Shown here: piece by piece, positions 1 through 51,192 of the stretch | How the letters are laid out: each line of letters opens with the position of its first letter | How positions within the stretch are numbered: position 1 is the stretch's first letter | IMG/VR virus record: IMGVR_UViG_2627854098_000004 | Length of the DNA stretch: 51,192 nt | Source: a virus | Taxonomy: Duplodnaviria; Heunggongvirae; Uroviricota; Caudoviricetes | Strand: one strand, 5' to 3' | Notes under the pieces: generated by a model | What the model saw: the letters and a program-made list of their open reading frames with translations, nothing else | Told to the model about the DNA's origin: nothing | The model's database searches: none | Translations under genes and position numbers: made by a program

Positions 1-219
1 TTATGCAGCGTTCTGGCGTGAGTTTCGAATAGTCGTTTCAATCCATTCATCAATCTCACTTTCCACAAAAGCGACACACCTCGGTCCTATTTTTACCCTG
101 TCTGGAAAGTTTCCTTCCTTAATACGCTCATATAAGGTCGTACGACTGAATCCCACTCGATTTAAAACATCAGGAACGCGGATAAATCGTTTTACGCTGG
201 TTTCACTATTTTTTTTCAT
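1..219 (-). CDS. AlpA-family phage/island transcriptional regulator (DNA-binding excision-type regulator)
   Basis: ORF 1..291 on the - strand; internal ATG at 219-217 preceded by AGAGGA; helix-turn-helix-like segment RFIRVPDVLNRVGFSRTTLYERIKEGNFP typical of the AlpA family; lies outside the prophage boundary. Confidence 0.65.
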   Translation of the reverse strand: MKKNSETSVKRFIRVPDVLNRVGFSRTTLYERIKEGNFPDRVKIGPRCVAFVESEIDEWIETTIRNSRQNAA

Positions 220-435
220 TGTCTGTCCTCTTTTGTTGTACGGAATCTCTATGAGATTTCGTTTTTCTCTATGTTGTTTCGACGAGAACAATGATAGCGA
301 TTTTGCTTATGACAATTTAGGGACGTTCAAAGAAGTTTTTTTTGAAAAATTCGAAGGGGCACGGATGGAAAGATAACGGTTAACACTGGATGCGATCACG
401 TTCGCACGGAGCGAACGTAACCCTTTTTACTTGGC

Positions 436-1272
436 TTATTTTTTCTTATTCCTGTCGTCTTCTACATGCTTTTCAACAGGGGAGTCTTTCAAGTAGTTGT
501 TTTCCATCATGTAATCTTCAAGCGACTTCAGATAGCTCGCATCCGTCAGAAAAGCCATTGCTAACGGGTAATCTGTAGCCTTGAGCATTCCTTCATCACG
601 ATCGTTGTCGCTGTCCTCGTGAAGCAGCGAGGAAATCAGTGAAAGCGGGATTTTAATGCCGTTATCTTCTCCCCAGAAGATCAGGTCCATCATCGGGATA
701 AGACGATATTCAATAATTTTTCTGAACGTGCTTTTGCCAAAACGATACTCTCTTGGAACTGGAGACGTCATCTTAAGCTGCCTCTTCCATTGAGGGATCA
801 ACACTTTCAGATGTTCAATGATCTCTTCGGTTGATGCTTCTTCCAGATGAATATCGGCAGTAATACGTGAAAGATTATTAAGGGATGTCTCTTTCAGATA
901 CTCGGACAGAAATTCAGACTGGCTTAACCCAGAGAGTTCAGGCGTGGCTTCGGTTAATGCCAGCGTTTTCGCATAAAATTGCGCGTGGCTTCGTGTCGTA
1001 GGGTTTACTGCGTAGGTTCTGGCAAGCTCATGTCCAAGGGTCGCGGTATCACCACTGAAAAAGATTTCGCCTCGCAAAATTTTATAGCGGTAGTCATCCA
1101 GCAAAAGTCTGTTCAGGGTCGGTATGGTATTCCGGCTCAACAACATTCTGTAAGCCAAGATGCGCCGCTCAACCTCAACATAAAACTGCTGTAAGGTGAG
1201 TTTCTCTATCGCCTCATAGCGTTCAACATCAAACCATGCTTCCAGTGCTTTCCTGATTTCACTTCTTTTCAT
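436..1272 (-). CDS. hypothetical island-associated protein (279 aa)
   Basis: ORF 436..1329; start ATG at 1272-1270 preceded by GGAGGATGG; no motif I can assign; adjacent to the AlpA-like gene. Confidence 0.5.
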   Translation of the reverse strand: MKRSEIRKALEAWFDVERYEAIEKLTLQQFYVEVERRILAYRMLLSRNTIPTLNRLLLDDYRYKILRGEIFFSGDTATLGHELARTYAVNPTTRSHAQFYAKTLALTEATPELSGLSQSEFLSEYLKETSLNNLSRITADIHLEEASTEEIIEHLKVLIPQWKRQLKMTSPVPREYRFGKSTFRKIIEYRLIPMMDLIFWGEDNGIKIPLSLISSLLHEDSDNDRDEGMLKATDYPLAMAFLTDASYLKSLEDYMMENNYLKDSPVEKHVEDDRNKKK

Positions 1273-1550
1273 CCATCCTCCAACAATCCATTTCCTTTGA
1301 TATATCTTCACAGGATCCGTTTGGAACAATTGAAGTTCAACTGTTTTGTCATCAGAGACGGGGGAATGGCTAAGTTGTTGTTAAGAGTGTGAACTCGAGA
1401 GCATAAAAGTGGATGCCCGACGCGCGGCAAAATGGTAAAAAACAGCATCAGTAGTAAGAAAAATTGAGCGAGAGAAAGGAATTTTAATGCAGGGATTTAT
1501 GCATGACAAAATCAAAAATGCTTTGTAATTGATTGATTTTGTTGAATGAT

Positions 1551-1612
1551 TGGCGGAGAGAGGGGGATTTGAACCCCCGGTAGAGTTGCCCCTACTCCGG
1601 TTTTCGAGACCG
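1551..1612 (-). repeat. 3' 62-nt fragment of tRNA-Ser(CGA) (serU-like); candidate prophage attachment-site core, distal (attR-side) copy
   Basis: Reverse complement reads CGGTCTCGAAAACCGGAGTAGGGGCAACTCTACCGGGGGTTCAAATCCCCCTCTCTCCGCCA: anticodon loop (CGA), long variable arm, T-arm and acceptor/CCA of a class II Ser tRNA; the 5' part of the tRNA is absent (sequence diverges at 1613). Confidence 0.7.
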
Positions 1613-2470
1613 ATGATACAGAGTCGAAAAATCAAAGAGTTAAAAAATTTTCTTGGAATAAATGTCTTAAAATCGTGCACGAAAAATCAATAAATTACAT
1701 AACATTAAAGAAGAATATTCCAAGCCTTCATGAGGTCACCACCTGTTTTCTGGTGTCATTCAGACGTGATTTGCCCCAGATTGGGAAAGCAAGCTTTTTT
1801 TTCTCAGCTTATTCCGTTTTGCCTGTGTGTTGAATAATTCCACTGCAGTTATATAAAATCGGTAACGGCTAGAAATCATTCAATACTCGCACTATCGGAA
1901 GTTCACCAGTCAACCGCGGTACGTTCTTGTATACAAGGTGCCGCGGTTTCCTTAATAATTTTTAGCAGTACTGTGTGAATGATGAGCGCCCTAAATCCAT
2001 GCATGATGCGTAGTGCCTGTTGTGCATCTTTCCGCGTCTCTTTTTACTAGACCAAAACCAATGATGCTTGCAATACCATTCCCGCCAGGCTCACAGAACA
2101 AATATCCCTTATCATCGACGCATAAGCGACACTAATCAGCAAAACCTAGGATGTATTGCTCTTGCCGGCACCTCCGGGAAAAATGTTTACTGCGCAATAA
2201 ATGAAAATAGCTCATCAACGTGCCGAGAATTAGCTATGTCTTGTGAGAAAAGAAACATCAATGATGCGTACAGCCGCACGAATACTTCTTATATTTTACT
2301 GTTAAACCGATACTTTTGTATCCTAACGAATACTTGACAAGATTATCTCCATCTTGGTAGATAAACCTCAGAAGGTTTTTGACAGGTGGATTTCTGTTCA
2401 GAAGGTCAATAAAGCTCTTCTCTATCATTAGTCAAATGTACAACATGGCTGTCTAAATAACGGAGTACTC

Positions 2471-3250
2471 ATGAATTTTACGTTTACTGACTCTGGATAC
2501 ACTGAAACAAATAAAAACAATCCCCCAATCATATTCGTTCATGGATTTTTCATGAATAATGAAATGTTCAAATACCAGTTTGACGAACTAAAAGAAAAAC
2601 ATAGAGTTGTTTGCATTAATGTTCGGGGATTCGATGCTCTCTCCGAAAAAATTGAGCCATTCTCGCTCTATGACATCGTTGATGACATTTTAAACGTCGC
2701 AGACTCACTACAACTGGATAAGTTTATTTTAGGTGGAATGTCGATGGGCGGATATATATCATTACGATTTGCCCTGTCACATTCAGAACGTTTGTCAGGG
2801 CTAATCCTTATGGCAACTCAGGCAGAGCAGGATCCGCCAGAAATCGCGTCCAGTTACATGGAGTTATGTAATGGATGGCAAGACCCAATCATAAAGGAAA
2901 ATATAATCAACTCATTATTACCCGTTTTTTTCGGAAATGATATCTCTGAAGCAGAGACATGGAGACAGGTATGGCTAGGCCATAAACCTGAAAATATCAT
3001 AAAGGCCATGAATGCAATGCTGGAGCGCGACGACATTTCAGAAAGAATCCAGATAATCACAATCCCCACGCTGATTATTCATGGTGCCAACGATATGGGG
3101 ATACCATTAGAGAAAGCAATTCAAATGCACAAAATGATTGCGCATTCTAAGCTTGAAGTCATTCCCGACGCAAATCATGCTCTAAATATCACTCATGCAA
3201 AGGAAGTAAATACAGCGATAAAAAACTGGCTGCAAAACAATCATATATAA
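2471..3250 (+). CDS. alpha/beta-fold hydrolase (moron, att-proximal)
   Basis: 259-aa ORF with RBS GGAG upstream; nucleophile elbow GGMSMGG (G-x-S-x-G) and candidate acid and His residues near the C-terminus; AT-rich compared with the lambda-like genes. Confidence 0.75.
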   Translation: MNFTFTDSGYTETNKNNPPIIFVHGFFMNNEMFKYQFDELKEKHRVVCINVRGFDALSEKIEPFSLYDIVDDILNVADSLQLDKFILGGMSMGGYISLRFALSHSERLSGLILMATQAEQDPPEIASSYMELCNGWQDPIIKENIINSLLPVFFGNDISEAETWRQVWLGHKPENIIKAMNAMLERDDISERIQIITIPTLIIHGANDMGIPLEKAIQMHKMIAHSKLEVIPDANHALNITHAKEVNTAIKNWLQNNHI

Positions 3251-3287
3251 AATTAATTATAACACATATTAATTTCTTAATTATATT

Positions 3288-3313
3288 ACGCCCGTAAAAC
3301 TGTAGCGGGCGTA
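3288..3313. terminator. hairpin between convergent genes (possible bidirectional terminator)
   Basis: 8-bp stem TACGCCCG/CGGGCGTA with a 10-nt loop, in the gap between the hydrolase (+) and the membrane-protein gene (-); flanking runs are A/T-rich but not clean U-tracts. Confidence 0.35.
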
Positions 3314-3451
3314 TGTTGTCACTCTGGTAGTGCCAGCCTCTCAATATCAGGTGCAGTTGATGTATCAACACGGTTCAGCAACACCCGATACTTTTTCCAG
3401 GCTTCCAGCAACGGGGTTTCTTCCTCCGTTGCATATACAGCTCACCTTTTT

Positions 3452-3745
3452 TCACCCACGATTAACCAACAGCCAGACCAGCAGACACGCCACCACCGGC
3501 ACAGCAAAATCCATCAGGCTTGCCACATCCCAAGCACGCGGATCAAAACCGCCCCACCACGGCATATTCATTCGCTTGCCATGCCCGAACATTTCAATCC
3601 AGCGATATTCTGCCTGGGTATGTTCACGCGCAATGAAGAACGTACAACCGGCTATCGCTCCGTAAGCCCAGTTTCCGGTAAAAAGACCAACCAGTATCTG
3701 CGCAGCCACAGCACAAAGTGCATGAAGTAAGGGGCTTATATCCAT
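3452..3745 (-). CDS. small membrane protein (97 aa, two predicted hydrophobic helices)
   Basis: ORF with strong RBS AGGAGG overlapping the stop of the upstream gene; hydrophobic N- and C-terminal segments; function unknown. Confidence 0.55.
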   Translation of the reverse strand: MDISPLLHALCAVAAQILVGLFTGNWAYGAIAGCTFFIAREHTQAEYRWIEMFGHGKRMNMPWWGGFDPRAWDVASLMDFAVPVVACLLVWLLVNRG

Positions 3746-3757
3746 TATTTCCTCCTT

Positions 3758-4036
3758 TCAGCTCCATTCCCGAAGCGGTGTTTCCAGCTCCACGACATAA
3801 TCAGAGAATACAGAAACATCAAACAAGTCATCAAGAATGCGAATGTTGACAAAATAACCATCATTCCGGATACAGACAGGTTCTCCCTCTTCTGTTACCC
3901 CTGTTTCTGTGTAGGTGAAACCAATTTCATCAACTAACAGTTTATTCTGGAGGTCTTCATCTTCCGCCCAGCCAAGAGATGACAGGAAGGCCTTAAACTG
4001 CAGTTTGTCATGAAACTTCAAAGTTAAATCTTTCAT
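3758..4036 (-). CDS. hypothetical protein (92 aa) immediately downstream of the side tail fibre gene
   Basis: ORF start overlaps the stf stop by 4 nt (translational coupling); acidic protein; sits where a tail-fibre assembly gene would be but does not look like lambda Tfa. Confidence 0.5.
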   Translation of the reverse strand: MKDLTLKFHDKLQFKAFLSSLGWAEDEDLQNKLLVDEIGFTYTETGVTEEGEPVCIRNDGYFVNIRILDDLFDVSVFSDYVVELETPLREWS

Positions 4037-6096
4037 ACGACCTCTTTTAATTGCCTGTCATTTAATTCTTTATGCCATATGCGGAAATTGCGAATATGGC
4101 CAAACAGATGTCGTTCTCCAGTATTCGTCTGCCCTCCAAATCGGATATTTTTATCAGCGGTCACGCCATTATATTCACAATAAACTTCATTAACCGCTTT
4201 ACCATTTGTCACCACATGAAAGTGACCATCAGCTTTTGCAATACATCCAAATGTGGTTTTCTCTGCAAATACATCTGTCGCTGCGCTATTAACATACGAG
4301 CCTGAAGGGTTTGACAGACTCATATATAACTTACCACTACCTCTGTTGACTGCTGCAATTGCTGATTGCCCGGTATTGGCTGCTGCTATATCCCACACGC
4401 GGGGTGCGGCGTTTGGTGCAATATCCCAGTTTTTATGAATCTCAAGTAAAAAAGTAAATGGTAACTTATAAAGATTATTTCTGGTGGGGATACTAACCAA
4501 ATCACTGGCTCTTGTCGTTGCGCTGCCTCCTGAAATAATAAATGATGATACACACGGCCCATTCTCTACTTGTGGGGTGGCAAGATAAATATAGTCACCA
4601 GATACTGTTGCCCCACCCTTCTCAGGAGAATACTGTATCTGAGAGCCTATTTTTAACTCACCATCAATTGCCTGAATCGTTGCCTCTGCAAAAATCCAGC
4701 CCGTGGTCTTATCCTTCCTGACTCGTGCCGTAATTCTGCCGGCAGCACCACCTGTCATATTAATTTCAAGCGTTTGCGTATCAATGTACGCATCGCCAAG
4801 AAAAGTTGTTGCACTTCCGTCATATTTATCAAACCGGATTCGCAACCTTACCTGCAGTTCTGTTTTAAAGCGACATGAGGTTGTCACGTATTTATTATCG
4901 CCTGAGACATCAACTGACTTTGTTGCAGCAATTGATGCCATATTAATAGCCGAAGTTTGCCCAACCAGAGAATCGTTGCAGACAAACTTTCCATAAGTAA
5001 AACCAAAACTATCCGTCCCGGTTTCGGGCACATCCATGTTTGATGACTTCCCCCAGCTGGCTGGACTTTCCGAATTGAGCATGTAGTTCGTTCTTTGTCC
5101 CTCAATAAGCAGGCCATCACACTCAAATCGCGGCTCATTAATTTCCGCCGTTTTCAGTTCGCCAGATTTGTTGATATATGTTGCCGTTGATGCGCGACTG
5201 AAATTAACCTGTTTATCACTGGCGACCTGAACCACATCGTCACCAATAGCTATTTTTTTATAGCCCGGAGAAAAACCCGCAATCATATCCAGTGAATCGT
5301 TAAACGGTATCCACACATCAGGCAGCGGCGGCACTATATTCGCATAGGGCTCTGCAGTCACTTCCGCTGCGGCTTCTGCGCGGTCTGCCGCCTTTTCAGC
5401 TCGTGTCGCTGCCGACAGAGCCTCATCCTTTTTCTGCCCGGCCTTTGTTGCGTCTGCTGCAGCCTCCCGCGCTTTTGTGGTGGCGACTCCGGCATTTTCA
5501 GCGGCTGACTCTGCATTACGGCGGGAAGCCTCTTCACTGTCTGCGGAGGCTTCTTCTGACGCACGGGCATTTGTCTCTGAACGTTCTGCCGCTGTTGCTG
5601 CGTTTTGTGCGGCTGTTTTTGAAGAAGCTGCCGCTTTCGCGCTGTTACCTGCATTCGTCTCTGATGTTTTCGCCGCGTTCCTGGACGATGCCGCTGCTGT
5701 TTCTGATTTCTTTGCTGCCGCTGCGCTCTGAGAGGCGGCTTCAGCGTTGCGTGCCACATCCTCCACCATTTCCTGAAAACGGCGCAATGCCTCCGGCATG
5801 ACATCATCTTCCGTCATGGCACCGAGAAAATCATTCAGCGTCCCCGGACTGGAACCTTCATAGACGGTAATGGTCCCAACATGTGATGGCTGAGAACCCT
5901 CAATCCACAGGATGACGCTGTACTGACCATACTCAACGTCCATACTGTAACGCCCGGCTTCATCAGGATTTTCAGAGGCCACCGTGTTCACCAGTACCGT
6001 GGTGCTGTTACGCTTTGCCTTCAGTTGAATAGTGCAGTTCTGTATTGGTTTTCCCGCACCATCTTTCAGCACACCTGAGATTTTTACTGCTGCCAT
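4033..6096 (-). CDS. stf: side tail fibre protein (Stf-like; lambda-type N-terminus, Ala/Ser-rich low-complexity shaft, distinct C-terminal domain)
   Basis: ORF 4033..6102; likely start ATG 6096-6094 (MAAVKISGVLKDG, as in lambda Stf) with GGAG upstream. Confidence 0.8.
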   Translation of the reverse strand: MAAVKISGVLKDGAGKPIQNCTIQLKAKRNSTTVLVNTVASENPDEAGRYSMDVEYGQYSVILWIEGSQPSHVGTITVYEGSSPGTLNDFLGAMTEDDVMPEALRRFQEMVEDVARNAEAASQSAAAAKKSETAAASSRNAAKTSETNAGNSAKAAASSKTAAQNAATAAERSETNARASEEASADSEEASRRNAESAAENAGVATTKAREAAADATKAGQKKDEALSAATRAEKAADRAEAAAEVTAEPYANIVPPLPDVWIPFNDSLDMIAGFSPGYKKIAIGDDVVQVASDKQVNFSRASTATYINKSGELKTAEINEPRFECDGLLIEGQRTNYMLNSESPASWGKSSNMDVPETGTDSFGFTYGKFVCNDSLVGQTSAINMASIAATKSVDVSGDNKYVTTSCRFKTELQVRLRIRFDKYDGSATTFLGDAYIDTQTLEINMTGGAAGRITARVRKDKTTGWIFAEATIQAIDGELKIGSQIQYSPEKGGATVSGDYIYLATPQVENGPCVSSFIISGGSATTRASDLVSIPTRNNLYKLPFTFLLEIHKNWDIAPNAAPRVWDIAAANTGQSAIAAVNRGSGKLYMSLSNPSGSYVNSAATDVFAEKTTFGCIAKADGHFHVVTNGKAVNEVYCEYNGVTADKNIRFGGQTNTGERHLFGHIRNFRIWHKELNDRQLKEVV

Positions 6097-6105
6097 ATCC
6101 ACTCC

Positions 6106-6133
6106 ACAAAAAAGCCCGCCTGAACCGGCGGGC
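6106..6133 (-). terminator. intrinsic terminator downstream of lom
   Basis: On the - strand GCCCGCC-GGTTCA-GGCGGGC followed by TTTTTTGTGG. Confidence 0.6.
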
Positions 6134-6160
6134 TGTCATAACACTGTGTTGCCTGGTTAA

Positions 6161-6760
6161 TCAGAATTTATAACCGACACCAACGATGAAACCGTCAGTG
6201 CGCCAGTCGCCACTGCCGGAACCTTCATAAGCAATATCAATGGCCACGGATTCGGTCGGGTTAAACTGCACGCCAGCCCCCCACGCCAGAGACGTGTCGC
6301 TGTAGCGACCGTCATCACTTCCGGTCAGCACATCGTCCGTTTTCCCCTTGTTATCAGTTACGCGGAGATAATCCCCGGAGAAAGTCGACACACGGCTGTA
6401 AGCCACGCCCGCCATCGCATACGTGCTGAACCATTCATTCACGCGTACAGACGGCCCCGCCATCATGCTGAACCAGCGGTTACGCACGGAATCTTCATGC
6501 CAGCGGGTATCGCTGTAGTGCGTTTTTTGCTCATCCTCAGCATTGGCATAACTGAAGGACGTAATCAGCCCCAGCGCGTCCGTAAACTCATAACGGTATT
6601 TCACGTTAATCCCGTTCAGATTATCGCTGCCGGGAGCGTTCGTACGGGCATGAAGATACCCCGCGCTCAGTGTGGACTGATGTTCAGACGCCCATGCAGG
6701 CGCACCGGATACGGACAGACAGATGGCTGCGGACAAAATGGCTGCACATAATTTACGCAT
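6161..6760 (-). CDS. lom: Lom outer-membrane protein (Ail/Lom family)
   Basis: 199-aa ORF with signal peptide; near-identical to lambda Lom as I recall it; position between J and stf as in lambda. Confidence 0.85.
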   Translation of the reverse strand: MRKLCAAILSAAICLSVSGAPAWASEHQSTLSAGYLHARTNAPGSDNLNGINVKYRYEFTDALGLITSFSYANAEDEQKTHYSDTRWHEDSVRNRWFSMMAGPSVRVNEWFSTYAMAGVAYSRVSTFSGDYLRVTDNKGKTDDVLTGSDDGRYSDTSLAWGAGVQFNPTESVAIDIAYEGSGSGDWRTDGFIVGVGYKF

Positions 6761-6782
6761 AATTACCTCTCGCTTTTCTGCA

Positions 6783-6809
6783 ATAAAAAAGGCGCCATTT
6801 CTGGCGCCC
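6783..6809 (-). terminator. intrinsic terminator downstream of J
   Basis: On the - strand GGCGCC-AGAAAT-GGCGCC followed by TTTTTTATT, directly after the J stop at 6828. Confidence 0.65.
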
Positions 6810-6827
6810 GTATTGGGGTTATAAAAT

Positions 6828-9800
6828 TCAGCTAATCGTGATGCCTGCAGTGGCTTTCTTCATCACAACAACCAGCAAATCGCTGATACTTGCTGTGGGA
6901 TACCAGCCATTTACCCACCATGCTGATACAGAAAACTCCAGCGTCATGTCGCCGCGACCAGCAGGCATATCAATAACACCACTGTAAACCAGCGTATTAT
7001 CCATCGCGGTACGGTTATAAATTTCAGCACCGTTTTTCTTCACTATCAGGCGGCATGACGAATAAGTATCGCTGTTCTCCCGCTCATGTCTGGCACCGCT
7101 GAAAGCCACCGCCGGAATAACAATCTGCCGGTTAAACGGCTGATCGTCATAAACCCTGACGGTAATGGTTCCTGATGGCCAACGCTTCGGTGCACGGGAG
7201 TCACGAGGGAAAGCCTTACCCACTGTTTTAACGAGATCGCCTTCAATCTGGTTTGCAGACAGTTTCCCTCTGATGACACAGTTCTCGTTAATGGTGACAT
7301 TATTGAGCGTGCCGGTATTCGCCGTGATGGCTCCACTGATATCCGCATTGCGGGCTGTCAGCCTGCCATCCGGCGTCAGGGAAAACGTCGGAGGATTGCC
7401 GGATGACGTGATGCTCACCGCAAACAGTCGCTTCAGGAACACGTCGTTCATGAACAGCTGATTCCCCTGCGCCACAAACAGCGGCGTGGTGTTGCCGTTC
7501 TCCGGGGTAATCATCGCAATGCGATCGGCCTGCAGCAGAATGTTACTCAGGGTCTGACCATCAACATCCTCAATCCCCGCACCAATCCCGGCCACATAGG
7601 GAATACCGTTTTTTGTTTTCTGCACCTTCAGCATATACATGGCATTCAGCTCATTGCGCGTGTCTGACTGAACCCGCTGGATTTGCTGTATGGTCACGGC
7701 CTGGTCACCCAGCTTTTTATCCGTGGTCGAGGTAATTTCACTCCCTTTTTTATCCACGTACTGGCGGACCTGTGCTATCTGTCGGGCGTTTTCTGACTGC
7801 CCCTGGCTGACAGTCTGTGAGATTTCACTGCTCACCCGGTCCACTTTCTGGCTCACCTGCGCGATGGCCAGTGTCTGATCCTCATTCTTTTTCGCAACCA
7901 GCTGCGTGAGGCTGTTTTCCGCCTTCCCGATTTTCCGGGTCACTTCTGCGATATCCGTGTCCATCCGCTGACGGATATCTTCTTCCAGTTGCGTGACCTC
8001 CGTACGCAGCGCTGAAGCATCAATGCGCTCTTTCAGTGCCTGACCCAGAAGCGTCTCATCTATCAGCCCCCGGAAAATTTCCAGATACCCTTCACCATCA
8101 TTGCTGGGCTGCCCGCTGGCTTCCACAAAAGCAGATTTTCCCACCAGGTTGACGCTTCGCACGTAAAACCAGAAATCCGTTCCCGGCTTAATCCGGCTCC
8201 CCTGGACAGTCCACTGACTGCCGGTCCCCAGATAACGGGCAGATTTTTCCACCTGTGCTGTGTTCGTGATGCGTTTTTTCTGAGAACCAGAATTCAAACT
8301 GTACCGTCGGGTCATACACCGCAAGACGCGGGACCGCCGTTATCTGAAAATACCCCGGCGTCAGCTCAATGGTGGCGGGTTTTGCAGGTGCGTTAATCCG
8401 GAACGATACCGACGCCGGATCGCCCTGCTGTCCCCGGGCATTTACCGCCCGGACCGTCAGCGTGTAACGCCCCAGCGCCAGCTGCCTGAAGCGGTAAGTG
8501 GTTTCCGCCGTCCGGGCCGTGCTGACCAGCCGCTCACTGCCGTCATCCGCTGTTACGGTCAGACGGAGCAGGAAGCTCACGCCCTTCACCACCTTCGGCG
8601 TGTCCCAGCGCGCCAGCACCTGATATTCCCCGCTGTCTGCGGTGACTTCGGCGGTCAGGTGCTGCACCGCTGGCGGCGTGACACCATTCACCGTGCCGCT
8701 CTGGTCGCCGTCAAAGTGCGCTCCGTTATCCACGATGGCCTCTTTTTCCGGTACATGCTGCACGGCGGTGATGGCATACGTGCCGTCATCGTTCTCACGG
8801 ATACTCACGCAGCGGAACAGGCGCTGGCGCAACGTCGGCAGCTTCAGTCCCCATACGCTGTATTCTGCAACGCCGTCAGGAACACGGCTCACTTTTACCT
8901 TCACGCCGTCGGTGACGGACTGGACCTCCACGCTGACCGGATTCCCCTGTCCGTCAGCCAGGCTTATCAGCGTGGTGCCGGAGGATGGCAGCGTGATTTC
9001 ACGGTCGAGCGTCAGTGTCCGCGTCTGGTTGTTCACCGCCAGCACGCGCCCGCCGATGCTGATCCCCGCATAGTCATCATCACAGATTTCAATGACATCG
9101 CCCGGTACATGGCGAAGCCCTTCTGCACCCACGCTGAAGTCCACGGTCTGCGTTTCCAGCAGCTCCGTTTTAATCAGCCACAGCCCGGCGCGGTGTGCCT
9201 GCCCCCGGCTGGTACAGCCAAAGGCATCCATCTTCGTGACGTTACGACCGTAACGGGCAATGGCCTGCGTGTCCTCCACAAGCTCTGTCGCCGTCTCCCA
9301 GCCGTTATCCGGGTCAATCCAGTTCACCTCAACGGCATTATGGCGGTCTTTCAGGGCGCTGAAGCTGTAGCGGAACGGCGCGCCATCATCCGGCATCACC
9401 ACATTACTGCGGTTATAGGTCCACACCTTATCCGACGGTCGGTCCTGCACGAATGTCAGCGTCTGCCCGTTCCATACCGGCATACAGCGCATCGCCGAGC
9501 AAAAATCACTGAGCACATCCCACGCCTTGCGCTGTGTGGTCAGGTACGCATTACAGGTGATGCGCGGCTCCGTGCCGCCAAAGCCGTCCGGCACTGACTG
9601 GTCGCAATTCTGGCCGATGACATACAGCGCCCATTTATCCACATCTGCCGCACCAAGACGTTTCCCCATGCCGTAGCGCGGATGGGTCAGCATATCCCAC
9701 AGACACCAGGCCATGTTGTTGCTGTATGCTGGCTTAAACGTTCCGTCCCAGATACCGCTGTATTGCCGCGTCTGCGGGTTATAGTTCGACGGCACCTGCA

Positions 9801-10527
9801 GAATGCGCCCGCGAAGATGATAATTACGGCTCACCTGCTGGCTGCCGAACTGCTCCGAGTCCACCTGTACGCCGACCAGTGCCGTGTTCGGGTAGCACTG
9901 TTTCACATCGATGATTTCGGTGTATGACGACCAGAGCGTTTTGTTCTGCAACTGGTCTGTGGTGCTGTCCGGCGTCATCCTGCGCATCCGGATATTAAAC
10001 GGGCGCGGCGGCAGGTTATCCACCACCACCGAGGCCAGATACTGCGACGTGGTTTTGCCCTTAATGGTGATGTCTTTTTCCGTCACCCAGCCACCGTTAC
10101 GTTGAATCTGAACCAGCAGGCGGACTTCCGATGGATTCCTGTCCCCCTTTGAGGTGGTTTCCACCAGTGCCTGCACGCCGAAAGTAAAACGCAGACGGTC
10201 AATGTTTGCCGACGTGATGGTCCGGGTGATCGGCGTGTCATATTTCACTTCTGTACCGAGCACCGTCTCGGAGCCGGAGGATTCAAATCCCTCCGGCGGT
10301 GTCTGCTCCTGCTCACCGGCCCGGAACACCACCGTGACGCCGAATATATTGGTATTCCCCTCACTGTCCAGCACCGGCGTACTGTTCAGCAGCACGCTTT
10401 TTAATCCATCCACCGGACCTTCAACCGGCCCTTCGCTGATGGCGTCTATCACGCTCAGCATCTGGGATGATTTCAGGTTGTCCTTCGCTTCGCGCGGGGT
10501 ATGCCCCTTACTGCTGCCTTTACCCAT
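6828..10527 (-). pseudogene. J: tail tip/host-specificity protein J, split by a frameshift in a homopolymer at 8274-8279
   Basis: ORFs 8188..10527 (lambda J-like N-terminal 740 aa) and 6828..8324 (J C-terminal part) overlap; the reading frames join at the plus-strand T6 run 8274-8279 (A6 in the coding sense); removing one base restores [17 protein letters not shown]. Confidence 0.8.
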
Positions 10528-10540
10528 TCCTCATGCTCCA

Positions 10541-10569
10541 TAAACGATAAAACCGCCCGGAGGCGGTTT
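10541..10569 (-). terminator. hairpin with following U-run in the 60-nt I-J spacer (possible attenuator)
   Basis: On the - strand AAACCGCC-TCCG-GGCGGTTT followed by TATCGTTTATGG, between the I stop (10588) and the J start (10527). Confidence 0.3.
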
Positions 10570-10587
10570 CACATAAAACATTTTGCA

Positions 10588-11260
10588 TCAGCGACCAATC
10601 ACCACAACCTGACCACCATCCCCTTCGTCTGCCGTGCTGATCTCCTGAGAAACCACGCGTGACCCCACGCGCATTTCACCGTACAGAACCGGCAGAACAT
10701 TGCCCTGGGCAACCATGTTATCCAGTGAGGAGAAATAGGTGTTCTGTTTGCCGTTATCCGTTGTCTGTGTACGGGGAGTTCTGGCTTTCGGTGCCAGCAT
10801 CTGCGCCACACCACCGAGCACCATACTGGCACCGAGAGAAAACAGGATGCCGGTCATACCACCGGCCCCAATGGCTGCCCCCCATGCTGCAAGGGTGGCT
10901 CCGGCGGTAAAGAATGATCCGGCAATGGCGGCAGCCCCCAGGACAATCTGGAATACGCCACCTGACTTGGCCCCGGCGACTCTGGGAACAATATGAATCA
11001 CAGCGCCATCAGGCAGAGTCTCATGTAACTGCGCCGTTAACCCGGACGTGCTGACGTCCCGCCCGGCAATCCGTACCTGATACCAGCCGTCGCTCAGTTT
11101 CTGACGAAACGCCGGGAGCTGTGTGGCCAGCGCCCGAATGGCTTCAGCCCCCGTTTTCACACGAAGGTCGAGTGCGGCGGCCAAATCGTTGTAAATCCCC
11201 GTAAAGGCAGATGCGCGCCATGCCCGGTGACGCCAGAGGGAGTGTGTGCGTCGCTGCCAT
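10588..11260 (-). pseudogene. I: tail tip assembly protein I with a +1 insertion about 29 codons in (near 11172)
   Basis: I-body ORF 10588..11184 (lambda I-like); the I N-terminus MAATHTLPLASPGMARICLYGDLQRFGRR lies in the K frame starting at 11260; gene span is 673 nt against 672 expected. Confidence 0.6.
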
Positions 11261-11902
11261 TTGTCGGTATAACCTCTCTCGTTTGCTCAGTTGTTCAGGA
11301 ATATGGTGCAGCAGCTCGCCATCACCACAGTAAATGGCGGCATGATTCGGCACCGATGAACCAAAACAGCACAGCAGCACATCGCCCGGTTGTGCTGATG
11401 ACAACGGCACCTGATACAGCCCTGTGGCCTCCAGATTATCCAGATAGAGATTCTGGCCGTTACGCCACCAGTCATCCTCACGATAAAAGTCCGGCATCTC
11501 AATCCCCGCCAGATGATAAGCATCCCGGAACAGTGTGTAACAGTCCGTCACACCGTGCTCAAAGCGCCGCCCGGTGAGATGCGGCACACAGCGGAACTTA
11601 TGAATCGTCCCCCGGCAGACCAGCCACCACGGCAAATCACTCTGCACCTGCAGCCGCCGGTCGGCCTCACTCAGCCAGGGCAGACCACCGGGGTGGCTGT
11701 GGACCAGCGCCACAATCTCACCCTGCATTTCTGCCTGCAGCCAGTCTTCCGGCGACATACGGAAATACGCCTCCGGCTCACCGGAGATATTCACGCAGGG
11801 GAAATATCTTTCCCCCTCCGGCGTGCTTACCACGAAGCCGCACGACTCCGCTGGCGCACATCGCCGGGCGTGCGCCAGAATCGCTGATTCTGTCTGTGTC
11901 AT
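11144..11902 (-). CDS. K: tail tip assembly protein K (MPN/JAMM HSHPGG motif plus NlpC/P60-like Cys-His-His); C-terminus altered by frameshift
   Basis: 252-aa ORF starting 5 nt after the L stop; a lambda-type frame would end at 11159-11157; here an extra base near 11271 shifts the C-terminal about 40 residues into the I-start frame. Confidence 0.65.
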   Translation of the reverse strand: MTQTESAILAHARRCAPAESCGFVVSTPEGERYFPCVNISGEPEAYFRMSPEDWLQAEMQGEIVALVHSHPGGLPWLSEADRRLQVQSDLPWWLVCRGTIHKFRCVPHLTGRRFEHGVTDCYTLFRDAYHLAGIEMPDFYREDDWWRNGQNLYLDNLEATGLYQVPLSSAQPGDVLLCCFGSSVPNHAAIYCGDGELLHHIPEQLSKRERLYRQMAATHTLPLASPGMARICLYGDLQRFGRRTRPSCENGG

Positions 11903-11907
11903 GGGAT

Positions 11908-12606
11908 TTACTGCGAAAGTTTGTTAATGGAAAGGAAGCCGCCAAAGTTGCCGACGTTATTGCGGAACTTACAACCGCTCAGGCATTTGCTGCATTTATC
12001 CTTCGTGATATCGGACGTTGGCTGGTCATATTCATCCGCGACAGCCGGACCGCTATAACCGCACTCGTCACCGCGATAGGTCCAGGTGCAGGTGTTGGCC
12101 AGCATGATACGTCCCGGAAAAACAGCGCCATCCGTTTCCGTCGGCGTGGACAGTACAAAGGAGGCACTCACCGCGCTCAGTTCGCTGCACTGCTCAATGC
12201 GCCAGCGGCTGATCACCTCCTGCTCCGGATCGGCGTCACTGTTTCCGTTGACGAAGTTCACCGCATCCAGAAAACGGGCGTAAACCTTACGCCGGACCAC
12301 CGTTCCGCCGACCAGACTCTGCAGATCTTCCGCCATCCCTGTGACCATACCGTACAGGTTAGAAACCGTCAGCGTGGGGCGCGTACTGGTGCCTTTGCCA
12401 TTCAGTTCAAAACCGCTCCCCTGAATGGGATACGGCTGATACTGTCGCCCCTGCCAGGTGACCGGCTCACCTTTTTCGTTCTGCTCATTACAGAAAAAAT
12501 AACGTTCTCCACCGACCTCTGTCAGGTCGATTTCCCAGAGCACCACGCTGGCCGACTGCTCCGCACGGGTGCATTCATTCAGTGTTTCCTGCCGGATATC
12601 CTGCAT
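11908..12606 (-). CDS. L: tail tip assembly protein L
   Basis: 232 aa; near-identical to lambda gpL; ATGA overlap with the M stop. Confidence 0.9.
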   Translation of the reverse strand: MQDIRQETLNECTRAEQSASVVLWEIDLTEVGGERYFFCNEQNEKGEPVTWQGRQYQPYPIQGSGFELNGKGTSTRPTLTVSNLYGMVTGMAEDLQSLVGGTVVRRKVYARFLDAVNFVNGNSDADPEQEVISRWRIEQCSELSAVSASFVLSTPTETDGAVFPGRIMLANTCTWTYRGDECGYSGPAVADEYDQPTSDITKDKCSKCLSGCKFRNNVGNFGGFLSINKLSQ

Positions 12607-12935
12607 CAGTTCACCACCTGTTCAAACTCTGCGCTGAACTCAACACGCAGCATACTGACCCGCGACGACCATTTTGCGCAGGTCACCTTTATCTGCCGCC
12701 ACTCATAAGGCGGCGTCCACAGAAAGGCTTTCCAGCCCCCGTGCTCTTCCAGAAACAACTCCAGTACCGTGGCCTCCTCACGGGGGACAGAAAGCGTCAC
12801 GCTGTACGTTTTCAGGTTGGCATTCAGCCCGGCAGGCGCTCGCTGGGAATAGCCATCACCAAAGCGCACCTTTCTTACAGAAGGGACCGAAGCCACATCC
12901 ATACCGGGTTTCACTTTCCAGCGGAAGGTCTTCAT
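12606..12935 (-). CDS. M: tail tip assembly protein M
   Basis: 109 aa; near-identical to lambda gpM. Confidence 0.9.
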   Translation of the reverse strand: MKTFRWKVKPGMDVASVPSVRKVRFGDGYSQRAPAGLNANLKTYSVTLSVPREEATVLELFLEEHGGWKAFLWTPPYEWRQIKVTCAKWSSRVSMLRVEFSAEFEQVVN

Positions 12936-15496
12936 CGTCCACCTCCGGAGAACAGGCCACCATCACGCATCTGTGTCTGAATTTCATCACGGGCACCCTT
13001 GCGGGCCATGTCATACACTGCTTTCATCATCTGTGGACCTGGCAGACCATTCGTACCGTCGTTCTGAATCACCACGTTGTTGTTCTGCTCAAACCTGATA
13101 CCCTCTGAACGCCGCATTTGCGCCGGACTTCCGGTGCCACCGACATAACCGCCGGTGGCATAGCCGCGCATCAGCCGGTAGAGATTTCCCACGCCAATCC
13201 GGCTGGTTGCCTCCTTCGTGAAGACAAATTCACCACGGTGAACAATCCCCGCTGGCTCATATTTGCCGCCGGTTCCCGTAAATCCTCCGGTTGCAAAATG
13301 GAATTTCGCCGCAGCGGCCTGAATGGCTGTACCGCCTGACGCGGATGCGCCGCCACCAACAGCCCCGCCAATGGCGCTGCCGATACTCCCGACAATCCCC
13401 ACCATTGCCTGCTTAAGCAGAATTTCTGTCATCATGGACAGCACGGAACGGGTGAAGCTGCGCCAGTTCTGCTCACTGCCGGTCAGCATCGCCGCCATAT
13501 TCTGTGCAATACCATCAAAGGTCTGCGTGGCTGCACTTTTAACCTGCGACATACTGTCCGTGGCGCTCTCTTCCCACTCACTCCAGCCGGACTTCAGGCC
13601 TGCCATCCAGTTCCCGCGAAGCTGGTCTTCAGCCGCCCAGGTCTTTTTCTGCTCTGACATGACGTTATTCAGCGCCAGCGGATTATCGCCATACTGTTCC
13701 TTCAGGCGCTGTTCTGTGGCTTCCCGCGCTGCCTGCCGGTCAGTCAGCCCCCGGTTTTTCGCATCAATGGCGGCCCGTTTTGCCCGTTGCTGCTGTGCGA
13801 ATTTATCCGCCTGCTGCGCCAGCGCGTTCAGGCGCTCCTGATACGTAACCTTGTCGCCAAGTGCAGCCAGCTGGCGTTTGTACTCCAGCGTCTCATCTTT
13901 ATGCGCCAGCAGGGATTTCTCCTGTGCAGACAGCTGGCGACGTTGCGCCGCCTCCTCCAGTACCGCGAACTGACTCTCCGCCTTCCACAAATCCCGGCGC
14001 TGCTGGCTGATTTTCTCATTCGCTCCGGCATGCTTCTCCAGCGTCCGGAGTTCTGCCTGAAGCGTCAGCAGGGCAGCATGAGCACTGTCTTCCTGACGAT
14101 CGCCCGCAGACACCTTCACGCCGGACTGTTTCGGCGTTTTTCAGCGTCGCTTCATTAATCCTTTTTCGCCGCCGCCATCAGCGTGTTGTAATCCGCCTGC
14201 AGGATTTTCCCGTCTTTCAGTGCCTTATTCAGTTCTTCCTGACGGGCGGTATATTTCTCCAGCGGCGTCTGCAGCCGTTCGTAAGCCTTCTGCGCCTCTT
14301 CGGTATATTTCAGCCGTGACGCTTCGGTATCGCTCTGCTGCTGCGCATTTTTGTCCTGTTGAGTCTGCTGCTCAGCCTTCTTTCGGGCGGCTTCAAGCGC
14401 AAGACGGGCCTTTTCACGATCATCCCAGTAACGCGCCCGCGCTTCATCGTTAACAAAATAATCATCCTTGCGCAGATTCCAGATGTCGTCTGCTTTCTTA
14501 AACGCAGCCTCTGCCTTAATCAGCATCTCCTGCGCGGTATCAGGACGACCAATATCCAGCACCGCATCCCACATGGATTTGAATGCCCGCGCTGTCCTGT
14601 CTGCCCAGGTCTCCAGCGTGCCCATGTTCTCTTTCAGGCGGCGGGTCTGGTCATCAAACCCTTTCGTCGCGGCCTCGTTCGCCGCCTGCAATGCCCCGGC
14701 CTCTTCGCCGGAACGCTGCAACTGAGCAACATACGCAATCTGCTCCGCCGTCACGTTATGGAACTGGCGCGCCATCGCTGTCAGCCCCGACGTCGGGTCA
14801 GTGGTCAGCTTCCCGAAGGCTTCAGCGACCTTGTCCACCTCCACGCCGGATGCAGAGGAGAAACGCGCCACACTCTGGCTGATGGACGCAATCTGAGCCT
14901 CACCGCTTACCCCCGCCTTAACCAGTGCGCTGAGTGACTCGCTGGTCTGGTTAAACGTCAGCCCTGCCGCCTGCCCGGCTCTGGACAGGACCAGCATGCG
15001 ATCTGCCGTCAGACCCGACTGATTGCCGGAAAGGACCAGCGTTTTGTTGAAATCGGACAGGGTTGAGTTGCCCTGATACCAGGCATACGCCAGCGCACCG
15101 GTCGCCACCGCCAGCGAGGTGGCCCCCACCATCGGCAGGGTGATCGCACCGGCAAGCCCCCTGAACATGGGGATCATCCCGCCGAAGGAGTCCTTAACCT
15201 GACCACCCTGTTGCAGCAGGATCAGCCACGGACTTTGCCCGCCTGCAAGCTGCGTGGCCACGTCGGTGAACTGTGCAGGCAGCATACGCATGGCGGCTTT
15301 ATACTGCCCGACGGAAATCCCCGCTTTCTGTGCAGCCAGCGCCTGTCGGCCTCAGCGACTGTTCAACGACTGCCGCTGTTTTTTTCGCATCACTTTCCGT
15401 ACCGGAAAAATGACGCCTGACTCTGGCCATCTGCTCGTCAAATCTGGCCGCATCCAGACTTAAATCAACGACCAGATCGCCTACCGGTTCAGCCAT
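12932..15496 (-). pseudogene. H: tape measure protein H, broken into three ORFs by three +1 insertions
   Basis: ORFs 15299..15496 (H N-terminus, 65 aa), 14155..15291 (378 aa) and 12932..14119 (395 aa) are colinear with lambda gpH (853 aa); span is 2565 nt against 2562 expected; first and last ORFs share a frame, the middle 1.2 kb is +1. Confidence 0.8.
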
Positions 15497-15923
15497 ACCG
15501 GACTCCTCCTGCGATCCCTTCTGATACTGTCATCAGCATTACGTCATCCTCCGTCATGCCCGCCATATCCGGGGAAGCGGGGATAACTTCATTTCCGTCC
15601 GGGTCAAAGCGGACGCCTCCGGTAAGCCCTGCCGCTTTCTGCATCAGCACATCATCTTCAGGCTCTTCGTCATCCTCACGCCGGTTCAGCAAACTGAAAT
15701 CCAGCGGATGCATATCCGGATCGCTGAAAAACAGGCTGAGCACAGTGTACGTCAGCCCGGAAAAGTGCATATCCAGCAGAACATCATGAAAATAATGGGT
15801 ACTGTAAAAGCGGTGCCAGTCGGCATACTCCGTGGATGACATCCCGGCAAGCATGGCGCGCCAGTCAGGTCGCCCCATCTCTCGCGCCAGTTTCAGGGCA
15901 AAACTCAGCTCACCGTCGAACAC
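15489..15923 (-). CDS. T: T portion of the tail assembly chaperone G-T (made by programmed -1 frameshift from G)
   Basis: T ORF 15489..15923 overlaps the end of G; near-identical to lambda gpT. Confidence 0.85.
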   Translation of the reverse strand: MFDGELSFALKLAREMGRPDWRAMLAGMSSTEYADWHRFYSTHYFHDVLLDMHFSGLTYTVLSLFFSDPDMHPLDFSLLNRREDDEEPEDDVLMQKAAGLTGGVRFDPDGNEVIPASPDMAGMTEDDVMLMTVSEGIAGGVRYG

Positions 15924-16327
15924 TTTCCCGCAGAAACAGGCTCTGCAGGCCCGGAGTCCTCTGCCTGGTCAGGGGCATCATTCACCACAAACCCATACAT
16001 ACCGGACAGCCGGTACACCACGTTTTCAGCATGAGAAATTGCCTCCGCGGGCCAGGTGGTAAGCACTTCCTGCTCAATCTGTTTAACGGCTTCATTCATG
16101 GAAGGCTGCTTTGTCTTCTGCGGATGGTTATGCCACAGGGACATCGCCACCACAAAAGCACCGGTTCTGATGGCGTCTTCCACAGTAACCTGCCGGTTGC
16201 TGTCTGACTCCGCCTGTTCTGCCTGCTGTTTCATCAGGGCGAGATGCTCAATACGCTGCAGGGCTGACAGTTCAGAAAGCGTGACGGTCACGCCGTTATG
16301 TTCAAATGATTCGGTTTTCAGGAACAT
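15905..16327 (-). CDS. G: tail assembly chaperone G
   Basis: 140 aa; near-identical to lambda gpG. Confidence 0.9.
   Translation of the reverse strand: MFLKTESFEHNGVTVTLSELSALQRIEHLALMKQQAEQAESDSNRQVTVEDAIRTGAFVVAMSLWHNHPQKTKQPSMNEAVKQIEQEVLTTWPAEAISHAENVVYRLSGMYGFVVNDAPDQAEDSGPAEPVSAGKCSTVS
15923..15929 (-). promoter_or_regulatory. programmed -1 ribosomal frameshift slippery heptamer GGGAAAG (G to G-T)
   Basis: The - strand reads GCG GGA AAG TGT ... in the G frame; a -1 shift gives GGG AAA GTG TTC GAC GGT, which is the start of the T ORF. Confidence 0.8.
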
Positions 16328-16342
16328 CGCTGACTCTCCGGA

Positions 16343-17083
16343 TTAACTGTCGGTGACAGTGATTTCTGCAACCGCAGCAAGTTCACCATTACCGGATACA
16401 ACCGGAATGTTGACCTTGCCTGCAGCAACGCCGTTCACGGTGATGGTCATACCACTGACCGACACGGTGGCTTTTGTTTTATCCGCTGACACCGCACGGA
16501 AGCTCTTGTCAGTTGCGCCCTCCGGCTGGAAGGCCACGGTCAGCGTGGTGCTCTGCCCTTTCACCACCGAGGAGCTGGCAGGCGTCACGGTCATACCGGT
16601 TGCCGCCGTCACCGTACTGCGATCTTCTGCCATTGACGGACGGCCCACATTGGTGACCTTCACCGTACGGGTGATCACTTCCTTCGCCGTCACCGCCTTA
16701 CCGATACTGCTGACCCAGCCACGGAACACATCGACCGTGCCGTTCGGGAAGCGGATTTTATAGGCACGGGTATCACCTTCATTAAACCACGCCAGCAGCG
16801 CCTGCTGCCCCTGCTCTCCGGGCATCCACGCCAGCGTGAAGCTGGTATCTCCGGCGGATTTCTGCCCCTGCCCGGTCGCGGTCCAGTCCGCATCTTCATC
16901 ATCGAGATAACTGTCGTCATAGGACTCAGCGGTCAGTTCGCCGGGCGTCAGGTCTTTAATTTTTGCCAGACGCGACCAGTCATTGTCTGAAAGCGGGTTT
17001 GCATAAGGGTCGCCGCTCCCGTTATAAACCCACAGTGTGGTCCCGGCCCCTTTCACCGGTGCCAGAGGATTTGGTGTTGGCAT
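16343..17083 (-). CDS. V: major tail protein V
   Basis: ORF 16343..17113; start ATG 17083-17081 gives [14 protein letters not shown], lambda gpV-like. Confidence 0.9.
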
Positions 17084-17090
17084 ATCGTCC

Positions 17091-17486
17091 TCACATTTCA
17101 TAGGTAATGACATAAGTCAGATCGGCTGAACTCCACAGGCCCGCATCATCGTCGCGCCGGTAGTCATAGCCACTGGCCACCATACTGGTGATCAAATCTG
17201 ACAGTGCCGGGATATCGCTCATCACCGGATAAATCCGGGACTCCATCCACGAATCCAGCTCTGAATCCGGCACCTGAGCAGGCAGGAAAACTTCAATATG
17301 CAGCTCCGCCTGCCAGGTATCGCTGTCCAGCTCTTCGCCCGTGTATTCAGCGCCGGTGAGATAAACGGCAATTGCCGGAAAATCTTCCTCATCAAAAACA
17401 GCAGGGCGACCATCAAAAAGCGTCGCCCCGGTGTCATGCTTCTCCAGTGCATCCAGTACGGCTGCACGGAGTTCAGTATGTTTCAT
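17091..17486 (-). CDS. U: tail terminator protein U
   Basis: 131 aa; near-identical to lambda gpU. Confidence 0.9.
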
Positions 17487-18061
17487 CGCTTTATTACCAT
17501 TCTCAGTTGATGCTGCAGCGCATAGCCCAGCTCTTTCGGAAGACGCTCACGCCGTATCCGCTCAATATTCTGTTTAAACGCCGTGGTCAGCGGCACCGCC
17601 ATCGGGATTTTCACCACATCAATGGGGTAACGGTTTTTCCCGGCCACACGCTGCATGACATGCCACCGGCCATTTTTCAGTTGCTGAATAAACGCGCCGG
17701 GAATACGACGGTTTCCCACCACAAGCACGCTGCCGCCACCTTTCAGGGATGAACGCTGCCCCTTTTTACGACGCCTGCGTCGGGACAGGACAACCCGCGC
17801 GTTACCCAGCCTGATTACGGGCAAATCCCCCCGGTTAACTTTGATTCTGGCCTGCGGATTTTTGACCGTGGCCCTTTTCAGCCTGGCCCTTTCCTTTACC
17901 AGTTTCCGGCGTACCTTTGTCTCACGGGCAACCAGTGACGCCGACTGCGATATCGCGGATGAAGCAACGCGGTTAATGGCCATTGCGGCGGCACCAGGCA
18001 CTGCCGTTTTGCTGATACGGCTGAGGTTTTCAACGGCCTGCTCAAGACCTTTTATGGCCAT
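17483..18061 (-). CDS. Z: tail completion protein Z
   Basis: ORF 17483..18127; start at the internal ATG 18061 (MAIKGLEQ), matching lambda gpZ. Confidence 0.9.
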   Translation of the reverse strand: MAIKGLEQAVENLSRISKTAVPGAAAMAINRVASSAISQSASLVARETKVRRKLVKERARLKRATVKNPQARIKVNRGDLPVIRLGNARVVLSRRRRRKKGQRSSLKGGGSVLVVGNRRIPGAFIQQLKNGRWHVMQRVAGKNRYPIDVVKIPMAVPLTTAFKQNIERIRRERLPKELGYALQHQLRMVIKR

Positions 18062-18072
18062 ACATCCCCCTT

Positions 18073-18426
18073 TCAGCGGCGACGGCTGGCGGCAGGTGGT
18101 TGCCCCCGGTTGAGCCAGAGATAACAACTCCCTCCGTCATCCGGAGAAACACGGTCCACCCAGAACATCTCGCCGTTAATGGTCAGCGTGTCACCACGCC
18201 GTACAGCACAAACCGTATCCGTAAGCACAAATAATGACGGGTTACTTCCTTCAATACGGATCCCACTACTGGCAAAACCCAGCGACTCCGGATCGTCAAA
18301 AACGCCATGAACCTCGCCGCCACGCTGTGCACCGGAGGTGAACTGCGCACTGATGCCCATCACTTCAACAATCGTACTGTCCACCCCGGCAAGGGCGGCA
18401 TCAAAGGCATTCTGAAAATCACGCAT
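18073..18426 (-). CDS. FII: head-tail joining protein FII
   Basis: ORF 18073..18462; lambda-like start MRDFQNAFDAA at 18426. Confidence 0.85.
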   Translation of the reverse strand: MRDFQNAFDAALAGVDSTIVEVMGISAQFTSGAQRGGEVHGVFDDPESLGFASSGIRIEGSNPSLFVLTDTVCAVRRGDTLTINGEMFWVDRVSPDDGGSCYLWLNRGQPPAASRRR

Positions 18427-18793
18427 AAACAGCCATTCCACCATCAACGTGTGTTTTTGCATCTGAGGACATAATCAGAATCACCCGACCAACATCCGCA
18501 AGCTCAACGGATTCCCCCGTTTCACCATCAACGCCACAGAGATGGAGGCAGGTCAGAACTCTGATGCGCGTTAACGCGCCGGATGTTTCCTCACGAACAT
18601 CATGAGCCGCGGTTTCCCGCTCCCGGATATCCATATTCATAACCTGTACATCATCGCCGGATGACTGCATTTCCTCTTCCCATTCTGCCACCCGCTGCGC
18701 TATCTCTGCGGCACTCCCGGATATATCCGGCTCACGCCCCAGAATCAGGGCCAGTTCATCAAGCCGTTTCAGATTTTGCTCTTTCGTTGCCAT
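18419..18793 (-). CDS. FI: DNA packaging protein FI
   Basis: ORF 18419..18841; start ATG 18793 (MATKEQNLKRL) with RBS AGGGGG. Confidence 0.75.
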   Translation of the reverse strand: MATKEQNLKRLDELALILGREPDISGSAAEIAQRVAEWEEEMQSSGDDVQVMNMDIRERETAAHDVREETSGALTRIRVLTCLHLCGVDGETGESVELADVGRVILIMSSDAKTHVDGGMAVYA

Positions 18794-18806
18794 ATCAGCC
18801 CCCTGT

Positions 18807-18836
18807 GAAAAAAGACACGGGGGCATTTCGCCCCCG
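18807..18836 (-). terminator. hairpin plus U-run between E and FI (possible partial terminator after the major capsid gene)
   Basis: On the - strand CGGGGGC-GAAAT-GCCCCCG followed by TGTCTTTTTTC. Confidence 0.45.
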
Positions 18837-18844
18837 CTCACGGA

Positions 18845-19873
18845 TTATTTCACCTGTACCACCACAAACTCATCCGGGTCCGGCAACACCATCAGCGGCG
18901 CGGACTGCGTCATGGTAAATTCACGGGCGGGATCCCCTACCGTCAGCCAGTGTTTCGGATAACGGGAAGAGGCCACCACACCTTCGGACAACGCCTGAGC
19001 ATCCTGAATGGCACCGTAACAACGGATCCCATCTGCAGCAGTATTCCCCAGAACCAGCATGCCATCTGGAAGATAACGTTTTTCGATACCGTCTTCTGCT
19101 ATATAAGACGTTTTCGCCACCACAATGGCCAGATCGCCGTAATACCCCTTGAAGGACACCACTGCGCCCAGATCTTTCACTGCCGTTTCGAGTTGAGAAT
19201 TTGAACCGCGACGGGTATCCAGTTTTTCGCGGAACAGCTTAAAACCATTCAGAAGACGCCAGACGGTACCGTCCATAATGGCAATATTCACAAGACCGCT
19301 GGCCAGGTCGCAGTAGAGGTCAATATCATGTGTAGGATCGAACGTGTCACGATCCTGTTTTGACCACTCCTTACCACTACCCTGAGTGATGTTATTCTTC
19401 GTCGACCTGCCAAAATCGACCTCAATTTTCTCGAACTGGTCTCCTTCCATGGTGTATTTGCCATACAACACAGCATTTACCGCCTGCATTTCTTCCACCT
19501 GGACAATCGCGTGCTCTTCCTGTTTGAGGTTATCGGTAATGATACGCAGACGGCGGTAAGCCGGATCATTCAGTTGAGATGGATCTTCACCAGGAAGGCG
19601 CTCAACCGCCTGCTGGTAATTAAATTCGTGTTTCGGCTTGACGTAGCCCGGACGCAACACGCGGGTTTCACCACCACGATGACGCAGCACTTTTCCTTCA
19701 ACAACCGGGGAGACATAGGCCGCCACCGGCGTTTTTCCGGTAATTTTGTCCAGCATCACCTCTTCGGTATGGAAATTCACCGTACGGCGGAAAAACAGCT
19801 CCAGAAACAGCGCACGAAATTTAACTTTTTGTTCGGTATAACCGAGTAACTGGCGGGTCGTAAACAATCCCAT
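18845..19873 (-). CDS. E: major capsid protein E
   Basis: 342 aa; near-identical to lambda gpE. Confidence 0.9.
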   Translation of the reverse strand: MGLFTTRQLLGYTEQKVKFRALFLELFFRRTVNFHTEEVMLDKITGKTPVAAYVSPVVEGKVLRHRGGETRVLRPGYVKPKHEFNYQQAVERLPGEDPSQLNDPAYRRLRIITDNLKQEEHAIVQVEEMQAVNAVLYGKYTMEGDQFEKIEVDFGRSTKNNITQGSGKEWSKQDRDTFDPTHDIDLYCDLASGLVNIAIMDGTVWRLLNGFKLFREKLDTRRGSNSQLETAVKDLGAVVSFKGYYGDLAIVVAKTSYIAEDGIEKRYLPDGMLVLGNTAADGIRCYGAIQDAQALSEGVVASSRYPKHWLTVGDPAREFTMTQSAPLMVLPDPDEFVVVQVK

Positions 19874-19930
19874 AAATCAGTTCCTTTCATTCAGAAATCA
19901 GTCAGGCCACCGCGGTGGCCTGATAACGTG

Positions 19931-20278
19931 TTACGGCAGCGCCGCGTGACTCAGGGCACTGCCAGCAAAGGCGTTGGCCTTTTTGTGTTCATCCACACTT
20001 TCAGGCCAGTGGATTGCCTCCGTCGCAAAGGTTCCCGACTTGTAATACGTCAGCGCCGTCTCTGTGCCTTCAAGCGGCAGTACCAGTATGCCAACCGCAC
20101 TACCGGCTTTCTGTCCGTCCCAGACCACCAGTTTCCCGGTGGCTTCATCCAGCATCAGGGGCGTCAGTGCCGGTGTTGGCGAGGAAATCCCGCTGCTGCC
20201 TGTGGCGGTATGAGCCGGATCATTACCGGCAAAAATACGTACTTCCGCACGCTGTTCAGTGATGGTTTTCGTCACCAT
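19931..20278 (-). CDS. D: head decoration protein D
   Basis: 115 aa; lambda gpD-like (NDPAHTAT, YKSGTF motifs). Confidence 0.85.
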   Translation of the reverse strand: MVTKTITEQRAEVRIFAGNDPAHTATGSSGISSPTPALTPLMLDEATGKLVVWDGQKAGSAVGILVLPLEGTETALTYYKSGTFATEAIHWPESVDEHKKANAFAGSALSHAALP

Positions 20279-20314
20279 ATTGTAAAAACCTCCTATTGAT
20301 GGTCAGCACTGACT

Positions 20315-21820
20315 TCATGGCATGGCCATGAGCATTTTCACGTCCGCATCACCGTCTGCTGACGTCTGTGCCACGCCACCCTGTACCGCTGCCGGTGAAT
20401 GGTTCGCCATGAAATGTTCAAACATGGCGGTTGTGGATGCAGAGACCGGTTCTGCCTTACCTGATCCCGCAGCCAGCACAGCCCGGGCGCTCTCCACTGT
20501 CATTCCCGGGCAGGCAGCCAGCTGTTCAGCCTGCGCCTCAGCCCCTTTTGCCTCATCCAGTGCCATGATCTGATCACGGAGTGATGGTCCGGCATCCGCC
20601 TGCGGTGAAGCAGCCAGGATCGGGCGGGCTTTTTCCACCGTCATCTCCGGCATCGCCGCCAGCGTTGCCGCCAGTTGTTCACGACCGTTCGCTTCTTCAC
20701 ACACCATAATGCGATCGGCTTCACTCTGCGTGGATGCCACCGGCTGCTGCGGTGCCGCCGCGGCCAGAATCGCCCGGGCCTGTTCAACGCTCATGCCCTG
20801 TTGTCCTGCCAGCATCGTGGCAAGCTGTTCACGTCCTTTCGCTTCCTGGCATGTCAGGATCCCCATCACTCGCTGGTTCTCCTGCGCGGCGGCTTCCGTT
20901 GCAGTTAATTGCGGCATAGTGCCTCCTCTGACATTACTGTTCAGCGCCGTGGCCATCACACTGATGGCATCCGACGCATTGATTAATTCATCCGCCAGCC
21001 CGGCCTCAATGCCGGACTGACCTTCAAAAACGGCAGCCTCTGTTCCCGTGACGGCATCAACAGACAGACCGGTATACATCGCCACTTTTTCGGCAAACAT
21101 CCGGCGCGCCGCATCAATCCGCTGCTGCATGTCCTGGCGAACCTCTGCCGGCAACGCTTCAAACTGATTGCCATCCACCTTGTGCGCCCCTGAGTAAATC
21201 AGCGTGATATCCACACCGGCCTGCGCCAGATGACCGGCATAGCTGACATGGCTCATCATCACGCCAATGGAGCCGATACGGGATGTCTGGGTAACCAGCC
21301 GTCGGGAGCAGGCCGACGCCAGCAGCATGGCTGCAGAACAGGCCGTGTCATTGCACAGTGCCCAGACCGGCTTCTGCTGACGGAGGCGGTAAATCATGTC
21401 AGCGCAGTCAAACGCGCCGGCGGCCTGCCCGCCCGGACTGTCAATGTCCAGCAGTACGCCCCGCACCTGGCTATCCGCCATTGCCTGCTGAAGACAGGCG
21501 ACAATGCCGTCATAGCCTGTCATTCCGGAAAATGGCCGCATACCACCCAGCCGGTGCACCAGTGTGCCGGTCACCGGCAGTACAGCAATACCGTTCACCA
21601 CCCGGTAAACACGGGCCGGTCGTTTACCTCCGGCCATGTACTCGTCCGTTTCAGCCAGCATTCCGGGAGCATCAAACTGTACCTGCTGTTGTGGTACCGA
21701 AAGACTTGCTGCCCCCATCTCGCGCCCGAGCGCGCAAAAGAAAACCCGCGCATAGGCGGGCTCCAGAAGCAGCGGTTCATTGAATGCTGCGGCAATAATG
21801 TGTGAAAGATTACGTCTCAC
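20315..21820 (-). CDS. C: head protease/scaffold protein C (S49/SppA-like) with a triplicated C-terminal repeat
   Basis: 501 aa; DSPGG serine-protease motif; the C-terminal part carries three tandem degenerate copies of about 40-45 aa (EAKGREQLA...MSVEQARAILAA). Confidence 0.8.
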   Translation of the reverse strand: MRRNLSHIIAAAFNEPLLLEPAYARVFFCALGREMGAASLSVPQQQVQFDAPGMLAETDEYMAGGKRPARVYRVVNGIAVLPVTGTLVHRLGGMRPFSGMTGYDGIVACLQQAMADSQVRGVLLDIDSPGGQAAGAFDCADMIYRLRQQKPVWALCNDTACSAAMLLASACSRRLVTQTSRIGSIGVMMSHVSYAGHLAQAGVDITLIYSGAHKVDGNQFEALPAEVRQDMQQRIDAARRMFAEKVAMYTGLSVDAVTGTEAAVFEGQSGIEAGLADELINASDAISVMATALNSNVRGGTMPQLTATEAAAQENQRVMGILTCQEAKGREQLATMLAGQQGMSVEQARAILAAAAPQQPVASTQSEADRIMVCEEANGREQLAATLAAMPEMTVEKARPILAASPQADAGPSLRDQIMALDEAKGAEAQAEQLAACPGMTVESARAVLAAGSGKAEPVSASTTAMFEHFMANHSPAAVQGGVAQTSADGDADVKMLMAMP

Positions 21821-23402
21821 GTGGTGTTGTCTCCTCTTCCGGCCTACGACTCTCCGCTATCTGCTGCTGATACGCCTGCTCTATCCACACCGGACGTGAG
21901 AGTCCGGCTTTTTGCCGCTCAGCAGATTCCCTGACCTGCTGGCGGAAAATGTCCTGATAATCCTCGCCCATCAGCGCCAGCTCTTTCTCATACGTGCTCA
22001 GTCCGGCCTCAATGCGCATCACTGATTCCTGGACTTCCTTGAGCCCGTCAATGGCCATTCTTCCGGCACCAATCCACTCTGCCCGTGACCAGGCTGATCG
22101 CGCCTGATAAAAATCAAAACGTGCCCGTGGCGGACGAATAATCCCCCGAAGAAGTGCCTCTTCCAGCCAGCAGGAAAACATCTGCGTGGCCAGCCGGGCC
22201 GCAATAAATTTTCGCCGCCCCATAAAATAGCGCCACGACTCATTGGCGGAGGCGCGGGCACTTGAGTAACTGACCTTCGAGTAATCACGGGACAACTGTT
22301 CGTAGGAAACGCCAAGACCGGCGGCGATATACCGCAGCAGCGCCTGTTCAAGCGCAGAAAATCCATTGTCTGAATCCTGCGCAGTCTGTAGTTTCAGATC
22401 ATCACCAGGGAAAAGGTGCGGAATTTTGACACCGCCCAGTGTCACGTTATTCGTGTCATACCAGCTGGAAAACTTCTCCAGAATATTAATAAGCGGATTA
22501 TCCTTCTGCTCCTGTGGCGCGCCGGCGATATATTCAAAGGCCTTTTCGGTATCAAGTTCACTTTCAATCGTCGCTGCATACATCGCCTTCACTATGGCCG
22601 ACTGAAGCTGTGTTGCCTGCAGGGAATCGAGCATCTTCAGCCGTTCCATGACGCTGTAAAACTGATTAGCCCCACGGGTCTGCCCGTCCTCCACCGGCTC
22701 GAAAATATGCAGCATGGCCGGACGCCCGGTGGGAAGTTCACGCGGGATCCGTTCCCATCGTCCACTACCAGAGAACGGAAAATCATCCTCACAGATATGG
22801 TACGCGACGGCACGGCCATATCGATCGACCTCCACACCGGCCCGCAGAAAACGGTTCCCCATACCGTGTCCAGGCGTGTCCACCCGTTTCGGACTCACGG
22901 CTTTAAAACGCGTACGGAATAACTGCGTGGTTTCCGTATCCCAGACCGGCTGCACAAAGATTTCGCCGTTAAACGCATGAACGCCCACACCTTCACGGAT
23001 AAATTCCGTGAACGTGCGTTTTCCTTCCACGTCGATCTCGCCAAACATCCCTTCGGCGTATTCCGACCAGGCCGCCTCCACCTCATCGACAAAGCTTTTT
23101 GCTGCGGTCTCCCGCATCCCCAGCCAGCGCCAGTTCGGACGGTAGCTGATCAGAAACATATGCCCGACAATGTGATCCTTATGCAGAGCCACCGCATTAG
23201 CCGCTATTCCGTTATTGCGCACCAGATCATCTGCCCGGGCATTCCCCAGACGCAACGCGGGCAGCAGGGCCGCATCGGCACTCTGCGCCGGTGGCAACCA
23301 CTCAGCCATTTGCCCGCCAAATCCTGCACCGCCCCCGTTGTAGCTGAGACTCTCACGAAGCGGAACGCCGTTCACATCAATCAGGACAGGCGTTCGTTTC
23401 AT
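21810..23402 (-). CDS. B: portal protein B
   Basis: ORF 21810..23432; start MKRTPVLIDVNGVPL at 23402 in an ATGA overlap with the W stop; near-identical to lambda gpB. Confidence 0.9.
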   Translation of the reverse strand: MKRTPVLIDVNGVPLRESLSYNGGGAGFGGQMAEWLPPAQSADAALLPALRLGNARADDLVRNNGIAANAVALHKDHIVGHMFLISYRPNWRWLGMRETAAKSFVDEVEAAWSEYAEGMFGEIDVEGKRTFTEFIREGVGVHAFNGEIFVQPVWDTETTQLFRTRFKAVSPKRVDTPGHGMGNRFLRAGVEVDRYGRAVAYHICEDDFPFSGSGRWERIPRELPTGRPAMLHIFEPVEDGQTRGANQFYSVMERLKMLDSLQATQLQSAIVKAMYAATIESELDTEKAFEYIAGAPQEQKDNPLINILEKFSSWYDTNNVTLGGVKIPHLFPGDDLKLQTAQDSDNGFSALEQALLRYIAAGLGVSYEQLSRDYSKVSYSSARASANESWRYFMGRRKFIAARLATQMFSCWLEEALLRGIIRPPRARFDFYQARSAWSRAEWIGAGRMAIDGLKEVQESVMRIEAGLSTYEKELALMGEDYQDIFRQQVRESAERQKAGLSRPVWIEQAYQQQIAESRRPEEETTPRET

Positions 23403-23605
23403 AACCTCACTCCCAGCGGACGACGGCGACACCGGGTTGTCCCCAGTACCGACTCCGCATCATTGATCGCCCGGTTAAGCTCATCCAGAGAAGCCGCCGT
23501 ATATTCAATTCTGCGACCATCTTTCTGGACAGACACCACCCGTTTACCGGTTAATAAATCAAGGCGCGCCTGACGCAGCGCCTGCAGTTCAGCGACTGTA
23601 ACCAT
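23399..23605 (-). CDS. W: head-tail joining protein W
   Basis: 68 aa; lambda gpW-like. Confidence 0.85.
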   Translation of the reverse strand: MVTVAELQALRQARLDLLTGKRVVSVQKDGRRIEYTAASLDELNRAINDAESVLGTTRCRRRPLGVRL

Positions 23606-25517
23606 TCACTCCTCCGGACAGCTTCGCTGCCAGTTCTTTAAGGGTTGGCCGGGTCGTCTCTTCTTCCCGGGATTTTGCCAGTACAGCCAGATCAAGCTGC
23701 CAGCGTTGCACGGACACACGTAATGCCGCGTAGGCATACACCAGGCAGTCCAGCGCTTCGTTACGCCGCTTTTTGTTATCCCACAGCAGACGCATCTTTC
23801 CTTTTTCCCACTTCTCCACAAGCTCTTCCGCGACCAGTTGCTGCGCCTCTGTCTGCGAAAAAATCTCCGGATCATCAGGAAAACGGATAGCATACGACGT
23901 GGCTTCATCCACAGGCGTGGGATCGGCTTTCATACGGGCATAGAGAATTTCTTTTGCGGTGTCCGTCCCCACTTCACACAGATACACGCCCCGCTGATTG
24001 CGGGTTTTTGGCATGGTGATCACCGGCTTGCCATAGACAGATGCGCCTTTTACCGGCAGCACCCGGAAAACACCGTGTTTTTTTGACCTCTGATAAACGA
24101 TTTCGCCATCGATCCCCCCGATGTCCCAGCAGACACGGGAAATGGTCATTTCGGTTCCGTCTGCATGGCGGTATTTTTTGTTGATCGCCGCATCCACACG
24201 TAACAGCGTCTCTTCCTCATCGGGACGCCCCATAATGATGATTTTATCCACCAGAAAGGCTTCCTCTCCCGGAGCCCATCCCCAGACATACATCTCAAAA
24301 CGGTTTCGCTGCGAGTCAATGCCCGCCGTCAGATAAACCACCCGGGCAGGCACCGCCGCCGTGTAACGCACAACCTTATCCATCAGCACCTGGTGATCGA
24401 GTTTTTCGCCCACAGCCTCTTCCCAGGTCTCGCCCAGCGTGGTGTTCACAAAGGTTTTCAGGCCGTTGGGATCTTTCAGTGCATCCAGCCAGTCATAGAC
24501 AATCTGTACCCAGGTGGTGAACGGACTGTACGCCGTCCAGATATGGAAAGTGATGGAGCGCGGCGGCGGAATTTCATCACCCCGGGCGCTGAAAAACATC
24601 AGGCCGTCACGGGTCCACATGCCCGTGTTTTCACAGATCCACCGCCCGTTACTCTGGTCAAGCTCAGACTGATGGATCACACAGCCATGATGCTCACAAA
24701 GGTAGAAAACACTTTCTGGCTTATTCTTCTCCCACTTAAGACCGAAAGGCGAGGCATCATCGCCAAATTTCAGATACTGCTCCTCCCCACAGTGCGGACA
24801 GGGCACATAAAAACGCATGAAGTGTGCCGACTCGTTAGCGGCTTTTTCGATCTGGCAGGAGCCTTTGATTTTAGGCGTCGAGCCGCGAATGGATTTTGGC
24901 CATACAGAGCCCTCAATACGTTTATCCCCCAGCAGGGTTGGCGAACCCTCTTTTTCAACATCCGGTTCGAACGAGGAAAGCTCGTCATAACAGACCACAT
25001 CCACGGATTTTTCACGGTAGTTTTTTGCTGCCGCACCACCCAGACACCAGAACCCCACACCGGAGGAAAAACGCTTCAGGGTGAGCGTATTATCGCGGTG
25101 TTTTCTTCCGAACCATGGAGCCAGCTCCAGCAATGCAGGAACATCCCTTATCGTTGGCTCAACATGAGATTTCATAAAATCTTCAGCAGCTGAGTCCGTG
25201 GGCTGAAAAAGAAGGCTGTTGCGTGATTTATGCTCAATAAAATAAGCCTCCACTCCCAGCAACATCTTTGTATAACCAACACGGGCAGATTTAATCAGGT
25301 TAACCGTGCGAATCAGATCGTTGCCCATACAGTTCATGATGCCAACCTGAAACGGCAGTGTTTCCCATCGCCCCGGGGTATAAGACGACTCTTTAGGAAG
25401 GTAATAATGTTTATTGGCCCACTGAACTGTCGTCAGTGGAACAGGAATAATGAGAGATAAAAGCCCTGTAGCTATCGCACCGGCTGCATTAGCTGCCTTC
25501 TGCGCGTCTGAAATCAT
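23589..25517 (-). CDS. A: terminase large subunit A
   Basis: ORF 23589..25559; likely start ATG 25517 overlapping the end of Nu1 as in lambda; lambda gpA-like throughout. Confidence 0.9.
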
Positions 25518-26037
25518 CGATCCACCCGCCCACGTTTTCACCGGCCTTAGCTGCAACATTGGAGGCTTTCGCGATTTCAGTTTTCACCACATCAAGGTGT
25601 GATGGTGAAATGTCCGGATATTTACGCTGTAATGTCAACGGCACACGCACAAGTATCCCCGAAATCTCCTGTGCCACACGTTGCAGAATGAAGGTAAACA
25701 GTTCAGTTTCCAGCACTACTCCGTCTTCACGGGCATTTTTCAGTTCCTGCGCATCTGCCTGCGCTTTTGTGAGCCGGTAGCGTTCATAGTCAATGGTGCC
25801 GGGTTGTAAATCTGACTCCGCTGCCGCACGCAAATCGTCCAGTTCTTTGCGGAGCTTTTCGTTTTCGATATCAGTTTCCCTCTGCGCATACCACTGAATT
25901 GCCATGGCAGTATCAAATACAGATTCAATGCCCTTACTACCTTTGGAGGCGCAAGGGAGTCCCTGAGACTGCCAGCGTTCAATCGTCCGCGGGTCCACGT
26001 TGAAAATTTCGGCAAGCCTCTTTTTATTAACCTTCAT
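25489..26037 (-). CDS. nu1: terminase small subunit Nu1
   Basis: 182 aa; lambda Nu1-like but with a diverged N-terminal helix-turn-helix. Confidence 0.85.
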
Positions 26038-26063
26038 GAAAACAACCCATTATCAAATACAAG

Positions 26064-26117
26064 GCCCGACATGAAAACGCCAGAAAAAGGCATTTTCGGA
26101 CACTTTCATGTCGGACC
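26064..26117. promoter_or_regulatory. inverted repeat in the cosB remnant (candidate terminase small-subunit binding elements)
   Basis: GGCCCGACATGAAA at 26064-26077 and its near-complement TTTCATGTCGGACC at 26104-26117, 27-106 nt upstream of Nu1. Confidence 0.35.
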
Positions 26118-26219
26118 TTTACGGATGCAATATTAAAAAAACAAAAAGTTATATTCGAGAAGTACCGTAACCGGCTCATTTAAACCGTCTGGTCTGTTTC
26201 CTCCGGCTCTACAAAAATA

Positions 26220-26897
26220 ATGTCCATCATTTTTAATGGACACTATCGTATGAAACACCGGACCTGGATCACTGAAGCTTTACGTCTTCACTTTGAAGAA
26301 CATTTACCCCGGGTTGTGGCCGGGCGTCGCCTGGGTGTACCAAAATCAACAGTTTGTAGTATGTTCGTGCGCTTTCGGAGAGCTGGCCTTTCGTGGCCTT
26401 TGCCCGCAGGCATGTCGGAGCAGGAACTTGATGCCTGCCTTTACGGACAATTTTCCACGGTACCAGTCGTACGTCCTGAAAGCACCGTTATATCCGAAGC
26501 CCCCGTGGTAAAAAAACGTCCCCGGCGGCCCAACTTCCCTTATGAGTTTAAAATCGCCTTAGTGGAGCAGTCACTGCAGCCCGGAGCCTGTGTGGCGCAG
26601 ATCGCCCGGGAAAACGGAATCAACGATAACCTGCTCTTCAACTGGCGCCATCAATACCGGAAAGGTGGCCTGCTGCCTTCCGGAAAAAATATGCCGGCAC
26701 TGCTTCCCGTGACGTTAACGCCGGAGCCGGATAATAAAATCCCGGCCCCCGCACAGGAACCAGAGCAGATAAATACACCGTCCGACAGTCTGTGTTGTGA
26801 GCTGGTTCTGCCGGCCGGAACTCTCAGGCTTAAAGGTAAACTGACGCCGGCGTTATTACAGACACTTATCCGCGAAATAAAAGGGAGCAGCCACTGA
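26220..26897 (+). CDS. IS66-family accessory protein TnpA (start uncertain)
   Basis: ORF has an IS66 orf1-like C-terminal part (PNFPYEFKIALVEQSL...LLFNWRHQYRKG); the N-terminal extension may not be translated. Confidence 0.6.
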   Translation: MSIIFNGHYRMKHRTWITEALRLHFEEHLPRVVAGRRLGVPKSTVCSMFVRFRRAGLSWPLPAGMSEQELDACLYGQFSTVPVVRPESTVISEAPVVKKRPRRPNFPYEFKIALVEQSLQPGACVAQIARENGINDNLLFNWRHQYRKGGLLPSGKNMPALLPVTLTPEPDNKIPAPAQEPEQINTPSDSLCCELVLPAGTLRLKGKLTPALLQTLIREIKGSSH

Positions 26898-27244
26898 TGA
26901 TATCTCTCCCTGCAGGTTCGCGTATCTGGCTGGTTGCAGGTATCACCGATATGCGAAATGGCTTTAACGGCCTGGCATCAAAAGTTCAGAACGTCCTGAA
27001 GGATGACCCGTTCTCCGGACACCTGTTCATCTTCCGCGGACGCCGGGGTGACCAGATAAAAGTGTTGTGGGCTGACAGTGACGGACTGTGCCTCTTCACC
27101 AAACGCCTGGAGCGGGGCCGCTTCGTCTGGCCAGTCACCCGTGACGGCAAGGTGCACCTTACTCCGGCTCAGTTATCCATGCTTCTTGAAGGTATCAACT
27201 GGAAGCACCCGAAACGAACGGAACGCGCTGGAATCCGCATATAA
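26897..27244 (+). CDS. IS66-family TnpB
   Basis: 115 aa; [27 protein letters not shown] signature. Confidence 0.85.
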   Translation: MISLPAGSRIWLVAGITDMRNGFNGLASKVQNVLKDDPFSGHLFIFRGRRGDQIKVLWADSDGLCLFTKRLERGRFVWPVTRDGKVHLTPAQLSMLLEGINWKHPKRTERAGIRI

Positions 27245-27263
27245 CCCGTTGTAAAGTGAGGAT

Positions 27264-28835
27264 ATGGACACCTCACTTGCTCATGAGAACGCCCGCCTGC
27301 GGGCACTGTTGCAGACGCAACAGGACACCATCCGCCAGATGGCTGAATACAACCGCCTGCTCTCACAGCGGGTGGCGGCTTATGCTTCCGAAATCAACCG
27401 GCTGAAGGCGCTGGTTGCGAAACTGCAACGTATGCAGTTCGGTAAAAGCTCAGAAAAACTTCGTGCAAAAACCGAACGGCAGATACAGGAAGCACAGGAG
27501 CGAATCAGCGCACTTCAGGAAGAAATGGCGGAAACGCTGGGTGAGCAATATGACCCGGTACTGCCATCCGCCCTGCGCCAGTCTTCAGCCCGTAAACCGT
27601 TACCGGCCTCACTTCCCCGTGAAACCCGGGTTATCCGGCCGGAAGAGGAATGCTGTCCTGCCTGTGGTGGTGAACTCAGTTCTCTGGGATGTGATGTGTC
27701 AGAGCAACTGGAGCTTATCAGCAGCGCCTTTAAGGTTATCGAAACACAACGTCCGAAACAGGCCTGTTGCCGGTGCGACCATATCGTGCAGGCACCAGTA
27801 CCTTCAAAACCCATTGCACGCAGTTATGCCGGAGCGGGGCTTCTGGCCCATGTTGTCACCGGGAAATATGCAGACCATCTGCCGTTATACCGCCAGTCAG
27901 AAATATACCGTCGTCAGGGAGTGGAGCTGAGCCGTGCCACACTGGGGCGCTGGACAGGTGCTGTTGCTGAACTGCTGGAGCCGCTGTATGACGTCCTGCG
28001 CCAGTATGTGCTGATGCCCGGTAAAGTCCATGCTGATGATATCCCCGTCCCGGTCCAGGAGCCGGGCAGCGGTAAAACCCGGACAGCCCGGCTGTGGGTC
28101 TACGTCCGTGATGACCGTAACGCCGGTTCACAGATGCCCCCGGCGGTCTGGTTCGCGTACAGTCCGGACCGGAAAGGTATCCATCCACAAAATCACCTGG
28201 CCGGTTACAGCGGTGTGCTTCAGGCCGATGCTTACGGTGGTTACCGGGCGTTATACGAATCCGGCAGAATAACGGAAGCCGCGTGTATGGCTCATGCCCG
28301 GAGAAAAATCCACGATGTGCATGCAAGAGCGCCCACCTACATCACCACGGAAGCCCTGCAGCGTATCGGTGAACTGTATGCCATCGAGGCAGAGGTCCGG
28401 GGCTGTTCAGCAGAACAGCGTCTGGCGGCAAGAAAAGCCAGAGCCGCGCCACTGATGCAGTCACTGTATGACTGGATACAGCAACAGATGAAAACACTGT
28501 CGCGTCACTCAGATACGGCAAAAGCGTTCGCATACCTGCTGAAACAGTGGGATGCACTGAACGTGTACTGCAGTAATGGCTGGGTGGAAATCGACAACAA
28601 CATCGCAGAGAACGCCTTACGGGGAGTGGCCGTAGGCCGGAAAAACTGGATGTTCGCGGGTTCCGACAGCGGTGGTGAACATGCGGCGGTGTTGTACTCG
28701 CTGATCGGCACATGCCGTCTGAACAATGTGGAGCCAGAAAAGTGGCTGCGTTACGTCATTGAACATATCCAGGACTGGCCGGCAAACCGGGTACGCGATC
28801 TGTTGCCCTGGAAAGTTGATCTGAGCTCTCAGTAA
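27264..28835 (+). CDS. IS66-family transposase TnpC
   Basis: 523 aa; zinc-ribbon CxxC...CxxC and IS66 transposase core. Confidence 0.85.
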
Positions 28836-28919
28836 ATATCAATACGGTTCTGACGAGTCGCTTACGAAGTACCGACACGATTTTCCCTGAAAAATTTTCA
28901 TAAATAGTGAAAAACCGCG

Positions 28920-28931
28920 AGGTCGCCGCCC
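28920..28931 (-). other. cosN cohesive-end site (lambda-type 12-nt sequence GGGCGGCGACCT on the - strand)
   Basis: The - strand reads GGGGCGGCGACCTCGCGGTTTTTCACTATTTATGAAAATTTT, closely matching the lambda cos region as I recall it; separated from Nu1 by the IS66 element. Confidence 0.75.
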
Positions 28932-29079
28932 CGTAACCTGTTGGATCGACGGAAAGGACCCGAAAACGAGAATAATTATCACTTACAGCAAGAATCGAAT
29001 CTGATCTATTATGGTGCTTGCTATTATGTGCCGGCACAAGTGCGTCGTTTACCGTCATTTCACACAGAGGCATCATCAA

Positions 29080-29331
29080 ATGAAAATCAGAAATATTCTC
29101 GCTATCTCCCTTGCGACATCATCCTTCAGTTGCCTGGCATTTAAATCCTCGCCCAATGTGCTACCAGGACCAACGAATCAACTAACTGCGGTAGAAAGTA
29201 AAATTATCGGACATTTTTATGCCCCACACAGTACATTACCCGGAACAACCATCACAGGGACATGTGACGCCTCCCCCGTCCCGGGATGCACCTGTCCGTT
29301 TTGTACTATGCTGCGTAGCCAAAACCGATAA
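29080..29331 (+). CDS. small secreted Cys-rich protein (83 aa, signal peptide)
   Basis: ATG 29080 with AGAGG upstream; hydrophobic N-terminus MKIRNILAISLATSSFSCLAF; C-terminal CxC...CPFC. Confidence 0.4.
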   Translation: MKIRNILAISLATSSFSCLAFKSSPNVLPGPTNQLTAVESKIIGHFYAPHSTLPGTTITGTCDASPVPGCTCPFCTMLRSQNR

Positions 29332-29392
29332 CATCCGCATTTACCTGGTATTCCATGATGAGTTCACGCAGCGACTGATAGAGGAAGGAAAG

Positions 29393-29572
29393 ATGGTTAG
29401 TAAAAGCAAGGCGCATTGCCGCCGCATGCTGCAGGCATTGCAACAGACGAGAGCAGGTATTTTTGACCAGTTGGAAAACTGCCAGCATACTTTGCCCGAG
29501 TATATCGCCATCTCATCGGAAACCAGTGCAACTCTTATTCATCGGGTTCCACCAGAGAAAAAGAAGAAATGA
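29393..29572 (+). CDS. hypothetical small protein (59 aa)
   Basis: ATG 29393 with strong RBS GAGGAAGGAAAG; ends in KKKK. Confidence 0.35.
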   Translation: MVSKSKAHCRRMLQALQQTRAGIFDQLENCQHTLPEYIAISSETSATLIHRVPPEKKKK

Positions 29573-29694
29573 ACAGTGAGGCGTTGTGTGGCATACAACG
29601 CCTTCTTCCATCATTCCTCGTCAGCCATGACAAAAATATAACCGCTGGCTCTTTCATTTTTCTCCTGCTTCCAGCCCCTCTCTACCTGGAAGCA

Positions 29695-30021
29695 TCAAGG
29701 ACGTGACGGCGTAAAGATAAATTGTCTCTTCACTCCCTGACAGGGGCGATTCTTTTCAAATCGCCATTTCGCCATGGCCTTCACCACTTCATCACGAAAC
29801 AAATTATGAGGCTCTGAGCGGAGAAAAACGATCCGTGTCACAGTCCCATCAGCACCAATATCGAACTTAACCTCAACCAGCCCCTTGATATAATTTGCTG
29901 CAGCATATTCCGGATATCGTGGATACACCGTCACTAATTGCCGGGGCTCATCAGCTTTTTGCTGCGAGCATCCCACTGCCAGGACAGATAACAGAAAAAG
30001 TAGTAAAAGGCGTCTTTTCAT
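29695..30021 (-). CDS. lipoprotein with a TonB C-terminal-like domain (108 aa)
   Basis: Start ATG 30021 with RBS AGGAA; lipobox LAVGC followed by Ser; PRYPEYAAANYIKGLVEVKFDIGADGTVTRIVFLRSEPHNLFRDEVVKAMAKWRF aligns with the E. coli TonB C-terminal domain. Confidence 0.7.
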   Translation of the reverse strand: MKRRLLLLFLLSVLAVGCSQQKADEPRQLVTVYPRYPEYAAANYIKGLVEVKFDIGADGTVTRIVFLRSEPHNLFRDEVVKAMAKWRFEKNRPCQGVKRQFIFTPSRP

Positions 30022-30501
30022 TTTTATTCCTACGGGTCTTATTCTGACAATATATCCTGTGTTCCAGACTGCCACATCACCACATCCTGTGCCATTATCT
30101 GACTCACATTACATACATCGCATCGGGATACAGTAGTAGCACTTTCTGTAATACAGCTTCCTGTTTCTTCCACCATCGCACCGGGATAAACCCGCGAATC
30201 ATTAACGCGGTAAAAACCCGGTGTGCATCGTTTTTAATTATTCCCGCACACTCACGCAGAAGGAATTCCCCGTCGGGCTACGGTCATGGTTAATGCGGGA
30301 ATACGGCGACGATACAGCGCAGCTAAAAGGGTAATGGACGGATAGACCGGTTTATTTCATTCCACAGGATTCTGAGTGTCCCCAACTTCCTCCAATAGTC
30401 TGAGCCCACCTGTGTAGTTTTAATTTTCATCAATCCATTTAACTATCGTTTAATTGTTGTCACATAGGATTCTGCCGTTTTTAACAATGCAGGATAATAA
30501 G

Positions 30502-30795
30502 ATGAAAAAAATGTTGTTTTCTGCCGCTCTGGCAATGCTTATTACAGGATGTGCTCAACAGACGTTTACTGTTGGAAACAAACCTACAGCAGTAACACCA
30601 AAGGAAACCATCACCCATCATTTCTTCGTTTCGGGAATTGGGCAGAAGAAAACTGTCGATGCAGCAAAAATTTGTGGTGGTGCAGAAAATGTTGTTAAAA
30701 CAGAAACCCAGCAAACATTCGTAAATGGATTGCTCGGTTTTATTACTTTAGGCATTTATACTCCGCTGGAAGCGCGTGTGTATTGCTCACAATAA
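30502..30795 (+). CDS. bor: Bor lipoprotein (serum-resistance family)
   Basis: Start MKKMLFSAALAMLITGCAQQ; near-identical to lambda Bor; opposite strand to the lysis genes as in lambda. Confidence 0.9.
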   Translation: MKKMLFSAALAMLITGCAQQTFTVGNKPTAVTPKETITHHFFVSGIGQKKTVDAAKICGGAENVVKTETQQTFVNGLLGFITLGIYTPLEARVYCSQ

Positions 30796-30826
30796 TTGCA
30801 TGAGTTGCCCATCGATATGGGCAGCT

Positions 30827-31300
30827 CTATCTGCACTGCTCATTAATATACTTCTGGGTTCCTTCCAGTTGTTTTTGCATAGTGATCAGCCTCTCTCTGA
30901 GGGTGAAATAATCCCGTTCAGCGGTGTCTGCCAGTCGGGGGGAGGCTGCATTATCCACGCCGGAGGCGGTGGTGGCTTCACGCACTGACTGACAGACTGC
31001 TTTGATGTGCAACCGACGACGACCAGCGGCAACATCATCACGCAGAGCATCATTTTCAGCTTTCGCATCAGCTAACTCCTTCGTGTATTTTGCATCGAGC
31101 GCAGCAACATCACGCTGACGCATCTGTATGTCAGTAATTACCGCGTTCGCCAGCGTCAGTTCTCTGGCATTTTTGTCGCGCTGGGCTTTGTAGGTAATGG
31201 CGTTATCACGGTAATGATTAACAGCCCATGACAGGCAGACGATGATGCAGATAACCAGAGCGGAGATAATCGCGGTTACTCTGTTCATTGCTGACCCCAC
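30827..31300 (-). CDS. Rz: i-spanin Rz
   Basis: 157 aa; N-terminal transmembrane segment then coiled-coil region; last gene of the lysis cassette. Confidence 0.85.
30886..31068 (-). CDS. Rz1: o-spanin Rz1 (embedded in Rz, +1 frame)
   Basis: 60 aa; lipobox VVGC; proline-rich; lies entirely within Rz. Confidence 0.8.
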
Positions 31301-31782
31301 AAACAGATTTCACGCTCAATCTCACGACGAGTCATGAGACCTTTCCATTGCTTACCGCCAGCATATGTCCAGCGACGTAGCTGATCACATGCGCCTTTGA
31401 TATCGCCCTGGTTTATTTTGCGAAGAAGCGTCGATGTTCTGAAATTGCCAGCACCCACGTTGTAAACGAATGAGTAAAGAGCGCCGCGCATTGTTTCCGG
31501 TATATCGACTTTGATGTACGGGTTAATTTGTCTGGCGACCGTGGCAAGGTCTTTATTCAGGAGGGCTTTGCATTCTGCTTTGGTATACGTTTTACCGAGC
31601 ATGATGTCTTTTCCTGTATGCCCGTGACATACAGTCCATACACCAACAATATCTTTGTATGGTATGTAGCTGACACCTTCCAGACCATCGTTACCACTTG
31701 GGCCAGTGATTAACACTGATGCTATAGCAATTGCTCCGCCACCAATAGCAGCAGCAACGGCTTTTCGTAATGATGGAGGCAT
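31285..31782 (-). CDS. R: SAR endolysin (T4-lysozyme-type, phage-21 R-like)
   Basis: 165 aa; Gly/Ala-rich N-terminal signal-anchor-release segment; catalytic E-x8-D-x5-T ([16 protein letters not shown]). Confidence 0.85.
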
Positions 31783-31997
31783 TATTCACCTCTCGCAGCC
31801 TTGCGCTTATCTTCTTTAATCTTGAAATAAAGGTTTGTCAGGTACGTCAGCAGGCCAAATACCAGGCTACCCAGCACACCTATTGCCGCCCACTGTGAGG
31901 GCGTGACTTTATCGAGCAACTGTAAAAACCAGTACCCGGCACTACCTGCTGAGGTACCATAGGCGACACCCGTTGTTAACTTATCCATGGATTTCAT
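31782..31997 (-). CDS. S: class II holin (pinholin, S21-like) with dual-start motif MKSM
   Basis: 71 aa; two transmembrane segments; Met1 and Met4 give antiholin/holin starts; ATGA-type overlap with R. Confidence 0.85.
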
Positions 31998-32135
31998 AAC
32001 CCCACCTCGCAGACAAAGCGGGTGTAAATTAAGGGGATACTACGTATCGCAATAAAGGCAGAAACGTAACAGATTCGGAGTCAGTGAATAACTCAGGTAT
32101 TGGGTTATCAGCTAATATCGAGACTCAAAAAATGG

Positions 32136-32159
32136 AAAAACCCGCTCGACGGCGGGTTT
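32136..32159 (-). terminator. hairpin plus U-run about 140 nt upstream of S
   Basis: On the - strand AAACCCGC-CGTCGA-GCGGGTTT followed by TTCCATTTTTTGAG. Confidence 0.4.
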
Positions 32160-32585
32160 AAGCTGTGTGACGAAGTAACCACTCTTAACAGCATAACCAA
32201 TTTTTTACGTACGTAAACTACTAAATGATATTTGTGAGAATGCCACCGAGTGTTCAAAACACCACCACAAATGCATAAGAAAACTTCAACAAATAACCAG
32301 TTAATAATTTCCGATGTTATTTTTAGTTTGTTTAAATTAAGCTAAAGAATTATAGAGCACTTATAAATAAGTGCCATTAATATAAATTAGCTAATAGATT
32401 TATTTTTGTTCAGACAAGAGCCATGAATAGGATTAGATAGAAAAGGTTCAGATAAAAATAGAGATCTACTTCACAAATTAAATGAGAAACTAAAACTTAC
32501 ATCTTGAAATAATCACATTGATTAGATGAATATTTATCGCGCAGTGACATCATTTTTTAATAATAGTTCAAAAAAAGGGCGTACA

Positions 32586-33668
32586 ATGAAAAAATTAACA
32601 GTGGCAATTTCTGCTGTAGCTGCATCAGTACTGATGGCGATGTCTGCTCAGGCAGCTGAAATTTATAATAAAGACAGTAACAAGCTGGATCTATACGGGA
32701 AAGTTAATGCCAAGCACTACTTCTCCTCTAATGATGCAGATGATGGTGATACTACTTATGCCCGTCTTGGCTTCAAAGGTGAAACCCAAATCAACGATCA
32801 ACTGACTGGTTTCGGTCAGTGGGAATATGAATTCAAAGGCAACCGTGCTGAATCTCAAGGTTCTTCCAAAGACAAAACCCGTCTTGCATTTGCAGGCCTG
32901 AAATTTGGTGATTACGGCTCAATCGATTACGGCCGTAACTACGGTGTAGCATACGACATCGGTGCGTGGACTGACGTTCTGCCAGAATTCGGTGGTGATA
33001 CCTGGACCCAAACAGATGTGTTCATGACTGGTCGCACTACTGGTGTTGCAACTTATCGTAACAACGACTTCTTTGGTCTGGTCGATGGCCTGAACTTTGC
33101 TGCTCAGTATCAGGGTAAAAATGACCGCACTGACGTAACTGAAGCCAATGGTGATGGTTTCGGTTTCTCCACTACTTATGAGTATGAAGGATTCGGCGTG
33201 GGTGCAACCTATGCTAAATCAGATCGCACTGACGGTCAGGTCGCCTATGGTAAGAGCAAATTCAATGCCTCCGGCAAAAATGCGGAAGTATGGGCTGCAG
33301 GCCTGAAATATGATGCGAACAATATCTATCTGGCTACCACATATTCTGAAACTCAGAATATGACCGTTTTTGGTAATAACCATATTGCAAACAAAGCACA
33401 AAACTTTGAAGCAGTAGCACAATATCAGTTTGACTTCGGTCTGCGTCCATCTGTTGCTTACCTTCAGTCAAAAGGTAAAGACCTTGGTGTTCATGGTGAC
33501 CGAGACTTAGTCAAGTATGTCGATGTCGGTGCTACTTACTACTTTAATAAAAACATGTCCACTTTTGTTGATTACAAAATCAACTTAATTGACGATAGTA
33601 AGTTTACCAAAACAGCTGGTATTGATACCGACGACATCGTCGCTGTAGGTCTGGTTTATCAGTTCTAA
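32586..33668 (+). CDS. phage-borne general porin (OmpC/OmpF/NmpC-Lc family)
   Basis: ORF 32526..33668; start ATG 32586 with RBS AAGGG; signal peptide ...AMSAQA then AEIYNKD, C-terminal F; between Q and S on the opposite strand, as for nmpC in DLP12. Confidence 0.9.
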
Positions 33669-33685
33669 TCTGACTTACGAAAAAG

Positions 33686-33719
33686 ATATGTTGCGGGAGG
33701 CTTTGCCTCCGCAACATAT
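33686..33719. terminator. long hairpin between porin and Q; candidate tR' on the - strand
   Basis: ATATGTTGCGGGAGGC-TTT-GCCTCCGCAACATAT; a U-run (CTTTTTC) follows only on the - strand. Confidence 0.4.
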
Positions 33720-33803
33720 AAGTGGAGCCCTCAAGCCACTTCCTTTAGAAGCACTACCTTGCTTCTTACTATATAAACCTTCTGTTATATATTACCCTTT
33801 ATT

Positions 33804-33832
33804 TTGGGGGCGTTTCCACGCCCCATTTTTAA
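33804..33832 (+). terminator. intrinsic terminator after the porin gene
   Basis: GGGGGCG-TTTCCA-CGCCCC followed by ATTTTTAAT on the + strand. Confidence 0.55.
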
Positions 33833-33856
33833 TAACTTTTAGTAAACAATTGCATA

Positions 33857-34240
33857 TCAATTAGAATTATTAGCAACGATATCCATATCTAACCGGATAT
33901 CTAATGCCATTAACATCCCTTCAATTATGCCCTCAGCCTTCTGTAACCTTTTCCCGATATAACCATCCGAGCAGCAATGCTTACTTGCCAGTGACATGAA
34001 TGTCATACCACATACATAATAATCTACTAATAAATCGTGTAAATCGCTGTTGTTCTTTTTCAGACGGGCCATGCACCCGCAAATGATCATCGCGTCATCG
34101 TCACAACATTGCGGGCGAGATTTTACTTTTGAAGGAATTAATCCCTTAAAACCGGCGGCAATGGACGACCAGGTCACATCTTCATGATTATTAGCCGCCC
34201 ACGCACCCCAACGCTCAAGAACCATCTGAATATCACGCAT
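33857..34240 (-). CDS. Q: late-gene antiterminator Q (phage 82/DLP12 QuuD type)
   Basis: ORF 33857..34255; start [11 protein letters not shown] at 34240 with GGAG upstream; Cys-rich zinc-binding region. Confidence 0.85.
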
Positions 34241-34325
34241 CAACTTACTCCACAAAAATCAGACCAGAACGCCAATTACAAGCAAAAATCAACAAAACAG
34301 TATTAGTTGATTGTTATCTCTGACT

Positions 34326-34448
34326 TCATACTCCTGTTCCTGTCAGGGTTTTGGCGTAATTCTTCAGTATTCGGTAATCGGTCAAAACAGAACCGAGGAA
34401 ACGATATAAGCGCAGACGCCCCCAGCGGTGGCGAAGAAGTTCTGCCAT
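34326..34448 (-). CDS. small ORF between rusA and Q (ylcG-like position, 40 aa)
   Basis: ATG 34448 to TGA 34326, below the ORF-track cutoff; no clear RBS; assigned by position only. Confidence 0.3.
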   Translation of the reverse strand: MAELLRHRWGRLRLYRFLGSVLTDYRILKNYAKTLTGTGV

Positions 34449-34462
34449 ATTAAACTCAAACA

Positions 34463-34825
34463 TCATTCATTCCCCATTTCGGTGATGGTCAGTTCCAGCC
34501 TCCCACCTTTGGTAACAGGCATCTTCACAACGCGGTAATCAACGACCTGAGCATCATCCAGCCAGAAACCTGCTTTAGTGAGTGCGTCAAAAGCGGCTTT
34601 TTGCAGATTATCCAGGTCACGGCGACGGCGATCCGGCATGTGGCACTCAATGCGGATTTTCACAGGCATAGCCAGGCCGATATCCAGCATTGCGTTTTTA
34701 ATGATTCGGGCGACGTTATCGCGGTATGCCTGCCCCTCTGCGCTGACGTGCGTGCGCCCGCGATTATGGCGGTAATAGCGATTATTGCTCGGAGGCCAGG
34801 GTAATGTGATGCTGTAGGTATTCAC
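34463..34825 (-). CDS. rusA: RusA Holliday-junction resolvase
   Basis: 120 aa; matches E. coli DLP12 RusA as I recall it; GTG start with GGGGG RBS. Confidence 0.9.
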
Positions 34826-34947
34826 GCCTTAATAACCCCCTCTTTCAGCCACATAACCTGTGTTCTCGCCATACCTTCCAGCGCGCATTCTTTTGCATAT
34901 GCAGCATCGACTTGCTTGGCATGCCCTTTACCGGCAATCTTCTGTAT
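34822..34947 (-). pseudogene. truncated remnant of a ybcO-like (DUF1364) gene
   Basis: Only the C-terminal part (...[24 protein letters not shown]) is open, with a TAG upstream; stop overlaps the rusA start. Confidence 0.3.
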
Positions 34948-35031
34948 GCGCTAAACCTAGATAGAATCCACTCTGTGCACATTGAAGCCCGCTCTATGCT
35001 TTCTTTCAGGTATTGAAGGGATTGAGATGGG

Positions 35032-35373
35032 CTAAGCATTATTGGCCTCCTGCATCAGGAGAAAGACAATCATGGCGGCGCGGAGAGGTCTGGTATCAAA
35101 TATTGGGCTTACGCCTTTTGCATCCACACACCATTCAGTTAACTGGTCTAAGATAGAAATCCTGTATTTCTCAATAATCGGCCATGAAGCGCTCGGATCA
35201 TTGCAGTAGTCAGGCAAATGATTTAATGGCTCAAAAGTTGTATCAGCATTTCCGTAATACCATTTGTTGGTGTTATTCCCTGATGTTTCCGGTTTACTTG
35301 CCCAAAGGCCTTTAAAAATTATGTCTCCTACCATTCTGTTAATTTCAAAATCACTTAACTGTGAATAATCCAT
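35032..35373 (-). CDS. hypothetical nin-region protein (113 aa)
   Basis: ORF 35032..35415; likely start ATG 35373 ([12 protein letters not shown]) 6 nt after GAGGAA. Confidence 0.55.
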
Positions 35374-35375
35374 TG

Positions 35376-35552
35376 TCATTTCCTCGCACGATATCTTAGC
35401 CACCGGATATCCCACAGGTGGGCTGTGTAATTGAAGGTTTTTACGTCAGATTCTTTTGGGATTAGCTTGCGTTTATTTCTGGAGCGTTTCGTTGGAAGGT
35501 ATTTGCAGTTTTCGCAGATTATGTCGGTGATGCTTCGTCGCTGTCGTCTCAT
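35376..35552 (-). CDS. ninE: NinE-like small basic protein
   Basis: 58 aa [29 protein letters not shown]...; ATGA overlap with the dam stop. Confidence 0.6.
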
Positions 35553-36076
35553 GCAGCCCTCCTGACGCCCTGCCCGATCGCCATCAATGCCGCTTTGGAT
35601 ACGGTAGTAAACATCCGCCGAGGACTGATGAACGGTCGCCAAATCAGCAGCATGGAGCCTTTGCTGTTTCCCTTCTTCTCCAGCCCTGTCGATGGTTCGA
35701 TAAAATTAATCCGTCCATCAGTGATAATACGAACTTCGTCAACACTCTCCAGAGCCTTGCTGAACCATCCGACAGACATATCCTCTGGCACAAGCATCAC
35801 TACCGTCTGTCGCTGTTGTATACACTGCTCAGCGGCTTTTTCCACCCACGGCCTGATATTGCTGTACGGTGGGTTATTCCAGATTGCACCGTGGCTTACC
35901 CACTCAGAATTGAGCGCGTCGTCGTCCTCAGTTAGCCAGTGAGCGCACAGAGCATTTTTGTCGCTCGCTGCCGAATCCAGCCAGAATCCAAACTCAATAT
36001 CCAGTGCATCAAAAAGCCAAAGCGGCGTTTGCCAGCAGTCCTTGTCGTGTGCTGGCGTATTTGATTTGATAGTCAT
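35549..36076 (-). CDS. phage DNA N6-adenine methyltransferase
   Basis: ORF 35549..36136; start ATG 36076 in an ATGA overlap with ninB; methyltransferase motif IV NPPY (IWNNPPYS). Confidence 0.75.
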
Positions 36077-36513
36077 GCAGCCCGATCTCCCCATCGCGCT
36101 TTCCATTCGAGAGCCAGTCGCGCTTCGTCTGACCACTTAACGCCACGCTCTGTACCGAATGCCTGTATAAGCTCTAATAGCTCCGCAAATTCGCTTACAC
36201 GCATCCTGCTGGTTGACTGGCCTATTACCACAAAGCCATTCCCGGCAAGGTTAGGAACAACATCCTGCTGCTTTAATGCTGCGGTAAACACACACTTCCA
36301 GCTTTCTGCATCCAGCCAGCGACCATGCCATTCAACCTGACGAGAGACGTCACCTAAGCAGGCCCATAGCTTCCTGTTTTGGTCTAAGCTGCGGTTGCGT
36401 TCCTGAATGGTTACTACGATTGGTTTGGTTGGGTCTGGAAGGATTTGCTGTACTGCGTGAATAGCGTTTTGCTGATGTGCCGGAGATCGAATTTCAAAGG
36501 TTAGTTTTTTCAT
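36073..36513 (-). CDS. ninB: NinB (Orf-family recombination mediator)
   Basis: ORF 36073..36531; start MKKLTFEI at 36513; near-identical to lambda NinB. Confidence 0.85.
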   Translation of the reverse strand: MKKLTFEIRSPAHQQNAIHAVQQILPDPTKPIVVTIQERNRSLDQNRKLWACLGDVSRQVEWHGRWLDAESWKCVFTAALKQQDVVPNLAGNGFVVIGQSTSRMRVSEFAELLELIQAFGTERGVKWSDEARLALEWKARWGDRAA

Positions 36514-36530
36514 GACTTCCCTCTCCCCCA

Positions 36531-36561
36531 AATAAAAAGGCCTGCGATTACCTGCAGGCCT
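36531..36561 (-). terminator. intrinsic terminator between ren and ninB (tR2-like position)
   Basis: On the - strand AGGCCTGC-AGGTAATC-GCAGGCCT followed by TTTTTATTT. Confidence 0.6.
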
Positions 36562-36586
36562 GTTATTAGCTCAGTGATGTAGATGG

Positions 36587-36877
36587 TCATCTTTTAACTC
36601 CATATACCGCCAATATCCGTTTCATCGTGGCACTCTGGCGACACTCCTTAAAAATCAGGTTCGTGCTCATCTTTCCTTCCCGTTCTTCCTTGGTAGCAAA
36701 CCGGTAATACACCGTTCGCCAGACCTTACCTTCGATAACCAGAAGACCTGCCCGTGCCATTTTAGCCGCGGCCTGATTTATGCTGGTTACTGTTGCGCCT
36801 GTTAGCGCGGCAACGTCCGGCGCACAGAAGCTATTATGCGTCCCCAGGTAATGAATAATTGCCTCTTTGCCCGTCAT
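36587..36877 (-). CDS. ren: Ren
   Basis: 96 aa; near-identical to lambda Ren. Confidence 0.85.
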   Translation of the reverse strand: MTGKEAIIHYLGTHNSFCAPDVAALTGATVTSINQAAAKMARAGLLVIEGKVWRTVYYRFATKEEREGKMSTNLIFKECRQSATMKRILAVYGVKR

Positions 36878-37575
36878 ACACTTGCTCCTTTCAGTCCTAA
36901 CTTAGCTTTAATTTCTGCGATCTTCGCCAGCGCCTGAACACGATTTAGAGGTCTGCCGCCCATGACAGGAAGTTGTTTTACTGGTTCAGGTATCGTCTCA
37001 CCACGGTTAATTCGCGCTGTCATACAGGTCAGTTCATCGGCAGCCTTGCGTCGTAATTCCGCGTCAGTCAGCGCATTGGCCCGCATGTTCTGGTACAGGT
37101 TGGTAACCAGCCAGTAGTGCGCGTTCGATTTCCACGGATAAGACTCTGCATCCGGATACAGGCCTCGCTTCCGGCAATACTCGTAAACCATATCAACCAG
37201 CTCGCTGACGTTTGGCAGTCCGGCGATAACGGATGCTTCTTCCCGGCACCATGCAACAAACTGCCCGGGTGATGGCAGAAATGGTCGATTCTGCCGACGG
37301 GCTACGCGCATTCCTGCGTTAACCTGTTCCATTGTGGTGATCCCGTTTTCCCGGAAAGCCAGAACCCACTGGCGGCGGATTTCGTTCAGTTCGTTCTGGT
37401 CACGGTTAGCCAGACTCGCCGGGAAAGTTGCCAGTAACTGGCTGAACACACCGTTGATGATCTGCGCTACCTGCTGTACCTGCGGCTTTTCGTCGTACTG
37501 TTCCGGCATGTTGTTGGCGATCCGACGCATCTGCTCACGGTCAAAATTAACCATCTGTGCGGCGATGTTTTTCAT
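36874..37575 (-). CDS. P: replication protein P (DnaB loader)
   Basis: 233 aa; near-identical to lambda P; ATGA overlap with the O stop. Confidence 0.9.
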   Translation of the reverse strand: MKNIAAQMVNFDREQMRRIANNMPEQYDEKPQVQQVAQIINGVFSQLLATFPASLANRDQNELNEIRRQWVLAFRENGITTMEQVNAGMRVARRQNRPFLPSPGQFVAWCREEASVIAGLPNVSELVDMVYEYCRKRGLYPDAESYPWKSNAHYWLVTNLYQNMRANALTDAELRRKAADELTCMTARINRGETIPEPVKQLPVMGGRPLNRVQALAKIAEIKAKLGLKGASV

Positions 37576-38470
37576 AAATCCACCCCGTAAATCCAGTCAG
37601 TGTTTGTCAGGTCGAGTTTTGGTTTGCAGGCTGTCACACCTGCCTGTTGCTTGTTACGGTTGATTTCGAGCTGGGTCCACTTGTCGCGGAGTTTGGCCGG
37701 GCTCAGCACGTTACCGGACCAGAAGTTGTCCTGGCATGCCCAGCGGAACAGTACACACATGTCGCGATGGTTACGTCCGTCACGTTCACGCATCAGGCGG
37801 ATATCGTTAGCCCACCCTGCAAAATTCGGTTTTCTGGCTGATGGCGCGATGGTCTTCACCATGTCAAACATCCATTCTGCGGCGGTCAGGTCTTCTGCTG
37901 TCCCCCACTTGCTGCCGCTCTGAATTGCAGCATCCGGTTTCACCACAGAAAGGTCGTTTTCTGGCTGGTCAGAGGATTCGCCAGAATTCTCTGACGAATA
38001 ATCTTTTCTTTTTCTTTTGTAATAGTGTCTTTTGTGTCCCCCTGTTTTGAGGGATAGCAATCCCCCAATTTGAGGGATGTTTTATCCCTCGTTTTAGGGG
38101 ATTTTCCCTCGTTTTGAGGGATACACCATTCTGAGATGTTTTTATTTGGTCCAAACATGCCGCCTTGCTGCTTGATAATATTCATTCTGACGAGTTCTAA
38201 CTTGGCTTCATTGCACCGTTTGACGGGTAACTTTGTAATCTCGCTAAGTTGAGAATCGGTGATTCTGTCCATTGGTTTATTCCATCCATAGGTTTTACGC
38301 AGAATGGCAAGCAGCACTTTAAACTGTCGCTTGGTCAGATCTGCGCCTGAATAAGCCTCAAGCAGCATATTTGATAGTCTGGCGTAACCATCATCGAGAT
38401 CTGCCACATTACGCTCCTGTTTGGCAAAGTTACCTCTGCAGAAGTTGAGTATTTTTGCTGTATTTGTCAT
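37572..38470 (-). pseudogene. O: replication initiator O, split by a 1-nt deletion in the AT-rich ori segment
   Basis: ORFs 37940..38470 (O N-terminus) and 37572..38060 (O C-terminus) overlap; total 899 nt against 900 expected; the frame change maps to the plus-strand T5 run 38009-38013. Confidence 0.75.
38041..38120. repeat. ori iterons (four roughly 19-bp O-binding repeats) inside the O gene
   Basis: On the - strand four tandem copies of TCCCTCAAAACGAGGGA-like repeats, followed by an A/T-rich segment at 37990-38040. Confidence 0.85.
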
Positions 38471-38502
38471 AATGACTCCTGTGGATTGATCCAGTAATGA
38501 CC

Positions 38503-38799
38503 TCAGAATTCCATCTGGATTTGTTCAGAACGCTCGGTTGCCGCCGGGCGTTTTTTATTGGTGAGTCCATCAAGCGCATACTTAAAAGCCCTGCTAATCG
38601 GACTGATGTCTGATGCCATTCCGAAAGCACACAAGACCGAAGCAATAAATCTCCAGTCCGTTCTGCTTATCTTCGATTCATGACAGCCAATCATCTTTGC
38701 CAGACCGCGCTGGGTAATAGCTGACAGATTGATAAGTAAATCTGTTTCTGCGCGATCAACGTCACGCTGTGATAGTTTGCTGTAACTTGTTCTTTCCAT
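38503..38799 (-). CDS. cII: CII transcriptional activator (lambda-type C-terminus, divergent N-terminal part)
   Basis: 98 aa ending LTNKKRPAATERSEQIQMEF as in lambda CII; positioned between nutR and O. Confidence 0.75.
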   Translation of the reverse strand: MERTSYSKLSQRDVDRAETDLLINLSAITQRGLAKMIGCHESKISRTDWRFIASVLCAFGMASDISPISRAFKYALDGLTNKKRPAATERSEQIQMEF

Positions 38800-38884
38800 T
38801 TCTTAAGATTTCCAATAGTGAATAGTTAGTTGAAAGGTATGCGTGGAAACGCATATGGCCTTAGTTGGTCAGATATCTTGGAAC

Positions 38885-38930
38885 TCGCTTTTCAGCGACG
38901 TAGGACGAATGTCCGTTGTTACAAAGAGCG
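38885..38930 (-). promoter_or_regulatory. nutR: boxA-like CGCTCTTTG, an intervening hairpin, and boxB-like hairpin TCGCU-GAAA-AGCGA
   Basis: Immediately downstream of the cro stop on the - strand; same element order as the nutL candidate, with paired base changes in both stems. Confidence 0.55.
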
Positions 38931-38940
38931 GATCCGCTTA

Positions 38941-39156
38941 TTAAGCGGCTTTGTGTTCCGGCGGGAACACGTCATCAAGACTGACTTTTGCGCCTAACTT
39001 GTTTAGGCACGCAACAAGAGCACGGCATGTTTTAAGGTCTGGGAAGCGACGACCAGATTCCCAATGTCCGATAGCTCCCTGTGTGCATCCAACTGCCTTA
39101 GCAAGTGTTGTTTGAGAGATATTCAGTGACTCTCGATATTTTCGTAGGTTGCTCAT
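38941..39156 (-). CDS. cro: Cro-like repressor (XRE-family helix-turn-helix, 71 aa)
   Basis: ORF 38941..39327; start ATG 39156 with RBS GGAGGG; HTH LNISQTTLAKAVGCTQGAIGHWESG; divergent from cI across the operator region. Confidence 0.8.
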   Translation of the reverse strand: MSNLRKYRESLNISQTTLAKAVGCTQGAIGHWESGRRFPDLKTCRALVACLNKLGAKVSLDDVFPPEHKAA

Positions 39157-39267
39157 ATGCCCTCCATAGTAAACACGAATAAAAAAATACAATATGTACT
39201 TTGCGAATACAAGTAAAAATACACATTGTGCATGGATGGTTCCAGTACAGAGCGTAATAATAAGGAC
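39157..39267. promoter_or_regulatory. OR operator / pR / pRM region
   Basis: Divergent cI/cro spacer with repeated ATACA-containing quasi-palindromes; candidate pR on the - strand has -35 TTGTAT and -10 TATTTT (plus-strand 39184-39212); the element AAAGTACATAT is shared with the pL region. Confidence 0.5.
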
Positions 39268-39927
39268 ATGAAAATGAAATGGTATGAACTGGCTAGATCC
39301 AGAATGAAAGAGCTCGGCATAACTCAAGAGAAGTTAGCCGAAGAGCTAGGTATGACGCAGGGTGGGATTGGACACTGGTTGCGCGGATCTCGTCATCCAT
39401 CTCTTAGTGATATTGGTGTGGTGTTTAAATACCTTGGTATTGATAACATATCATTCAACCACGACGGGACATTTTCACCTGTTGGCGAATACTCATCGGC
39501 CCCAGTTAAAAAACAATATGAGTACCCTGTTTTTTCTCATGTTCAGGCTGGGATGTTCTCTCCAGAACTCAGAACCTTTACCAAAGGCGATGCGGAGAGA
39601 TTGGTAAGCACAACCAAAAAAGCCAGTGACTCTGCATTCTGGCTTGAGGTTGAAGGTAACTCAATGACCGCACCAACAGGTTCCAAACCCAGCTTTCCTG
39701 ACGGGATGTTAATTCTGGTTGACCCTGAGCAAGCTGTTGAGCCCGGCGATTTCTGCATAGCCAGACTTGGTGGTGATGAATTTACCTTCAAGAAACTGAT
39801 CAGGGATAGCGGTCAGGTGTTTCTACAGCCACTAAACCCACAATACCCAATGATCCCATGCAATGAGAGTTGTTCCGTTGTGGGGAAAGTTATCGCCAGC
39901 CAATGGCCTGAAGAGACGTTTGGGTGA
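39268..39927 (+). CDS. cI: CI repressor (lambda-identical C-terminal cleavage/dimerisation domain, different N-terminal DNA-binding domain)
   Basis: ORF 39226..39927; C-terminal about 130 aa match lambda CI as I recall it; N-terminal HTH differs, implying a non-lambda immunity; start could be 39232, 39268 or 39274. Confidence 0.85.
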
Positions 39928-39966
39928 TGAAACCACTTTTATCTACAATTTACAGGGCGGTAAACA

Positions 39967-40524
39967 TTGGCAAAAATAGATGATTATCAGCCAAGCCAAG
40001 TAGAAGTTGATAAAGTACTTTATTGTAAAAAAATAGTTAACTTTTCTGGCGTTAAATGGAAACAGAAACCAAGTCGCTCTGATATGTGGCTACAAGCCCA
40101 TATCATCCCCTTGGATGAGGATTGTATACCTATACAAGGGCTAAAGTTTGAACTGAAATGGAAACCAGATCAGGATTCAGAACCTGATGACCCGATTTCT
40201 TACCCTAAAATAAATATTATTGCTTTCTATCATAACAAGAGGGTTTTCGCGGTAGATACCTATCACTTTGACAAACACACGAATAGTTACAAGGTCGATC
40301 ATCCGAAGTACCAAGATATCATTTACGGTGCTCACTACCATGTATACTATGAAGAAGCTGGATACTATAGTGATAGAATAGCGTTTCCAATCGAAGATGA
40401 CATAAACCCAGATGACCTGGTAGGGTATTGGAATTACTTCTGTAAACATCTGAACATAACTTACTCTGGGAGAATACCTTTACCGCTTGAAGATGAGTCG
40501 GGGCAAATGGGGTTTGGAATATGA
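39967..40524 (+). CDS. hypothetical protein A of the cI-downstream cassette (185 aa, possible TTG start)
   Basis: Begins 39 nt after the cI stop on the same strand; AT-rich; no transmembrane segment or motif I recognise. Confidence 0.6.
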   Translation: MAKIDDYQPSQVEVDKVLYCKKIVNFSGVKWKQKPSRSDMWLQAHIIPLDEDCIPIQGLKFELKWKPDQDSEPDDPISYPKINIIAFYHNKRVFAVDTYHFDKHTNSYKVDHPKYQDIIYGAHYHVYYEEAGYYSDRIAFPIEDDINPDDLVGYWNYFCKHLNITYSGRIPLPLEDESGQMGFGI

Positions 40525-41273
40525 TGTGCTCAACAGTGATCTCACAACTAGGTTTCGAATGCCATCCAATAGGCAAGACCTTGAGAATTATCAGTCCATT
40601 CACTTACTGTGATGATGGAGAGCATGTCGGTGCCTTTATCCGTGAAGTCAATGGTAGGTATTTAGTTAGTGACAGATGCGATGCCTTAATGAATATGGAG
40701 GCAAGAGGGATCTCGCTTACCAAAAAACGACTTGATGAGATACGACAATTACTGCTTAAAGAAGGCGCAGAACTCAATGCTCGAGGAGAAATCATTGCTT
40801 GGGCAACAGAAAAGGATGTCGGTGCGATTACATCGAACATAATTAGAGCTGGTATACTCGCATCAACTTTGTCGTTAGACTGGTATCAGCCAGTTCAAGC
40901 TGAAAAGTTTGAAAGTATGGTTATTGATTATCTATATCACACAGAGCTTAGAGACGCACTTTCTCTTCGTGAAAACGTATATGGCTTGAGTGGACATCAA
41001 ATTACCGTCCCTGTAACAATAAAAACCGACATACCTAAATACGTTTTTACATCAAGCGTGAAACACGGAGGAAGCTGGAATAGTGCTTACTCATTGCTTG
41101 GGAAACTAATTGATCTTAAAGCTTCAAGTGAGGAGTATAACAACAGATTTGTTGTTATAGACAGCGAAGCAATTGGTGATCAAATGCAACAACTCTCCTT
41201 ACTCTTCCATGAATCAAGCCAAGTTCTACCATTCTCCAAAAGAGAGACTTGGGTTAAGAGACTTGCAGCATAA
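40521..41273 (+). CDS. hypothetical protein B of the cI-downstream cassette (250 aa)
   Basis: ATG overlaps the stop of gene A (ATGA at 40521-40524); AT-rich; no recognisable motif; followed by a terminator. Confidence 0.65.
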   Translation: MMCSTVISQLGFECHPIGKTLRIISPFTYCDDGEHVGAFIREVNGRYLVSDRCDALMNMEARGISLTKKRLDEIRQLLLKEGAELNARGEIIAWATEKDVGAITSNIIRAGILASTLSLDWYQPVQAEKFESMVIDYLYHTELRDALSLRENVYGLSGHQITVPVTIKTDIPKYVFTSSVKHGGSWNSAYSLLGKLIDLKASSEEYNNRFVVIDSEAIGDQMQQLSLLFHESSQVLPFSKRETWVKRLAA

Positions 41274-41277
41274 TACA

Positions 41278-41304
41278 ACCCGGCCTCAGCGCCGGGTTTT
41301 CTTT
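41278..41304 (+). terminator. intrinsic terminator ending the cI-cassette operon
   Basis: CCCGGC-CTCAGC-GCCGGG followed by TTTTCTTT. Confidence 0.65.
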
Positions 41305-41492
41305 GCCTCACGTTCGCCCACCTAAAAACACATAACCAATTATATTTATTGAAAAATAAATAGATGCAACCCACTAAACCACGCAATTCTGATCTCTCCT
41401 TACATCGCCGAGGCAATACATCCACGCTAAAAAACAACACTATTAAATACAAAGCGTTATAAAAAACCACGCCAACTTACAACAAATTGTAT

Positions 41493-41520
41493 TGATCTTG
41501 TAAAGTACATATCGTACTAT
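41493..41520 (+). promoter_or_regulatory. candidate pL promoter with overlapping operator
   Basis: -35 TTGATC, 16-bp spacer, -10 TACTAT; the spacer contains AAAGTACATATCGTACT, the same quasi-palindrome class as in OR. Confidence 0.45.
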
Positions 41521-41566
41521 TTAACCGTCAGCAGGACGCTGGAAGCCAAATGGAACAGACTGGCAG

Positions 41567-41611
41567 GCTCTTTAAACAACGTCGACTCTCGACTACGTGG
41601 CTGAAAAGCCA
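41567..41611 (+). promoter_or_regulatory. nutL: boxA-like GCTCTTTA, intervening hairpin GTCGA-CTC-TCGAC, boxB-like hairpin GGCU-GAAA-AGCC
   Basis: Between the pL candidate and the N start; architecture parallels nutR. Confidence 0.55.
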
Positions 41612-41709
41612 GATCACCCAACCACATAAGCTGTGGGATGCAATGCCGAAGCAACCGTCTCAGGAGGAGCTTCGAGATTGCATCGCCAAAGTTTATTCGG
41701 GAGGAATCC

Positions 41710-41798
41710 ATGTCCAGAAAAACAGAATTTAAAGGCACCGCAGCTTCTCGCCGTAGAGCTCGTCGCGCAAATCTGCAAAGTCAGGAGGCGATCAGCTC
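41710..41798 (+). pseudogene. N: N antiterminator, 5' fragment (codons 1-29), interrupted by IS66
   Basis: ATG 41710 with RBS GGAGGAA; arginine-rich N-terminus MSRKTEFKGTAASRRRARRA; reading frame continues at 44249 after the IS and one copy of the target duplication. Confidence 0.55.
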
Positions 41799-41835
41799 GT
41801 AAGCGTGCAGCAAGAACCGTATTGACGGGGATGTG

Positions 41836-43374
41836 TTATTCAGTCGGCAGTGCTACGCGCCAGGGGAGCAGTTCGCCGACCCGGTTTATCGGCCAGTCGG
41901 CTATGACGTCAAGGACATAGCGGAGGTAGCTTTCTGGCTCCACTCCGTTCAGTTTGCACGTCCCGATCAGGCTGTACAGCAGCGCTCCCCGCTCTCCTCC
42001 ATGATCCGAACCGAAGAACAGGTAGTTTTTGCGGCCCAGACTGACCATCCGCAACGCATTTTCAGCGATGTTATTGTCCGCCTCAGCCCAGCCATCATCT
42101 GCATAGTACGTCAGCGCCGGCCACTGGTTCAGGGCGTATGCGAACGCTTTCGCCAGTTCTGAGTGTCGCGACAGGGTTTTCATCTTTTCACGCAGCCAGC
42201 TTTCCAGGGATTTCAGCAGCGGTTTCGTTTTCAACTGACGTTCGGCAAGGCGCTGCTCCGCCGTCATTCCCCTTATCTCTGCCTCGATGGCGTACAGTTC
42301 GCCGATCCGTTTCAGCGCTTCCTCCGTCAGGGCTGACGGGGTGCGAACGTGCACATCGTGGATTTTACGGCGGGCGTGAGCCCAACAGGCGGCTTCCGTT
42401 ATCCGGCCATCCCGGTACAGCTCGTTGAACCCGGCGTATGCATCCGCCTGCAGTACACCACTGAACCCCGCAAGATGGGTCTGCGGATGGATGCCTTTTC
42501 TGTCCGGGCTGTAAGCGAACCACACCGCCGGCGCCAGCGTTGACCCGGCGTTACGGTCGTCACGAACGTAGGTCCATAACCGCCCGGTCTTCGTTTTCTT
42601 ATTGCCTGGCAACAGCACCGGGACAGGCGTGTCATCAGCATGGAGCTTACCGTCAGTCAGCACATAGCCATGAAGCGCCTCTTCCAGCGGAGACAGCAGC
42701 CGGCAGCATGCATCCACCCAGCCCGACAGCAGTGAACGGCTCAGCTCCACACCTTGCCGGCCGTATATTTCTGACTGGCGATACAGCGGGGTGTGCTCTG
42801 CATACTTCGAGGTCAGCACGCGGGCCAGCAGCCCCGGTCCGGCGATACCCCGCTCGATGGGCCGCGAAGGTGCAGGTGCCTGCACGATGGCATCGCACTG
42901 AGTACAGGCATGTTTTTCCCGTACCGTCCGGATAACCCGGAAGGCGCTACGCATCAACTCCAGCTGTTCGGCGGTATCCTCGCCCAGATAGCTCAGTGAA
43001 CCGCCGCAGTTCGGGCAGCACGGCGCCGCAGGCAACAGTCGCTTTTCGTCACGGGGTAGTGATTCAGGGAACGGCTTACGGGTGCGGGTCTGACGCAACG
43101 GACGCTGTACTGCCGGGTCATACACCCTACCAGTCAGCGTATCGCTCTCTTTCTGAAGCCGGTTCAGATCGGCTTCCATTTGTGCGATACGGCGGGAGAC
43201 TTTTTCGGAACGACTGCCGAAGTTCATCCGGCGGAGTTTATCCAGCTGCGCCTGCAGATGGTCTATTTCGCGCTCCCGGTTGCTCAGCTTTTCCTGCAGG
43301 GCGTGGATCAGCGCTTCCTGTTCGGCCAGGCGCTGTTTCAGCAGGAAGATGTCGTCAGAAGAGATGTCGTTCAT
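41836..43374 (-). CDS. IS66-family transposase TnpC
   Basis: 512 aa; IS66 transposase with zinc-ribbon CxxC motifs. Confidence 0.85.
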
Positions 43375-43423
43375 AAGCCCGTATTTTACCGGGCTTATTC
43401 TGTGACAACCAGGATAAAGAGAT

Positions 43424-43771
43424 TTACAGCATGGTCAGGGAGGTCAGCAGCCGCTTAGGCTGTCGCCAGTCGATACCTTCCAGCAGCATCGCCAGCTGCG
43501 CCTGTGTAAGGAACACTTTGCCATCACGGGCTGACGGCCAGGCGAAGCGCCCACGCTCCAGCCGTTTGGTCAGGAGGCACAGTCCGTCACCGGTGGACCA
43601 CAGCAGTTTAACCTGACTGCCGCTGCGGCCCCGGAAAATGAAAACATGGCCGGACATGGGATCGTCTTTCAGCGCCGTCTGTACTTTCGCAGCCAGGCCG
43701 TTGAAGCCATTTCTCATATCAGTGATACCGGCAACCAGCCAAATTTTGGTCCCGGAAGGTAACGGGATCAT
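43424..43771 (-). CDS. IS66-family TnpB
   Basis: 115 aa; [27 protein letters not shown]. Confidence 0.85.
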
Positions 43772-44169
43772 CGCTTCAGTTCCTGTATCAGCAGAGTCAG
43801 GAGCTTTTCGCTGACATTGCCATTGAAGCGGAGCGTCCCGTGCCGGAACGTTACCTCACAGCTGATACTGAGGGTTTCCGGGTCCTCTGCGAGCGATTCT
43901 GGCTGTTCGGCAGCTGCATCGAGAGTCACAGGAAGTAGCTGGGGGCTCTCTGAAGAAGGTAATAGCAGCTTTCCCTCGCGCCATTGTTGTCGCCATTTGA
44001 ACAACAGATTGGCGTTAATGCCATTTTCAAGAGCAAGTTTTGAGATGGATATCCCGGGTTCACAGGAGGCAGCAACGAGCTGCTGTTTAAATTCGGGAGG
44101 ATAATTAGGGCAGCCTTTTCGCCTGCCGGGAGTCACATTTTTCTGCATATCTGACACTTTGGTTCCCAC
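43768..44169 (-). CDS. IS66-family TnpA
   Basis: 133 aa; ATGA-type overlap with tnpB. Confidence 0.8.
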   Translation of the reverse strand: MGTKVSDMQKNVTPGRRKGCPNYPPEFKQQLVAASCEPGISISKLALENGINANLLFKWRQQWREGKLLLPSSESPQLLPVTLDAAAEQPESLAEDPETLSISCEVTFRHGTLRFNGNVSEKLLTLLIQELKR

Positions 44170-44240
44170 TACTTATTTGGTGGACACCACTTTGTCTAAT
44201 TCGTCAGATTCTGACCAGACGGTTCAGGCTGTACGCTTAC

Positions 44241-44432
44241 ATCAGCTCCGACAAGCTACACAGGCCAACCCCTTCACGAGTGGTCTTGCAATGCAAGCTC
44301 AAACCAGCAATGAGAGCAGAAGTGATAACTCTGACAACGTTGACCAGAAAATATGAAGGTTCAACTTGTCTTCCGAACGTAGCTCTTTACGCGGCAGGCT
44401 ACCGGAAATCAAAACAACTGACGGCGAGATGA
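44241..44432 (+). pseudogene. N: N antiterminator, 3' fragment
   Basis: In-frame continuation of the 41710 ORF once the IS and one target-duplication copy are removed; stop TGA at 44430-44432; reconstructed N is 90 aa. Confidence 0.5.
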
Positions 44433-44448
44433 TAAATTCATTTGCTAA

Positions 44449-45030
44449 TTACTTGTTTTTGCCATGCTTATCCTGAGCGATAAGTTCATCCATAAGGCTG
44501 TCTGCCTTCCCGGCAAACCTAATGTAGCACTCATGTCTATAGCTTTCAGGGATAACGAAACGGTCGGTATCAGGATATCCAACAGCAGGAGGCCTTCGAA
44601 CGAGGAGTCCTTTTTTGAGCAATGAAATTGATTCATGAGCGCCCTTTTCCGTTTGTAGCTGGTTATTAGCGGCTACAGCGAATGCCAAATACGCTCTTTC
44701 TCCAAGAGTTAACGAATCAAACAAATCTTGCACATATTTTTCTTCTTTAGATTTGCGCTTCTGAGCAGCGAATACCTCAATTCTTTCAGTCACAGCGTGA
44801 TAAGCGGAATTAACAACGCCGTTAAGCACATAGCTAACGCAAAACAACAGGATGTAATACATCCAGTAATGAGGAAGGATTTCTGGATTATGCAGGTTTA
44901 TCCATTCTTTTACGCTTACCGGCATAACAATAATCAATATGATCAGGATGATTAGCATATGAATCAACTGTTTAAGTGTCATTCCTTGCAGGAAAAAATG
45001 CATTAGTTCCTGCCACCATGAGTTGTTCAT
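44449..45030 (-). CDS. sieB: superinfection exclusion protein SieB-like membrane protein
   Basis: 193 aa; N-terminal hydrophobic segment LIHMLIILIILIIVMPV; located between N and ral as sieB is in lambda. Confidence 0.65.
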   Translation of the reverse strand: MNNSWWQELMHFFLQGMTLKQLIHMLIILIILIIVMPVSVKEWINLHNPEILPHYWMYYILLFCVSYVLNGVVNSAYHAVTERIEVFAAQKRKSKEEKYVQDLFDSLTLGERAYLAFAVAANNQLQTEKGAHESISLLKKGLLVRRPPAVGYPDTDRFVIPESYRHECYIRFAGKADSLMDELIAQDKHGKNK

Positions 45031-45243
45031 CGGCGTTTCTCTTTTGCTCTCTGTAGGGGTGAATAGAGTTTATCCGATTTCTCGTTGTAGGGGTACACGA
45101 GAACCACCGAGCCTGATGTGGTTAAAAGACAGGCACAATCTTTACTACCGCAATCCACTATTTAAGGTGATATATGGAAGAAGAATTTGAAGAGTTCGAA
45201 GAGCATCCTCAAGATGTGATGGAACAATACCAGGACTATCCGT

Positions 45244-45444
45244 ATGACTACGACTATTGATACAAATCAATGGTGTGGACAATTCAAACGATGCAATGGA
45301 TGCAAGCTGCAATCGGAATGCATGGTTAAGCCTGAAGAAATGTTTCCTGTAATGGAAGATGGGAAATATGTCGATAAATGGGCAATACGAACGACGGCAA
45401 TGATTGCCAGAGAACTTGGTAAACAGAACAACAAAGCTGCCTGA
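45244..45444 (+). CDS. ral: Ral restriction-alleviation protein
   Basis: 66 aa; near-identical to lambda Ral. Confidence 0.85.
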   Translation: MTTTIDTNQWCGQFKRCNGCKLQSECMVKPEEMFPVMEDGKYVDKWAIRTTAMIARELGKQNNKAA

Positions 45445-45580
45445 TAGTGGCCTTTATTTTTGGCATAAATAACAGAATAAACACTGCACTGTGTATTCAT
45501 TCCAACGAGTGAATACACGGAGCAATGTCGCTCGTAACTAAACAGGAGCCGACTTGTTCTGATTATTGGAAATCTTCTTT

Positions 45581-45606
45581 GCCCTCCAGTGTGAGGGCGA
45601 TTTTTT
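45581..45606 (+). terminator. intrinsic terminator between ral and ea10 (tL-type)
   Basis: GCCCTC-CAGTGT-GAGGGC followed by GATTTTTTAT. Confidence 0.55.
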
Positions 45607-45626
45607 ATCTATGAGGATATGAATAG

Positions 45627-45995
45627 ATGTCAAACATCAAAAAATACATCATTGATTACGACTGGAAAGCATCAATAGAAATTGAAATTGACCATGACGT
45701 AATGACAGAGGAAAAACTTCACCAGATTAATAATTTCTGGTCAGACTCTGAATACCGACTCAATAAACACGGCTCTGTATTAAATGCTGTATTAATCATG
45801 CTGGCGCAACATGCTCTGCTTATAGCAATTTCAAGCGACTTAAATGCATATGGTGTTGTGTGTGAGTTCGACTGGAATGATGGAAATGGTCAGGAAGGAT
45901 GGCCTCCAATGGATGGTAGTGAAGGAATAAGAATTACCGATATCGATACATCAGGAATATTTGATTCAGATGATATGACTATCAAGGCCGCCTGA
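45627..45995 (+). CDS. ea10: Ea10-like protein
   Basis: 122 aa; matches lambda Ea10 as I recall it. Confidence 0.7.
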   Translation: MSNIKKYIIDYDWKASIEIEIDHDVMTEEKLHQINNFWSDSEYRLNKHGSVLNAVLIMLAQHALLIAISSDLNAYGVVCEFDWNDGNGQEGWPPMDGSEGIRITDIDTSGIFDSDDMTIKAA

Positions 45996-46067
45996 GCGCG
46001 GCGTTACCGCATACCAATTACGCTTCACTCGAGGCGTTTTTCGTTATGTATAAATAAGGAGCACACC

Positions 46068-46232
46068 ATGCAATATGCCATTGCAGGGTGGCCTGTTGCT
46101 GGCTGCCCTTCCGAATCTTTACTTGAACGAATCACCCGTAAATTACGTGACGGATGGAAACGCCTTATCGACATACTTAATCAGCCAGGAGTCCCAAAAA
46201 ATGGATCAAACAATTATGGCTATCCAGACTAA
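46068..46232 (+). CDS. cIII: CIII (FtsH inhibitor, 54 aa)
   Basis: ATG 46068 with [64 protein letters not shown]; below the ORF-track cutoff. Confidence 0.85.
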   Translation: MQYAIAGWPVAGCPSESLLERITRKLRDGWKRLIDILNQPGVPKNGSNNYGYPD

Positions 46233-46344
46233 ATTCACTATCGCCACTTTTATTGGCGATGAAAAGATGTTTCGTGAGGCCGTCGACGCTTATAAAAAAT
46301 GGATATTAATACTGAAACTGAGATCAAGCAAAAGCATTCACTAA
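46201..46344 (+). CDS. kil: Kil (host cell-division inhibitor, 47 aa)
   Basis: ATG 46201 overlapping the end of c[25 protein letters not shown]...; lambda Kil-like. Confidence 0.65.
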
Positions 46345-46419
46345 CCCCCTTTCCTGTTTTCCTAATCAGCCTGGCATTTCGCGGGCGATATTTTCACAGC
46401 CATTTTCAGGAGTTCAGCC

Positions 46420-46716
46420 ATGAACGCTTATTACATTCAGGATCGTCTTGAGGCTCAGAGCTGGGCGCGTCACTACCAGCAGATCGCCCGTGAAGAGAAA
46501 GAGGCAGAACTGGCAGACGACATGGAAAAAGGCCTGCCCCAGCACCTGTTTGAATCGCTATGCATCGATCATTTACAACGCCACGGGGCCAGCAAAAAAG
46601 CCATTACCCGTGCGTTTGATGACGATGTTGAGTTTCAGGAGCGCATGGCAGAACACATCCGGTACATAGTTGAAACCATTGCTCACCATCAGGCTGATAT
46701 TGATTCAGAGGTATAA
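46420..46716 (+). CDS. gam: Gam (RecBCD inhibitor, short form; the long-form start at 46299 is out of frame)
   Basis: 98-aa ORF equal to lambda GamS; the upstream GamL start ATG 46299 runs into a stop; 418 nt from that ATG to the gam stop against 417 expected. Confidence 0.85.
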
Positions 46717-46721
46717 AACGG

Positions 46722-47507
46722 ATGAGTACAGCACTCGCAACGCTGGCAGGGAAGCTGGCTGAACGTGTCGGCATGGATTCTGTCGACCCACAGGAACTGA
46801 TCACCACTCTTCGCCAGACGGCATTTAAAGGTGATGCCAGCGATGCGCAGTTCATCGCATTGTTGATCGTCGCCAACCAGTACGGCCTTAATCCGTGGAC
46901 GAAAGAAATTTACGCCTTCCCTGATAAGCAGAACGGCATTGTTCCGGTGGTGGGCGTTGATGGCTGGTCCCGCATCATCAATGAAAACCAGCAGTTTGAT
47001 GGTATGGACTTTGAGCAGGACAATGAATCATGTACATGCCGGATTTACCGCAAAGACCGCAATCATCCGATCTGCGTTACCGAGTGGATGGATGAATGCC
47101 GCCGCGAACCATTCAAAACCCGCGAAGGCAGAGAAATCACGGGGCCGTGGCAGTCGCATCCCAAACGGATGTTACGGCATAAAGCCATGATTCAGTGTGC
47201 CCGTCTGGCCTTCGGATTTGCTGGTATCTATGACAAGGATGAAGCCGAGCGCATTGTCGAAAATACCGCATACACTGCAGAACGTCAGCCGGAACGCGAC
47301 ATCACTCCGGTTAACGATGAAACCATGCAGGAGATTAACACTCTGCTGATTGCCCTGGACAAAACATGGGATGACGACTTATTGCCGCTCTGTTCCCAGA
47401 TATTTCGCCGCGACATTCGCGCATCGTCAGAACTGACACAGGCCGAAGCAGTGAAAGCTCTTGGATTCCTGAAACAGAAAGCCACTGAGCAGAAGGTGGC
47501 AGCATGA
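46722..47507 (+). CDS. bet: Bet (Red-beta single-strand annealing protein)
   Basis: 261 aa; near-identical to lambda Bet. Confidence 0.9.
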
Positions 47508-48184
47508 CACCGGACATTATCCTGCAGCGTACCGGGATCGACGTGAGAGCTGTCGAACAGGGGGATGATGCATGGCACAAATTACGGCTCGGCGTCATCA
47601 CCGCTTCAGAAGTTCACAACGTGATAGCAAAGCCCCGCTCAGGAAAGAAGTGGCCTGACATGAAAATGTCCTACTTCCACACCCTGCTGGCTGAGGTTTG
47701 CACCGGTGTGGCTCCGGAAGTTAATGCTAAGGCGCTGGCGTGGGGAAAACAGTACGAGAACGACGCCAGAACCCTGTTTGAATTCACTTCCGGCGTGAAT
47801 GTTACTGAATCCCCGATCATCTATCGCGACGAAAGTATGCGCACCGCCTGCTCTCCCGATGGTTTATGCAGTGACGGCAATGGCCTTGAGCTGAAATGCC
47901 CGTTTACCTCCCGGGATTTCATGAAGTTCCGGCTCGGTGGTTTCGAGGCCATAAAGTCGGCTTACATGGCCCAGGTGCAGTACAGCATGTGGGTGACACG
48001 AAAAGATGCCTGGTACTTTGCCAACTATGACCCACGAATGAAGCGTGAAGGCCTGCATTATGTCGTGGTTGAGCGGGATGAAAAGTACATGGCGAGTTTT
48101 GACGAGATGGTGCCGGAGTTCATCGAAAAAATGGACGAAGCACTGGCTGAAATTGGTTTTGTATTTGGAGAGCAATGGCGATGA
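47504..48184 (+). CDS. exo: Exo (lambda exonuclease)
   Basis: 226 aa; near-identical to lambda Exo. Confidence 0.9.
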
Positions 48185-48363
48185 CCCATCCTCACGATAA
48201 TATCCGGGTAGGCGCGATCACTTTCGTCTACTCCGTTACAAAGCGAGGCTGGGTATTTCACGGTCTTTCTGTTATCCGAAATCCGCTGAAAGCCCAGCGG
48301 CTGGCTGAGGAGATAAATAATAAACGGGGGGCGGTATGCACAAAGCATCTCCTGTTGAGTTAA
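48175..48363 (+). CDS. lambda orf60a-like protein
   Basis: 62 aa; lies directly downstream of exo. Confidence 0.55.
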
Positions 48364-48527
48364 GAACGAGTATTGATTTGGCACATAGCCTTGCTCAAAT
48401 TGGAGTCAGGTTTGTGCCAATACCAGCAGAAACAGACGAAGAATTTCATACGTTAGCCACATCCCTTTCACAAAAGCTGGAAATGATGGTGGCGAAAGCA
48501 GAAGCAGATGAGAGAGACCAGGTATGA
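48336..48527 (+). CDS. lambda orf63-like protein
   Basis: 63 aa; lies between exo and xis. Confidence 0.55.
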   Translation: MHKASPVELRTSIDLAHSLAQIGVRFVPIPAETDEEFHTLATSLSQKLEMMVAKAEADERDQV

Positions 48528-48537
48528 CAACCACTGA

Positions 48538-48720
48538 ATGCATTTTTCTGGCAGCGGGCTTCATATTCTGTGTGCTTATGCTTGCCGACATGGGGCTTGT
48601 TCAGTGACACCTCAGCAAGAAAACGCCCTTCGCAGCATTGCCCGTCAGGCTAATTCTGAAATCAAAAAAGTCAGACAGCAGTTTCCAAAAACGTCAATGA
48701 CATTTGCCGTAGCGTACTGA
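48538..48720 (+). CDS. hypothetical protein (lambda orf61 region; possibly frameshifted)
   Basis: 60-aa ORF; a separate 27-codon ORF starting at 48524 (MTTTECIFLAAGFIFCVLMLADMGLVQ) lies in another frame just upstream. Confidence 0.3.
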   Translation: MHFSGSGLHILCAYACRHGACSVTPQQENALRSIARQANSEIKKVRQQFPKTSMTFAVAY

Positions 48721-48913
48721 AGAAGCACCGCGAAACGGTAACGCTGAAGGGATTCACACCGACTCATTTAAGCCTGGCAATCGGCATGTTAAACGGCGTC
48801 TTTAAGGAACGATGAACATGAAAAGCAAAATTATCAGGGAGCTACAGGCTCCTTTTTTATTGTTCGCATTCACCCTCAAGCGTATTAACCAACAGTTCAG
48901 GGATTAATGAAAG

Positions 48914-49135
48914 ATGGCAGACATCATTGATTCAGCATCAGAAATAGAAGAATTACAGCGCAACACAGCAATAAAAATGCGCCGCCTGAACTACCTGGCT
49001 GTATCTGCCACTCATTGTTGTGAGTGTGGCGATCCGATAGATGAACGAAGACGCCTGGCCGTTCAGGGTTGTCGGACTTGCGCCAGTTGCCAGCAAGATC
49101 TGGAGCTTATCCGCAAACAAAGGGGGATTAAGTGA
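48914..49135 (+). CDS. TraR/DksA-family C4 zinc-finger protein
   Basis: 73 aa with CCECGDPID...CRTCASC four-cysteine motif. Confidence 0.65.
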   Translation: MADIIDSASEIEELQRNTAIKMRRLNYLAVSATHCCECGDPIDERRRLAVQGCRTCASCQQDLELIRKQRGIK

Positions 49136-49461
49136 TGGCTAACCTGCAACTTGCTGTTAAAAGTGAATACTTCGATGCCATGATTCGCGGAGAGAAAACG
49201 GAAGAGTATCGCTTGTGTAATGACTACTGGAATAAGCGAATTATGTTCCGGGAATATGACCGCCTGATTATCACAAAGGGATATCCGAAGCGCGACGATT
49301 CCAGTCGCAGAATTGATGTTCCGTATGACGGATATGAAGTGAAGACAATCACACATCCGCACTTTGGCGATAAACCGGTAAAGGTGTTCGCTATAAAGGT
49401 GAATATCAGCACTGAATATCAATCCGCACAACACAAGGTCAAGAATGTTCAGAGTGATTGA
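49132..49461 (+). CDS. hypothetical early-left protein (109 aa)
   Basis: Start overlaps the upstream stop; no recognisable motif. Confidence 0.5.
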   Translation: MMANLQLAVKSEYFDAMIRGEKTEEYRLCNDYWNKRIMFREYDRLIITKGYPKRDDSSRRIDVPYDGYEVKTITHPHFGDKPVKVFAIKVNISTEYQSAQHKVKNVQSD

Positions 49462-49684
49462 CCCTAACACCTGGTACGTCGACCACCACGGCACTCCCTG
49501 CAAAATCCTGCGTTCTACCCACAACAAAGTTCACTACATCCGAAAAGGCAGAACATGTATCGCCAGCATGTTCCGCTTTAATCATGACTTTGAACCTGTG
49601 AATAAAGCTGATGCAGATCGGATAGCAGAAGAGATCGAAACGGCAGAACACATTAAGAAGTTACGTGACATGCGCAGGAAATAG
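49445..49684 (+). CDS. hypothetical early-left protein (79 aa)
   Basis: ORF in the early-left operon; no recognisable motif. Confidence 0.45.
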   Translation: MFRVIDPNTWYVDHHGTPCKILRSTHNKVHYIRKGRTCIASMFRFNHDFEPVNKADADRIAEEIETAEHIKKLRDMRRK

Positions 49685-49823
49685 AAAAATTGATAAATTC
49701 AATACTGCATTTCTCAGCATTAAATTTATCTCTATGACCAGTCAAGAGATGTACCTGCCATGAGCTTAATATCATGTCAGATATATCGGTCACAAACTCC
49801 CTCAGCAGCTAAGAGGAGGACAA

Positions 49824-50060
49824 ATGTCTCGACTAATCACTTTACAGGACTGGGCTAAAGAAGAATTTGGGGACTTAGCACCAAGTGAGCGAGTTCTGAA
49901 AAAATACGCGCAAGGGAAAATGATGGCCCCACCCGCTATAAAAGTTGGTCGCTACTGGATGATTGACCGAAATTCCCGTTTTGTAGGAACGCTTGCAGAA
50001 CCGCAACTCCCAATAAACGCAAACCCAAAACTCCAAAGGATAATCGCTGATGGCTGCTAG
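49824..50060 (+). CDS. xis: excisionase Xis
   Basis: 78 aa; RBS GGAGGA; overlaps the int start by 11 nt as in lambda. Confidence 0.8.
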   Translation: MSRLITLQDWAKEEFGDLAPSERVLKKYAQGKMMAPPAIKVGRYWMIDRNSRFVGTLAEPQLPINANPKLQRIIADGC

Positions 50061-51192
50061 ACCCCGATCTCACAAAATCTCTATACCCAATTTATATTGC
50101 AAATTAGATAAGCGAACCGGAAAGGTATATTGGCAATACAAACATCCACTATCCGGTCGTTTTCATAGCTTAGGAACTGATGAGAATGAAGCAAAACAAG
50201 TTGCTACTGAAGCAAATACCATTATTGCTGAACAACGTACCAGACAAATATTAAGCGTCAATGAGCGTCTGGAAAGAATGAAAGGCAGGCGCTCAGACAT
50301 TACGGTGACAGAATGGCTTGATAAATATATTTCTATCCAAGAGGACAGGCTGCAACATAATGAACTAAGACCCAACTCCTATCGGCAAAAAGGCAAACCC
50401 ATTCGTCTTTTCCGTGAGCATTGTGGAATGCAACACCTCAAGGATATTACCGCACTTGATATTGCCGAAATAATTGATGCTGTAAAGGCTGAAGGTCATA
50501 ACAGGATGGCGCAAGTCGTGAGAATGGTGTTGATCGACGTCTTCAAAGAAGCACAACACGCAGGACATGTTCCGCCAGGATTTAACCCAGCGCAGGCAAC
50601 AAAACAACCGCGAAATCGAGTAAACCGCCAAAGATTGTCACTGCCCGAATGGCAGGCAATATTTGACAGCGTAAGCAGACGGCAGCCCTATTTAAAATGC
50701 GGCATGCTACTTGCTCTTGTTACTGGACAACGTTTAGGCGATATCTGCAATTTGAAATTCTCTGATATATGGGACGACATGTTGCACATTACTCAGGAAA
50801 AAACCGGTTCAAAACTTGCTATTCCGCTTAACCTGAAATGCGATGCTCTGAATATTACCCTTCGTGAAGTTATATCTCAGTGCAGGGATGCTGTTGTTAG
50901 TAAATATCTGGTCCATTACCGTCACACTACCTCTCAAGCAAACAGAGGAGACCAGGTTTCTGCGAATACTCTGACAACGGCTTTTAAAAAGGCCCGGGAA
51001 AAATGTGGCATAAAATGGGAGCAAGGAACTGCGCCCACATTTCATGAGCAGCGATCTCTGTCAGAACGGTTATATCGGGAACAGGGTCTGGATACGCAAA
51101 AGTTGTTAGGCCATAAATCCAGAAAAATGACCGACCGATACAATGATGATCGTGGTAAAGACTGGATTATCGTAGATATCAAAACAGCATAG
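50050..51192 (+). CDS. int: lambda-family tyrosine integrase
   Basis: 380 aa; C-terminal catalytic region HEQRSLSERLY...LLGHKSRKMTDRYNDDRG parallels lambda Int HELRSLSARLY...LLGHKSDTMASQYRDDRG; ends at the window edge. Confidence 0.9.
   Translation: MAARPRSHKISIPNLYCKLDKRTGKVYWQYKHPLSGRFHSLGTDENEAKQVATEANTIIAEQRTRQILSVNERLERMKGRRSDITVTEWLDKYISIQEDRLQHNELRPNSYRQKGKPIRLFREHCGMQHLKDITALDIAEIIDAVKAEGHNRMAQVVRMVLIDVFKEAQHAGHVPPGFNPAQATKQPRNRVNRQRLSLPEWQAIFDSVSRRQPYLKCGMLLALVTGQRLGDICNLKFSDIWDDMLHITQEKTGSKLAIPLNLKCDALNITLREVISQCRDAVVSKYLVHYRHTTSQANRGDQVSANTLTTAFKKAREKCGIKWEQGTAPTFHEQRSLSERLYREQGLDTQKLLGHKSRKMTDRYNDDRGKDWIIVDIKTA

Follow-up and report, generated by a model that had tools for sequence, protein, structure and literature searches.

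The window analyzed here (51,192 nt in full) carries a piece of a tRNA-Ser gene near its left end and a phage integrase gene at its right edge, which raises the question of whether the two are the ends of one and the same element. It corresponds to the reverse complement of positions 4154088 to 4102897 in the record of IMT5155 (Escherichia coli APEC). The first-pass annotation had read the whole prophage in the window as a single tRNA-Ser phage, with the right-edge integrase abutting an intact tRNA-Ser and the 62-nt tRNA fragment serving as the distal repeat. We examined both ends of the window, the DNA beyond them, and the corresponding loci of other strains.

A displaced serU end at the left of the window

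On the minus strand, positions 1551 to 1612 read CGGTCTCGAAAACCGGAGTAGGGGCAACTCTACCGGGGGTTCAAATCCCCCTCTCTCCGCCA, which is identical at 62 of 62 positions to nucleotides 29 to 90 of K-12 serU, the gene for tRNA-Ser(CGA). The fragment extends from the 5′ strand of the anticodon stem exactly to the CCA, and the 28 nt where the 5′ part of the tRNA would stand are unrelated sequence, so the earlier description of the 3′ 62 nt of a tRNA-Ser(CGA) without its 5′ half is borne out. Chance cannot produce an exact match of 62 nt; the last 14 nt alone are expected 0.02 times in the window. The minus-strand placement of the fragment had previously been left unstated, and it means that the CCA end (position 1551) points to the left, into a genomic island described below. 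ARAGORN called no tRNA anywhere in the window, and an Rfam search of the window likewise returned no tRNA, with just chance-level or partial matches over the 62-mer (a plastid 3′ untranslated region family and the 3′ end of tmRNA). This silence is as expected for a tRNA fragment.

Two compensatory positions in the variable arm indicate which copy of the tRNA end is native. The 62-mer has A..T at this pair, as do the serU genes of K-12 and BEN2908, both of which are without a serU prophage, whereas the intact serU of IMT5155, which lies beside a phage integrase, has G..C. We therefore infer that the 3′ end of the intact gene is derived from a phage and that the 62-mer is native. The fragment had also been proposed to be an attachment repeat marking a prophage boundary, and two strains agree with this: the phage-only strain APEC O1 matches the window across the same junction, from position 1551 rightwards, and BEN2908, which has only the island, shows an identical serU 3′ end with the island flank. 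The 62-mer is thus the displaced native end of serU, the attR core left behind by a serU-targeting lambdoid phage, and a genuine integration scar.

The DNA to the left belongs to a serU island

Beyond the scar, an AlpA-family regulator and a hypothetical gene had been noted within positions 1 to 1550, and Pfam matches confirm both. The first (positions 1 to 219, minus strand; 72 amino acids) matches Phage_AlpA (PF05930; E = 9.5e-19) and is annotated as a helix-turn-helix regulator in IMT5155; judging from its family, it is probably the excision or directionality factor of the island. The second (positions 436 to 1272, minus strand) matches DUF6387 (PF19924; E = 2.8e-52) and is the last island gene on the tRNA side, a place that it also holds beside serU in island-only strains. 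Comparison with the flank in BEN2908 defines positions 1273 to 1550 as the noncoding, tRNA-proximal arm of the island. The 25 nt abutting the CCA in the window are identical to the flank of the intact serU in BEN2908, and a chimeric junction query that included window positions 1051 to 1550 matched this strain at 99.3% overall. The arm is missing from K-12 and APEC O1, where the CCA is followed by the native flank (CTTTATCAATG...).

Near the island integrase, searching for exact copies of the 62-mer gave no match. Short-word BLAST instead yielded a 14-nt core repeat, CCCTCTCTCCGCCA, which consists of the last 14 nt of serU and occupies positions 1551 to 1564 (minus strand) in the window. Its second copy lies at positions 4184435 to 4184448 of the IMT5155 record, 164 bp outside the start of the island integrase gene, and is directly followed by sequence with 95.9% identity over 461 nt to the native K-12 DNA downstream of serU. 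Among all loci fetched, the 14-mer was confined to serU 3′ ends and the island boundary. As the island core is so much shorter than that of the phage, the 62-mer doubles as the tRNA-side boundary of the island. The integrase itself is of the P4 type (domains Arm-DNA-bind_3, Phage_int_M, and Phage_integrase) and adjoins zinT. Searching leftwards for a second integrase and a further repeat copy was therefore successful, and the second integrative element that had been suspected at this tRNA locus is a 31.9-kb serU island, located at the serU 3′ end, with direct repeats of the tRNA end on either side, and equipped with a tyrosine integrase of its own and an AlpA-type gene.

The island shares its locus, its end genes (the AlpA-family helix-turn-helix gene and the DUF6387 gene), and its zinT-side integrase with the serU island of the B2 E. 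coli strains CFT073 and 536. A backbone of RepL, H-NS, MobQ, TraD, and PilV/pilin genes is common to the IMT5155 island and the tcpC-bearing island of CFSAN067215. The cargo in IMT5155 is unlike that of the tcpC island, as it includes a SMODS and SLATT gene pair, DotA/TraY, and an ISEc40 element, and the island is larger than the tcpC-bearing island of CFT073 and 536 (∼27 kb; Messerer et al. 2017, PMC5521745). The annotation of the IMT5155 island lists no tcpC, a gene that is present in CFSAN067215, so the IMT5155 version is a cargo variant of the island backbone.

These surroundings also bear on whether the scar arose in place. The 62-mer might be a fossil attachment junction within the mosaic right arm of the phage, imported along with it. 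In the free phage ev099, this arm indeed occurs together with the 62-mer and with 278 bp of the chromosomal sequence that lies downstream of serU, and HS13-1 has a prophage at a site other than serU with the arm and 15 nt of the core. In the window, however, the 62-mer leads into the serU island through the flank found at the intact serU of BEN2908, and the island ends with the 14-nt repeat, the native serU flank, and zinT. This order puts the 62-mer at the chromosomal serU locus. The A..T pair, moreover, is what a displaced host copy is expected to have. We regard import of a fossil junction as highly unlikely and retain the reading of the 62-mer as an in situ scar.

The right-hand integrase belongs to a prophage in icd

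At the opposite end, an excisionase gene (positions 49824 to 50060, plus strand; annotated as such, with a match to Exc, PF07825, E = 6.7e-6) is followed by a lambda-type integrase gene (positions 50050 to 51192, plus strand; Arm-DNA-bind_1, E = 1.8e-28, plus Phage_integrase). An intact tRNA-Ser had been predicted just past position 51192, as the target of this integrase, but icd stands there instead, convergent with the integrase gene and with 114 bp between their stop codons. A tRNA search over 20 kb of this right-hand region came up empty. The 3′ end of icd is part of a 215-nt repeat (96.3% identity), the second copy of which lies in inverted orientation at about positions 4909946 to 4910160 of the record. 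Annotation and single nucleotide polymorphism (SNP) alleles assign positions 3962 to 51192 to this icd-integrated lambdoid prophage, which comprises the tail fiber, Lom, J, tail, and head genes, two IS66 insertions, and the early region.

The attachment site resembles that of e14 in K-12 when judged by its position and not by the integrases: the duplication begins 164 nt before the icd stop, compared with 165 nt in the K-12 annotation of e14, a region in which intE is not adjacent to icd. In known icd elements (e14 and the ExPEC icd prophage that carries sitABCD), ycgX and bluR come after the displaced icd′ fragment, and they do so here as well. Unlike in those elements, the icd repeats of IMT5155 are inverted and lie ∼0.8 Mb apart, and sitABCD is parted from the integrase end. 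In E12053, which has the noninverted arrangement, the block of tail fiber, Lom, and J genes is linked to sitABCD and the icd′ fragment.

These observations decide against a single phage spanning the window. The position and polarity of the 62-mer do suit a distal repeat at the tail-fiber end of a lambdoid prophage, and exactly such an arrangement exists in noninverted strains such as CFSAN067215. Yet the window integrase neighbors icd and not a tRNA, it has a lambda arm-binding domain and is only 25% identical to the integrase beside the intact serU, and the icd repeat is the attachment duplication of the window prophage itself. The lambda-type integrase of the window did not make the 62-nt repeat. 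Barring misassembly of the record, the single-phage reading is refuted, and we give it next to no credence. The absence of a tRNA-Ser beside the integrase, which the first-pass annotation had named as fatal to its proposal, thus holds for the window integrase, whereas the idea of an attachment repeat stands, with a different phage as its source.

A serU-phage remnant and its distant partner

The source of the scar is still present in part. Similarity to the serU prophage of APEC O1 delimits a remnant right arm of the serU phage at positions 1613 to 3719, and window positions 1551 to 4000 are 99.7% identical to that prophage. The arm begins with a noncoding stretch next to the 62-mer and continues with a 40-amino-acid open reading frame annotated as "ferredoxin" (positions 2013 to 2135, plus strand), which had no Pfam match; an alpha/beta hydrolase cargo gene (positions 2471 to 3250, plus strand; Abhydrolase_1, E = 1e-27); a tail-fiber-assembly remnant (positions 3319 to 3432, minus strand); and a hypothetical gene lying mostly within the arm (positions 3452 to 3745, minus strand). 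The DNA of the serU phage in the window is limited to the ∼2.1 to 2.3 kb from position 1613 to approximately 3720 to 3960, and the remaining prophage is that of the icd phage.

The intact serU lies at record positions 29157 to 29246, ∼0.8 Mb from the 62-mer and inverted relative to it. It adjoins a DUF4224 gene and a different phage integrase, for which PGAP annotates a frameshift at the 3′ end. The prophage at this site (prophage B) reads, in order, icd′, sitABCD, tail genes, head genes, early genes, integrase, and serU. Lambdoid prophages integrated in serU (SerU-LTIIb, KU052038.1; APEC O1; CFSAN067215) have the same 62-nt partial tRNA-Ser at their tail-fiber ends, annotated as a 62-nt tRNA-Ser pseudogene at the corresponding place in SerU-LTIIb, and the noncoding arm beside it is the same or closely related. 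In noninverted strains with a serU prophage, the integrase is convergent with the intact serU. The window differs in that only the short arm is still attached to the scar, with the cognate integrase and serU far away. In CFSAN067215, the prophage has a directly oriented intact tRNA copy at its opposite end. No such copy lies at the far end of the window prophage, where icd stands, and the inversion mapped below accounts for its absence.

Crossover between two prophages inverted ∼765 kb

To locate the exchange, we aligned the window and prophage B with the serU phage of APEC O1 and the icd phage of E12053, which are relatives and not the true ancestors of the two parents. Informative SNPs change parentage between window positions 3719 and 3962, and they do so reciprocally in the window and prophage B. 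From approximately position 3300 to 3719, every position that tells the two types apart has the serU-phage allele of APEC O1 in the window, and from position 3962 to 4400, where the mapped stretch ends, the window has icd-phage alleles; the alleles of prophage B are the exact reverse. This defines a 243-bp interval of homologous crossover (positions 3720 to 3961), inside which the SNPs at 3860, 3871, and 3932 are private to the window. The two icd repeats lie on opposite strands, as do the two serU copies. Crossover between the serU prophage and the icd prophage inverted ∼765 kb, spanning the icd-serU interval of K-12. From the K-12 map, the inverted segment would include the terminus and dif.

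The IS66 copy at window positions 26167 to 28869 is 99.85% identical to a copy in prophage B and was considered as a crossover site. It was rejected, as the SNP map places the exchange elsewhere and as each insertion sequence occupies a different phage position, with natural gene order around it in both hybrids.

If contigs of the 2014 IMT5155 assembly had been mis-joined within tail genes that are 98% identical over ∼10 kb, the result could in principle mimic such an exchange. The window prophage and prophage B have two stretches in common, of 9.9 kb (97.9% identity) and 2.7 kb (96.5% identity), and repeats of this kind can mislead short-read scaffolding. Against this, the SNP switch is clean, reciprocal, and confined to the 243-bp interval, and the complete genomes of DE17 (from a duck in China) and VTB96815v (from a chicken in South Africa) have a left junction (window positions 1 to 2470) that is 100% identical to that of IMT5155, with the matching icd-integrase end again 51,186 bp away. 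For the reciprocal junction, the inspection covered IMT5155. An assembly artifact is very improbable on this evidence, and the inversion serves as a lineage marker for IMT5155-type O2:K1:H5 APEC strains.

Terminus-spanning inversions between homologous prophages are known in E. coli O157:H7 and Streptococcus pyogenes. The present case is like these in that inverted lambdoid prophages on opposite replichores, sharing tail genes, have swapped ends; it differs as a new, particular occurrence within the IMT5155 lineage of O2:K1:H5 APEC. In the IMT5155 genome paper, a text search brought up only a tail-fiber inversion and nothing on the one described here.

Site states and a proposed history

Comparison with strains that have other states of the serU site, including an empty one, supports the same junction points throughout: K-12 is empty, APEC O1 is phage-only, BEN2908 is island-only, and CFSAN067215 has both elements in tandem. 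Among 5,426 complete genomes, 339 had the island-only junction, 605 the phage-only junction, and 42 the tandem junction. The noninverted parental arrangements are represented at serU by CFSAN067215 and APEC O1 and at icd by the sitABCD-carrying phage of E12053. HS13-1 was dropped as a noninverted comparator, since its prophage lies at another site, near ssrA; it is evidence of mosaicism only.

Taking these population states together with the observed sequences, junctions, orientations, and reciprocal SNP switch, we consider the following model, as a whole, very likely to be correct. The serU island would already have been in the chromosome when a serU-targeting lambdoid phage integrated by recombination in the anticodon stem-loop part of the 62-nt core. 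The phage would have contributed its own tRNA 3′ end, keeping serU intact, and pushed the native 3′ end to the far end of the prophage together with the attached island. In a later step of this model, the serU prophage recombined with a related, oppositely oriented lambdoid prophage in icd, with the crossover just inside the tail-fiber region; the exchange turned around the ∼765 kb that span the terminus and gave each prophage an end of the other. The window hybrid reads from icd through the integrase, ∼47 kb of the icd phage, and the ∼2.1- to 2.3-kb serU-phage arm to the serU scar and the serU island, and the reciprocal hybrid ∼0.8 Mb away consists of the icd′ fragment, sitABCD, the serU phage, its integrase, and the intact serU. 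The order of island, phage, and inversion is suggested by the closest O2:K1:H5 relatives of IMT5155, which are island-only, as one genome cannot prove an order. BEN2908 and APEC E19035 are the nearest of the island-only relatives.

Scar, island, and inversion are all events of ordinary, known kinds. Their value here is mainly practical: the window joins a two-phage hybrid to the edge of an island, and prophage or island callers, as well as human readers, that pair the end integrase with the tRNA fragment would draw the wrong element. The locus also offers a clean, base-resolved case of an icd phage, a serU phage, and a serU island reshaping one chromosome. Because each hybrid has mismatched ends, including the arm with the sitABCD iron/manganese transporter, neither should now be able to excise precisely, and both are probably locked in place. 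The icd integrase and excisionase genes appear intact, and the icd attachment sites are inverted and ∼0.8 Mb apart; Int and Xis acting on these sites might conceivably flip the segment back, as a reversible switch that re-pairs the prophage ends, though we consider this a very long shot.

A serU fragment and an icd-site integrase bound the prophage

Window positions 1 to 2470 match positions 4154088 to 4151619 (reverse strand) of the Escherichia coli APEC IMT5155 record (NZ_CP005930.1) at 100% identity. Strains DE17 and VTB96815v are likewise 100% identical over this stretch, and no more than these three genomes have the exact junction. On the minus strand, window positions 1612 to 1551 read CGGTCTCGAAAACCGGAGTAGGGGCAACTCTACCGGGGGTTCAAATCCCCCTCTCTCCGCCA, which is identical (62/62) to the last 62 nt of K-12 serU, the gene for tRNA-Ser(CGA). 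The match runs from the 5′ strand of the anticodon stem to CCA, the 28 nt upstream of it bear no relation to serU, and ARAGORN detected no tRNA in the window. The 62-mer ends at CCA and lacks the 5′ half, as the first-pass annotation had described it. It is a nonfunctional tRNA fragment, and nothing pointed to its expression. Structurally, it matters as the attR core of a serU phage, with its last 14 nt forming the tRNA-side core of an island. The AlpA-family gene and the additional ORF reported to the left of the fragment were also recovered, the former encoding an HTH protein (PF05930; E = 9.5e-19) and the latter a DUF6387 protein in a Pfam search.

The integrase at the right edge (window positions 50050 to 51192) had been taken as the partner of the 62-mer, with an intact tRNA-Ser expected just past position 51192, and neither expectation held. 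The window ends with the stop codon of this gene (record position 4102897), which is convergent with icd, the two stop codons lying 114 bp apart. Past icd, the gene order is rluE, nudJ, mnmA, and phoPQ, and ARAGORN found no tRNA in the DNA beyond the edge. The arm-binding domain of the integrase is of the lambda type (PF09003), and the gene is preceded by one for an Exc-family excisionase. The last 164 nt of icd and 51 nt beyond have a second copy on the opposite strand (around record positions 4909946 to 4910160; 96.3% identity), annotated as an icd pseudogene fragment and adjoining ycgX, bluR, and bluF. Integration at icd is textbook knowledge from e14 and agrees with the K-12 annotation, where e14 begins 165 nt before the icd stop codon, nearly the same position as the 164 nt seen here (≤1 nt apart). 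Together, the adjoining icd gene, the lambda-type domain, and the icd repeat at the e14 position identify this as an icd-site integrase.

The intact serU gene carries a phage-donated 3′ end

Intact serU lies at record positions 29157 to 29246, between mtfA/asnT and another lambdoid prophage (prophage B), in inverted orientation relative to the window fragment. The 62-mer is an attachment repeat, as first proposed, but its intact counterpart is not at the right window edge. A DUF4224 gene and the integrase gene of prophage B abut serU. PGAP annotates a 3′ frameshift in this integrase, leaving a 341-aa ORF with the catalytic domain, and it is only 25% identical to the window integrase.

Over its 3′ 62 nt, intact serU departs from the fragment at two sites that form a pair in the variable arm and read G..C rather than A..T. 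The A..T pair is also present in K-12 serU and in the serU gene of BEN2908, a strain that carries the island only. A phage that integrates into a tRNA gene brings a 3′ end of its own and pushes the native one to the opposite side of the element; the pattern observed here is the classic signature of this process. The variable-arm differences in intact serU also place the integrative crossover within the first 19 nt of the core, in the anticodon stem-loop part.

Two reciprocal hybrid prophages flank an inversion

Prophage B spans the record origin, and its far end contains tail genes, tail fibers, sitABCD, a hypothetical gene, and an icd′ fragment. IMT5155 therefore carries two hybrids, icd-int...serU′ (the window) and icd′...int-serU (prophage B), with both pairs of attachment repeats (icd and serU) inverted. 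Beyond the far side of the island, zinT is followed by the fli genes, the reverse of the K-12 order. Noninverted arrangements are seen in CFSAN067215 (zinT, island, serU′ fragment, lambdoid prophage, integrase, serU, and mtfA), in APEC O1 (zinT, native flank, serU′ fragment, the same ferredoxin-annotated ORF and alpha/beta hydrolase cargo, and tail fibers), and in E12053 (icd′, sitABCD, window-type tail fiber, Lom, and J).

Homology between the prophages of IMT5155 covers 2.7 kb (96.5% identity) and 9.9 kb (97.9% identity). We mapped the crossover with a four-way alignment in which the window and prophage B were set against the serU phage of APEC O1 and the icd phage of E12053. The window has the serU-phage alleles, and prophage B the icd-phage alleles, as far as window position 3719, and from position 3962 the assignment is exactly reversed. 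This reciprocal switch places the crossover within window positions 3720 to 3961. The inverted segment extends from about record position 4,150,250 to about 4,916,000 (roughly 765 kb); on the K-12 map, it corresponds to the icd-to-serU interval and would include dif. Misassembly of this region is unlikely because DE17 (duck, China) and VTB96815v (chicken, South Africa) have the same 100%-identical left junction, with the icd-integrase end 51,186 bp from it in both.

An IS66-family insertion at window positions 26167 to 28869 is 99.85% identical to a differently placed copy in prophage B. The two copies were rejected as crossover sites, as each is placed differently in its phage and the genes around it remain in their natural order.

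Homologous prophages have given rise to terminus-spanning inversions in E. coli O157:H7 and in other species. Although such events are known, the one in IMT5155 appears to be undescribed so far, since a text search of its genome paper found the word "inversion" solely in connection with tail-fiber switching. The case is useful mainly as a warning when prophages are delimited and as a marker of the lineage.

The inversion left each hybrid with one icd-type and one serU-type end, and with ends mismatched in this way, integrase-mediated excision should be unable to regenerate either phage or either empty site. The window prophage looks defective regardless of the inversion because its J, tape measure, and C40 peptidase genes are annotated as frameshifted and a second IS66-family insertion (window positions ∼41800 to 44200) truncates the N antiterminator gene. 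A subthreshold Rfam match to IS009 (window positions 3356 to 3454, minus strand; 68.6 bits versus a gathering score of 117; E = 1.3e-14) spans the model ends only and lies in a tail-fiber-assembly remnant.

A serU island lies to the left of the prophage

Upstream of window position 1, the record contains hypothetical genes and a SMODS and SLATT pair, followed by H-NS, DUF4756, RepL, ISEc40, DotA/TraY, a MobQ relaxase, TraD, type IV pilin, and PilV. The last gene of the series encodes a tyrosine integrase (record positions 4183020 to 4184270) whose domains are those of the P4 type (Arm-DNA-bind_3, Phage_int_M, and the catalytic domain), and zinT, msrQ, and msrP come next. The last 14 nt of serU, CCCTCTCTCCGCCA, are repeated 164 bp outside the start of this integrase gene in the same orientation as the 62-mer, and the second copy is followed by the K-12 serU downstream sequence (CTTTATCAATGACTTATC...; 95.9% identity over 461 nt). 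In the full set of fetched loci, this 14-mer was confined to serU 3′ ends and the island boundary; its chance expectation in the window is 0.02. The repeat followed by the native serU flank identifies the DNA leftwards from window position 1550 as an island of 31,896 bp, with 14 nt of the serU end directly repeated at its two boundaries. A second integrative element at the same tRNA locus had been anticipated, and both the second integrase and the additional repeat copy sought leftwards were found. The first-pass annotation was thus correct about the attachment repeat and the tandem island and mistaken about which integrase is the partner and where the intact tRNA gene lies.

This is the serU island known from B2 strains, which was described without mobilization or transfer genes (PMC5521745). 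In contrast, the IMT5155 island (fetched loci L001, 1 to 20000, and L003, 1 to 12300) encodes the MobQ relaxase, TraD, and DotA/TraY, together with RepL, type IV pilin, and a PilV shufflon adhesin; its SMODS nucleotidyltransferase and SLATT pair is defense-like. The CFSAN067215 island has the same backbone and includes tcpC, whereas no tcpC is annotated in IMT5155. Both 14-nt repeats are still direct and on the same side of the inversion, and excision of the island could be possible in principle. In K-12, yodB is located between zinT and serU. The ∼670-bp zinT-serU flank has no annotated yodB in IMT5155 (L003, 12450 to 13119), APEC O1 (L011, 5270 to 5938), or CFSAN067215 (L006, 4848 to 5516), and the K-12 homology of this flank ends ∼447 nt downstream of serU.

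The best matches to the island end (99.3%) are the O2:K1:H5 APEC strains BEN2908 and E19035, in which the island adjoins an intact, native-type serU gene. As these closest relatives are island only, the likely order of events is that the island arrived first, the phage then integrated into intact serU, and the inversion followed. Among 5,426 complete E. coli genomes, the island-only junction was found in 339, the phage-only junction in 605, and the tandem junction (island plus phage) in 42.

Related fragments and cargo in other phages

Known serU-integrated lambdoid prophages have a 62-nt pseudo-tRNA-Ser at the tail-fiber end that is already in databases, and the fragment itself is annotated in phage SerU-LTIIb. 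In phage ev099 (LR597635.1; L017, 2723 to 3257), the stretch between the integrase and the tail fibers combines 278 bp of the E. coli chromosome, derived from the downstream side of serU, with the 62-nt serU fragment and the same noncoding arm. This junction looks like a fossil attR captured in a phage genome, as by imprecise excision.

In several prophages, a 40-aa ORF annotated by PGAP as ferredoxin (window positions 2013 to 2135, plus strand), which had no match in a Pfam search, accompanies the gene for the alpha/beta hydrolase cargo. The same hydrolase cargo arm (99.9% identity) is found in HS13-1 (NZ_CP026491.1; L012, 7092 to 9497), in a lambdoid prophage near ssrA, a non-serU site. There, the match to the serU core stops after its first 15 nt, CGGTCTCGAAAACCG, beyond which the sequences diverge. 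The presence of the arm at a non-serU site shows that it moves between phages with different integration sites.

Follow-up and report, generated by a model that had tools for sequence, protein, structure and literature searches.

A lambdoid half-hybrid prophage at icd in Escherichia coli APEC IMT5155, probably immobilised by a chromosomal inversion and two IS insertions

Phage 21 and e14 integrate at icd with duplication of the icd 3' end, and recombination between resident lambdoid prophages is well known to rearrange the chromosome. The domestication of defective prophages is likewise an established general phenomenon. DLP12, Rac, Qin and the Sakai Sp prophages of E. coli K-12 and O157 were immobilised by IS elements or rearrangements with their expressed cargo kept, as in the prophage described here; unlike it, however, they are old and heavily deleted. 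Its closest relatives are PhiR63_2 (PV340574.1), PhiR57_1 and ev017, with which it shares the icd-type int/xis, the early-left operon, N, the cI-cro immunity, the cassette at the rexAB position, O/P, the nin region with Dam, Q, the porin, the lysis genes, bor/iss and the TonB_C gene.

The window (the whole stretch of DNA analysed, 51,192 nucleotides) is 100% identical to NZ_CP005930.1 (E. coli APEC IMT5155) and contains a lambdoid prophage that adjoins icd on the IMT5155 chromosome. Strain IMT5155 (ST140, O2:K1:H5) was isolated from chicken in 2000; strain and prophage have been published before, as a poultry E. coli and a lambda-like element. The prophage starts at position 1613, as given in the original prediction, directly after a 3' copy of serU, and its integrase gene ends at 51192, with icd directly beyond (Table 1). 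The gene order in the PGAP tables is that of lambda (NC_001416) in both the structural arm (Nu1-A-W-B-C-D-E-FI-FII-Z-U-V-G-T-H-M-L-K-I-J-lom-stf) and the regulatory arm (int-xis-exo-bet-gam-kil-cIII-N-cI-cro-cII-O-P-ren-nin-Q-S-R-Rz-bor). A cos of the lambda type with 12-nt cohesive ends is present near Nu1; its flanks align to the lambda cos region, cosN is identical to that of lambda, and the site is now split by ISCro1. The I and K proteins are ~94-95% identical to those of lambda. The prophage differs from lambda in integrase and att (icd, not attB-lambda), in N (90 aa), Q and nin content, in having a two-gene cassette for rexAB, and in its extra porin, TonB_C lipoprotein and Dam.

Identity to the isolated phages PhiR63_2, ev017 and phage 21 is ~100% or 98.7%. 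Compared with PhiR63_2, no differences were found over the 6,952 bp of 44241-51192, the disputed indel in O is the sole difference over the 5.3 kb of 36531-41798, and four positions differ in 28866-36536 (one substitution and three single-base indels). The structural arms of PhiR63_2 and phage 21 are ~98.7% identical to that of the window; in phage 21 (OL657228.1) the 98.7% refers to the head and tail module, across 84% of the left 24.5 kb. PhiR63_2 differs in having no IS in N or cos, matching att ends with sitABCD adjoining its att, an IS200-family insertion between ren and ninB, and another type of J C-terminus and side fibre, and it is without lom and the hydrolase. Phage 21, which is free and plaque-forming, has neither the IS insertions nor the inversion, and its distal tail end and cargo are different. 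The ancestor at the icd site was probably a temperate phage of the phage-21/PhiR63_2 type, whose native cargo would have comprised iss/bor, an OmpC-like porin, the TonB_C lipoprotein, Dam, SieB, Ral, the two-gene cassette at the rexAB position, and sitABCD. PGAP names the lysis and Q genes of the window after DLP12 (essD, rrrD, rzpD, quuD).

Table 1. Features of the IMT5155 prophage and its left border (positions in the window)
Feature	Position	Strand	Basis or remark
serU (tRNA-Ser) 3'-end fragment	1550-1612	.	att remnant, left prophage end; 63 bp, 96.8% match to L008:29156-29218
Left arm, from serU-integrating lambdoid phage	1613-8853	-	PGAP; diverges from un-inverted ST95 prophage of K56-43-un
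Alpha/beta hydrolase	2471-3250	+	PGAP; Pfam Abhydrolase_1
Tail-fibre-assembly remnant	3319-3432		Left arm; PGAP
Side tail fibre	4033-6096		Left arm; PGAP
lom	6161-6760		Left arm; PGAP; Pfam Ail_Lom
Tail tip gene J	6828-10527	-	Frameshifted in IMT5155 assembly
Inversion crossover zone (J N-terminal part, I, 3' end of K)	8854-11137	-	Four-way alignment
Overlapping tail genes I and K	10588-11902	-	I 10588-11259 with lambda-type start; K 11157-11902; tblastn with lambda I, K and DE17 upstream reading frame
K-L-M-H patch	11137-15326	-	Carries other prophage's allele
Tape-measure gene H	12932-15496	-	Frameshifted in IMT5155 assembly
Tail and head module T, G, V, U, Z, FII, FI, E, D, C, B, W, A, Nu1, intact	15489-26037	-	PGAP; identical to DE17
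cosB, Nu1-proximal part, severed from cosN	26038-26167	-	Alignment to lambda cos region
ISCro1 (IS66 family; tnpA, tnpB, transposase)	26168-28865	+	Target duplication 26159-26167 / 28866-28874
cosN, 12-nt cohesive end GGGCGGCGACCT	28920-28931	-	Identical to lambda's
Late and cargo block, all intact	29695-34240	.	PGAP, Pfam
TonB_C lipoprotein	29695-30021	-	Pfam; lipobox LAVGC
iss/bor	30502-30795	+	PGAP
Rz-R-S	30827-31997	-	PGAP
OmpC/NmpC-like porin	32586-33668	+	PGAP, Pfam
Q	33857-34240	-	PGAP
Phage Dam methyltransferase, nin region, intact	35549-36076	-	Pfam Dam, E = 4e-65
Replication gene O	37572-38470	-	Frameshifted in IMT5155 assembly
Immunity region	38941-41273	.	PGAP; Pfam HTH_3 and Peptidase_S24, DUF1828
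cro	38941-39156	-	PGAP
cI	39232-39927	+	PGAP
Two-gene cassette at lambda rexAB position	39967-41273	+	PADLOC match PDC-M24 A and B
Antiterminator N, split (90 aa when intact)	41710-44432	+	IS66-family element at 41799-44240, 8-bp target duplication
sieB (-); ral, ea10-like gene, cIII, kil, gam, bet, exo (+); all intact	44449-48184	.	PGAP
xis and phage-21-type integrase (icd target), both intact	49824-51192	+	PGAP

The two ends of the prophage do not match, the left end being an att fragment of the serU type and the right end of the icd type. The serU fragment is inverted in the chromosome relative to the intact serU gene, and the tRNA-Ser gene lies with a second integrase ~780 kb off, at the other locus. 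The integrase abuts icd, and the duplicated icd 3' fragment, which in the icd-integrating group lies at the far end, is present but lies next to sitABCD, ~780 kb from the integrase and inverted; in the un-inverted K56-43-un these features are together at one prophage. The 2.3-kb crossover zone is without a variable site in the four-way alignment of the two IMT5155 and two DE17 prophages, all four being identical there, and mapping to K56-43-un gives a clean reciprocal exchange. The left arm also takes in the C-terminal part of J. Homologous recombination in this stretch with a second lambdoid prophage at serU would have inverted ~780 kb of the chromosome, leaving a hybrid with a serU-type att at the left and an icd-type att with Int/Xis at the right. 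Precise excision would therefore be impossible, since the true att partner is distant and inverted. Judged from these alignments, the inversion is a third, apparently real lock that the original prediction overlooked.

The other two locks are IS insertions. N is interrupted by an IS66-family element after approximately codon 30 and is intact in K56-43-un and PhiR63_2. ISCro1 sits between cosN and Nu1 and separates cosN from most of cosB; its insertion point corresponds to lambda positions ~58-66 in the alignment to the lambda cos region. Two sister strains that were sequenced independently, DE17 (duck, China) and VTB96815v (chicken, South Africa), carry the same prophage with both IS elements, and among 5,426 complete genomes each IS junction was found in just three, namely IMT5155, DE17 and VTB96815v. 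The inversion and both insertions are probably to be placed in the common ancestor of these three strains. The effects of the N, cos and att lesions on function are those that we infer: from lambda biology, the insertion in N would abolish the antitermination by which transcription reaches O, P, Q and the late genes, and ISCro1, which separates the terminase-binding site from the nicking site by 2.7 kb, would inactivate cos. With N split, cos split and the att ends mismatched, all in three independent assemblies, functions essential for lysis or release would be lost, and the view that the prophage is grounded is upheld.

It seems unlikely that positive selection in the ST140 APEC clone favoured the inversion and the two IS insertions as a means of avoiding lethal induction and of securing iss, the porin, immunity and the candidate defence cassette. 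Three independent locks within one prophage would fit such selection, as would an element unchanged in isolates from chicken (2000), duck (China) and chicken (South Africa) and the landing of two IS66-family copies, which occupy 7-14 places per genome, in ~1% of the genome. However, the clone has a high IS load and prophages tolerate insertions, a third ISCro1 copy lies harmlessly in the second prophage of IMT5155, and the un-grounded form is far commoner in ST95-complex genomes. The sample is a single clone, which gives no replication and no statistical power.

The original prediction listed lesions in cos, N, O, H, J and I. All of them are in the deposited sequence, but only the two IS insertions (N and cos) are corroborated. 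In J, the T6 run at 8274-8279 holds an extra T, and the first stop falls at codon 780; the intact protein (1232 aa) is encoded in DE17 and VTB96815v and was found on 16 contigs. O lacks one T in the run at 38009-38013 (T5 vs T6) and first reaches a stop at codon 177, and H, which carries three private +1 insertions (15350, 14155 and 14136; sum +3), does so at codon 66. Both O and H (853 aa) are intact in DE17, VTB96815v, K56-43-un and PhiR63_2. An extra base at 11172 affects both I, at its lambda-type start, and K, at its 3' end, and another at 11271 affects K, a lesion beyond those previously listed; the two bases are present in both IMT5155 prophage copies and in neither DE17 copy. In a search of ~15 billion proteins, the truncated J protein and the N-terminal fragment of H were found on one contig only, that of IMT5155. 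None of the J, I/K, H and O frameshifts is reproduced in the same lineage, all four being intact in DE17 and VTB96815v.

The IMT5155 assembly was made from 454 reads only, at ~23x (PMC4232414); it is dated 2014 and gaps were closed by Sanger sequencing. DE17 and VTB96815v are 100% identical over 51.7 kb, and the window differs from both by the same 99 substitutions and 11 indels, with all substitutions within 11000-15500. Outside the K-L-M-H patch the window and DE17 are separated by three indels (in T6, A7 and T5 runs) and no substitutions. The adjacent 49.9 kb of core DNA likewise shows no substitutions and two homopolymer indels, which "frameshift" fabH and ymfA in IMT5155 only, and one homopolymer indel in another 36 kb frameshifts Q of the other prophage, again in IMT5155 only. 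On these comparisons, the 2014 assembly is most probably in error at the J, I/K, H and O frameshifts. Those in J and O would be homopolymer miscalls, and those in I/K and H appear to fall in the repeat common to the second prophage.

The patch itself has the other prophage's allele at ~100 sites together with five private single-base insertions, and its indel density is far above the assembly baseline (P ~7e-7). It may be a repeat that was collapsed in the assembly, or else a tract of gene conversion. The five indels lie outside long homopolymers and are therefore not classic 454 miscalls. The collapse of two copies that are 2.3% divergent should give a mosaic consensus, yet one uniform allele extends across 11456-15232, so that the allele replacement may be real gene conversion. 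This uniformity also speaks for the idea that the frameshifts are real private mutations of IMT5155, arisen by slippage and after real gene conversion between the prophages and representing neutral post-grounding decay without functional bias. In that case broken N, cos and att would have left the tail and replication genes free to decay. Also, the exact truncated O protein recurs on at least 35 contigs outside IMT5155 (UM146, DEC5C and Logan runs among the assemblies), and the T-run in O may be a genuine slippage hot spot. We nevertheless hold this explanation to be quite improbable. In 51 kb there are eight private single-base indels and not one private substitution, an unnatural spectrum (P ~1e-8, assuming the indel share of ~0.1 known from mutation-accumulation studies), and like indels strike fabH, a gene required for normal growth. 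Independent mutations would also be an odd source of three +1 insertions in H adding up to +3 and of the same two indels in each K copy.

Assembly error, the preferred explanation of the frameshifts, also bears on how the lesions are read as a whole. Every named lysogeny and cargo gene is an intact ORF with the expected Pfam domains, as had been predicted. The further proposal, that all six lesions are real and that restriction to lytic genes reflects selection keeping conversion and defence genes while lytic ability decays, is very improbable. It draws on lesions that do stand in the deposited sequence next to an intact cargo set, on the general occurrence of prophage domestication, and on the position of six out of six lesions in the lytic 58% of the prophage (P = 0.04 at face value). 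However, four of the six are absent from the two sisters that carry both IS insertions, and the private changes outside the patch are indels only, with the signature that breaks core fabH and ymfA. The named cargo set makes up 17.5% of the prophage; the probability that none of six randomly placed lesions falls within it is 0.32, and for two lesions it is 0.68, so that lesion placement does not differ from chance. The restriction of the IS junctions to three genomes also argues against it. As the frameshifts are most probably errors, no decay bias towards lytic genes is demonstrated. In addition, isolated phages that carry this cargo match the right arm almost exactly, which leaves no time for some genes to decay ahead of others. 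Among IMT5155, DE17 and VTB96815v, no corroborated substitutions since grounding were found, and the pattern of domestication, in which kept genes are under purifying selection and others degrade in many lineages, was not seen. Selection for conversion or defence genes is thus unsupported. The prediction had allowed that it would not fit if the frameshifts were assembly errors and the IS insertions alone real; the comparison with related strains, in which the frameshifts vanish and only the two IS insertions remain, indicates this situation but does not prove the error.

We therefore consider it likely, with good confidence, that the window represents the icd-side half-hybrid of two lambdoid prophages, immobilised by an inversion and two IS insertions, and that the frameshifts are most probably assembly errors. 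The prophage is essentially full length and identical in sequence to active phages, which points to a very recent grounding confined to one clone. In view of this near-identity, the intact cargo reflects recency rather than demonstrated selection. The overall picture is one of ordinary, known biology. With the immunity region and the cargo genes untouched, the lysogen should keep its immunity, exclusion and conversion phenotypes.

The window matches the E. coli APEC IMT5155 chromosome, NZ_CP005930.1 4154088..4102897 (reverse strand), at 100% identity and holds a lambdoid prophage of the phage 21 / PhiR63_2 / ev017 type. In the RefSeq annotation the lambda-type gene order is complete, with a structural arm (Nu1 to J, lom, side fibre) and a regulatory arm (int-xis-exo-bet-gam-kil-cIII-N-cI-cro-cII-O-P-ren-nin-Q-S-R-Rz-iss); icd follows directly after the integrase and ISCro1 adjoins Nu1. 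The left boundary had rightly been placed at 1613, next to a copy of the 3' part of the serU tRNA-Ser gene (see the table); only a BLAST search with the serU region revealed this att fragment, and a tRNA scan of the window returned no tRNA gene. The small "ferredoxin" ORF beyond it is probably a spurious call. On the other side, the att fragment abuts a separate integrative, mobilisable island that encodes an HTH regulator, a DUF6387 protein, a SMODS nucleotidyltransferase and SLATT pair (likely a defence module), an H-NS-like protein, RepL, a MobQ relaxase and DotA/TraY. The lysogeny and cargo genes named in the original prediction are all intact with the expected domains, including Bor (annotated iss), Ail/Lom, the porin, Dam, SieB, cI (HTH and S24 peptidase domains), the TonB_C protein with its lipobox and the alpha/beta hydrolase. 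PGAP marks frameshifts in J, K (C40 peptidase), H and O and a split of N by an IS66-family element, and further flags a frameshifted small ZapA-like ORF and two remnants (tail-fibre assembly, DUF1364). The last three are discounted as disabling lesions, since the ZapA-like frameshift and the DUF1364 remnant also occur in PhiR63_2 and in K56-43-un, an ST95 strain with the un-inverted form of the prophage, and PhiR63_2 is without any tail-fibre-assembly gene.

Coordinates of the features discussed (window positions unless a locus is named; L008 and L007, second-prophage locus of IMT5155; L009 and L001, DNA left of the prophage; L015, core DNA right of icd; L010, K56-43-un; L014, PhiR63_2)
Feature	Coordinates	Description
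Island left of prophage	1-1272; L009 2818-28001; L001 157-2040	window part and upstream DNA
serU tRNA-Ser 3' part	1550-1612	63-bp copy
"Ferredoxin" ORF (PGAP)	2013-2135	40 aa, in AT-rich spacer between att fragment and hydrolase gene
J frameshift	8274-8279	extra T in T6 run; first stop codon 780
Stretch holding the exchange	8854-11137	2.3 kb, identical in both prophages
K frameshift	11271, 11172	extra bases; no stop before annotated end; C-terminal part out of frame
H frameshift	15350, 14155, 14136	three extra bases; first stop codon 66
Nu1 start	26037	
ISCro1	26168-28865	target duplication present
cosN (GGGCGGCGACCT)	28920-28931	
Truncated O	37943-38470	176 aa
O frameshift	38009-38013	one T missing from T-run; first stop codon 177
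Two genes downstream of cI	39967-41273	lambda rexAB position
Second IS66-family element	41799-44240	in N; 8-bp duplication
Extra ORF of K56-43-un	L010 42634-43131	498 bp, hypothetical protein; window site 45486-45491
sitABCD of PhiR63_2	L014 42620-46069	whole iron/manganese transporter, adjoining att
Third ISCro1	L008 12747-15362	in reciprocal hybrid prophage
Second integrase	L008 28079-29129	frameshifted
Z at record origin	L007 26581-26878; L008 1-283	chromosome linearised within gene
fabH, ymfA	L015 2154-3108; 34676-35136	one-base A6/A7 difference from DE17

All lesions listed in the original prediction (cos, N, O, H, J and I) exist in the deposited sequence. That in I is justified as well, because the lambda-type start of I, 33 codons upstream of the PGAP start, overlaps K, so that the extra base at 11172 hits both genes. 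In the sister strains DE17 and VTB96815v, J, K, H and O are annotated as intact with identical protein accessions, and the two strains are 100% identical over 51.7 kb. The window differs from both at the same 110 positions, comprising 99 substitutions (all within 11000-15500) and 11 indels. The IMT5155 assembly comes from 454 reads alone (about 23-fold coverage), and its gaps were filled by PCR and Sanger sequencing (PMC4232414). Compared with the sisters outside the 11000-15500 patch, the window has three indels (in T6, A7 and T5 runs) and no substitutions. As a control, the adjacent 49.9 kb of core genome has no substitutions and two indels in A6/A7 runs, which frameshift fabH and ymfA in IMT5155 only; another 36 kb has one T7/T8 indel, which frameshifts Q of the second prophage in IMT5155 only, and three clustered substitutions within an IS. 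This baseline of about 3 indels per 86 kb gives 1.6 expected in the window outside the patch, with 3 observed (P = 0.22), and on that account the frameshifts in J and O resemble the usual homopolymer miscalls of the IMT5155 assembly. When exact sequences were looked up among about 15 billion proteins, the truncated J and the H N-terminal fragment each occurred on one contig (IMT5155), and the intact forms of J, K, H and O on 16, 138, 253 and at least 1000 contigs, respectively. The exact truncated O recurs on at least 35 contigs of unrelated assemblies, including UM146, DEC5C and several Logan runs (L017-L024), so its T-run is either a site of repeated sequencing error or a hot spot of slippage; noisy sequence is indicated in one of these assemblies, where cI is split as well.

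Homopolymer error alone is ruled out as the source of all frameshifts by the patch over K, L, M and H, where five private indels fall within 4.5 kb in runs of 1-2 nt, at a density far over the baseline (P about 7e-7). The patch has the features of a repeat-related low-quality zone rather than of plain homopolymer error. Its origin was traced in a four-way alignment of IMT5155 and DE17, with the icd locus and the second prophage next to sitABCD from each. At about 100 sites in 11456-15232 the window has the allele of the second prophage, and the DE17 icd-locus copy has that of the un-inverted ST95 prophage. Both K indels are present in 2/2 IMT5155 copies and 0/2 DE17 copies; the three H indels and the J indel are found in the window copy only. 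A repeat-related assembly problem, possibly atop real gene conversion, fits the patch indels better. The K-H allele replacement itself is either an assembly artefact or real gene conversion, and its uniformity favours conversion; if the copies were truly identical after conversion, a collapsed contig would account for the same two K errors at both loci. Under either origin the window indels are most simply read as errors; eight private indels with no private substitutions would be an unnatural mutation spectrum. In the reciprocal hybrid prophage, the second IMT5155 copy, Z carries private indels too: it lies at the arbitrary origin of the record, where two single-base insertions break it into three small ORFs; this suggests a scaffold end or gap-closure zone. 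Frameshifts in older 454-only genomes should not be taken as decay without comparison with sister strains, as the error signature of IMT5155 breaks the core gene fabH too.

The two IS insertions are shared by the sister strains, at the same positions in DE17 (duck, China) and VTB96815v (chicken, South Africa). ISCro1 lies inside the cosB segment, with cosN on one side and the Nu1 start on the other, at an insertion point aligned to about lambda positions 58-66. The second element interrupts N (90 aa) after residue ~30, so that the arginine-rich N-terminus is left and the rest is lost. Of 5,426 complete genomes, no more than 3 have these junctions; the grounding is recent and limited to one clone. 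IS66-family elements are abundant in this clone (7-14 places per genome), and a third ISCro1 has a harmless placement between the holin gene and a four-tRNA cluster.

The ends of the prophage are mismatched, with a serU-type att fragment on the left and an icd-type integrase on the right, a lesion absent from the list in the original prediction. At the other locus the order is icd' fragment, sitABCD, tail genes, head genes, early region, second integrase and intact serU, with both att fragments (icd' and serU') in inverted orientation to their partners. The second integrase is frameshifted in IMT5155 and DE17 alike, and this lesion is probably real because both strains have it. K56-43-un has the un-inverted order (icd', sitABCD, tail to int, icd), with all genes intact and no IS. 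When both loci of DE17 and of IMT5155 were mapped on it, a clean reciprocal exchange was obtained within the stretch identical in both prophages. The inversion is judged real from the separation of the loci by about 780 kb in all three assemblies. A separate inversion in IMT5155 with its crossover at 15232-15326 is ruled out, as the other locus also has the serU-type K-H allele. Through the inversion between the two loci, the window prophage is a hybrid, with its left arm (hydrolase, side fibre, lom, J C-terminus) from a serU phage and the rest from the icd phage, and its own Int and Xis would be incapable of precise excision. PhiR63_2 carries the whole sitABCD transporter next to its att; in IMT5155 the inversion shifted sitABCD to the other, reciprocal hybrid prophage. 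The genome paper of IMT5155, published in 2014, makes no mention of the icd-serU inversion or of its effect on sitABCD linkage. The icd..ybcV region that holds the prophage is already on a list of conserved ExPEC genomic regions (PMC12928451). The inversion is an ordinary case of a known process. Lambdoid prophages disrupted by IS elements are well known, as are inversions between prophages resident in one chromosome.

PhiR63_2 and ev017 are taken to be isolated phages from their GenBank records (phage name, propagation host). PhiR63_2 shows no differences from the window over 44241-51192, and over 36531-41798 the disputed O indel is the sole difference; phage 21 is 98.7% identical to the structural arm. 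The cassette downstream of cI is also present in PhiR63_2 and ev017. Both of its genes matched components of PDC-M24, a candidate defence system of PADLOC (A, E = 5e-4; B, E = 5e-10), and Pfam gave DUF6978 (weak, under the curated cut-off) and DUF1828. K56-43-un has an extra ORF between ral and the ea10-like gene, which the window and PhiR63_2 lack.

Thus the observation made in the original prediction is partly confirmed and its interpretation partly supported: a grounded prophage with an intact lysogeny and cargo set is upheld, but the reading of the lesion pattern as selection finds no support in the chance expectation, the sister strains or the phage identity. By comparison with the sister strains, only the IS insertions among the listed lesions appear real and the frameshifts appear to be assembly errors, a case in which that reading had been said not to fit. 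The lesion bias is not significant: the named cargo makes up 17.5% of the prophage, and the probability that random lesions all fall outside it is 0.32 for six lesions and 0.68 for two. The cargo is the native gene set of an active phage, with too little time for decay, since isolated phages with the same cargo are essentially identical in sequence. Nothing in the analysis supports positive selection for grounding. Selection of the triple lock (N::IS66, cos::ISCro1 and the ~780-kb att-swapping inversion) in the ST140 clone of APEC, by which domestication would have been quick, is rated improbable; if true, a fully armed conversion phage (iss, porin, immunity, PDC-M24-like cassette) became fixed chromosomal cargo before sequence decay.

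The sequence itself shows an intact immunity region and intact cargo genes, a split N, a cosN apart from the Nu1-proximal cosB, and att ends that do not match. By analogy with lambda, cI would maintain repression and immunity, and the lysogen could express SieB, Iss/Bor, Lom, the porin, the TonB_C lipoprotein and the cI-linked cassette. SOS induction would trigger transcription from PL and PR, which in the absence of N would halt at the first terminators; even with continued transcription, neither excision nor the start of packaging by terminase would be expected. The element is grounded through three independent, corroborated locks, with these predicted functional effects. The iss/porin prophage of this APEC clone is probably not transmissible, and the real biology is that of the textbook, in which IS insertions and inter-prophage recombination immobilise an iss-carrying conversion phage.

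Follow-up and report, generated by a model that had tools for sequence, protein, structure and literature searches.

Organisation of the locus

In the window, the whole 51,192-nucleotide stretch of DNA that was analysed, an intact hydrolase gene lies between the remains of a tRNA gene on one side and of a tail-fibre-assembly gene on the other. The features discussed are as follows.

1550-1612 (-): 3' fragment of tRNA-Ser(CGA) (serU), spanning anticodon loop to CCA end, read from the sequence
1613-1809 (no strand assigned): phage-side att arm, from its match to free phages
1853-1948 (+): discrete conserved lambdoid block of ~96 bp ending in a hairpin, from BLAST against phages
1912-1948 (+): nested palindrome forming a stem-loop, followed by UUUCCUUAAUAAUUUUU, from folding and covariation
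1982-2298 (+): ykgJ-like pseudogene, from nucleotide identity and tblastn
2013-2135 (+): 40-residue "ferredoxin" open reading frame annotated by RefSeq, WP_071779325.1
2258-2470 (+): hydrolase-specific upstream region, which travels with the gene
2471-3250 (+): alpha/beta-hydrolase of the serine esterase/lactonase type, 259 residues, from Pfam, conserved residues, an AF2 model and Foldseek
3287-3313 (+): 9-bp G+C-rich hairpin past the hydrolase stop, conserved only in the closer copies of the cassette
3319-3454 (-): tail-fibre-assembly gene remnant, a RefSeq pseudogene forming the right flank of the cargo slot

The tRNA fragment is present as a single copy within the window, across which ARAGORN found no complete tRNA, and the homologous stretch of phage SerU-LTIIb is annotated as tRNA-Ser. 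It is the att core dividing the prophage from the adjacent island, in agreement with the att-proximal position proposed in the original prediction. The neighbouring arm is A/T-rich (34% GC) and 93-96% identical to the free phages ev099, mEp332 and PhiR70_1; in ev099 it is placed between the int side and tfa. It holds a motif of ~23 nt twice, at 1625-1647 and 1680-1702, the copies being possible integrase arm sites.

It seems likely, for the explanation as a whole, that a lambdoid E. coli prophage of the APEC/ST95 type is integrated at serU and that the locus forms the cargo slot of its right end. Along the + strand the att arm would be followed by an orphaned lambdoid boundary block, a dead ykgJ-like former cargo gene and the hydrolase unit, with the tail-fibre-assembly remnant on the opposite strand. 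The unit itself would be self-contained, comprising ~210 bp of conserved upstream DNA, a ribosome-binding site, the 259-codon coding sequence and a hairpin. Because a rare intact esterase-type cargo gene is preceded by "empty" DNA that is a patchwork of recognisable leftovers, the whole is an ordinary moron and not a new kind of system.

The DNA upstream of the hydrolase had been described as 860 bp of non-coding sequence. It does lack an intact gene, but it is not empty, since it holds the att arm, the 96-bp block, a frameshifted ykgJ homologue and the hydrolase upstream region; these four separate elements replace the single long regulatory leader that had been envisaged. RefSeq annotates one 40-residue reading frame within 1613-2470. 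The small reading frames of this stretch (40, 89, 56, 36 and 33 residues) were rejected as genes, with no matches in Pfam, NCBIfam or PHROGs.

The hydrolase and its fold

The reading frame at 2471-3250 (+) is uninterrupted, encodes 259 residues with the sequence GGMSMGG, and was confirmed as an alpha/beta-hydrolase by matches to Pfam Abhydrolase_1 (PF00561, E=1e-27, 97.8 bits against a cutoff of 25.8) and Abhydrolase_6 (PF12697, 64.6 bits, cutoff 26.3). Ser91 in the nucleophile elbow GMSMG, His24 of the oxyanion HG (H24-G25), Asp208 and His236 are invariant or nearly so among 38 homologues, down to 25% identity. Variable sites in the coding sequence number 47, 33 and 96 at the first, second and third codon positions, a pattern that points to a real gene under purifying selection.

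The AF2 model has a pLDDT of 94 and a pTM of 0.92. In it Ser91, Asp208 and His236 follow strands 85-90, 200-205 and 226-231, the canonical positions after beta5, beta7 and beta8, and the enzyme looks catalytically competent, with a predicted Ser91-Asp208-His236 triad. Comparison with solved structures through Foldseek found an eight-stranded sheet core with a helical cap and related the protein to esterases, an enol-lactonase and an aryl esterase with a probability of 1.00 and TM scores of 0.84-0.89. The best match, and the closest by both sequence and fold, was TtEst from Thermogutta terrifontis (PDB 4UHC-4UHH; TM 0.89, E=5e-24; phmmer E=1.6e-32). This carboxylesterase is cytoplasmic and has a cap domain (PMC4655241). 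Ser91, Asp208 and His236 pair with Ser101, Asp222 and His250 of TtEst, residues counted from the alignment, and both proteins have a helical cap and lack a signal peptide. However, TtEst comes from a thermophilic planctomycete and is only 31% identical to the prophage enzyme, against which enol-lactonases and aryl esterases score almost equally.

The scores against the NCBIfam equivalogs PcaD (TIGR02427, 103.7 against a cutoff of 255.85) and BioH (TIGR01738, 87.5 against 206.95) fall short, and on these the hydrolase would be filed under neither. PHROGs labels it "esterase/lipase" only. The enzyme is most probably soluble and cytoplasmic, a serine esterase or lactonase with small esters as substrates.

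The hydrolase as cargo

Phage morons are extra transcription units between conserved genes, a notion from lambdoid phage genomics. The hydrolase was originally taken for such lysogenic cargo, with a strand opposite to the tail operon and a far more AT-rich composition than the phage backbone, and all of this held. Its coding sequence has 38.7% GC against 56.2% for the structural genes (5-25 kb) and 50.5% for the whole window, and it is read from the + strand, convergent with the tail-fibre genes that begin at 3452 (-). In ev099 and HK106, related phages with the same att arm and tfa, the hydrolase is missing and the att region joins tfa almost directly, so that it is an extra gene of deviant composition between flanks that are contiguous elsewhere. 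The gene was found in 30 of 5,426 complete E. coli genomes, each time in the same prophage slot, and the slot is occupied in at least five prophage or integration contexts (serU, icd, prfC, dusA and ompW). As in other morons, conserved flanks surround it, its orientation runs against the late operon and hairpins lie on either side; it differs in that its own promoter and terminator are putative and that the slot is already strewn with relics of earlier cargo.

The corresponding slot of other prophages is taken by EcoRII, GmrSD, GIY-YIG, DUF4145, GGDEF, acyltransferase, NleG, omptin or NleC genes. These include the defence genes EcoRII and GmrSD and the effectors NleG and NleC, and the identical hydrolase allele is found mainly among avian-pathogenic and ST95 strains, both of which would suit a dedicated anti-phage defence or effector-like virulence factor rather than a generic esterase. 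This nevertheless seems very unlikely. PADLOC matched neither the hydrolase nor its neighbours to a defence family, no partner gene, signal peptide or secretion signal is present, PHROGs offers merely the esterase/lipase label, and the matches in Pfam, NCBIfam and PHROGs are to hydrolase families only, with no type III effector family among them. Relatives at 44-52% identity occur in metabolic or plasmid contexts, next to a binding protein and an aldehyde dehydrogenase or a type III polyketide synthase, and BFVD holds no close phage relative, only distant hydrolases of giant viruses. A scan of species-representative genomes at close-relative sensitivity found no member of the family, its only match being an unrelated one in Bacteroidota, and the literature search returned nothing specific on the hydrolase of the APEC O1 serU prophage. 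The esterase or lactonase subfamily is rare, well folded and essentially confined to E. coli prophages, and in the avian-pathogenic/ST95 lineage one allele has become fixed; the gain from the hydrolase is modest.

The DNA immediately flanking the hydrolase

The stretch 2258-2470 accompanies the hydrolase in all 11 copies at ~88-97% identity, including those free of the ykgJ relic, and in E. coli it was found solely beside the hydrolase gene. It contains invariant TTGACA hexamers at 2335-2340 and 2379-2384, TGGTAGATA at 2356-2364 and a ribosome-binding site GGAG at 2462-2465. The consensus scan called no canonical promoter in this stretch, the hexamers being without a canonical -10 element; the hydrolase is probably expressed in the lysogen from a promoter of its own. 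An ultra-conserved, riboswitch-like leader was rejected, as 31 of 133 sites vary in 2338-2470 among the seven copies retaining the ykgJ relic, much as in the coding sequence. The direct repeat TCAGAAGGT (at 2367 and 2397) was also discarded as a regulator site, its second copy being unconserved in other cassettes, and inspection by eye of 1960-1990 and 2390-2410 found no LexA box of the form CTGT-N8-ACAG.

Beyond the stop codon, the hairpin at 3287-3313 is probably a terminator, placed where the hydrolase and the tail-fibre-assembly remnant converge. It lacks a clean U-tract and was not called by the terminator scan. Within the remnant, 3356-3454 matches Rfam IS009 (RF02111) with 68.6 bits, below the gathering score of 117; in K-12 a full IS009 adjoins ykgJ.

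A ykgJ relic upstream of the hydrolase

The stretch in front of the hydrolase unit is 81.2% identical over 415 nt to K-12 ykgJ and its upstream region. K-12 YkgJ has 109 residues (PMC8743551). In tblastn residues 1-42 and 43-106 of YkgJ fall in two frames with stops present: a -1 frameshift and a TAA are common to all copies of the cassette, and a TGG to TAG change at 2048-2050 is specific to the window. The intact reading frame is thus lost, the family motif CxxCxxCC has decayed to CMMRSACC, and substitutions fall without codon periodicity (16/12/12 and 7/10/9). The frameshift, the stops, the decayed motif and the missing periodicity together mark the stretch as a pseudogene, a former cargo gene.

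The "ferredoxin" annotated by RefSeq at 2013-2135 is a spurious call in the third, wrong frame of this relic. Its 40 residues include no cysteine and matched no family in NCBIfam or PHROGs; the name is given by NCBI alone. For annotation, the non-coding stretch is therefore to be described as a ykgJ pseudogene with phage boundary elements and the ferredoxin peptide as an artefact.

A 96-bp block shared by lambdoid phages

The ~96-bp block at 1853-1948 was matched in ~190 lambdoid phage records (188 in BLAST) and is present in HK106 and mEp460. Its edges are sharp: among the matches listed (40 sampled rows of the 188), most begin at 1854 and many end at 1946-1949. Lambda holds the block at 24169-24259, in the ea31-ea47 spacer of the b region, 83.5% identical, with the hairpin included and oriented alike with respect to the tail genes. 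There, however, it sits between two leftward b-region genes, away from att, and the lambda record annotates no function for it. The cargo genes that follow the block are of at least nine unrelated kinds, or are absent altogether, and the block delimits the variable slot. Conversely the hydrolase unit occurs without the block in four loci (L005, L134, L138 and L140), and in another (L006) half of the hairpin is deleted.

The nested palindrome reported at 1912-1948 was found at exactly those coordinates and forms the 3' hairpin of the block. Its arms, AACCGCGGTAC and GTGCCGCGGTT, make ten of eleven Watson-Crick pairs and one G.U pair on the + strand and enclose the perfect inner CTTGTATACAAG. 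An 81-nt RNA folds at -23.4 kcal/mol (z = -3.3, with none of 200 shuffles equalling it). Shuffling the 858-bp stretch gave a hairpin of equal quality in 25 of 300 cases, and the window contains 24 hairpins of this quality; taken alone, the palindrome is beyond chance only weakly. It is counted as real because it is conserved and covaries in other loci. Over 56 loci, 91.5% of cells are paired, eight of the 13 pairs have altered on both sides, and compensatory cells number 32 compared with 11 +/- 3 in the shuffles, with shuffled and slid controls; RNAalifold recovers the core of the hairpin.

These observations are best read as an intrinsic terminator at the edge of a hypervariable cargo slot. 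The element is a G+C-rich stem-loop with conserved pairing, G.U pairs outnumber A.C (51 against 26) in the related loci, and T-rich tails, TTTTTCTTTT among them, follow the hairpin there. In 24 of 58 loci the hairpin is preceded, ~60 nt away, by the end of an intact gene for an 82-residue DinI-like protein, an arrangement shared by the Stx2a phage EH2201 and mEp460. In most phages the hairpin would terminate the leftward transcript from dinI-like genes or the int side where it meets the convergent tail operon. In the window there is no gene upstream, the tail UUUCCUUAAU is an interrupted U-tract and the terminator consensus scan made no call. With the first two of these, the hairpin may do nothing here; the palindrome would be a relic or insulator, stopping at most transcription that arrives from the att side.

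The original prediction saw in the palindrome a possible regulator binding site upstream of the hydrolase. An operator for a dimeric regulator, controlling either the ykgJ-like gene or the hydrolase, would fit the way a perfect 12-bp palindrome sits within an outer one of 11 bp, and the promoter-like TATACA-18-AATAAT (1930-1959) that overlaps the element. The ykgJ ATG of K-12, moreover, stands only ~32 bp from the hairpin, which any ykgJ promoter must therefore overlap. However, the inner palindrome is peculiar to the window, not being conserved in locus L002, K-12 or lambda, and it is pairing rather than sequence that has been kept, through compensatory and G.U changes. The element lies inside an independent block that is followed by the various unrelated cargo genes or none, 520 bp and a dead gene away from the hydrolase ATG, while promoter-like sites are at chance level (six found, 6.8 expected). 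The independence of the block, the occurrence of the hydrolase unit without it and the conservation of pairing instead of sequence indicate a hairpin, serving as terminator and/or recombination core; that it is a hydrolase operator did not survive the comparison, and an operator of either kind is extremely improbable.

Alternatively the block could encode a small regulatory RNA, either from the 3' UTR of the dinI-like gene or as a stand-alone transcript of ~85-95 nt, with the single-stranded 5' part as seed and the palindrome as a terminator and Hfq-binding module. A conserved unpaired stretch of ~60 nt does lead into the covarying hairpin and a U-rich tail, and the block opens with a conserved TAAAAT, which in the window stands 18 bp after TTGAAT. 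In K-12 the relics alongside give rise to the sRNAs EcsR2 and IS009, and DinR, a dinI 3'-UTR sRNA of Klebsiella, provides a precedent, though it is described as Klebsiella-specific and its sequence is unrelated (PMC10907235). No -35 element is conserved between loci, and the 5' conservation is partly imposed by the pattern used to collect them. The homology search for small RNAs that had been proposed found no family in the region at the Rfam gathering threshold and none on the + strand even at E<=5; the E-value search returned only sub-threshold CssrB, IS009 and tRNA-like noise. The CssrB match (RF02799) scored 21.2 bits against a threshold of 76 and covered the terminal hairpin only, on the minus strand; CssrB did not reach threshold in any of 15 related loci, and nothing specific on it was found in the literature. 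An sRNA of this design, seed and Hfq module included, would seem quite unlikely.

The block as a possible recombination site

Integrases often target terminator or tRNA stem-loops. Nakamura et al (2021; PMC8112680) described a 96-bp att sequence at the ends of effector loci in lambdoid prophages; it shares 81-84% identity with the ykgJ/ecpE spacer, and its flanks measure 184 and 29 bp. The window has a sequence of ~96 bp at that end of a lambdoid prophage which carries the cargo, in a 415-nt region 81.2% identical to the spacer region, and in size and identity it agrees with the published att sequence. Like the exchangeable effector loci of that study, it lies between tail-fibre genes and the prophage end. 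It differs from them in that its cargo is a metabolic-type hydrolase and not a type III effector, and its block carries no integrated phage. A literature search on exchangeable effector loci and tail fibres gave nothing specific.

On lengths and block edges, 1853-1948 is probably the attB-in-PP_2 site of that study. A stronger claim, that the block is primarily such a target, with its inverted repeat as the recombinase core and the whole as a vacant site at which other lambdoid phages could dock, is possible but less likely than not. It would account for the sharp edges shared by unrelated contexts (lambda ea31/ea47, the att arm of the window, dinI elsewhere), as exchange at an att site would yield exactly such edges, and for cargo that varies directly 3' of the block; the symmetric covariation, too, could have co-evolving recombinase half-sites as its source. 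Against it, the mapping to 1853-1948 depends on those lengths and edges, neither an integrase nor a second flanking copy of the block around an inserted phage was seen in the examined loci, and the G.U bias and T-tracts suggest a role at the RNA level. The recombination target is compatible with the terminator, and the palindrome of the window may also offer other phages a secondary site of attachment. The cargo slot is bounded by a sharp 96-bp block with a covarying hairpin, common from lambda to Stx phages, and if the block were both terminator and docking site it would help to account for the shuffling of effector, defence and metabolic genes between lambdoid prophages.

The corresponding segment of K-12

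The block also lies in the ecpE-ykgJ spacer of K-12, 81% identical. In the K-12 ecpE-ykgJ-yagU segment a dinI-like 3' remnant is followed by the 96-bp block with its hairpin, ykgJ, a terminator and a tfa remnant (IS009/EcsR2), with 81% nucleotide identity to the window over 415 nt. K-12 ykgJ is intact and the hydrolase absent, whereas the window lacks the dinI remnant and has a dead ykgJ that is followed by the hydrolase unit. A more sweeping proposal would make the block a universal functional module of lambdoid phages, the lambda copy at 24169-24259 included. The module would be a structured RNA, either a terminator or an sRNA of the 3'-UTR type, and at the same time a recombination hotspot (attB-in-PP_2) that defines the cargo slot and drives the exchange of its effectors, restriction systems and hydrolase. 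The proposal would also make K-12 ykgJ and IS009/EcsR2 its domesticated leftovers; this we regard as unlikely. The K-12 segment itself looks like a fossil prophage end.

Setting of the hydrolase gene at the serU att end

The window is a lambdoid prophage in a "backwards" drawing. Over 1400-3500 it matches E. coli APEC IMT5155 with 100% identity and is almost identical to APEC O1 and further strains of the ST95 type. The features that frame it are:

1550-1612, the plus strand carrying the reverse complement: 3' part of tRNA-Ser(CGA), anticodon loop to CCA end
From 3452 onwards, minus strand: tail-fibre, Lom and J genes
46055-46113, plus strand: lambda cIII thermoregulator, full-length Rfam Lambda_thermo match (88.5 bits)

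The last of these confirms a lambda-like early region. The tail-tip gene J (window about 6828 onwards; L001:9429-10101 in the compared locus) is marked as frameshifted in RefSeq, so the prophage may be defective.

The hydrolase had been described as att-proximal, which is correct, because the tRNA-Ser fragment lies at this end with a tandem serU island on its left. The fragment sequence is single-copy in the window, where ARAGORN detects no full tRNA, and phage SerU-LTIIb has its homologue of this stretch annotated as tRNA-Ser. AlpA and DUF6387 genes (Pfam) lie to its left, with SMODS and SLATT genes further left in the genome record; this DNA is a second mobile island, integrated in tandem at serU. 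Within window 1-1549 (L001:1-3873) the island encodes AlpA, a DUF6387 protein and two hypothetical proteins, and in the genome record its SMODS nucleotidyltransferase adjoins the SLATT-domain protein, a candidate nucleotide-signalling defence pair. On the other side, 1613-1809 is the att arm, with A/T-rich repeated motifs and 93-96% identity to the serU-integrating phages ev099, mEp332 and PhiR70_1. A 24-nt A/T-rich motif is inverted on both sides of the tRNA-Ser fragment (1517-1540/1683-1706, 88% complementary; also 1513-1540/1628-1655) and recurs as a direct repeat inside the phage arm (1625-1647, 1680-1702); the copies may be arm-type integrase or IHF sites common to island and phage.

The hydrolase and its status as cargo

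The 259-residue ORF at 2471-3250 (plus strand) matches Pfam Abhydrolase_1 (1e-27). PHROGs labels it only "esterase/lipase" and it reaches no NCBIfam equivalog cutoff, the best, PcaD-type enol-lactonase and BioH, both being far below threshold. Across 38 aligned homologues, down to 25% identity, H24, G53, G89, S91, G93, G94, R186, P199, L201, G205, D208 and H236 are invariant, a set that includes the oxyanion HG motif, the nucleophile elbow, the acid and the histidine. In an AlphaFold2 model built from this alignment (pLDDT 94, pTM 0.92) the catalytic residues are predicted just past strands 85-90, 200-205 and 226-231, with a predicted four-helix cap at 123-184. Foldseek places the model closest to the Thermogutta esterase TtEst (TM 0.89), a cytoplasmic carboxylesterase with a cap domain (PMC4655241), followed by an enol-lactonase, a gut feruloyl esterase and a Pseudomonas aryl esterase (TM 0.84-0.88). 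S101, D222 and H250 of TtEst, counted from the printed alignment, align with the hydrolase triad. As far as alignment and model show, the alpha/beta hydrolase has its triad in place, against the refuting condition set earlier, a missing triad. The gene is under purifying selection, since variable sites among seven cassette copies (loci carrying the hydrolase unit) fall 47/33/96 at codon positions 1/2/3. The subfamily is rare and uncharacterised.

The interpretation as a moron is sound, given low GC (38.7% for the coding sequence vs 56.2% for structural genes), rarity, a constant slot and absence from phages ev099 and HK106. Among 5,426 complete E. coli genomes, 30 carry the gene, in each case on the chromosome, and nine copies, from avian or ST95 strains, are identical; the exact protein is found on 371 contigs, under generic names only. 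It lies just past tail-fibre or tail-fibre-assembly (tfa) genes in serU, icd, prfC, dusA and ompW prophages. In free phage ev099, which has both the window's att arm and tfa, the two are just about 660 bp apart, and HK106 has the order attP, block, tfa without cargo. Relatives at 44-52% identity are in non-phage contexts; no close relative was found in the species-representative genome scan, nor a close viral one in BFVD, and PADLOC gave no hit at the hydrolase or its neighbours. The gene is a moron in the classical sense; a promoter and a terminator of its own are putative.

Composition of the upstream stretch

The earlier observation is largely right, but its reading as a long non-coding leader is unsound. 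The 860 bp consist of four parts (att arm, block, ykgJ homologue and the hydrolase's own short upstream region), so that stacked relics precede this last part. The ykgJ homologue at 1982-2298 has 81.2% nucleotide identity to K-12 over 415 nt, upstream spacer included. The two parts of YkgJ, residues 1-42 and residues 43-106, fall into separate reading frames, and stops interrupt the alignment. A -1 frameshift and a TAA are found in 7/7 cassette copies, a TGG to TAG change at 2048-2050 is specific to the window, the CxxCxxCC motif has decayed in the window and substitutions lack codon periodicity (16/12/12 and 7/10/9), all of which points to a dead gene. Tiny ORFs that RefSeq places on the block and on this relic go by "capsid protein", "nucleocapsid protein" and "ferredoxin" (L002:4989-5069, L004:3986-4126, L006:3989-4105, window 2013-2135), which look like propagated mis-annotations. 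The 40-residue "ferredoxin" at 2013-2135 is an artefact; it lies in the third frame of the ykgJ relic, has zero cysteine and matches no family in NCBIfam or PHROGs.

The remaining segment, 2258-2470, accompanies the hydrolase in every copy, including those without the block and most of the ykgJ relic, and in E. coli is found solely beside it. It holds two invariant TTGACA hexamers and TGGTAGATA, which could be an extended -10; a consensus scan of the segment called no promoter.

A conserved block at the edge of a cargo slot

The stretch 1853-1948 is a discrete block. A BLAST search of 50,697 phage records gave matches in 188, and among the matches listed most start at window 1854 and many stop at 1946-1949. 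Phage lambda carries the block with its hairpin at 24169-24259 (L142:2501-2591), in the part of the b region that separates ea31 from ea47; the lambda record does not annotate it. In HK106 the block lies between attP and tfa, and in mEp460, Stx phages and 24 of 58 distinct prophage loci it directly follows a dinI-like gene. Homology between loci ends right past the hairpin. The cargo immediately 3' of it, surveyed in loci L017-L125, includes EcoRII, GmrSD, a GIY-YIG nuclease, DUF4145, a GGDEF cyclase (MASE4-GGDEF), an Acyl_transf_3 acyltransferase, NleG, omptin, NleC, ykgJ, or nothing before tfa; two cargo ORFs of 438 and 259 aa in this slot have no Pfam match. One cargo class (L024, L032, L045, L054, L096) has GGGTTTCGAGACCGA straight after the hairpin, resembling GGTTTTCGAGACCGA, with which the window's serU att core ends on the anticodon-loop side. 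Either this likeness is accidental or it is left over from a recombination event that joined the block and a tRNA-Ser att site.

The palindrome as a conserved hairpin

The palindrome lies at 1912-1948, where it had been placed, and folds with -23.4 kcal/mol (z -3.3). Judged within the window alone it does not stand out: 8% of shuffles give a comparable hairpin, and the window has 24 of that kind. It is the comparative evidence that decides. Prophage loci were gathered by a 16-nt pattern from the block's 5' part and 56 distinct versions aligned. The 13-pair helix is paired in 91.5% of cells, vs 27-51% with the partner column slid, and both sides have changed in 8 of its pairs. Compensatory cells number 32 vs 11 +/- 3 in shuffles (0/500 reach 32); examples are C-G replaced by U-A at one pair (11 sequences) and A-U by G-C at the next (8 sequences). 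RNAalifold independently recovers the helix core. The window's perfect inner 12-mer is not conserved in other copies, and in the cassette copy L006 the hairpin lacks its 3' half.

On the plus strand G.U pairs outnumber A.C pairs (51 vs 26), and in most copies a T-rich tail comes next, in several cases of the textbook kind, GCGGTTTTTCTTTT. The most economical reading of these sequences is that the hairpin acts as an intrinsic terminator. It would close the leftward dinI/int-side transcription unit where this meets the convergent tail operon, and would mark the edge of the cargo slot. The window lacks the dinI-like gene and has the block next to the att arm; the hairpin is an orphan there, at best an insulator. 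The palindrome is part of a boundary element that is widespread among phages and has no relation to the hydrolase, rather than the regulator site of a long leader. A far-sub-threshold match to CssrB, a Shigella sRNA, at 1915-1984 on the minus strand (21 bits vs a threshold of 76) aligns only that family's 3'-terminal hairpin, the palindrome on the minus strand, and is absent, at threshold, from 15 related loci; it hints at bidirectional use.

Probable identity of the block with attB-in-PP_2, and comparison with the K-12 ykgJ locus

In Nakamura et al. (PMC8112680), a 96-bp "attB-in-PP_2" is described at effector-locus ends of lambdoid prophages, with 81-84% identity to the ykgJ/ecpE spacer and homologous flanks of 184 bp and 29 bp, as the integration target of other lambda-like phages. 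The block is likely to be attB-in-PP_2, with the palindrome as its 3' end, because lengths and layout agree: the spacer is 312 bp with a dinI remnant on its ecpE side, and the block is about 96 bp, with about 30 bp to the ykgJ start. A terminator stem-loop doubling as recombination core would reconcile the terminator and att readings and, if true, would explain the sharp, shared block edges.

From ecpE to yagU (L010:1171-2054), K-12 has a dinI-like remnant, the block with its hairpin, an intact ykgJ, a canonical terminator and a tfa-derived stretch that is Rfam IS009 (202 bits); this last is part of the yagU-ykgJ spacer, to which the sRNA EcsR2 has been mapped (PMC4350180). The window shares this skeleton but has a dead ykgJ and the added hydrolase unit. 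Because of this order, K-12 ykgJ, a functionally uncharacterised gene (PMC8743551), appears to be cargo left as a fossil where a prophage end has decayed, a direction of origin opposite to that proposed in PMC8112680. Nothing in the region falls outside known kinds of system. Inside the window's tfa remnant, 3356-3454 (minus strand) is a partial IS009 match, 68.6 bits vs a gathering score of 117; full-length IS009 is seen in K-12 and two prophage loci (L027, L030).

Follow-up and report, generated by a model that had tools for sequence, protein, structure and literature searches.

A phage 21-type side tail fibre cassette in an Escherichia coli prophage, with a lectin-type head and two small downstream genes

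Gene layout and the phage 21 counterpart

The DNA analysed here (the window, the whole 51,192-nucleotide stretch of IMG/VR record IMGVR_UViG_2627854098_000004) carries three genes in a row on its minus strand, stf, p92 and p97, at positions that ORF calls confirm as first reported. The side tail fibre gene stf, supported by its ORF and by Pfam, PHROG, NCBIfam and PDB profile matches, spans 4033..6096 from an ATG (687 aa), which is the start used in RefSeq and in the original prediction, or 4033..6102 from an alternative GTG (689 aa). It is followed by p92 (3758..4036, minus strand; ORF, PHROG and conserved synteny), which encodes a 92-aa acidic alpha/beta protein assigned to phrog_1361, and then by p97 (3452..3745, minus strand; ORF, PHROG, structural model and alignment), which encodes a predicted three-helix inner-membrane protein of 97 aa assigned to phrog_1443. 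The proposed coupling of each small gene to the one before it is visible in the sequence: the TGA stop of stf shares an ATGA with the ATG of p92, preceded by AAGAGG, and the p92 stop is separated from the ATG of p97 by a spacer of only 12 nt (3746..3757, minus strand) that includes an AGGAGG ribosome-binding site. Both small ORFs are real genes under purifying selection; they are conserved in hundreds of phages and prophages, with dN/dS values of 0.33 (p92) and 0.15 (p97).

The order of J (6828-10527), the Ail/Lom gene (6161-6760) and stf fits the position of a lambda-type Stf in the late tail operon. Between lom and stf lies a terminator-like, GC-rich hairpin followed by a T-run (6113..6134, minus strand; an 8-bp stem with seven GC pairs), and a terminator is annotated at the equivalent spot upstream of stf in the lom-less phage 21. 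Because this hairpin separates the three genes from lom, it would isolate them from lom transcription and make them wholly dependent on antiterminated late transcription. In a crude promoter scan, candidate sites occurred at chance frequency, with none upstream of p97. The prophage is degraded elsewhere, with a frameshift in J and two IS66 elements.

The cassette is identical (100%) to that of a prophage in E. coli APEC IMT5155, and the window is a prophage of this strain. Genes 22 to 24 of phage 21 (OL657228, CPT_21_22 to CPT_21_24; PMC9119081) correspond to stf, p92 and p97 one for one and in that order, with approximately 96% nucleotide identity, and are annotated there as ‘side tail fiber’, ‘hypothetical protein’ and ‘putative membrane protein’. 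The locus itself is thus ordinary and already deposited, with phage 21 as its classical example, and the notion that the cassette might be unusual did not survive this comparison: between about one fifth and one third of complete E. coli genomes carry a cassette of this type. The two elements differ in their surroundings, since phage 21 carries sitABCD cargo after the cassette where the window carries an alpha/beta hydrolase and other cargo, and since the tfa remnant described below differs between them at its 5' end, the match beginning at window position 3376. Literature searches on phage 21 stf, on the protein accessions and on FIG and PHROG identifiers returned nothing on the function of p92 or p97.

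The distal fibre head and the replaced tfa gene

The proximal part of Stf is built much as was first described, with a lambda-like N-terminus and a shaft rich in alanine and serine. Residues 1-134 (5701..6102, minus strand; GC 0.52) form the phage_tail_N anchor of lambda-type side tail fibres (Pfam PF08400, E 6e-64), and the N-terminus also matches the ‘Tail fiber protein’ chain of PDB 9E7M at E 1.3e-46. Residues 135-265 (5308..5700, minus strand; GC 0.585) form an Ala/Ser/Glu-rich shaft, recognised by composition (34% Ala and 11% Ser across residues 111-262) and spanned by PHROG tail-fibre families. The remainder of the protein had been described as non-lambda, which stands, and as unrecognised, which does not, since profile searches find two domains within it. 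The first, covering residues 266-546 (4465..5307, minus strand; GC 0.44), is a lectin-type domain resembling the head spike fibre of a gene transfer agent (GTA): NCBIfam NF048003 matches residues 332-532 with 53.9 bits, above its curated cut-off of 36, and Rcc01080 of PDB 6TB9 matches at E 4.8e-9. The second, covering residues 547-689 and ending in ...GHIRNFRIWHKELNDRQLKEVV (4036..4464, minus strand; GC 0.415), is a ConA/Laminin_G_3-like domain for which the Pfam PF13385 match is borderline (26.2 bits, just below the gathering threshold of 27.6); homologous heads at two other loci (L216 and L217) have recorded PF13385 matches and align over the full length of the head. As judged from these profiles, the C-terminus of Stf is a head of approximately 420 aa, composed of a GTA head-spike-fibre-like domain and a ConA/Laminin_G_3-like domain, in the place of a tip of the lambda/T4 gp37 type that depends upon an intact Tfa.

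Comparison with the Stf and Tfa pair of Ur-lambda illustrates both the ancestry and the divergence of the locus. Both systems have the PF08400 anchor (PDB 9E7M) and an Ala-rich shaft, both place the fibre gene behind J and lom, and in both the very next gene encodes a small acidic protein. They differ in that the Ur-lambda tip is lambda/T4 gp37-like whereas the fibre described here bears a globular lectin-type head, in that the downstream protein here is 92 aa long and resembles Tfa neither in sequence nor by profile, and in that tfa itself has been cut down to its final 38 codons. (A published study of Gifsy-1 Stf deals with a fibre that is 51% identical to that of Ur-lambda.)

A characterised relative of the head is Rcc01080/GhsB of the gene transfer agent RcGTA (PDB 6TB9), with homology extending over Stf residues ~300-546. 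That protein is a lectin-like, N-terminally anchored attachment protein that binds the capsule, and the head spike fibre attaches to capsular polysaccharide (PMC10218006). By analogy with this homologue, the Stf head most likely mediates a reversible attachment to a surface polysaccharide as well. The architectural context is nonetheless different: the RcGTA fibre is a 325-aa head decoration, whereas the domain described here is fused to a lambda anchor and shaft, bears a ConA-like extension, and is accompanied by p92.

The claim that tfa had been replaced proved correct insofar as no intact tfa follows stf; the gene is not wholly missing, as a lambda-type 3' remnant of 38 codons is found directly downstream of p97 (3319..3432, minus strand; RefSeq pseudogene annotation and sequence read), within a stretch also covered by a partial Rfam IS009 match. 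It shows where recombination joined the right-hand end of the cassette. A nucleotide comparison with a related locus (L007) displays a corresponding mosaic, with identity of at least 83% (and mostly 90-100%) across the anchor and shaft, 28-71% across the head, at least 95% from position 3980 to approximately 3440, and 81% by position 3380. The base composition also changes in steps, from the anchor and shaft to the GC-poorer head and p92 (0.42), and again to p97 (0.53). Collectively, the tfa remnant, the GC steps and the mosaic against L007 indicate that the cassette arose by modular replacement within a lambda-like stf-tfa locus, in which the N-terminal anchor and Ala-rich shaft would have been retained while the distal part of stf and nearly all of tfa were exchanged for the head, p92 and p97.

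A widespread family of small membrane proteins

The original description of p97 as a membrane protein with a strong ribosome-binding site is well supported, both by the AGGAGG that precedes it and by a confident model (pLDDT 94) of three long helices. It has an invariant loop (REHTQAEYRWI..FG.GKR.NMPWWGGFD.R.W.), which is retained at identities down to 34-45% in other bacterial classes. The gene, for which a lack of conservation among relatives had been considered, is in fact strongly conserved: it is present in 1871 of 5426 complete E. coli genomes (34%), in up to seven copies, and the family comprises at least 2294 clusters, among which none of the 120 listed is named or carries a Pfam domain. 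Members close the tail modules of gamma- and beta-proteobacterial prophages (as the final tail-module gene in Comamonas and Acidovorax, for example), and in a single alphaproteobacterial locus, from Chelativorans, the gene directly follows a head-type protein. The family also occurs outside phages: five Aeromonas genomes have it on the chromosome in a syntenic position, and in alphaproteobacteria it adjoins housekeeping genes (those for PNPase or LigA).

Because the family is independent, widespread and present outside phages, the earlier suggestions that p97 might be a fibre chaperone or a host-range factor are disfavoured. Searches against Pfam, NCBIfam, PADLOC and the PDB, by sequence and by fold, found no characterised homologue; more specifically, a PDB profile search of the family was negative, a fold search of the model against the PDB returned nothing (E>2), PADLOC gave no match at E<=1, and phrog_1443 is categorised as ‘unknown function’. 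A resemblance of the WWGGFD segment to the haem-handling ‘WWD’ motif of CcmC was considered and rejected (hhalign against E. coli CcmC, 0.3% probability). Because the C-terminal tails of family members are basic, the positive-inside rule would place the C-terminus in the cytoplasm and the invariant Trp-rich loop in the periplasm, an assignment with some ambiguity, as five K/R residues lie within the conserved loop. We infer that p97 would act on the host envelope, whether in entry or exclusion or in the handling of envelope polysaccharide, rather than on the fibre.

Sites adjacent to tail fibre genes are classical locations for exclusion genes, including cor in phi80 and N15, llp in T5 and gp15 in HK97, the last of which has chromosomal relatives (YebO). 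Like these, p97 is a small envelope protein encoded in or beside tail or receptor-binding genes, and one explanation of it is therefore as a superinfection-exclusion or entry-blocking moron of the kind represented by HK97 gp15, T4 Imm and Cor, which would be produced from the prophage and would keep related phages from delivering their DNA or using their receptor. The position beside the tail fibre gene, the predicted inner-membrane location, a GC content (0.53) that differs from that of its neighbours (0.42 for p92), and conservation that is independent of the variable fibre parts are all in keeping with that role, which had also been among the original suggestions for this gene. The expression required of such a protein in a lysogen nevertheless finds no support: the crude scan found neither a promoter-like site upstream of p97 nor a clear terminator downstream, the spacer that separates it from p92 is only 12 nt long, and the hairpin upstream of stf would isolate the operon in the lysogen. 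Furthermore, p97 has no sequence similarity to gp15, Cor or Llp, from which it also differs in its three helices and invariant Trp-rich loop; it has no counterpart among known exclusion and defence proteins in PADLOC, Pfam or the PHROG functional categories; and housekeeping-like vertical inheritance in Aeromonas would be odd for a factor of this type. A role in exclusion is consequently one that we regard as unlikely, while still worth entertaining.

A function in lysis, as a class I-type holin or antiholin acquired from phages in which lysis genes lie right after the tail fibre genes, is harder to sustain. It would suit a small protein with three hydrophobic helices, a plausible N-out/C-in topology, and late expression without a promoter of its own, and at eight beta-proteobacterial-type prophage loci p97 does lie shortly before lysis genes, which comprise an endolysin and/or candidates for an Rz-like spanin or a membrane-protein holin. 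At all eight, however, another and better-fitting small membrane ORF is situated between p97 and the endolysin (five loci were read individually, and the other three contain membrane proteins of 125 aa and 99 aa), such that p97 was rejected as the holin of those prophages. In E. coli, p97 ends in ...NRG and so lacks the charged C-terminal tail typical of class I holins, nor is it beside an endolysin: the S/R/Rz-type lysis genes of the window are located at ~30.8-32.0 kb, 27 kb away. A syntenic core gene in Aeromonas, found beside PNPase or LigA in alphaproteobacteria, with an invariant loop unlike the fast-evolving holins and a PHROG category of ‘unknown’ rather than lysis, makes an improbable holin, and action upon the host envelope in some other capacity is the reading of p97 that we retain.

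The acidic partner of the head, and what the cassette may mean

The protein encoded by p92 is acidic, as had been noted (pI 4.17; 20 D+E against 8 K+R; net charge approximately -12), and an AF2 model predicts, with confidence (pLDDT 90), a small single-domain alpha/beta fold. Both ends of the protein are conserved, with MKDLxLKF at the start and P.R.W at the end. Its linkage to the head is nearly absolute. In every one of 154 IMG/VR loci the head comes first, followed by p92, an optional second fibre, and p97; the four distant p92 relatives all come after a protein that bears this head module; and in the reverse test, a p92-family gene comes next at 71 of 73 head loci, the heads of which are 24-99% identical. 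The start of p92 overlaps the stop of the head gene by 4 or 1 nt at 73 of 75 loci, and adjacency and co-expression are thus of the kind seen with Tfa. In a Comamonas prophage the head is followed by a p92-like domain (phrog_18574, E 3e-11), fused into a larger protein inside the tail module, and then by p97. (Profile matches of p92 within proteins of 650-2700 aa fell in TPR or PKD repeat proteins and were set aside as spurious.) On this comparative evidence, p92 is a near-obligate, translationally coupled partner of this type of head, and p92 and p97 do not constitute one unit: the former belongs with the head, while the latter represents an independent and far more widespread family.

The nature of that partnership seems to differ from the one between a fibre and its Tfa. 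Kinship with Tfa itself was rejected, as p92 has no match to Caudo_TAP (PF02413) in Pfam even at E<=5, no NCBIfam match, and an hhalign probability of 0.2% against lambda Tfa. Co-variation with the head, which would have pointed to a tip-specific chaperone, was not found in the loci compared, where p92 proteins that are 90-100% identical reside beside heads that are only 40-45% identical. This lack of co-variation sets p92 apart from classical tip-specific chaperones, and would also fit a function that is unrelated to the head and merely linked to it. PDB profile searches with the p92 family were negative, PADLOC gave no match at E<=1, and phrog_1361 is categorised as ‘unknown function’; a fold search of the model found no significant neighbour in the PDB (the best, at E 0.05, being PII or ribosomal-protein-like folds) and only uncharacterised phage proteins in BFVD.

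An acidic protein with a net charge of approximately -12, a small alpha/beta fold lacking characterised structural neighbours, and no co-variation with the head might alternatively mimic DNA or counter host defences, hitch-hiking behind stf and having nothing to do with the fibre. We find this doubtful: near-obligate adjacency and stop/start overlap with one head module, maintained across bacterial classes and over 24-99% head identity, would be unexpected for a free-standing anti-defence gene; p92 would be expressed late with the structural genes, when anti-defence genes are typically early; and the Comamonas relative is fused into a larger protein of the tail module. The preferred reading of p92 is as a non-Tfa factor in fibre assembly, or as an adaptor, that would be cytoplasmic, would be produced in step with the head by virtue of the stop/start overlap, and would probably recognise a part of the head that is conserved, and not the surface that varies.

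An additional possibility is raised by approximately one quarter of related E. coli loci, in which a Peptidase_S74 fibre of 227-345 aa is encoded between p92 and p97; phage 2G7b is one relative with a second fibre. Comparison of a 234-aa with a 345-aa example revealed that only the first ~30 residues are common to both, as in docking peptides, which suggests that p92 or the head may provide a docking site for the second fibre and that p92 may help to attach it in those relatives. In branched systems of this type the second fibre carries its own intramolecular chaperone domain; the window lacks a second fibre.

That p92 and p97 might have no specific role here, and serve as conserved flanks that provide homology for head swaps in a copy that may be decaying, would agree with the near constancy of p97 and the tfa remnant beside a variable head and p92, and with the decay of the prophage elsewhere, but is very improbable given purifying selection at the protein level (dN/dS as above), reading frames that are intact across hundreds of loci, and the persistence of the p97 motif in other bacterial classes.

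The explanation that we favor as a whole, with a probability of roughly 55%, is that the locus is a phage 21-type stf cassette within a lambdoid prophage, in which a head would bind polysaccharide, p92 would act as its assembly or adaptor partner, and p97 would be an envelope-acting accessory. A more extended and less probable proposal is that p92 could be the founder of a class of non-Tfa accessory proteins for lectin-type (GTA-spike/LamG) heads, perhaps also serving as an adaptor that docks a second fibre to form branched fibres, and that p97 could be the founder of a widespread, un-annotated family of inner-membrane proteins of approximately 100 aa, with a possible His/Glu/Asp site, a Trp-rich periplasmic loop and a bacterial envelope function. 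On this view p97 would sit at the end of the tail operon in siphophages of several proteobacterial classes so that they can manipulate the host envelope through it, perhaps by preventing entry or by changing a polysaccharide receptor pathway in late infection.

The consequences concern annotation and host range, and neither overturns current understanding. The p97 family, with its clusters distributed across several proteobacterial classes, constitutes an annotation gap, having neither a Pfam model nor a name. Side tail fibres, for their part, determine which hosts lambdoid phages and lambda-based delivery particles adsorb to, and the lectin-type head is a module that is freely exchanged while the anchor on one side and the right flank on the other stay constant; because such a head is almost never found without the p92 gene, those who transplant it would probably have to move that gene along with it.

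Organisation of the fibre cassette

On the minus strand the genes run in the order J (6828-10527), Ail/Lom (6161-6760), stf (the side tail fibre gene; 4033-6102, with its ATG at 6096), the 92-codon reading frame for p92 (3758-4036) and the 97-codon frame for p97 (3452-3745), with a terminator-like hairpin (6134-6113) between Ail/Lom and stf. Immediately beyond p97 stand the last 38 codons of a lambda-type tfa gene (3319-3432), a 3' remnant recognised from RefSeq and from reading of the sequence. The row of three coupled genes described in the original prediction was confirmed: the start of p92 overlaps the stop of stf (ATGA), and p97, preceded by AGGAGG, begins 12 nt past the stop of p92. The accompanying suggestion that two small genes stand in place of tfa was accurate for the genes that follow stf, but had overlooked the tfa remnant. 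The gene J, for the central tail fibre, is split into two overlapping frames (8188-10527 and 6828-8324) and is marked 'frameshifted' in RefSeq, so that this prophage copy is probably tail-defective; two IS66-family elements within the prophage (26220-28835, plus strand; 41836-44169, minus strand), with HTH_Tnp_1, TnpB_IS66 and DDE_Tnp_IS66 domains, are further evidence of its decay.

The amino-terminal part of Stf corresponds to the lambda anchor (PF08400, E 6e-64; 'Tail fiber protein' chain of PDB 9E7M, E 1.3e-46) and is followed by a shaft that is 34% alanine, both as originally described, while the C-terminus, not recognised in that description, proved to be identifiable. Residues 332-532 score above the curated threshold of NCBIfam NF048003 ('phage head spike fiber domain'), residues 300-546 match Rcc01080, the head spike fibre of the gene transfer agent RcGTA (PDB 6TB9, E 4.8e-9), and residues 563-684 score slightly below threshold for Laminin_G_3, with PF13385 matches on record in clear homologues of the entire 420-aa head. 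By sequence similarity, the Stf head thus belongs to the same domain family as the RcGTA fibre, which is lectin-like and binds capsular polysaccharide (PMC10218006); together, these similarities suggest that Stf would bind polysaccharide through a head mounted on a lambda-type stalk.

Comparison with related prophages indicated that this head was acquired as part of a mosaic. The GC content is 0.585 in the shaft, 0.44 and 0.415 in the head, 0.42 in p92 and 0.53 in p97. Relative to an Escherichia ruysiae prophage (L007), anchor and shaft display at least 83% nucleotide identity (mostly 90-100%), the head only 28-71% throughout, and the stretch from mid-p92 across p97 into the tfa remnant again at least 95%, declining to 81% by 3380; the right-hand limit of the replaced segment is recognisable by this remnant. 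In a second relative (L008), conservation extends over the first head domain but is lost in the second and in p92. Judging from 154 IMG/VR loci, the anchor, the individual head domains, p92 and p97 are each swapped independently of the others, and p97 varies least (75-100% identity).

Several additional features were observed around this junction. A partial Rfam IS009 match (3356-3454, minus strand; 68.6 bits against a gathering score of 117, E 2e-14) overlaps the tfa remnant, and may represent the conserved tfa 3' end instead of an sRNA gene. A low-GC cargo region (1-3300, GC 0.36-0.43) converges on the cassette and contains an alpha/beta-fold hydrolase gene (2471-3250, plus strand), at the position that in phage 21 is held by sitABCD. 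Within it, the stretch at about 1553-1612 (minus strand) resembles by eye the 3' ~60 nt of a tRNA-Ser-like gene (T-arm, variable arm and CCA end), and ARAGORN reported no complete tRNA there; it is probably an att-site remnant between the lambdoid prophage cargo and another element, whose AlpA-like (1-291) and DUF6387 (436-1329) genes lie beyond it.

The cassette is real, but also common and already present in sequence databases: its 2.9 kb match a prophage of E. coli APEC IMT5155 at 100% identity and genes 22-24 of phage 21, its classical example, at about 96%. In phage 21 the genes are labelled 'side tail fiber', 'hypothetical protein' and 'putative membrane protein'; further close matches include Perceval, ev017 and mEp460. 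Among 5426 complete E. coli genomes, 450 contain 80% or more of the complete stretch, 1126 carry the window's p92 allele class, and 1871 carry the p97 gene (up to seven copies per genome). In phages 1W, 3W, 4A7 and Lambda_4C10, IS66-like mobile-element genes separate stf from the two small genes, an insertion that removes the last ~44 stf codons (for example, 499-2915 in the phage 1W locus, L005).

The p92 protein and its fibre head

The p92 protein is acidic (pI 4.17), as had been claimed, with a dN/dS of 0.33 and a confident model (pLDDT 90; beta-alpha-alpha-beta4) whose only look-alikes in fold searches were uncharacterised phage proteins. No relatives were found in Pfam, NCBIfam, PADLOC or the PDB, nor was any similarity to lambda Tfa; recognisable Tfa membership, together with a p97 frame not conserved in relatives, had been named beforehand as the outcome that would count against the original prediction. 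The cassette resembles lambda stf-tfa in pairing a fibre with a coupled small gene of putative helper function, but belongs neither with Tfa nor with the lambda tip.

In every complete E. coli locus examined, the gene immediately downstream of the head is a p92-family member, seeming exceptions having a divergent 89-aa version. All four distant members recovered by an exhaustive HMMER search lie behind a gene for a protein of 416-1711 aa that has this head module at its end, and a head-first survey found a p92-family gene next in 71 of 73 loci (heads 24-99% identical), with the head stop codon overlapped by the p92 start in 73 of 75. In Comamonas prophages the p92-like domain (phrog_18574) occupies the N-terminal half of a longer protein (188 aa), which has a head-type fibre on one side and p97 on the other (6432-6998 in the C. 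testosteroni locus L027), the C-terminal half matching other PHROGs of unknown function.

These observations demonstrate that p92 is a head-associated factor, which would act in assembly or as an adaptor. A classical tip-specific chaperone should co-vary with its head, and this role was rejected because p92 proteins of 90-100% identity accompany heads only 40-45% identical. The adaptor alternative is suggested by a p92 class of 50-55% identity, downstream of which a second fibre gene is always found. That gene (227-345 aa) lies between p92 and p97 in about one-quarter of related E. coli modules (2956-3993, minus strand, in L006; 6286-6990 in L010; 5307-5990 in L195), always with this class or a more divergent 89-aa member. 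Its 234-aa and 345-aa forms carry the Peptidase_S74 intramolecular chaperone domain and have in common only their first ~30 residues (MATSTVIPxDIxTLKxDVSK).

The p97 membrane-protein family

The description of p97 as a membrane protein agrees with its model of three long helices (pLDDT 94). Its family comprises 577 clusters by single query and at least 2294 by profile, with no name and no Pfam domain among the matches listed. A near-invariant motif (REHTQAEYRWI..FG.G.R.NMPWWGGFD.R.W), residues invariant across classes (H8, W49, G56, R58, P62, W64, D68, W72 and P83) and a dN/dS of 0.15 were found. The C-terminal tails of alphaproteobacterial members are strongly basic, and by the positive-inside rule the C-terminus is therefore placed, with some ambiguity, in the cytoplasm, such that the conserved loop would face the periplasm.

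The gene comes last in the tail modules of prophages from Escherichia, Comamonas and Acidovorax, lies directly 3' of a head-type protein in one Chelativorans locus, and is found both with and without a head-type fibre. In five Aeromonas genomes (L004, L011, L013, L017 and L018) it is chromosomal, in the synteny pirin, p97, RIO1 kinase, LpxL/M-like, with two lipid A acyltransferase-like genes adjoining, no phage genes nearby, and a divergence in line with that of its neighbours; in alphaproteobacterial assemblies it adjoins PNPase, LigA, HerA or AMP nucleosidase genes. Loci of Silvania and Leclercia have porin homologues close to p97, and the window itself contains a general porin gene (32526-33668, plus strand; Porin_1, E 2e-151) adjoining its lysis genes.

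An envelope-directed accessory function is tentatively favoured for p97. The exclusion role once envisaged is weakened, since late expression is the default expectation: no promoter-like site was found upstream of p97, and the operon is set apart by the hairpin that precedes stf. A fibre chaperone, also envisaged, is argued against by the occurrence of p97 without a head-type fibre and on chromosomes. A holin, suggested by its position just upstream of lysis genes in beta-proteobacterial prophages, was rejected, another holin candidate being present at each such locus. In one of the compared loci (L030, an Acidovorax MAG), an endolysin gene beyond p97 (7513-8184) encodes a Gly/Ala-rich hydrophobic N-terminal segment typical of SAR endolysins and has a 67-aa single-TM holin candidate just before it.

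A literature search found nothing on p92 or p97, both labelled 'hypothetical protein' among the matches listed, and neither falls in any described family except PHROGs of unknown function, in keeping with the caution originally attached to them. Four points are new here: the head has been identified; a tfa remnant and the limits of the mosaic segments have been located; head and p92 prove to be a near-obligate pair; and p97 is set apart as a widespread membrane-protein family of its own, some members of which lie outside phages.

What the first reader, a model, noticed from the sequence alone, without database searches (positions are those of the whole stretch)
8188..8324. J gene frameshift in a homopolymer run
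The N-terminal and C-terminal J ORFs overlap, and the frames meet at a plus-strand T6 run (8274-8279). Deleting one base gives a continuous J of about 1230 aa. Homopolymer indels are typical both of real slippage mutations and of sequencing error.
Basis: seen in the sequence. Interest (0 to 1): 0.35.

Follow-up and report, generated by a model that had tools for sequence, protein, structure and literature searches.

The report
Likely sequencing-error frameshift in J
The broken lambda-type tail-tip gene J in this E. coli prophage is almost certainly a one-base homopolymer miscall in an old 454-only genome assembly, not a biological frameshift, so it is ordinary.

Summary
The window is E. coli APEC IMT5155 (NZ_CP005930.1), 100% identical over 50 kb. 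J lies on the minus strand at 6828-10527. Its two reading frames meet at a plus-strand T6 run (8274-8279; GAA AAA ACG on the coding strand). Removing one base gives a single 1232-aa ORF with the complete lambda gpJ domain architecture.

The extra base is very probably not real:
- Two independent complete genomes (DE17, VTB96815v) carry the same prophage. They match each other exactly over 100 kb and have T5 and an intact J, with no substitutions in J.
- Of 926 E. coli records matching the 80 bases around the site, only IMT5155 has T6.
- The repaired protein occurs exactly on 16 contigs. The 779-aa truncated product occurs only in IMT5155.
- Over about 96 kb of unique sequence, IMT5155 differs from both relatives by 14 one-base indels, 13 of them in A/T runs of 5-8, and by no substitutions.
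- IMT5155 was sequenced by 454 pyrosequencing alone (about 23x, Newbler).

Neighbouring "frameshifts" in O, K and the tape-measure gene have the same kind of origin. A real strain-specific slippage mutation remains possible (about 8%). Programmed recoding is rejected. Interest is low.

The parts
6828..10527 (-). Whole J (gpJ, tip attachment / host specificity protein) gene. It is 3700 bp in this record and 3699 bp in all close relatives.
   Evidence: RefSeq L282_RS20670 gpJ, 'frameshifted'; the same gene is intact in DE17 and VTB96815v (WP_129666703.1, 3699 bp); the repaired product has the full gpJ Pfam architecture; lambda J structure 8iyk, E=0.
8274..8279 (-). Homopolymer run: T6 on the plus strand, A6 on the coding strand (codons E750, K751 and the first base of codon 752). 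This is the site of the one-base excess.
   Evidence: sequence; it is the only difference from DE17 and VTB96815v in all of J, and both have T5; 1 of 926 records has T6.
8188..10527 (-). N-terminal ORF as it reads in the record: 779 aa, made of 751 genuine J residues plus 28 out-of-frame residues.
   Evidence: this exact product is found on one contig only, IMT5155 itself (AJB39010.1).
6828..8273 (-). C-terminal part of J in the other frame. It holds the rest of the second Ig-like domain, a coiled-coil-like insert, the tail-tip fibre domain and the C-terminal receptor-binding domain.
   Evidence: translation. Ig_J_second 716-818, Phage_Tail_Tip 946-1073, Ig_GpJ_C 1102-1232 in the repaired protein.
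8188..8324 (-).

Best explanation
The sixth T (A on the coding strand) at 8274-8279 is a homopolymer-length overcall in the published IMT5155 assembly, which was made from 454 pyrosequencing reads alone. In the real chromosome the run is most likely T5. J would then be one intact 1232-aa lambda-type tip attachment protein, identical to WP_129666703.1 of strains DE17 and VTB96815v. Shown here: the extra base is unique to this record, the intact allele exists elsewhere, IMT5155 shows an indel-only difference pattern, and the sequencing method is known. Inferred: that the error arose in base calling or consensus building. Pyrosequencing reads a run as one light pulse whose intensity must be converted to a length. 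The site also sits where nucleotide similarity between the J genes of the strain's two lambdoid prophages drops sharply. That is a place where a repeat-limited contig end would be expected, and this may have contributed.
For: (1) Window 1-50000 is 100.000% identical to NZ_CP005930.1, E. coli APEC IMT5155 (J).
(2) The IMT5155 paper states that the genome came from 454 GS Junior/FLX Titanium shotgun and 8-kb paired-end reads, about 23-fold coverage, Newbler 2.7, with Sanger used only for gaps. No Illumina data are mentioned (PMC4232414).
(3) DE17 (duck, China) and VTB96815v (chicken, South Africa) carry the same prophage. They are identical to each other at every one of 50,000 aligned bases. In J, the window differs from both only at the T run, T6 against T5, with 0 substitutions in 3.7 kb. 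Both have an intact 3699-bp J.
(4) In the window outside the patch 11137-15350, the only other differences are two more one-base run-length changes: A7 against A8 at 26134-26141, and T5 against T6 at 38008-38013. The second one frameshifts the O replication gene.
(5) In the adjacent 50 kb of chromosome, IMT5155 differs from both relatives by 11 one-base indels. Ten are in A/T runs of 5-8. There are 0 substitutions, and DE17 and VTB96815v are again identical to each other.
(6) Together that is 14 indels and 0 SNPs in about 96 kb, or about 0.015%. This is the same order as the 0.03-0.04% error rate reported for 454 assemblies, where more than 97% of errors were homopolymer-associated, more than 95% were in A/T runs, and none were substitutions (PMC1564139).
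(7) About 2% of runs of 5 or more are affected (13 of 652). J has 14 such runs, so one error in J is unsurprising.
(8) An 80-base query centred on the run matches 926 E. coli records. Only IMT5155 is an exact match. The listed best hits all align over 79 bases.
(9) All 39 listed full-length J matches other than IMT5155 itself span 3699 bases. So do induced phages PhiR49_2 and PhiR40_1, which have an annotated intact J.
(10) The repaired 1232-aa sequence exists exactly on 16 contigs. The 779-aa truncated product exists on 1, IMT5155.
Against: No reads or flowgrams were available, so the run length in IMT5155 DNA was not observed directly.

The prophage is already defective in all three strains: N is split by an IS66 element, a second IS66-family element sits upstream of the terminase genes, and the tail fibre assembly gene is truncated. 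J is therefore probably not under selection in the host, and a real inactivating slippage would be tolerated.

Nine of the 11 flank errors are undercalls, whereas the J site is an overcall. Overcalls do occur in this record, however: A8 against A7, and T6 against T5 and T4 against T3 in the second prophage.

The sequencing platforms of DE17 and VTB96815v were not established.
Confidence: 0.9

Rival explanations
1. The extra base is real. It would be a recent replication-slippage insertion in the T5 run that inactivated J in the IMT5155 lineage or laboratory stock, as part of the decay of an already defective prophage. The product would then be a 779-aa fragment lacking half of the second Ig domain, the tip fibre and the receptor-binding domain.
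For: Homopolymer runs are genuine hot spots for one-base indels (established knowledge). The prophage is defective in all three strains: N is interrupted by IS66, ISCro1 is inserted upstream of the terminase genes, and tfa is truncated. Loss of J would therefore cost the host nothing. RefSeq takes the sequence at face value and calls the gene 'frameshifted'.
Against: The state is unique to one 454-only record among 926 matching records and among all gene calls in the protein collection.

The same record shows 13 further one-base indels and no substitution against two mutually identical relatives over about 96 kb. From my own knowledge of E. coli mutation-accumulation work, spontaneous indels are roughly ten times rarer than base substitutions. 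Fourteen indels with zero SNPs is therefore not a plausible real spectrum, about 1e-14 under that ratio. A mismatch-repair mutator would add many transitions as well.

Once most of these differences are accepted as artefacts, nothing singles out the J site as the real one.
Confidence: 0.085
2. The A6 run is real and functional. It would be either a recoding site (+1 ribosomal frameshift at AAA-A, or transcriptional slippage) or a phase-variable switch that controls production of full-length J.
For: Lys-tRNA could in principle re-pair from AAA to the overlapping AAA one base downstream. The needed shift is +1, and both frames are open across the overlap. A genuine programmed -1 frameshift (G/GT, GGGAAAG at 15923-15929) exists in the same tail module, so recoding is used by this phage type.
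Against: No relative keeps the interrupted arrangement. Every other J examined is a single ORF with A5, so there is no conservation, which is the hallmark of programmed recoding.

The site has none of the known +1 stimulators. The 0-frame A-site codon is ACG, not a stop or a starved codon, and no Shine-Dalgarno-like GGAGG/AGGGGG lies just upstream (sequence; features of prfB-type sites from established knowledge).

Six A's is shorter than the 8-9 or more usually needed for appreciable transcriptional slippage or for contingency-locus phase variation (own knowledge). Tract length is not polymorphic among strains.
Confidence: 0.01

Closest known systems
Pyrosequencing (Roche 454) homopolymer-length errors that create false frameshifts or pseudogenes in unpolished assemblies
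   Same: The record was made from 454 reads only. The differences from near-identical genomes are exclusively one-base indels, almost all in A/T runs of 5 or more, with no substitutions. Their rate is of the order published for 454 assemblies. The affected genes are intact in relatives.
   Different: The J site is an overcall in a run of only 5, while most of the other errors seen here are undercalls in runs of 6-8. Read-level proof is missing.
Bacteriophage lambda gpJ (tip attachment / host specificity protein, TipJ family)
   Same: The repaired product has FNIII-A_GpJ, Phage-tail_3, Ig_J, Ig_J_second, Phage_Tail_Tip and Ig_GpJ_C domains in lambda order. It aligns to the lambda J chains of solved tail-tip structures (8iyk and others, E=0). 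The gene sits between the I-type tail assembly gene and lom/stf, as in lambda.
   Different: It is 1232 aa against 1132 aa for lambda J. The extra length is a heptad-like insert between the second Ig domain and the tip-fibre domain (the query 839-940 region is not covered by the lambda match). The C-terminal receptor-binding region is a different allele. In this record only, the ORF is interrupted.
Genuine pseudogenisation of tail genes in cryptic lambdoid prophages of E. coli
   Same: The prophage is visibly degraded by IS66-family insertions and a truncated tfa, all shared by the three strains.
   Different: Those real lesions are shared by all three genomes. The J, O, K and H frameshifts are private to the 454 record.
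Programmed -1 frameshift of lambda tail chaperones G/GT
   Same: It lies in the same tail module. The conserved slippery heptamer GGGAAAG is present at 15923-15929 on the minus strand near the end of G. G and T are annotated as overlapping genes in all three strains.
   Different: The G/GT site is conserved in every relative and has a canonical slippery heptamer. The J site is found in one record only and has no recoding signals.

Membership tests
Lambda gpJ / TipJ tail tip attachment protein | Characteristic domain series (FNIII-A, Phage-tail_3, two Ig-like domains, tail-tip fibre, C-terminal receptor-binding Ig) | tested here: met
   all six Pfam families are above their curated cut-offs, in lambda order, on the one-base-repaired translation.
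Lambda gpJ / TipJ tail tip attachment protein | Sequence homology to experimentally solved lambda J | tested here: met
   8iyk_J, E=0, 2059 bits. Residues 1-838 align to 1-838, and a second stretch covers the C-terminus.
Lambda gpJ / TipJ tail tip attachment protein | Position in the tail module: downstream of H-M-L-K-I, upstream of lom and the side tail fibre | tested here: met
   the annotated order is tape measure, M-like, L, K (C40 peptidase), I (tail assembly), gpJ, Ail/Lom, tail fibre.
Lambda gpJ / TipJ tail tip attachment protein | Single uninterrupted reading frame | tested here: not met
   there are two frames in this record. The feature is met in DE17, VTB96815v, phages PhiR49_2 and PhiR40_1, and all other listed relatives.
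454 homopolymer sequencing artefact | The record derives from pyrosequencing without an independent polishing technology | tested here: met
   (PMC4232414): 454 shotgun and paired-end reads, Newbler, about 23x, Sanger only for gaps.
454 homopolymer sequencing artefact | Differences from near-identical genomes are run-length indels without substitutions, with this record as the odd one out | tested here: met
   14 one-base indels, 13 in A/T runs of 5-8, and 0 SNPs in about 96 kb. DE17 and VTB96815v are identical to each other at every position.
454 homopolymer sequencing artefact | Reads or flowgrams are ambiguous or favour the shorter run at the site | not testable with these tools
Programmed +1 ribosomal frameshift (prfB type) | The interrupted arrangement is conserved among homologues | tested here: not met
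   1 of 926 records has A6; relatives have a 3699-bp single ORF.
Programmed +1 ribosomal frameshift (prfB type) | Slow-to-decode or stop codon in the A site, plus an upstream Shine-Dalgarno-like stimulator | tested here: not met
   the context is UUC UCA GAA AAA ACG CAU. ACG is a sense codon, and there is no GGAGG-like element upstream.
Transcriptional slippage or phase-variable homopolymer switch | Long run (about 8-9 or more) with tract-length polymorphism among isolates | tested here: not met
   the run is 6; no other record shares the 6-state. The length threshold comes from my own knowledge.

The most novel reading that the evidence does not exclude
The extra A is really present in IMT5155, and full-length J is still made at a low level by +1 slippage of Lys-tRNA on AAA-A, or the run toggles between 5 and 6 as a switch. 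This would be a strain-specific, non-conserved recoding or phase-variation site in a tail-tip gene.
Probability: 0.01. Interest if true: 0.35.

Novelty: not a real feature. Interest (0 to 1): 0.05.

Why it matters
The biological importance is very small. If the frameshift is an artefact, J of this defective iss-carrying lambdoid prophage is simply intact, as in its relatives.

The practical value is as a data-quality warning. The IMT5155 reference, a widely used APEC model strain, appears to carry about one homopolymer indel per 7 kb in the regions examined. It also has a probably collapsed repeat in the tail modules of its two lambdoid prophages. Its "frameshifted" pseudogenes, including J, O, K and the tape-measure gene here, should therefore not be read as gene decay or used in pseudogene or prophage-integrity comparisons until the genome is polished.

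Tried and rejected
1. Programmed +1 frameshifting, transcriptional slippage and phase variation were rejected. The arrangement is not conserved, no stimulatory signals are present, and the run is too short.

2. A mutator (mismatch-repair-deficient) background as the source of many real homopolymer indels was rejected. No substitution accompanies the 14 indels.

3. The possibility that the two relatives, rather than IMT5155, carry the errors was rejected. They are independent records from different countries and are identical to each other at 100,000 of 100,000 positions. Their genes are intact. Hundreds of other records share T5, and the intact protein is on 16 contigs.

4. I looked for a paper giving the sequencing platform of DE17. 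None of the titles or abstracts returned was a DE17 genome report, and I opened none of them, so the platforms of the two comparison genomes remain unknown.

5. I asked whether the site lies inside the exact repeat shared by IMT5155's two prophages. It does not. Exact identity runs from 8855 to 14135. However, the roughly 98% nucleotide similarity between the two J genes ends at about 8276, right at the run. A contig-end effect is therefore possible but unproven.

Full report
**What is there.**
The plus strand at 8270-8282 reads TGCG TTTTTT CTG, with a T6 run at 8274-8279. J is on the minus strand. Its coding strand reads ...TTC TGG TTC TCA GAA AAA ACG CAT CAC....

- The ORF 8188..10527 (779 aa) begins [18 protein letters not shown]... 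and is J-like up to ...FEFWFSEK. It then runs through 28 unrelated residues to a stop.
- The frame of ORF 6828..8324 carries ...[22 protein letters not shown]... and continues to the J C-terminus.
- The two mechanical ORFs overlap at 8188-8324.
- Removing one base of the run gives a single 1232-aa ORF with no internal stop.

**Identity of the gene.**
The repaired protein matches six gpJ Pfam families, all above their cut-offs:

| Pfam family | Residues |
|---|---|
| FNIII-A_GpJ | 86-207 |
| Phage-tail_3 | 330-496 |
| Ig_J | 610-714 |
| Ig_J_second | 716-818 |
| Phage_Tail_Tip | 946-1073 |
| Ig_GpJ_C | 1102-1232 |

It also matches the lambda J chains of solved tail-tip structures (8iyk and others, E=0). 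The shift falls at codons 750-752, inside the second Ig-like domain. A truly frameshifted gene would therefore lack the tip fibre and the receptor-binding domain and would be non-functional.

**Where the window comes from.**
Window 1-50000 is 100.000% identical to NZ_CP005930.1, the chromosome of E. coli APEC IMT5155 (J). RefSeq annotates 6828-10527 as gpJ, pseudogene, 'frameshifted'. In the same prophage it also marks the C40 peptidase (K), the tape-measure gene (H) and the replication gene (O) as 'frameshifted'.

**Comparison with relatives.**
Two other complete genomes carry the same prophage at the same chromosomal place: DE17 (duck, China) and VTB96815v (chicken, South Africa). Both have J as an intact 3699-bp gene encoding WP_129666703.1, and K, H and O are also intact.

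Base-by-base comparison gives the following:
- DE17 and VTB96815v are identical to each other at all 50,000 positions.
- In J, the window differs from both only by T6 against T5, with no substitution.
- Outside a patch at 11137-15350, the only other differences in the window are A7 against A8 at 26134-26141 (intergenic) and T5 against T6 at 38008-38013. The latter is what frameshifts O.

Wider searches agree:
- An 80-base probe centred on the run hits 926 E. coli records. Only IMT5155 matches exactly, and the listed hits align over 79 bases.
- All listed full-length J matches other than IMT5155 span 3699 bases.
- Induced phages PhiR49_2 and PhiR40_1 (98.2% and 97.6% identical) have an annotated intact J.
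- The repaired 1232-aa sequence exists exactly on 16 contigs in the protein collection. The 779-aa product exists on one, IMT5155 (AJB39010.1).

**Is the record error-prone in this way?**
I compared the adjacent 50 kb of chromosome in the three genomes. DE17 and VTB96815v are again identical to each other. IMT5155 differs from both at 11 places, all one-base indels, ten of them in A/T runs of 5-8, with no substitution.

With the three sites in the window, that makes 14 indels and 0 SNPs in about 96 kb of non-repeated sequence, or about 0.015%. About 2% of all runs of 5 or more are affected (13 of 652). J contains 14 such runs, so one error in J is not surprising.

The genome paper states that IMT5155 was sequenced only with 454 GS Junior/FLX Titanium reads, at about 23-fold coverage, assembled with Newbler, with Sanger reads used only to close gaps (PMC4232414). 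A validation study of 454 assemblies found error rates of 0.03-0.04%. More than 97% of those errors were associated with homopolymers, more than 95% were in A/T runs, none were substitutions, and there were extra errors near contig ends (PMC1564139). The pattern seen here is exactly that signature.

From my own knowledge of E. coli mutation-accumulation studies, real spontaneous indels are roughly ten-fold rarer than substitutions. An all-indel spectrum of 14 differences is therefore not credible as biology.

**The neighbouring patch.**
Window 11137-15350 (K, L, M, H) differs from the same prophage in DE17 and VTB96815v by 99 SNPs and several indels. It is, however, 99.7-99.8% identical to a second lambdoid prophage next to sitABCD in those strains.

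Within IMT5155 itself, window 8855-14135 is 100% identical to that second prophage. This includes two extra bases (G at 11172, A at 11271) that frameshift K in both copies. Three further extra bases (14136, 14155, 15350) are private to the window copy and break H.

The simplest reading is that one repeat contig was collapsed and used at both loci, with low-quality joins. Real gene conversion is the alternative. Either way, the tail module of this record is unreliable.

Nucleotide similarity between the two J genes falls from about 98% to about 65% right at the T run, near 8276. That is where a repeat-limited contig would end, which may have contributed to the error. This is an inference.

**Rivals.**
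A real, private slippage mutation cannot be excluded without reads. The prophage is already defective in all three strains (N split by IS66, a second IS66-family element upstream of the terminase genes, truncated tfa), so J loss would be tolerated. However, nothing distinguishes this site from the 13 other indels that are clearly artefactual. I give it about 8%.

Programmed recoding or phase variation is rejected:
- There is no conservation of the interrupted state.
- There is no stop or hungry codon and no SD-like stimulator.
- The run is only six bases long.

By contrast, the genuine programmed -1 site of the tail chaperones G/GT (GGGAAAG, 15923-15929, minus strand) is present, and the overlapping G and T genes are annotated in all three genomes.

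**Verdict.**
The finding is real in the sequence but is most probably (about 0.9) a 454 homopolymer overcall. The gene is an ordinary lambda-type J, intact in nature. Interest is low. The useful by-product is a warning about pseudogene calls in the IMT5155 reference.

Noticed in passing
window 37572-38470 (minus strand), run at 38008-38013: The lambda O-type replication gene is annotated 'frameshifted' in IMT5155. The only difference from DE17 and VTB96815v, where it is intact at 900 bp (WP_000185431.1), is T5 against T6 inside TTTTCTTTTTCTTTT. This is the same kind of artefact as in J, here an undercall.
   Followed up: partly
window 26134-26141: An intergenic A7 run where both relatives have A8. 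It lies between the small terminase gene and an IS66-family element. It is the third private one-base run-length difference in the window.
   Followed up: partly
window 8855-14135 and 11137-15350; L008 36276-40409: The K-L-M-H tail genes of this prophage carry the allele of IMT5155's second lambdoid prophage (next to sitABCD). They are 100% identical to it over 5.3 kb, including two extra bases (11172 G, 11271 A) that frameshift K (11157-11902) in both copies. In DE17 and VTB96815v the two prophages differ by about 99 SNPs here. This is a probable collapsed repeat contig used twice; gene conversion is the alternative.
   Followed up: partly
window 12932-15496 (minus strand); extra bases at 14136, 14155, 15350: The tape-measure gene H is annotated 'frameshifted'. 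Three single extra bases, not in long runs, are private to this copy. Both the relatives' matching allele and IMT5155's own second prophage lack them. They look like low-quality consensus or gap-fill errors.
   Followed up: partly
window 15923-15929 (minus strand), genes G 15905-16327 and T 15489-15923: The canonical lambda G/GT programmed -1 slippery heptamer GGGAAAG sits near the end of G. It is a genuine recoding site in the same tail module and a useful contrast to the J site.
   Followed up: partly
window 41677-44432 and 26220-28835 and 3319-3432: The prophage is defective independently of J. The N antiterminator gene is split by an IS66 element (tnpA-C at 41836-44148; N fragments at 41677-41799 and 44241-44432). 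An ISCro1 (IS66-like) element sits at 26220-28835 upstream of the terminase genes. The tail fibre assembly gene is a 114-bp remnant. All of these lesions are shared by DE17 and VTB96815v, so they are real.
   Followed up: partly
window 30502-30795, 32586-33668, 6161-6760: Cargo genes of the prophage: iss (increased serum survival lipoprotein), an ompC-like porin gene between Q and the lysis genes, and an Ail/Lom family outer membrane protein gene next to J.
   Followed up: no
window 48604-48815: A ZapA-like gene is annotated 'frameshifted' in all three genomes. Unlike J, this lesion is shared and is therefore likely real, or an annotation-model issue.
   Followed up: no
L008 43845 and 43907 (IMT5155 second prophage, record about 4928844-4928906): Two more private run overcalls in IMT5155 (T4 against T3 and T6 against T5 in DE17). 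They coincide with a tail gene being annotated as tiny fragments (84-bp and 102-bp 'phage tail protein' CDSs).
   Followed up: partly
L009 (IMT5155 4154089-4204088, just outside the window): The adjacent integrative island encodes SMODS nucleotidyltransferase and SLATT genes, a MobQ relaxase, and BfpA/PilV type IV pilus genes. Several IMT5155 CDSs there are shorter than in the relatives (for example RepL 558 against 570 bp, and hypothetical genes of 240 against 558 bp and 789 against 879 bp). These sit at the positions of the homopolymer indels.
   Followed up: partly
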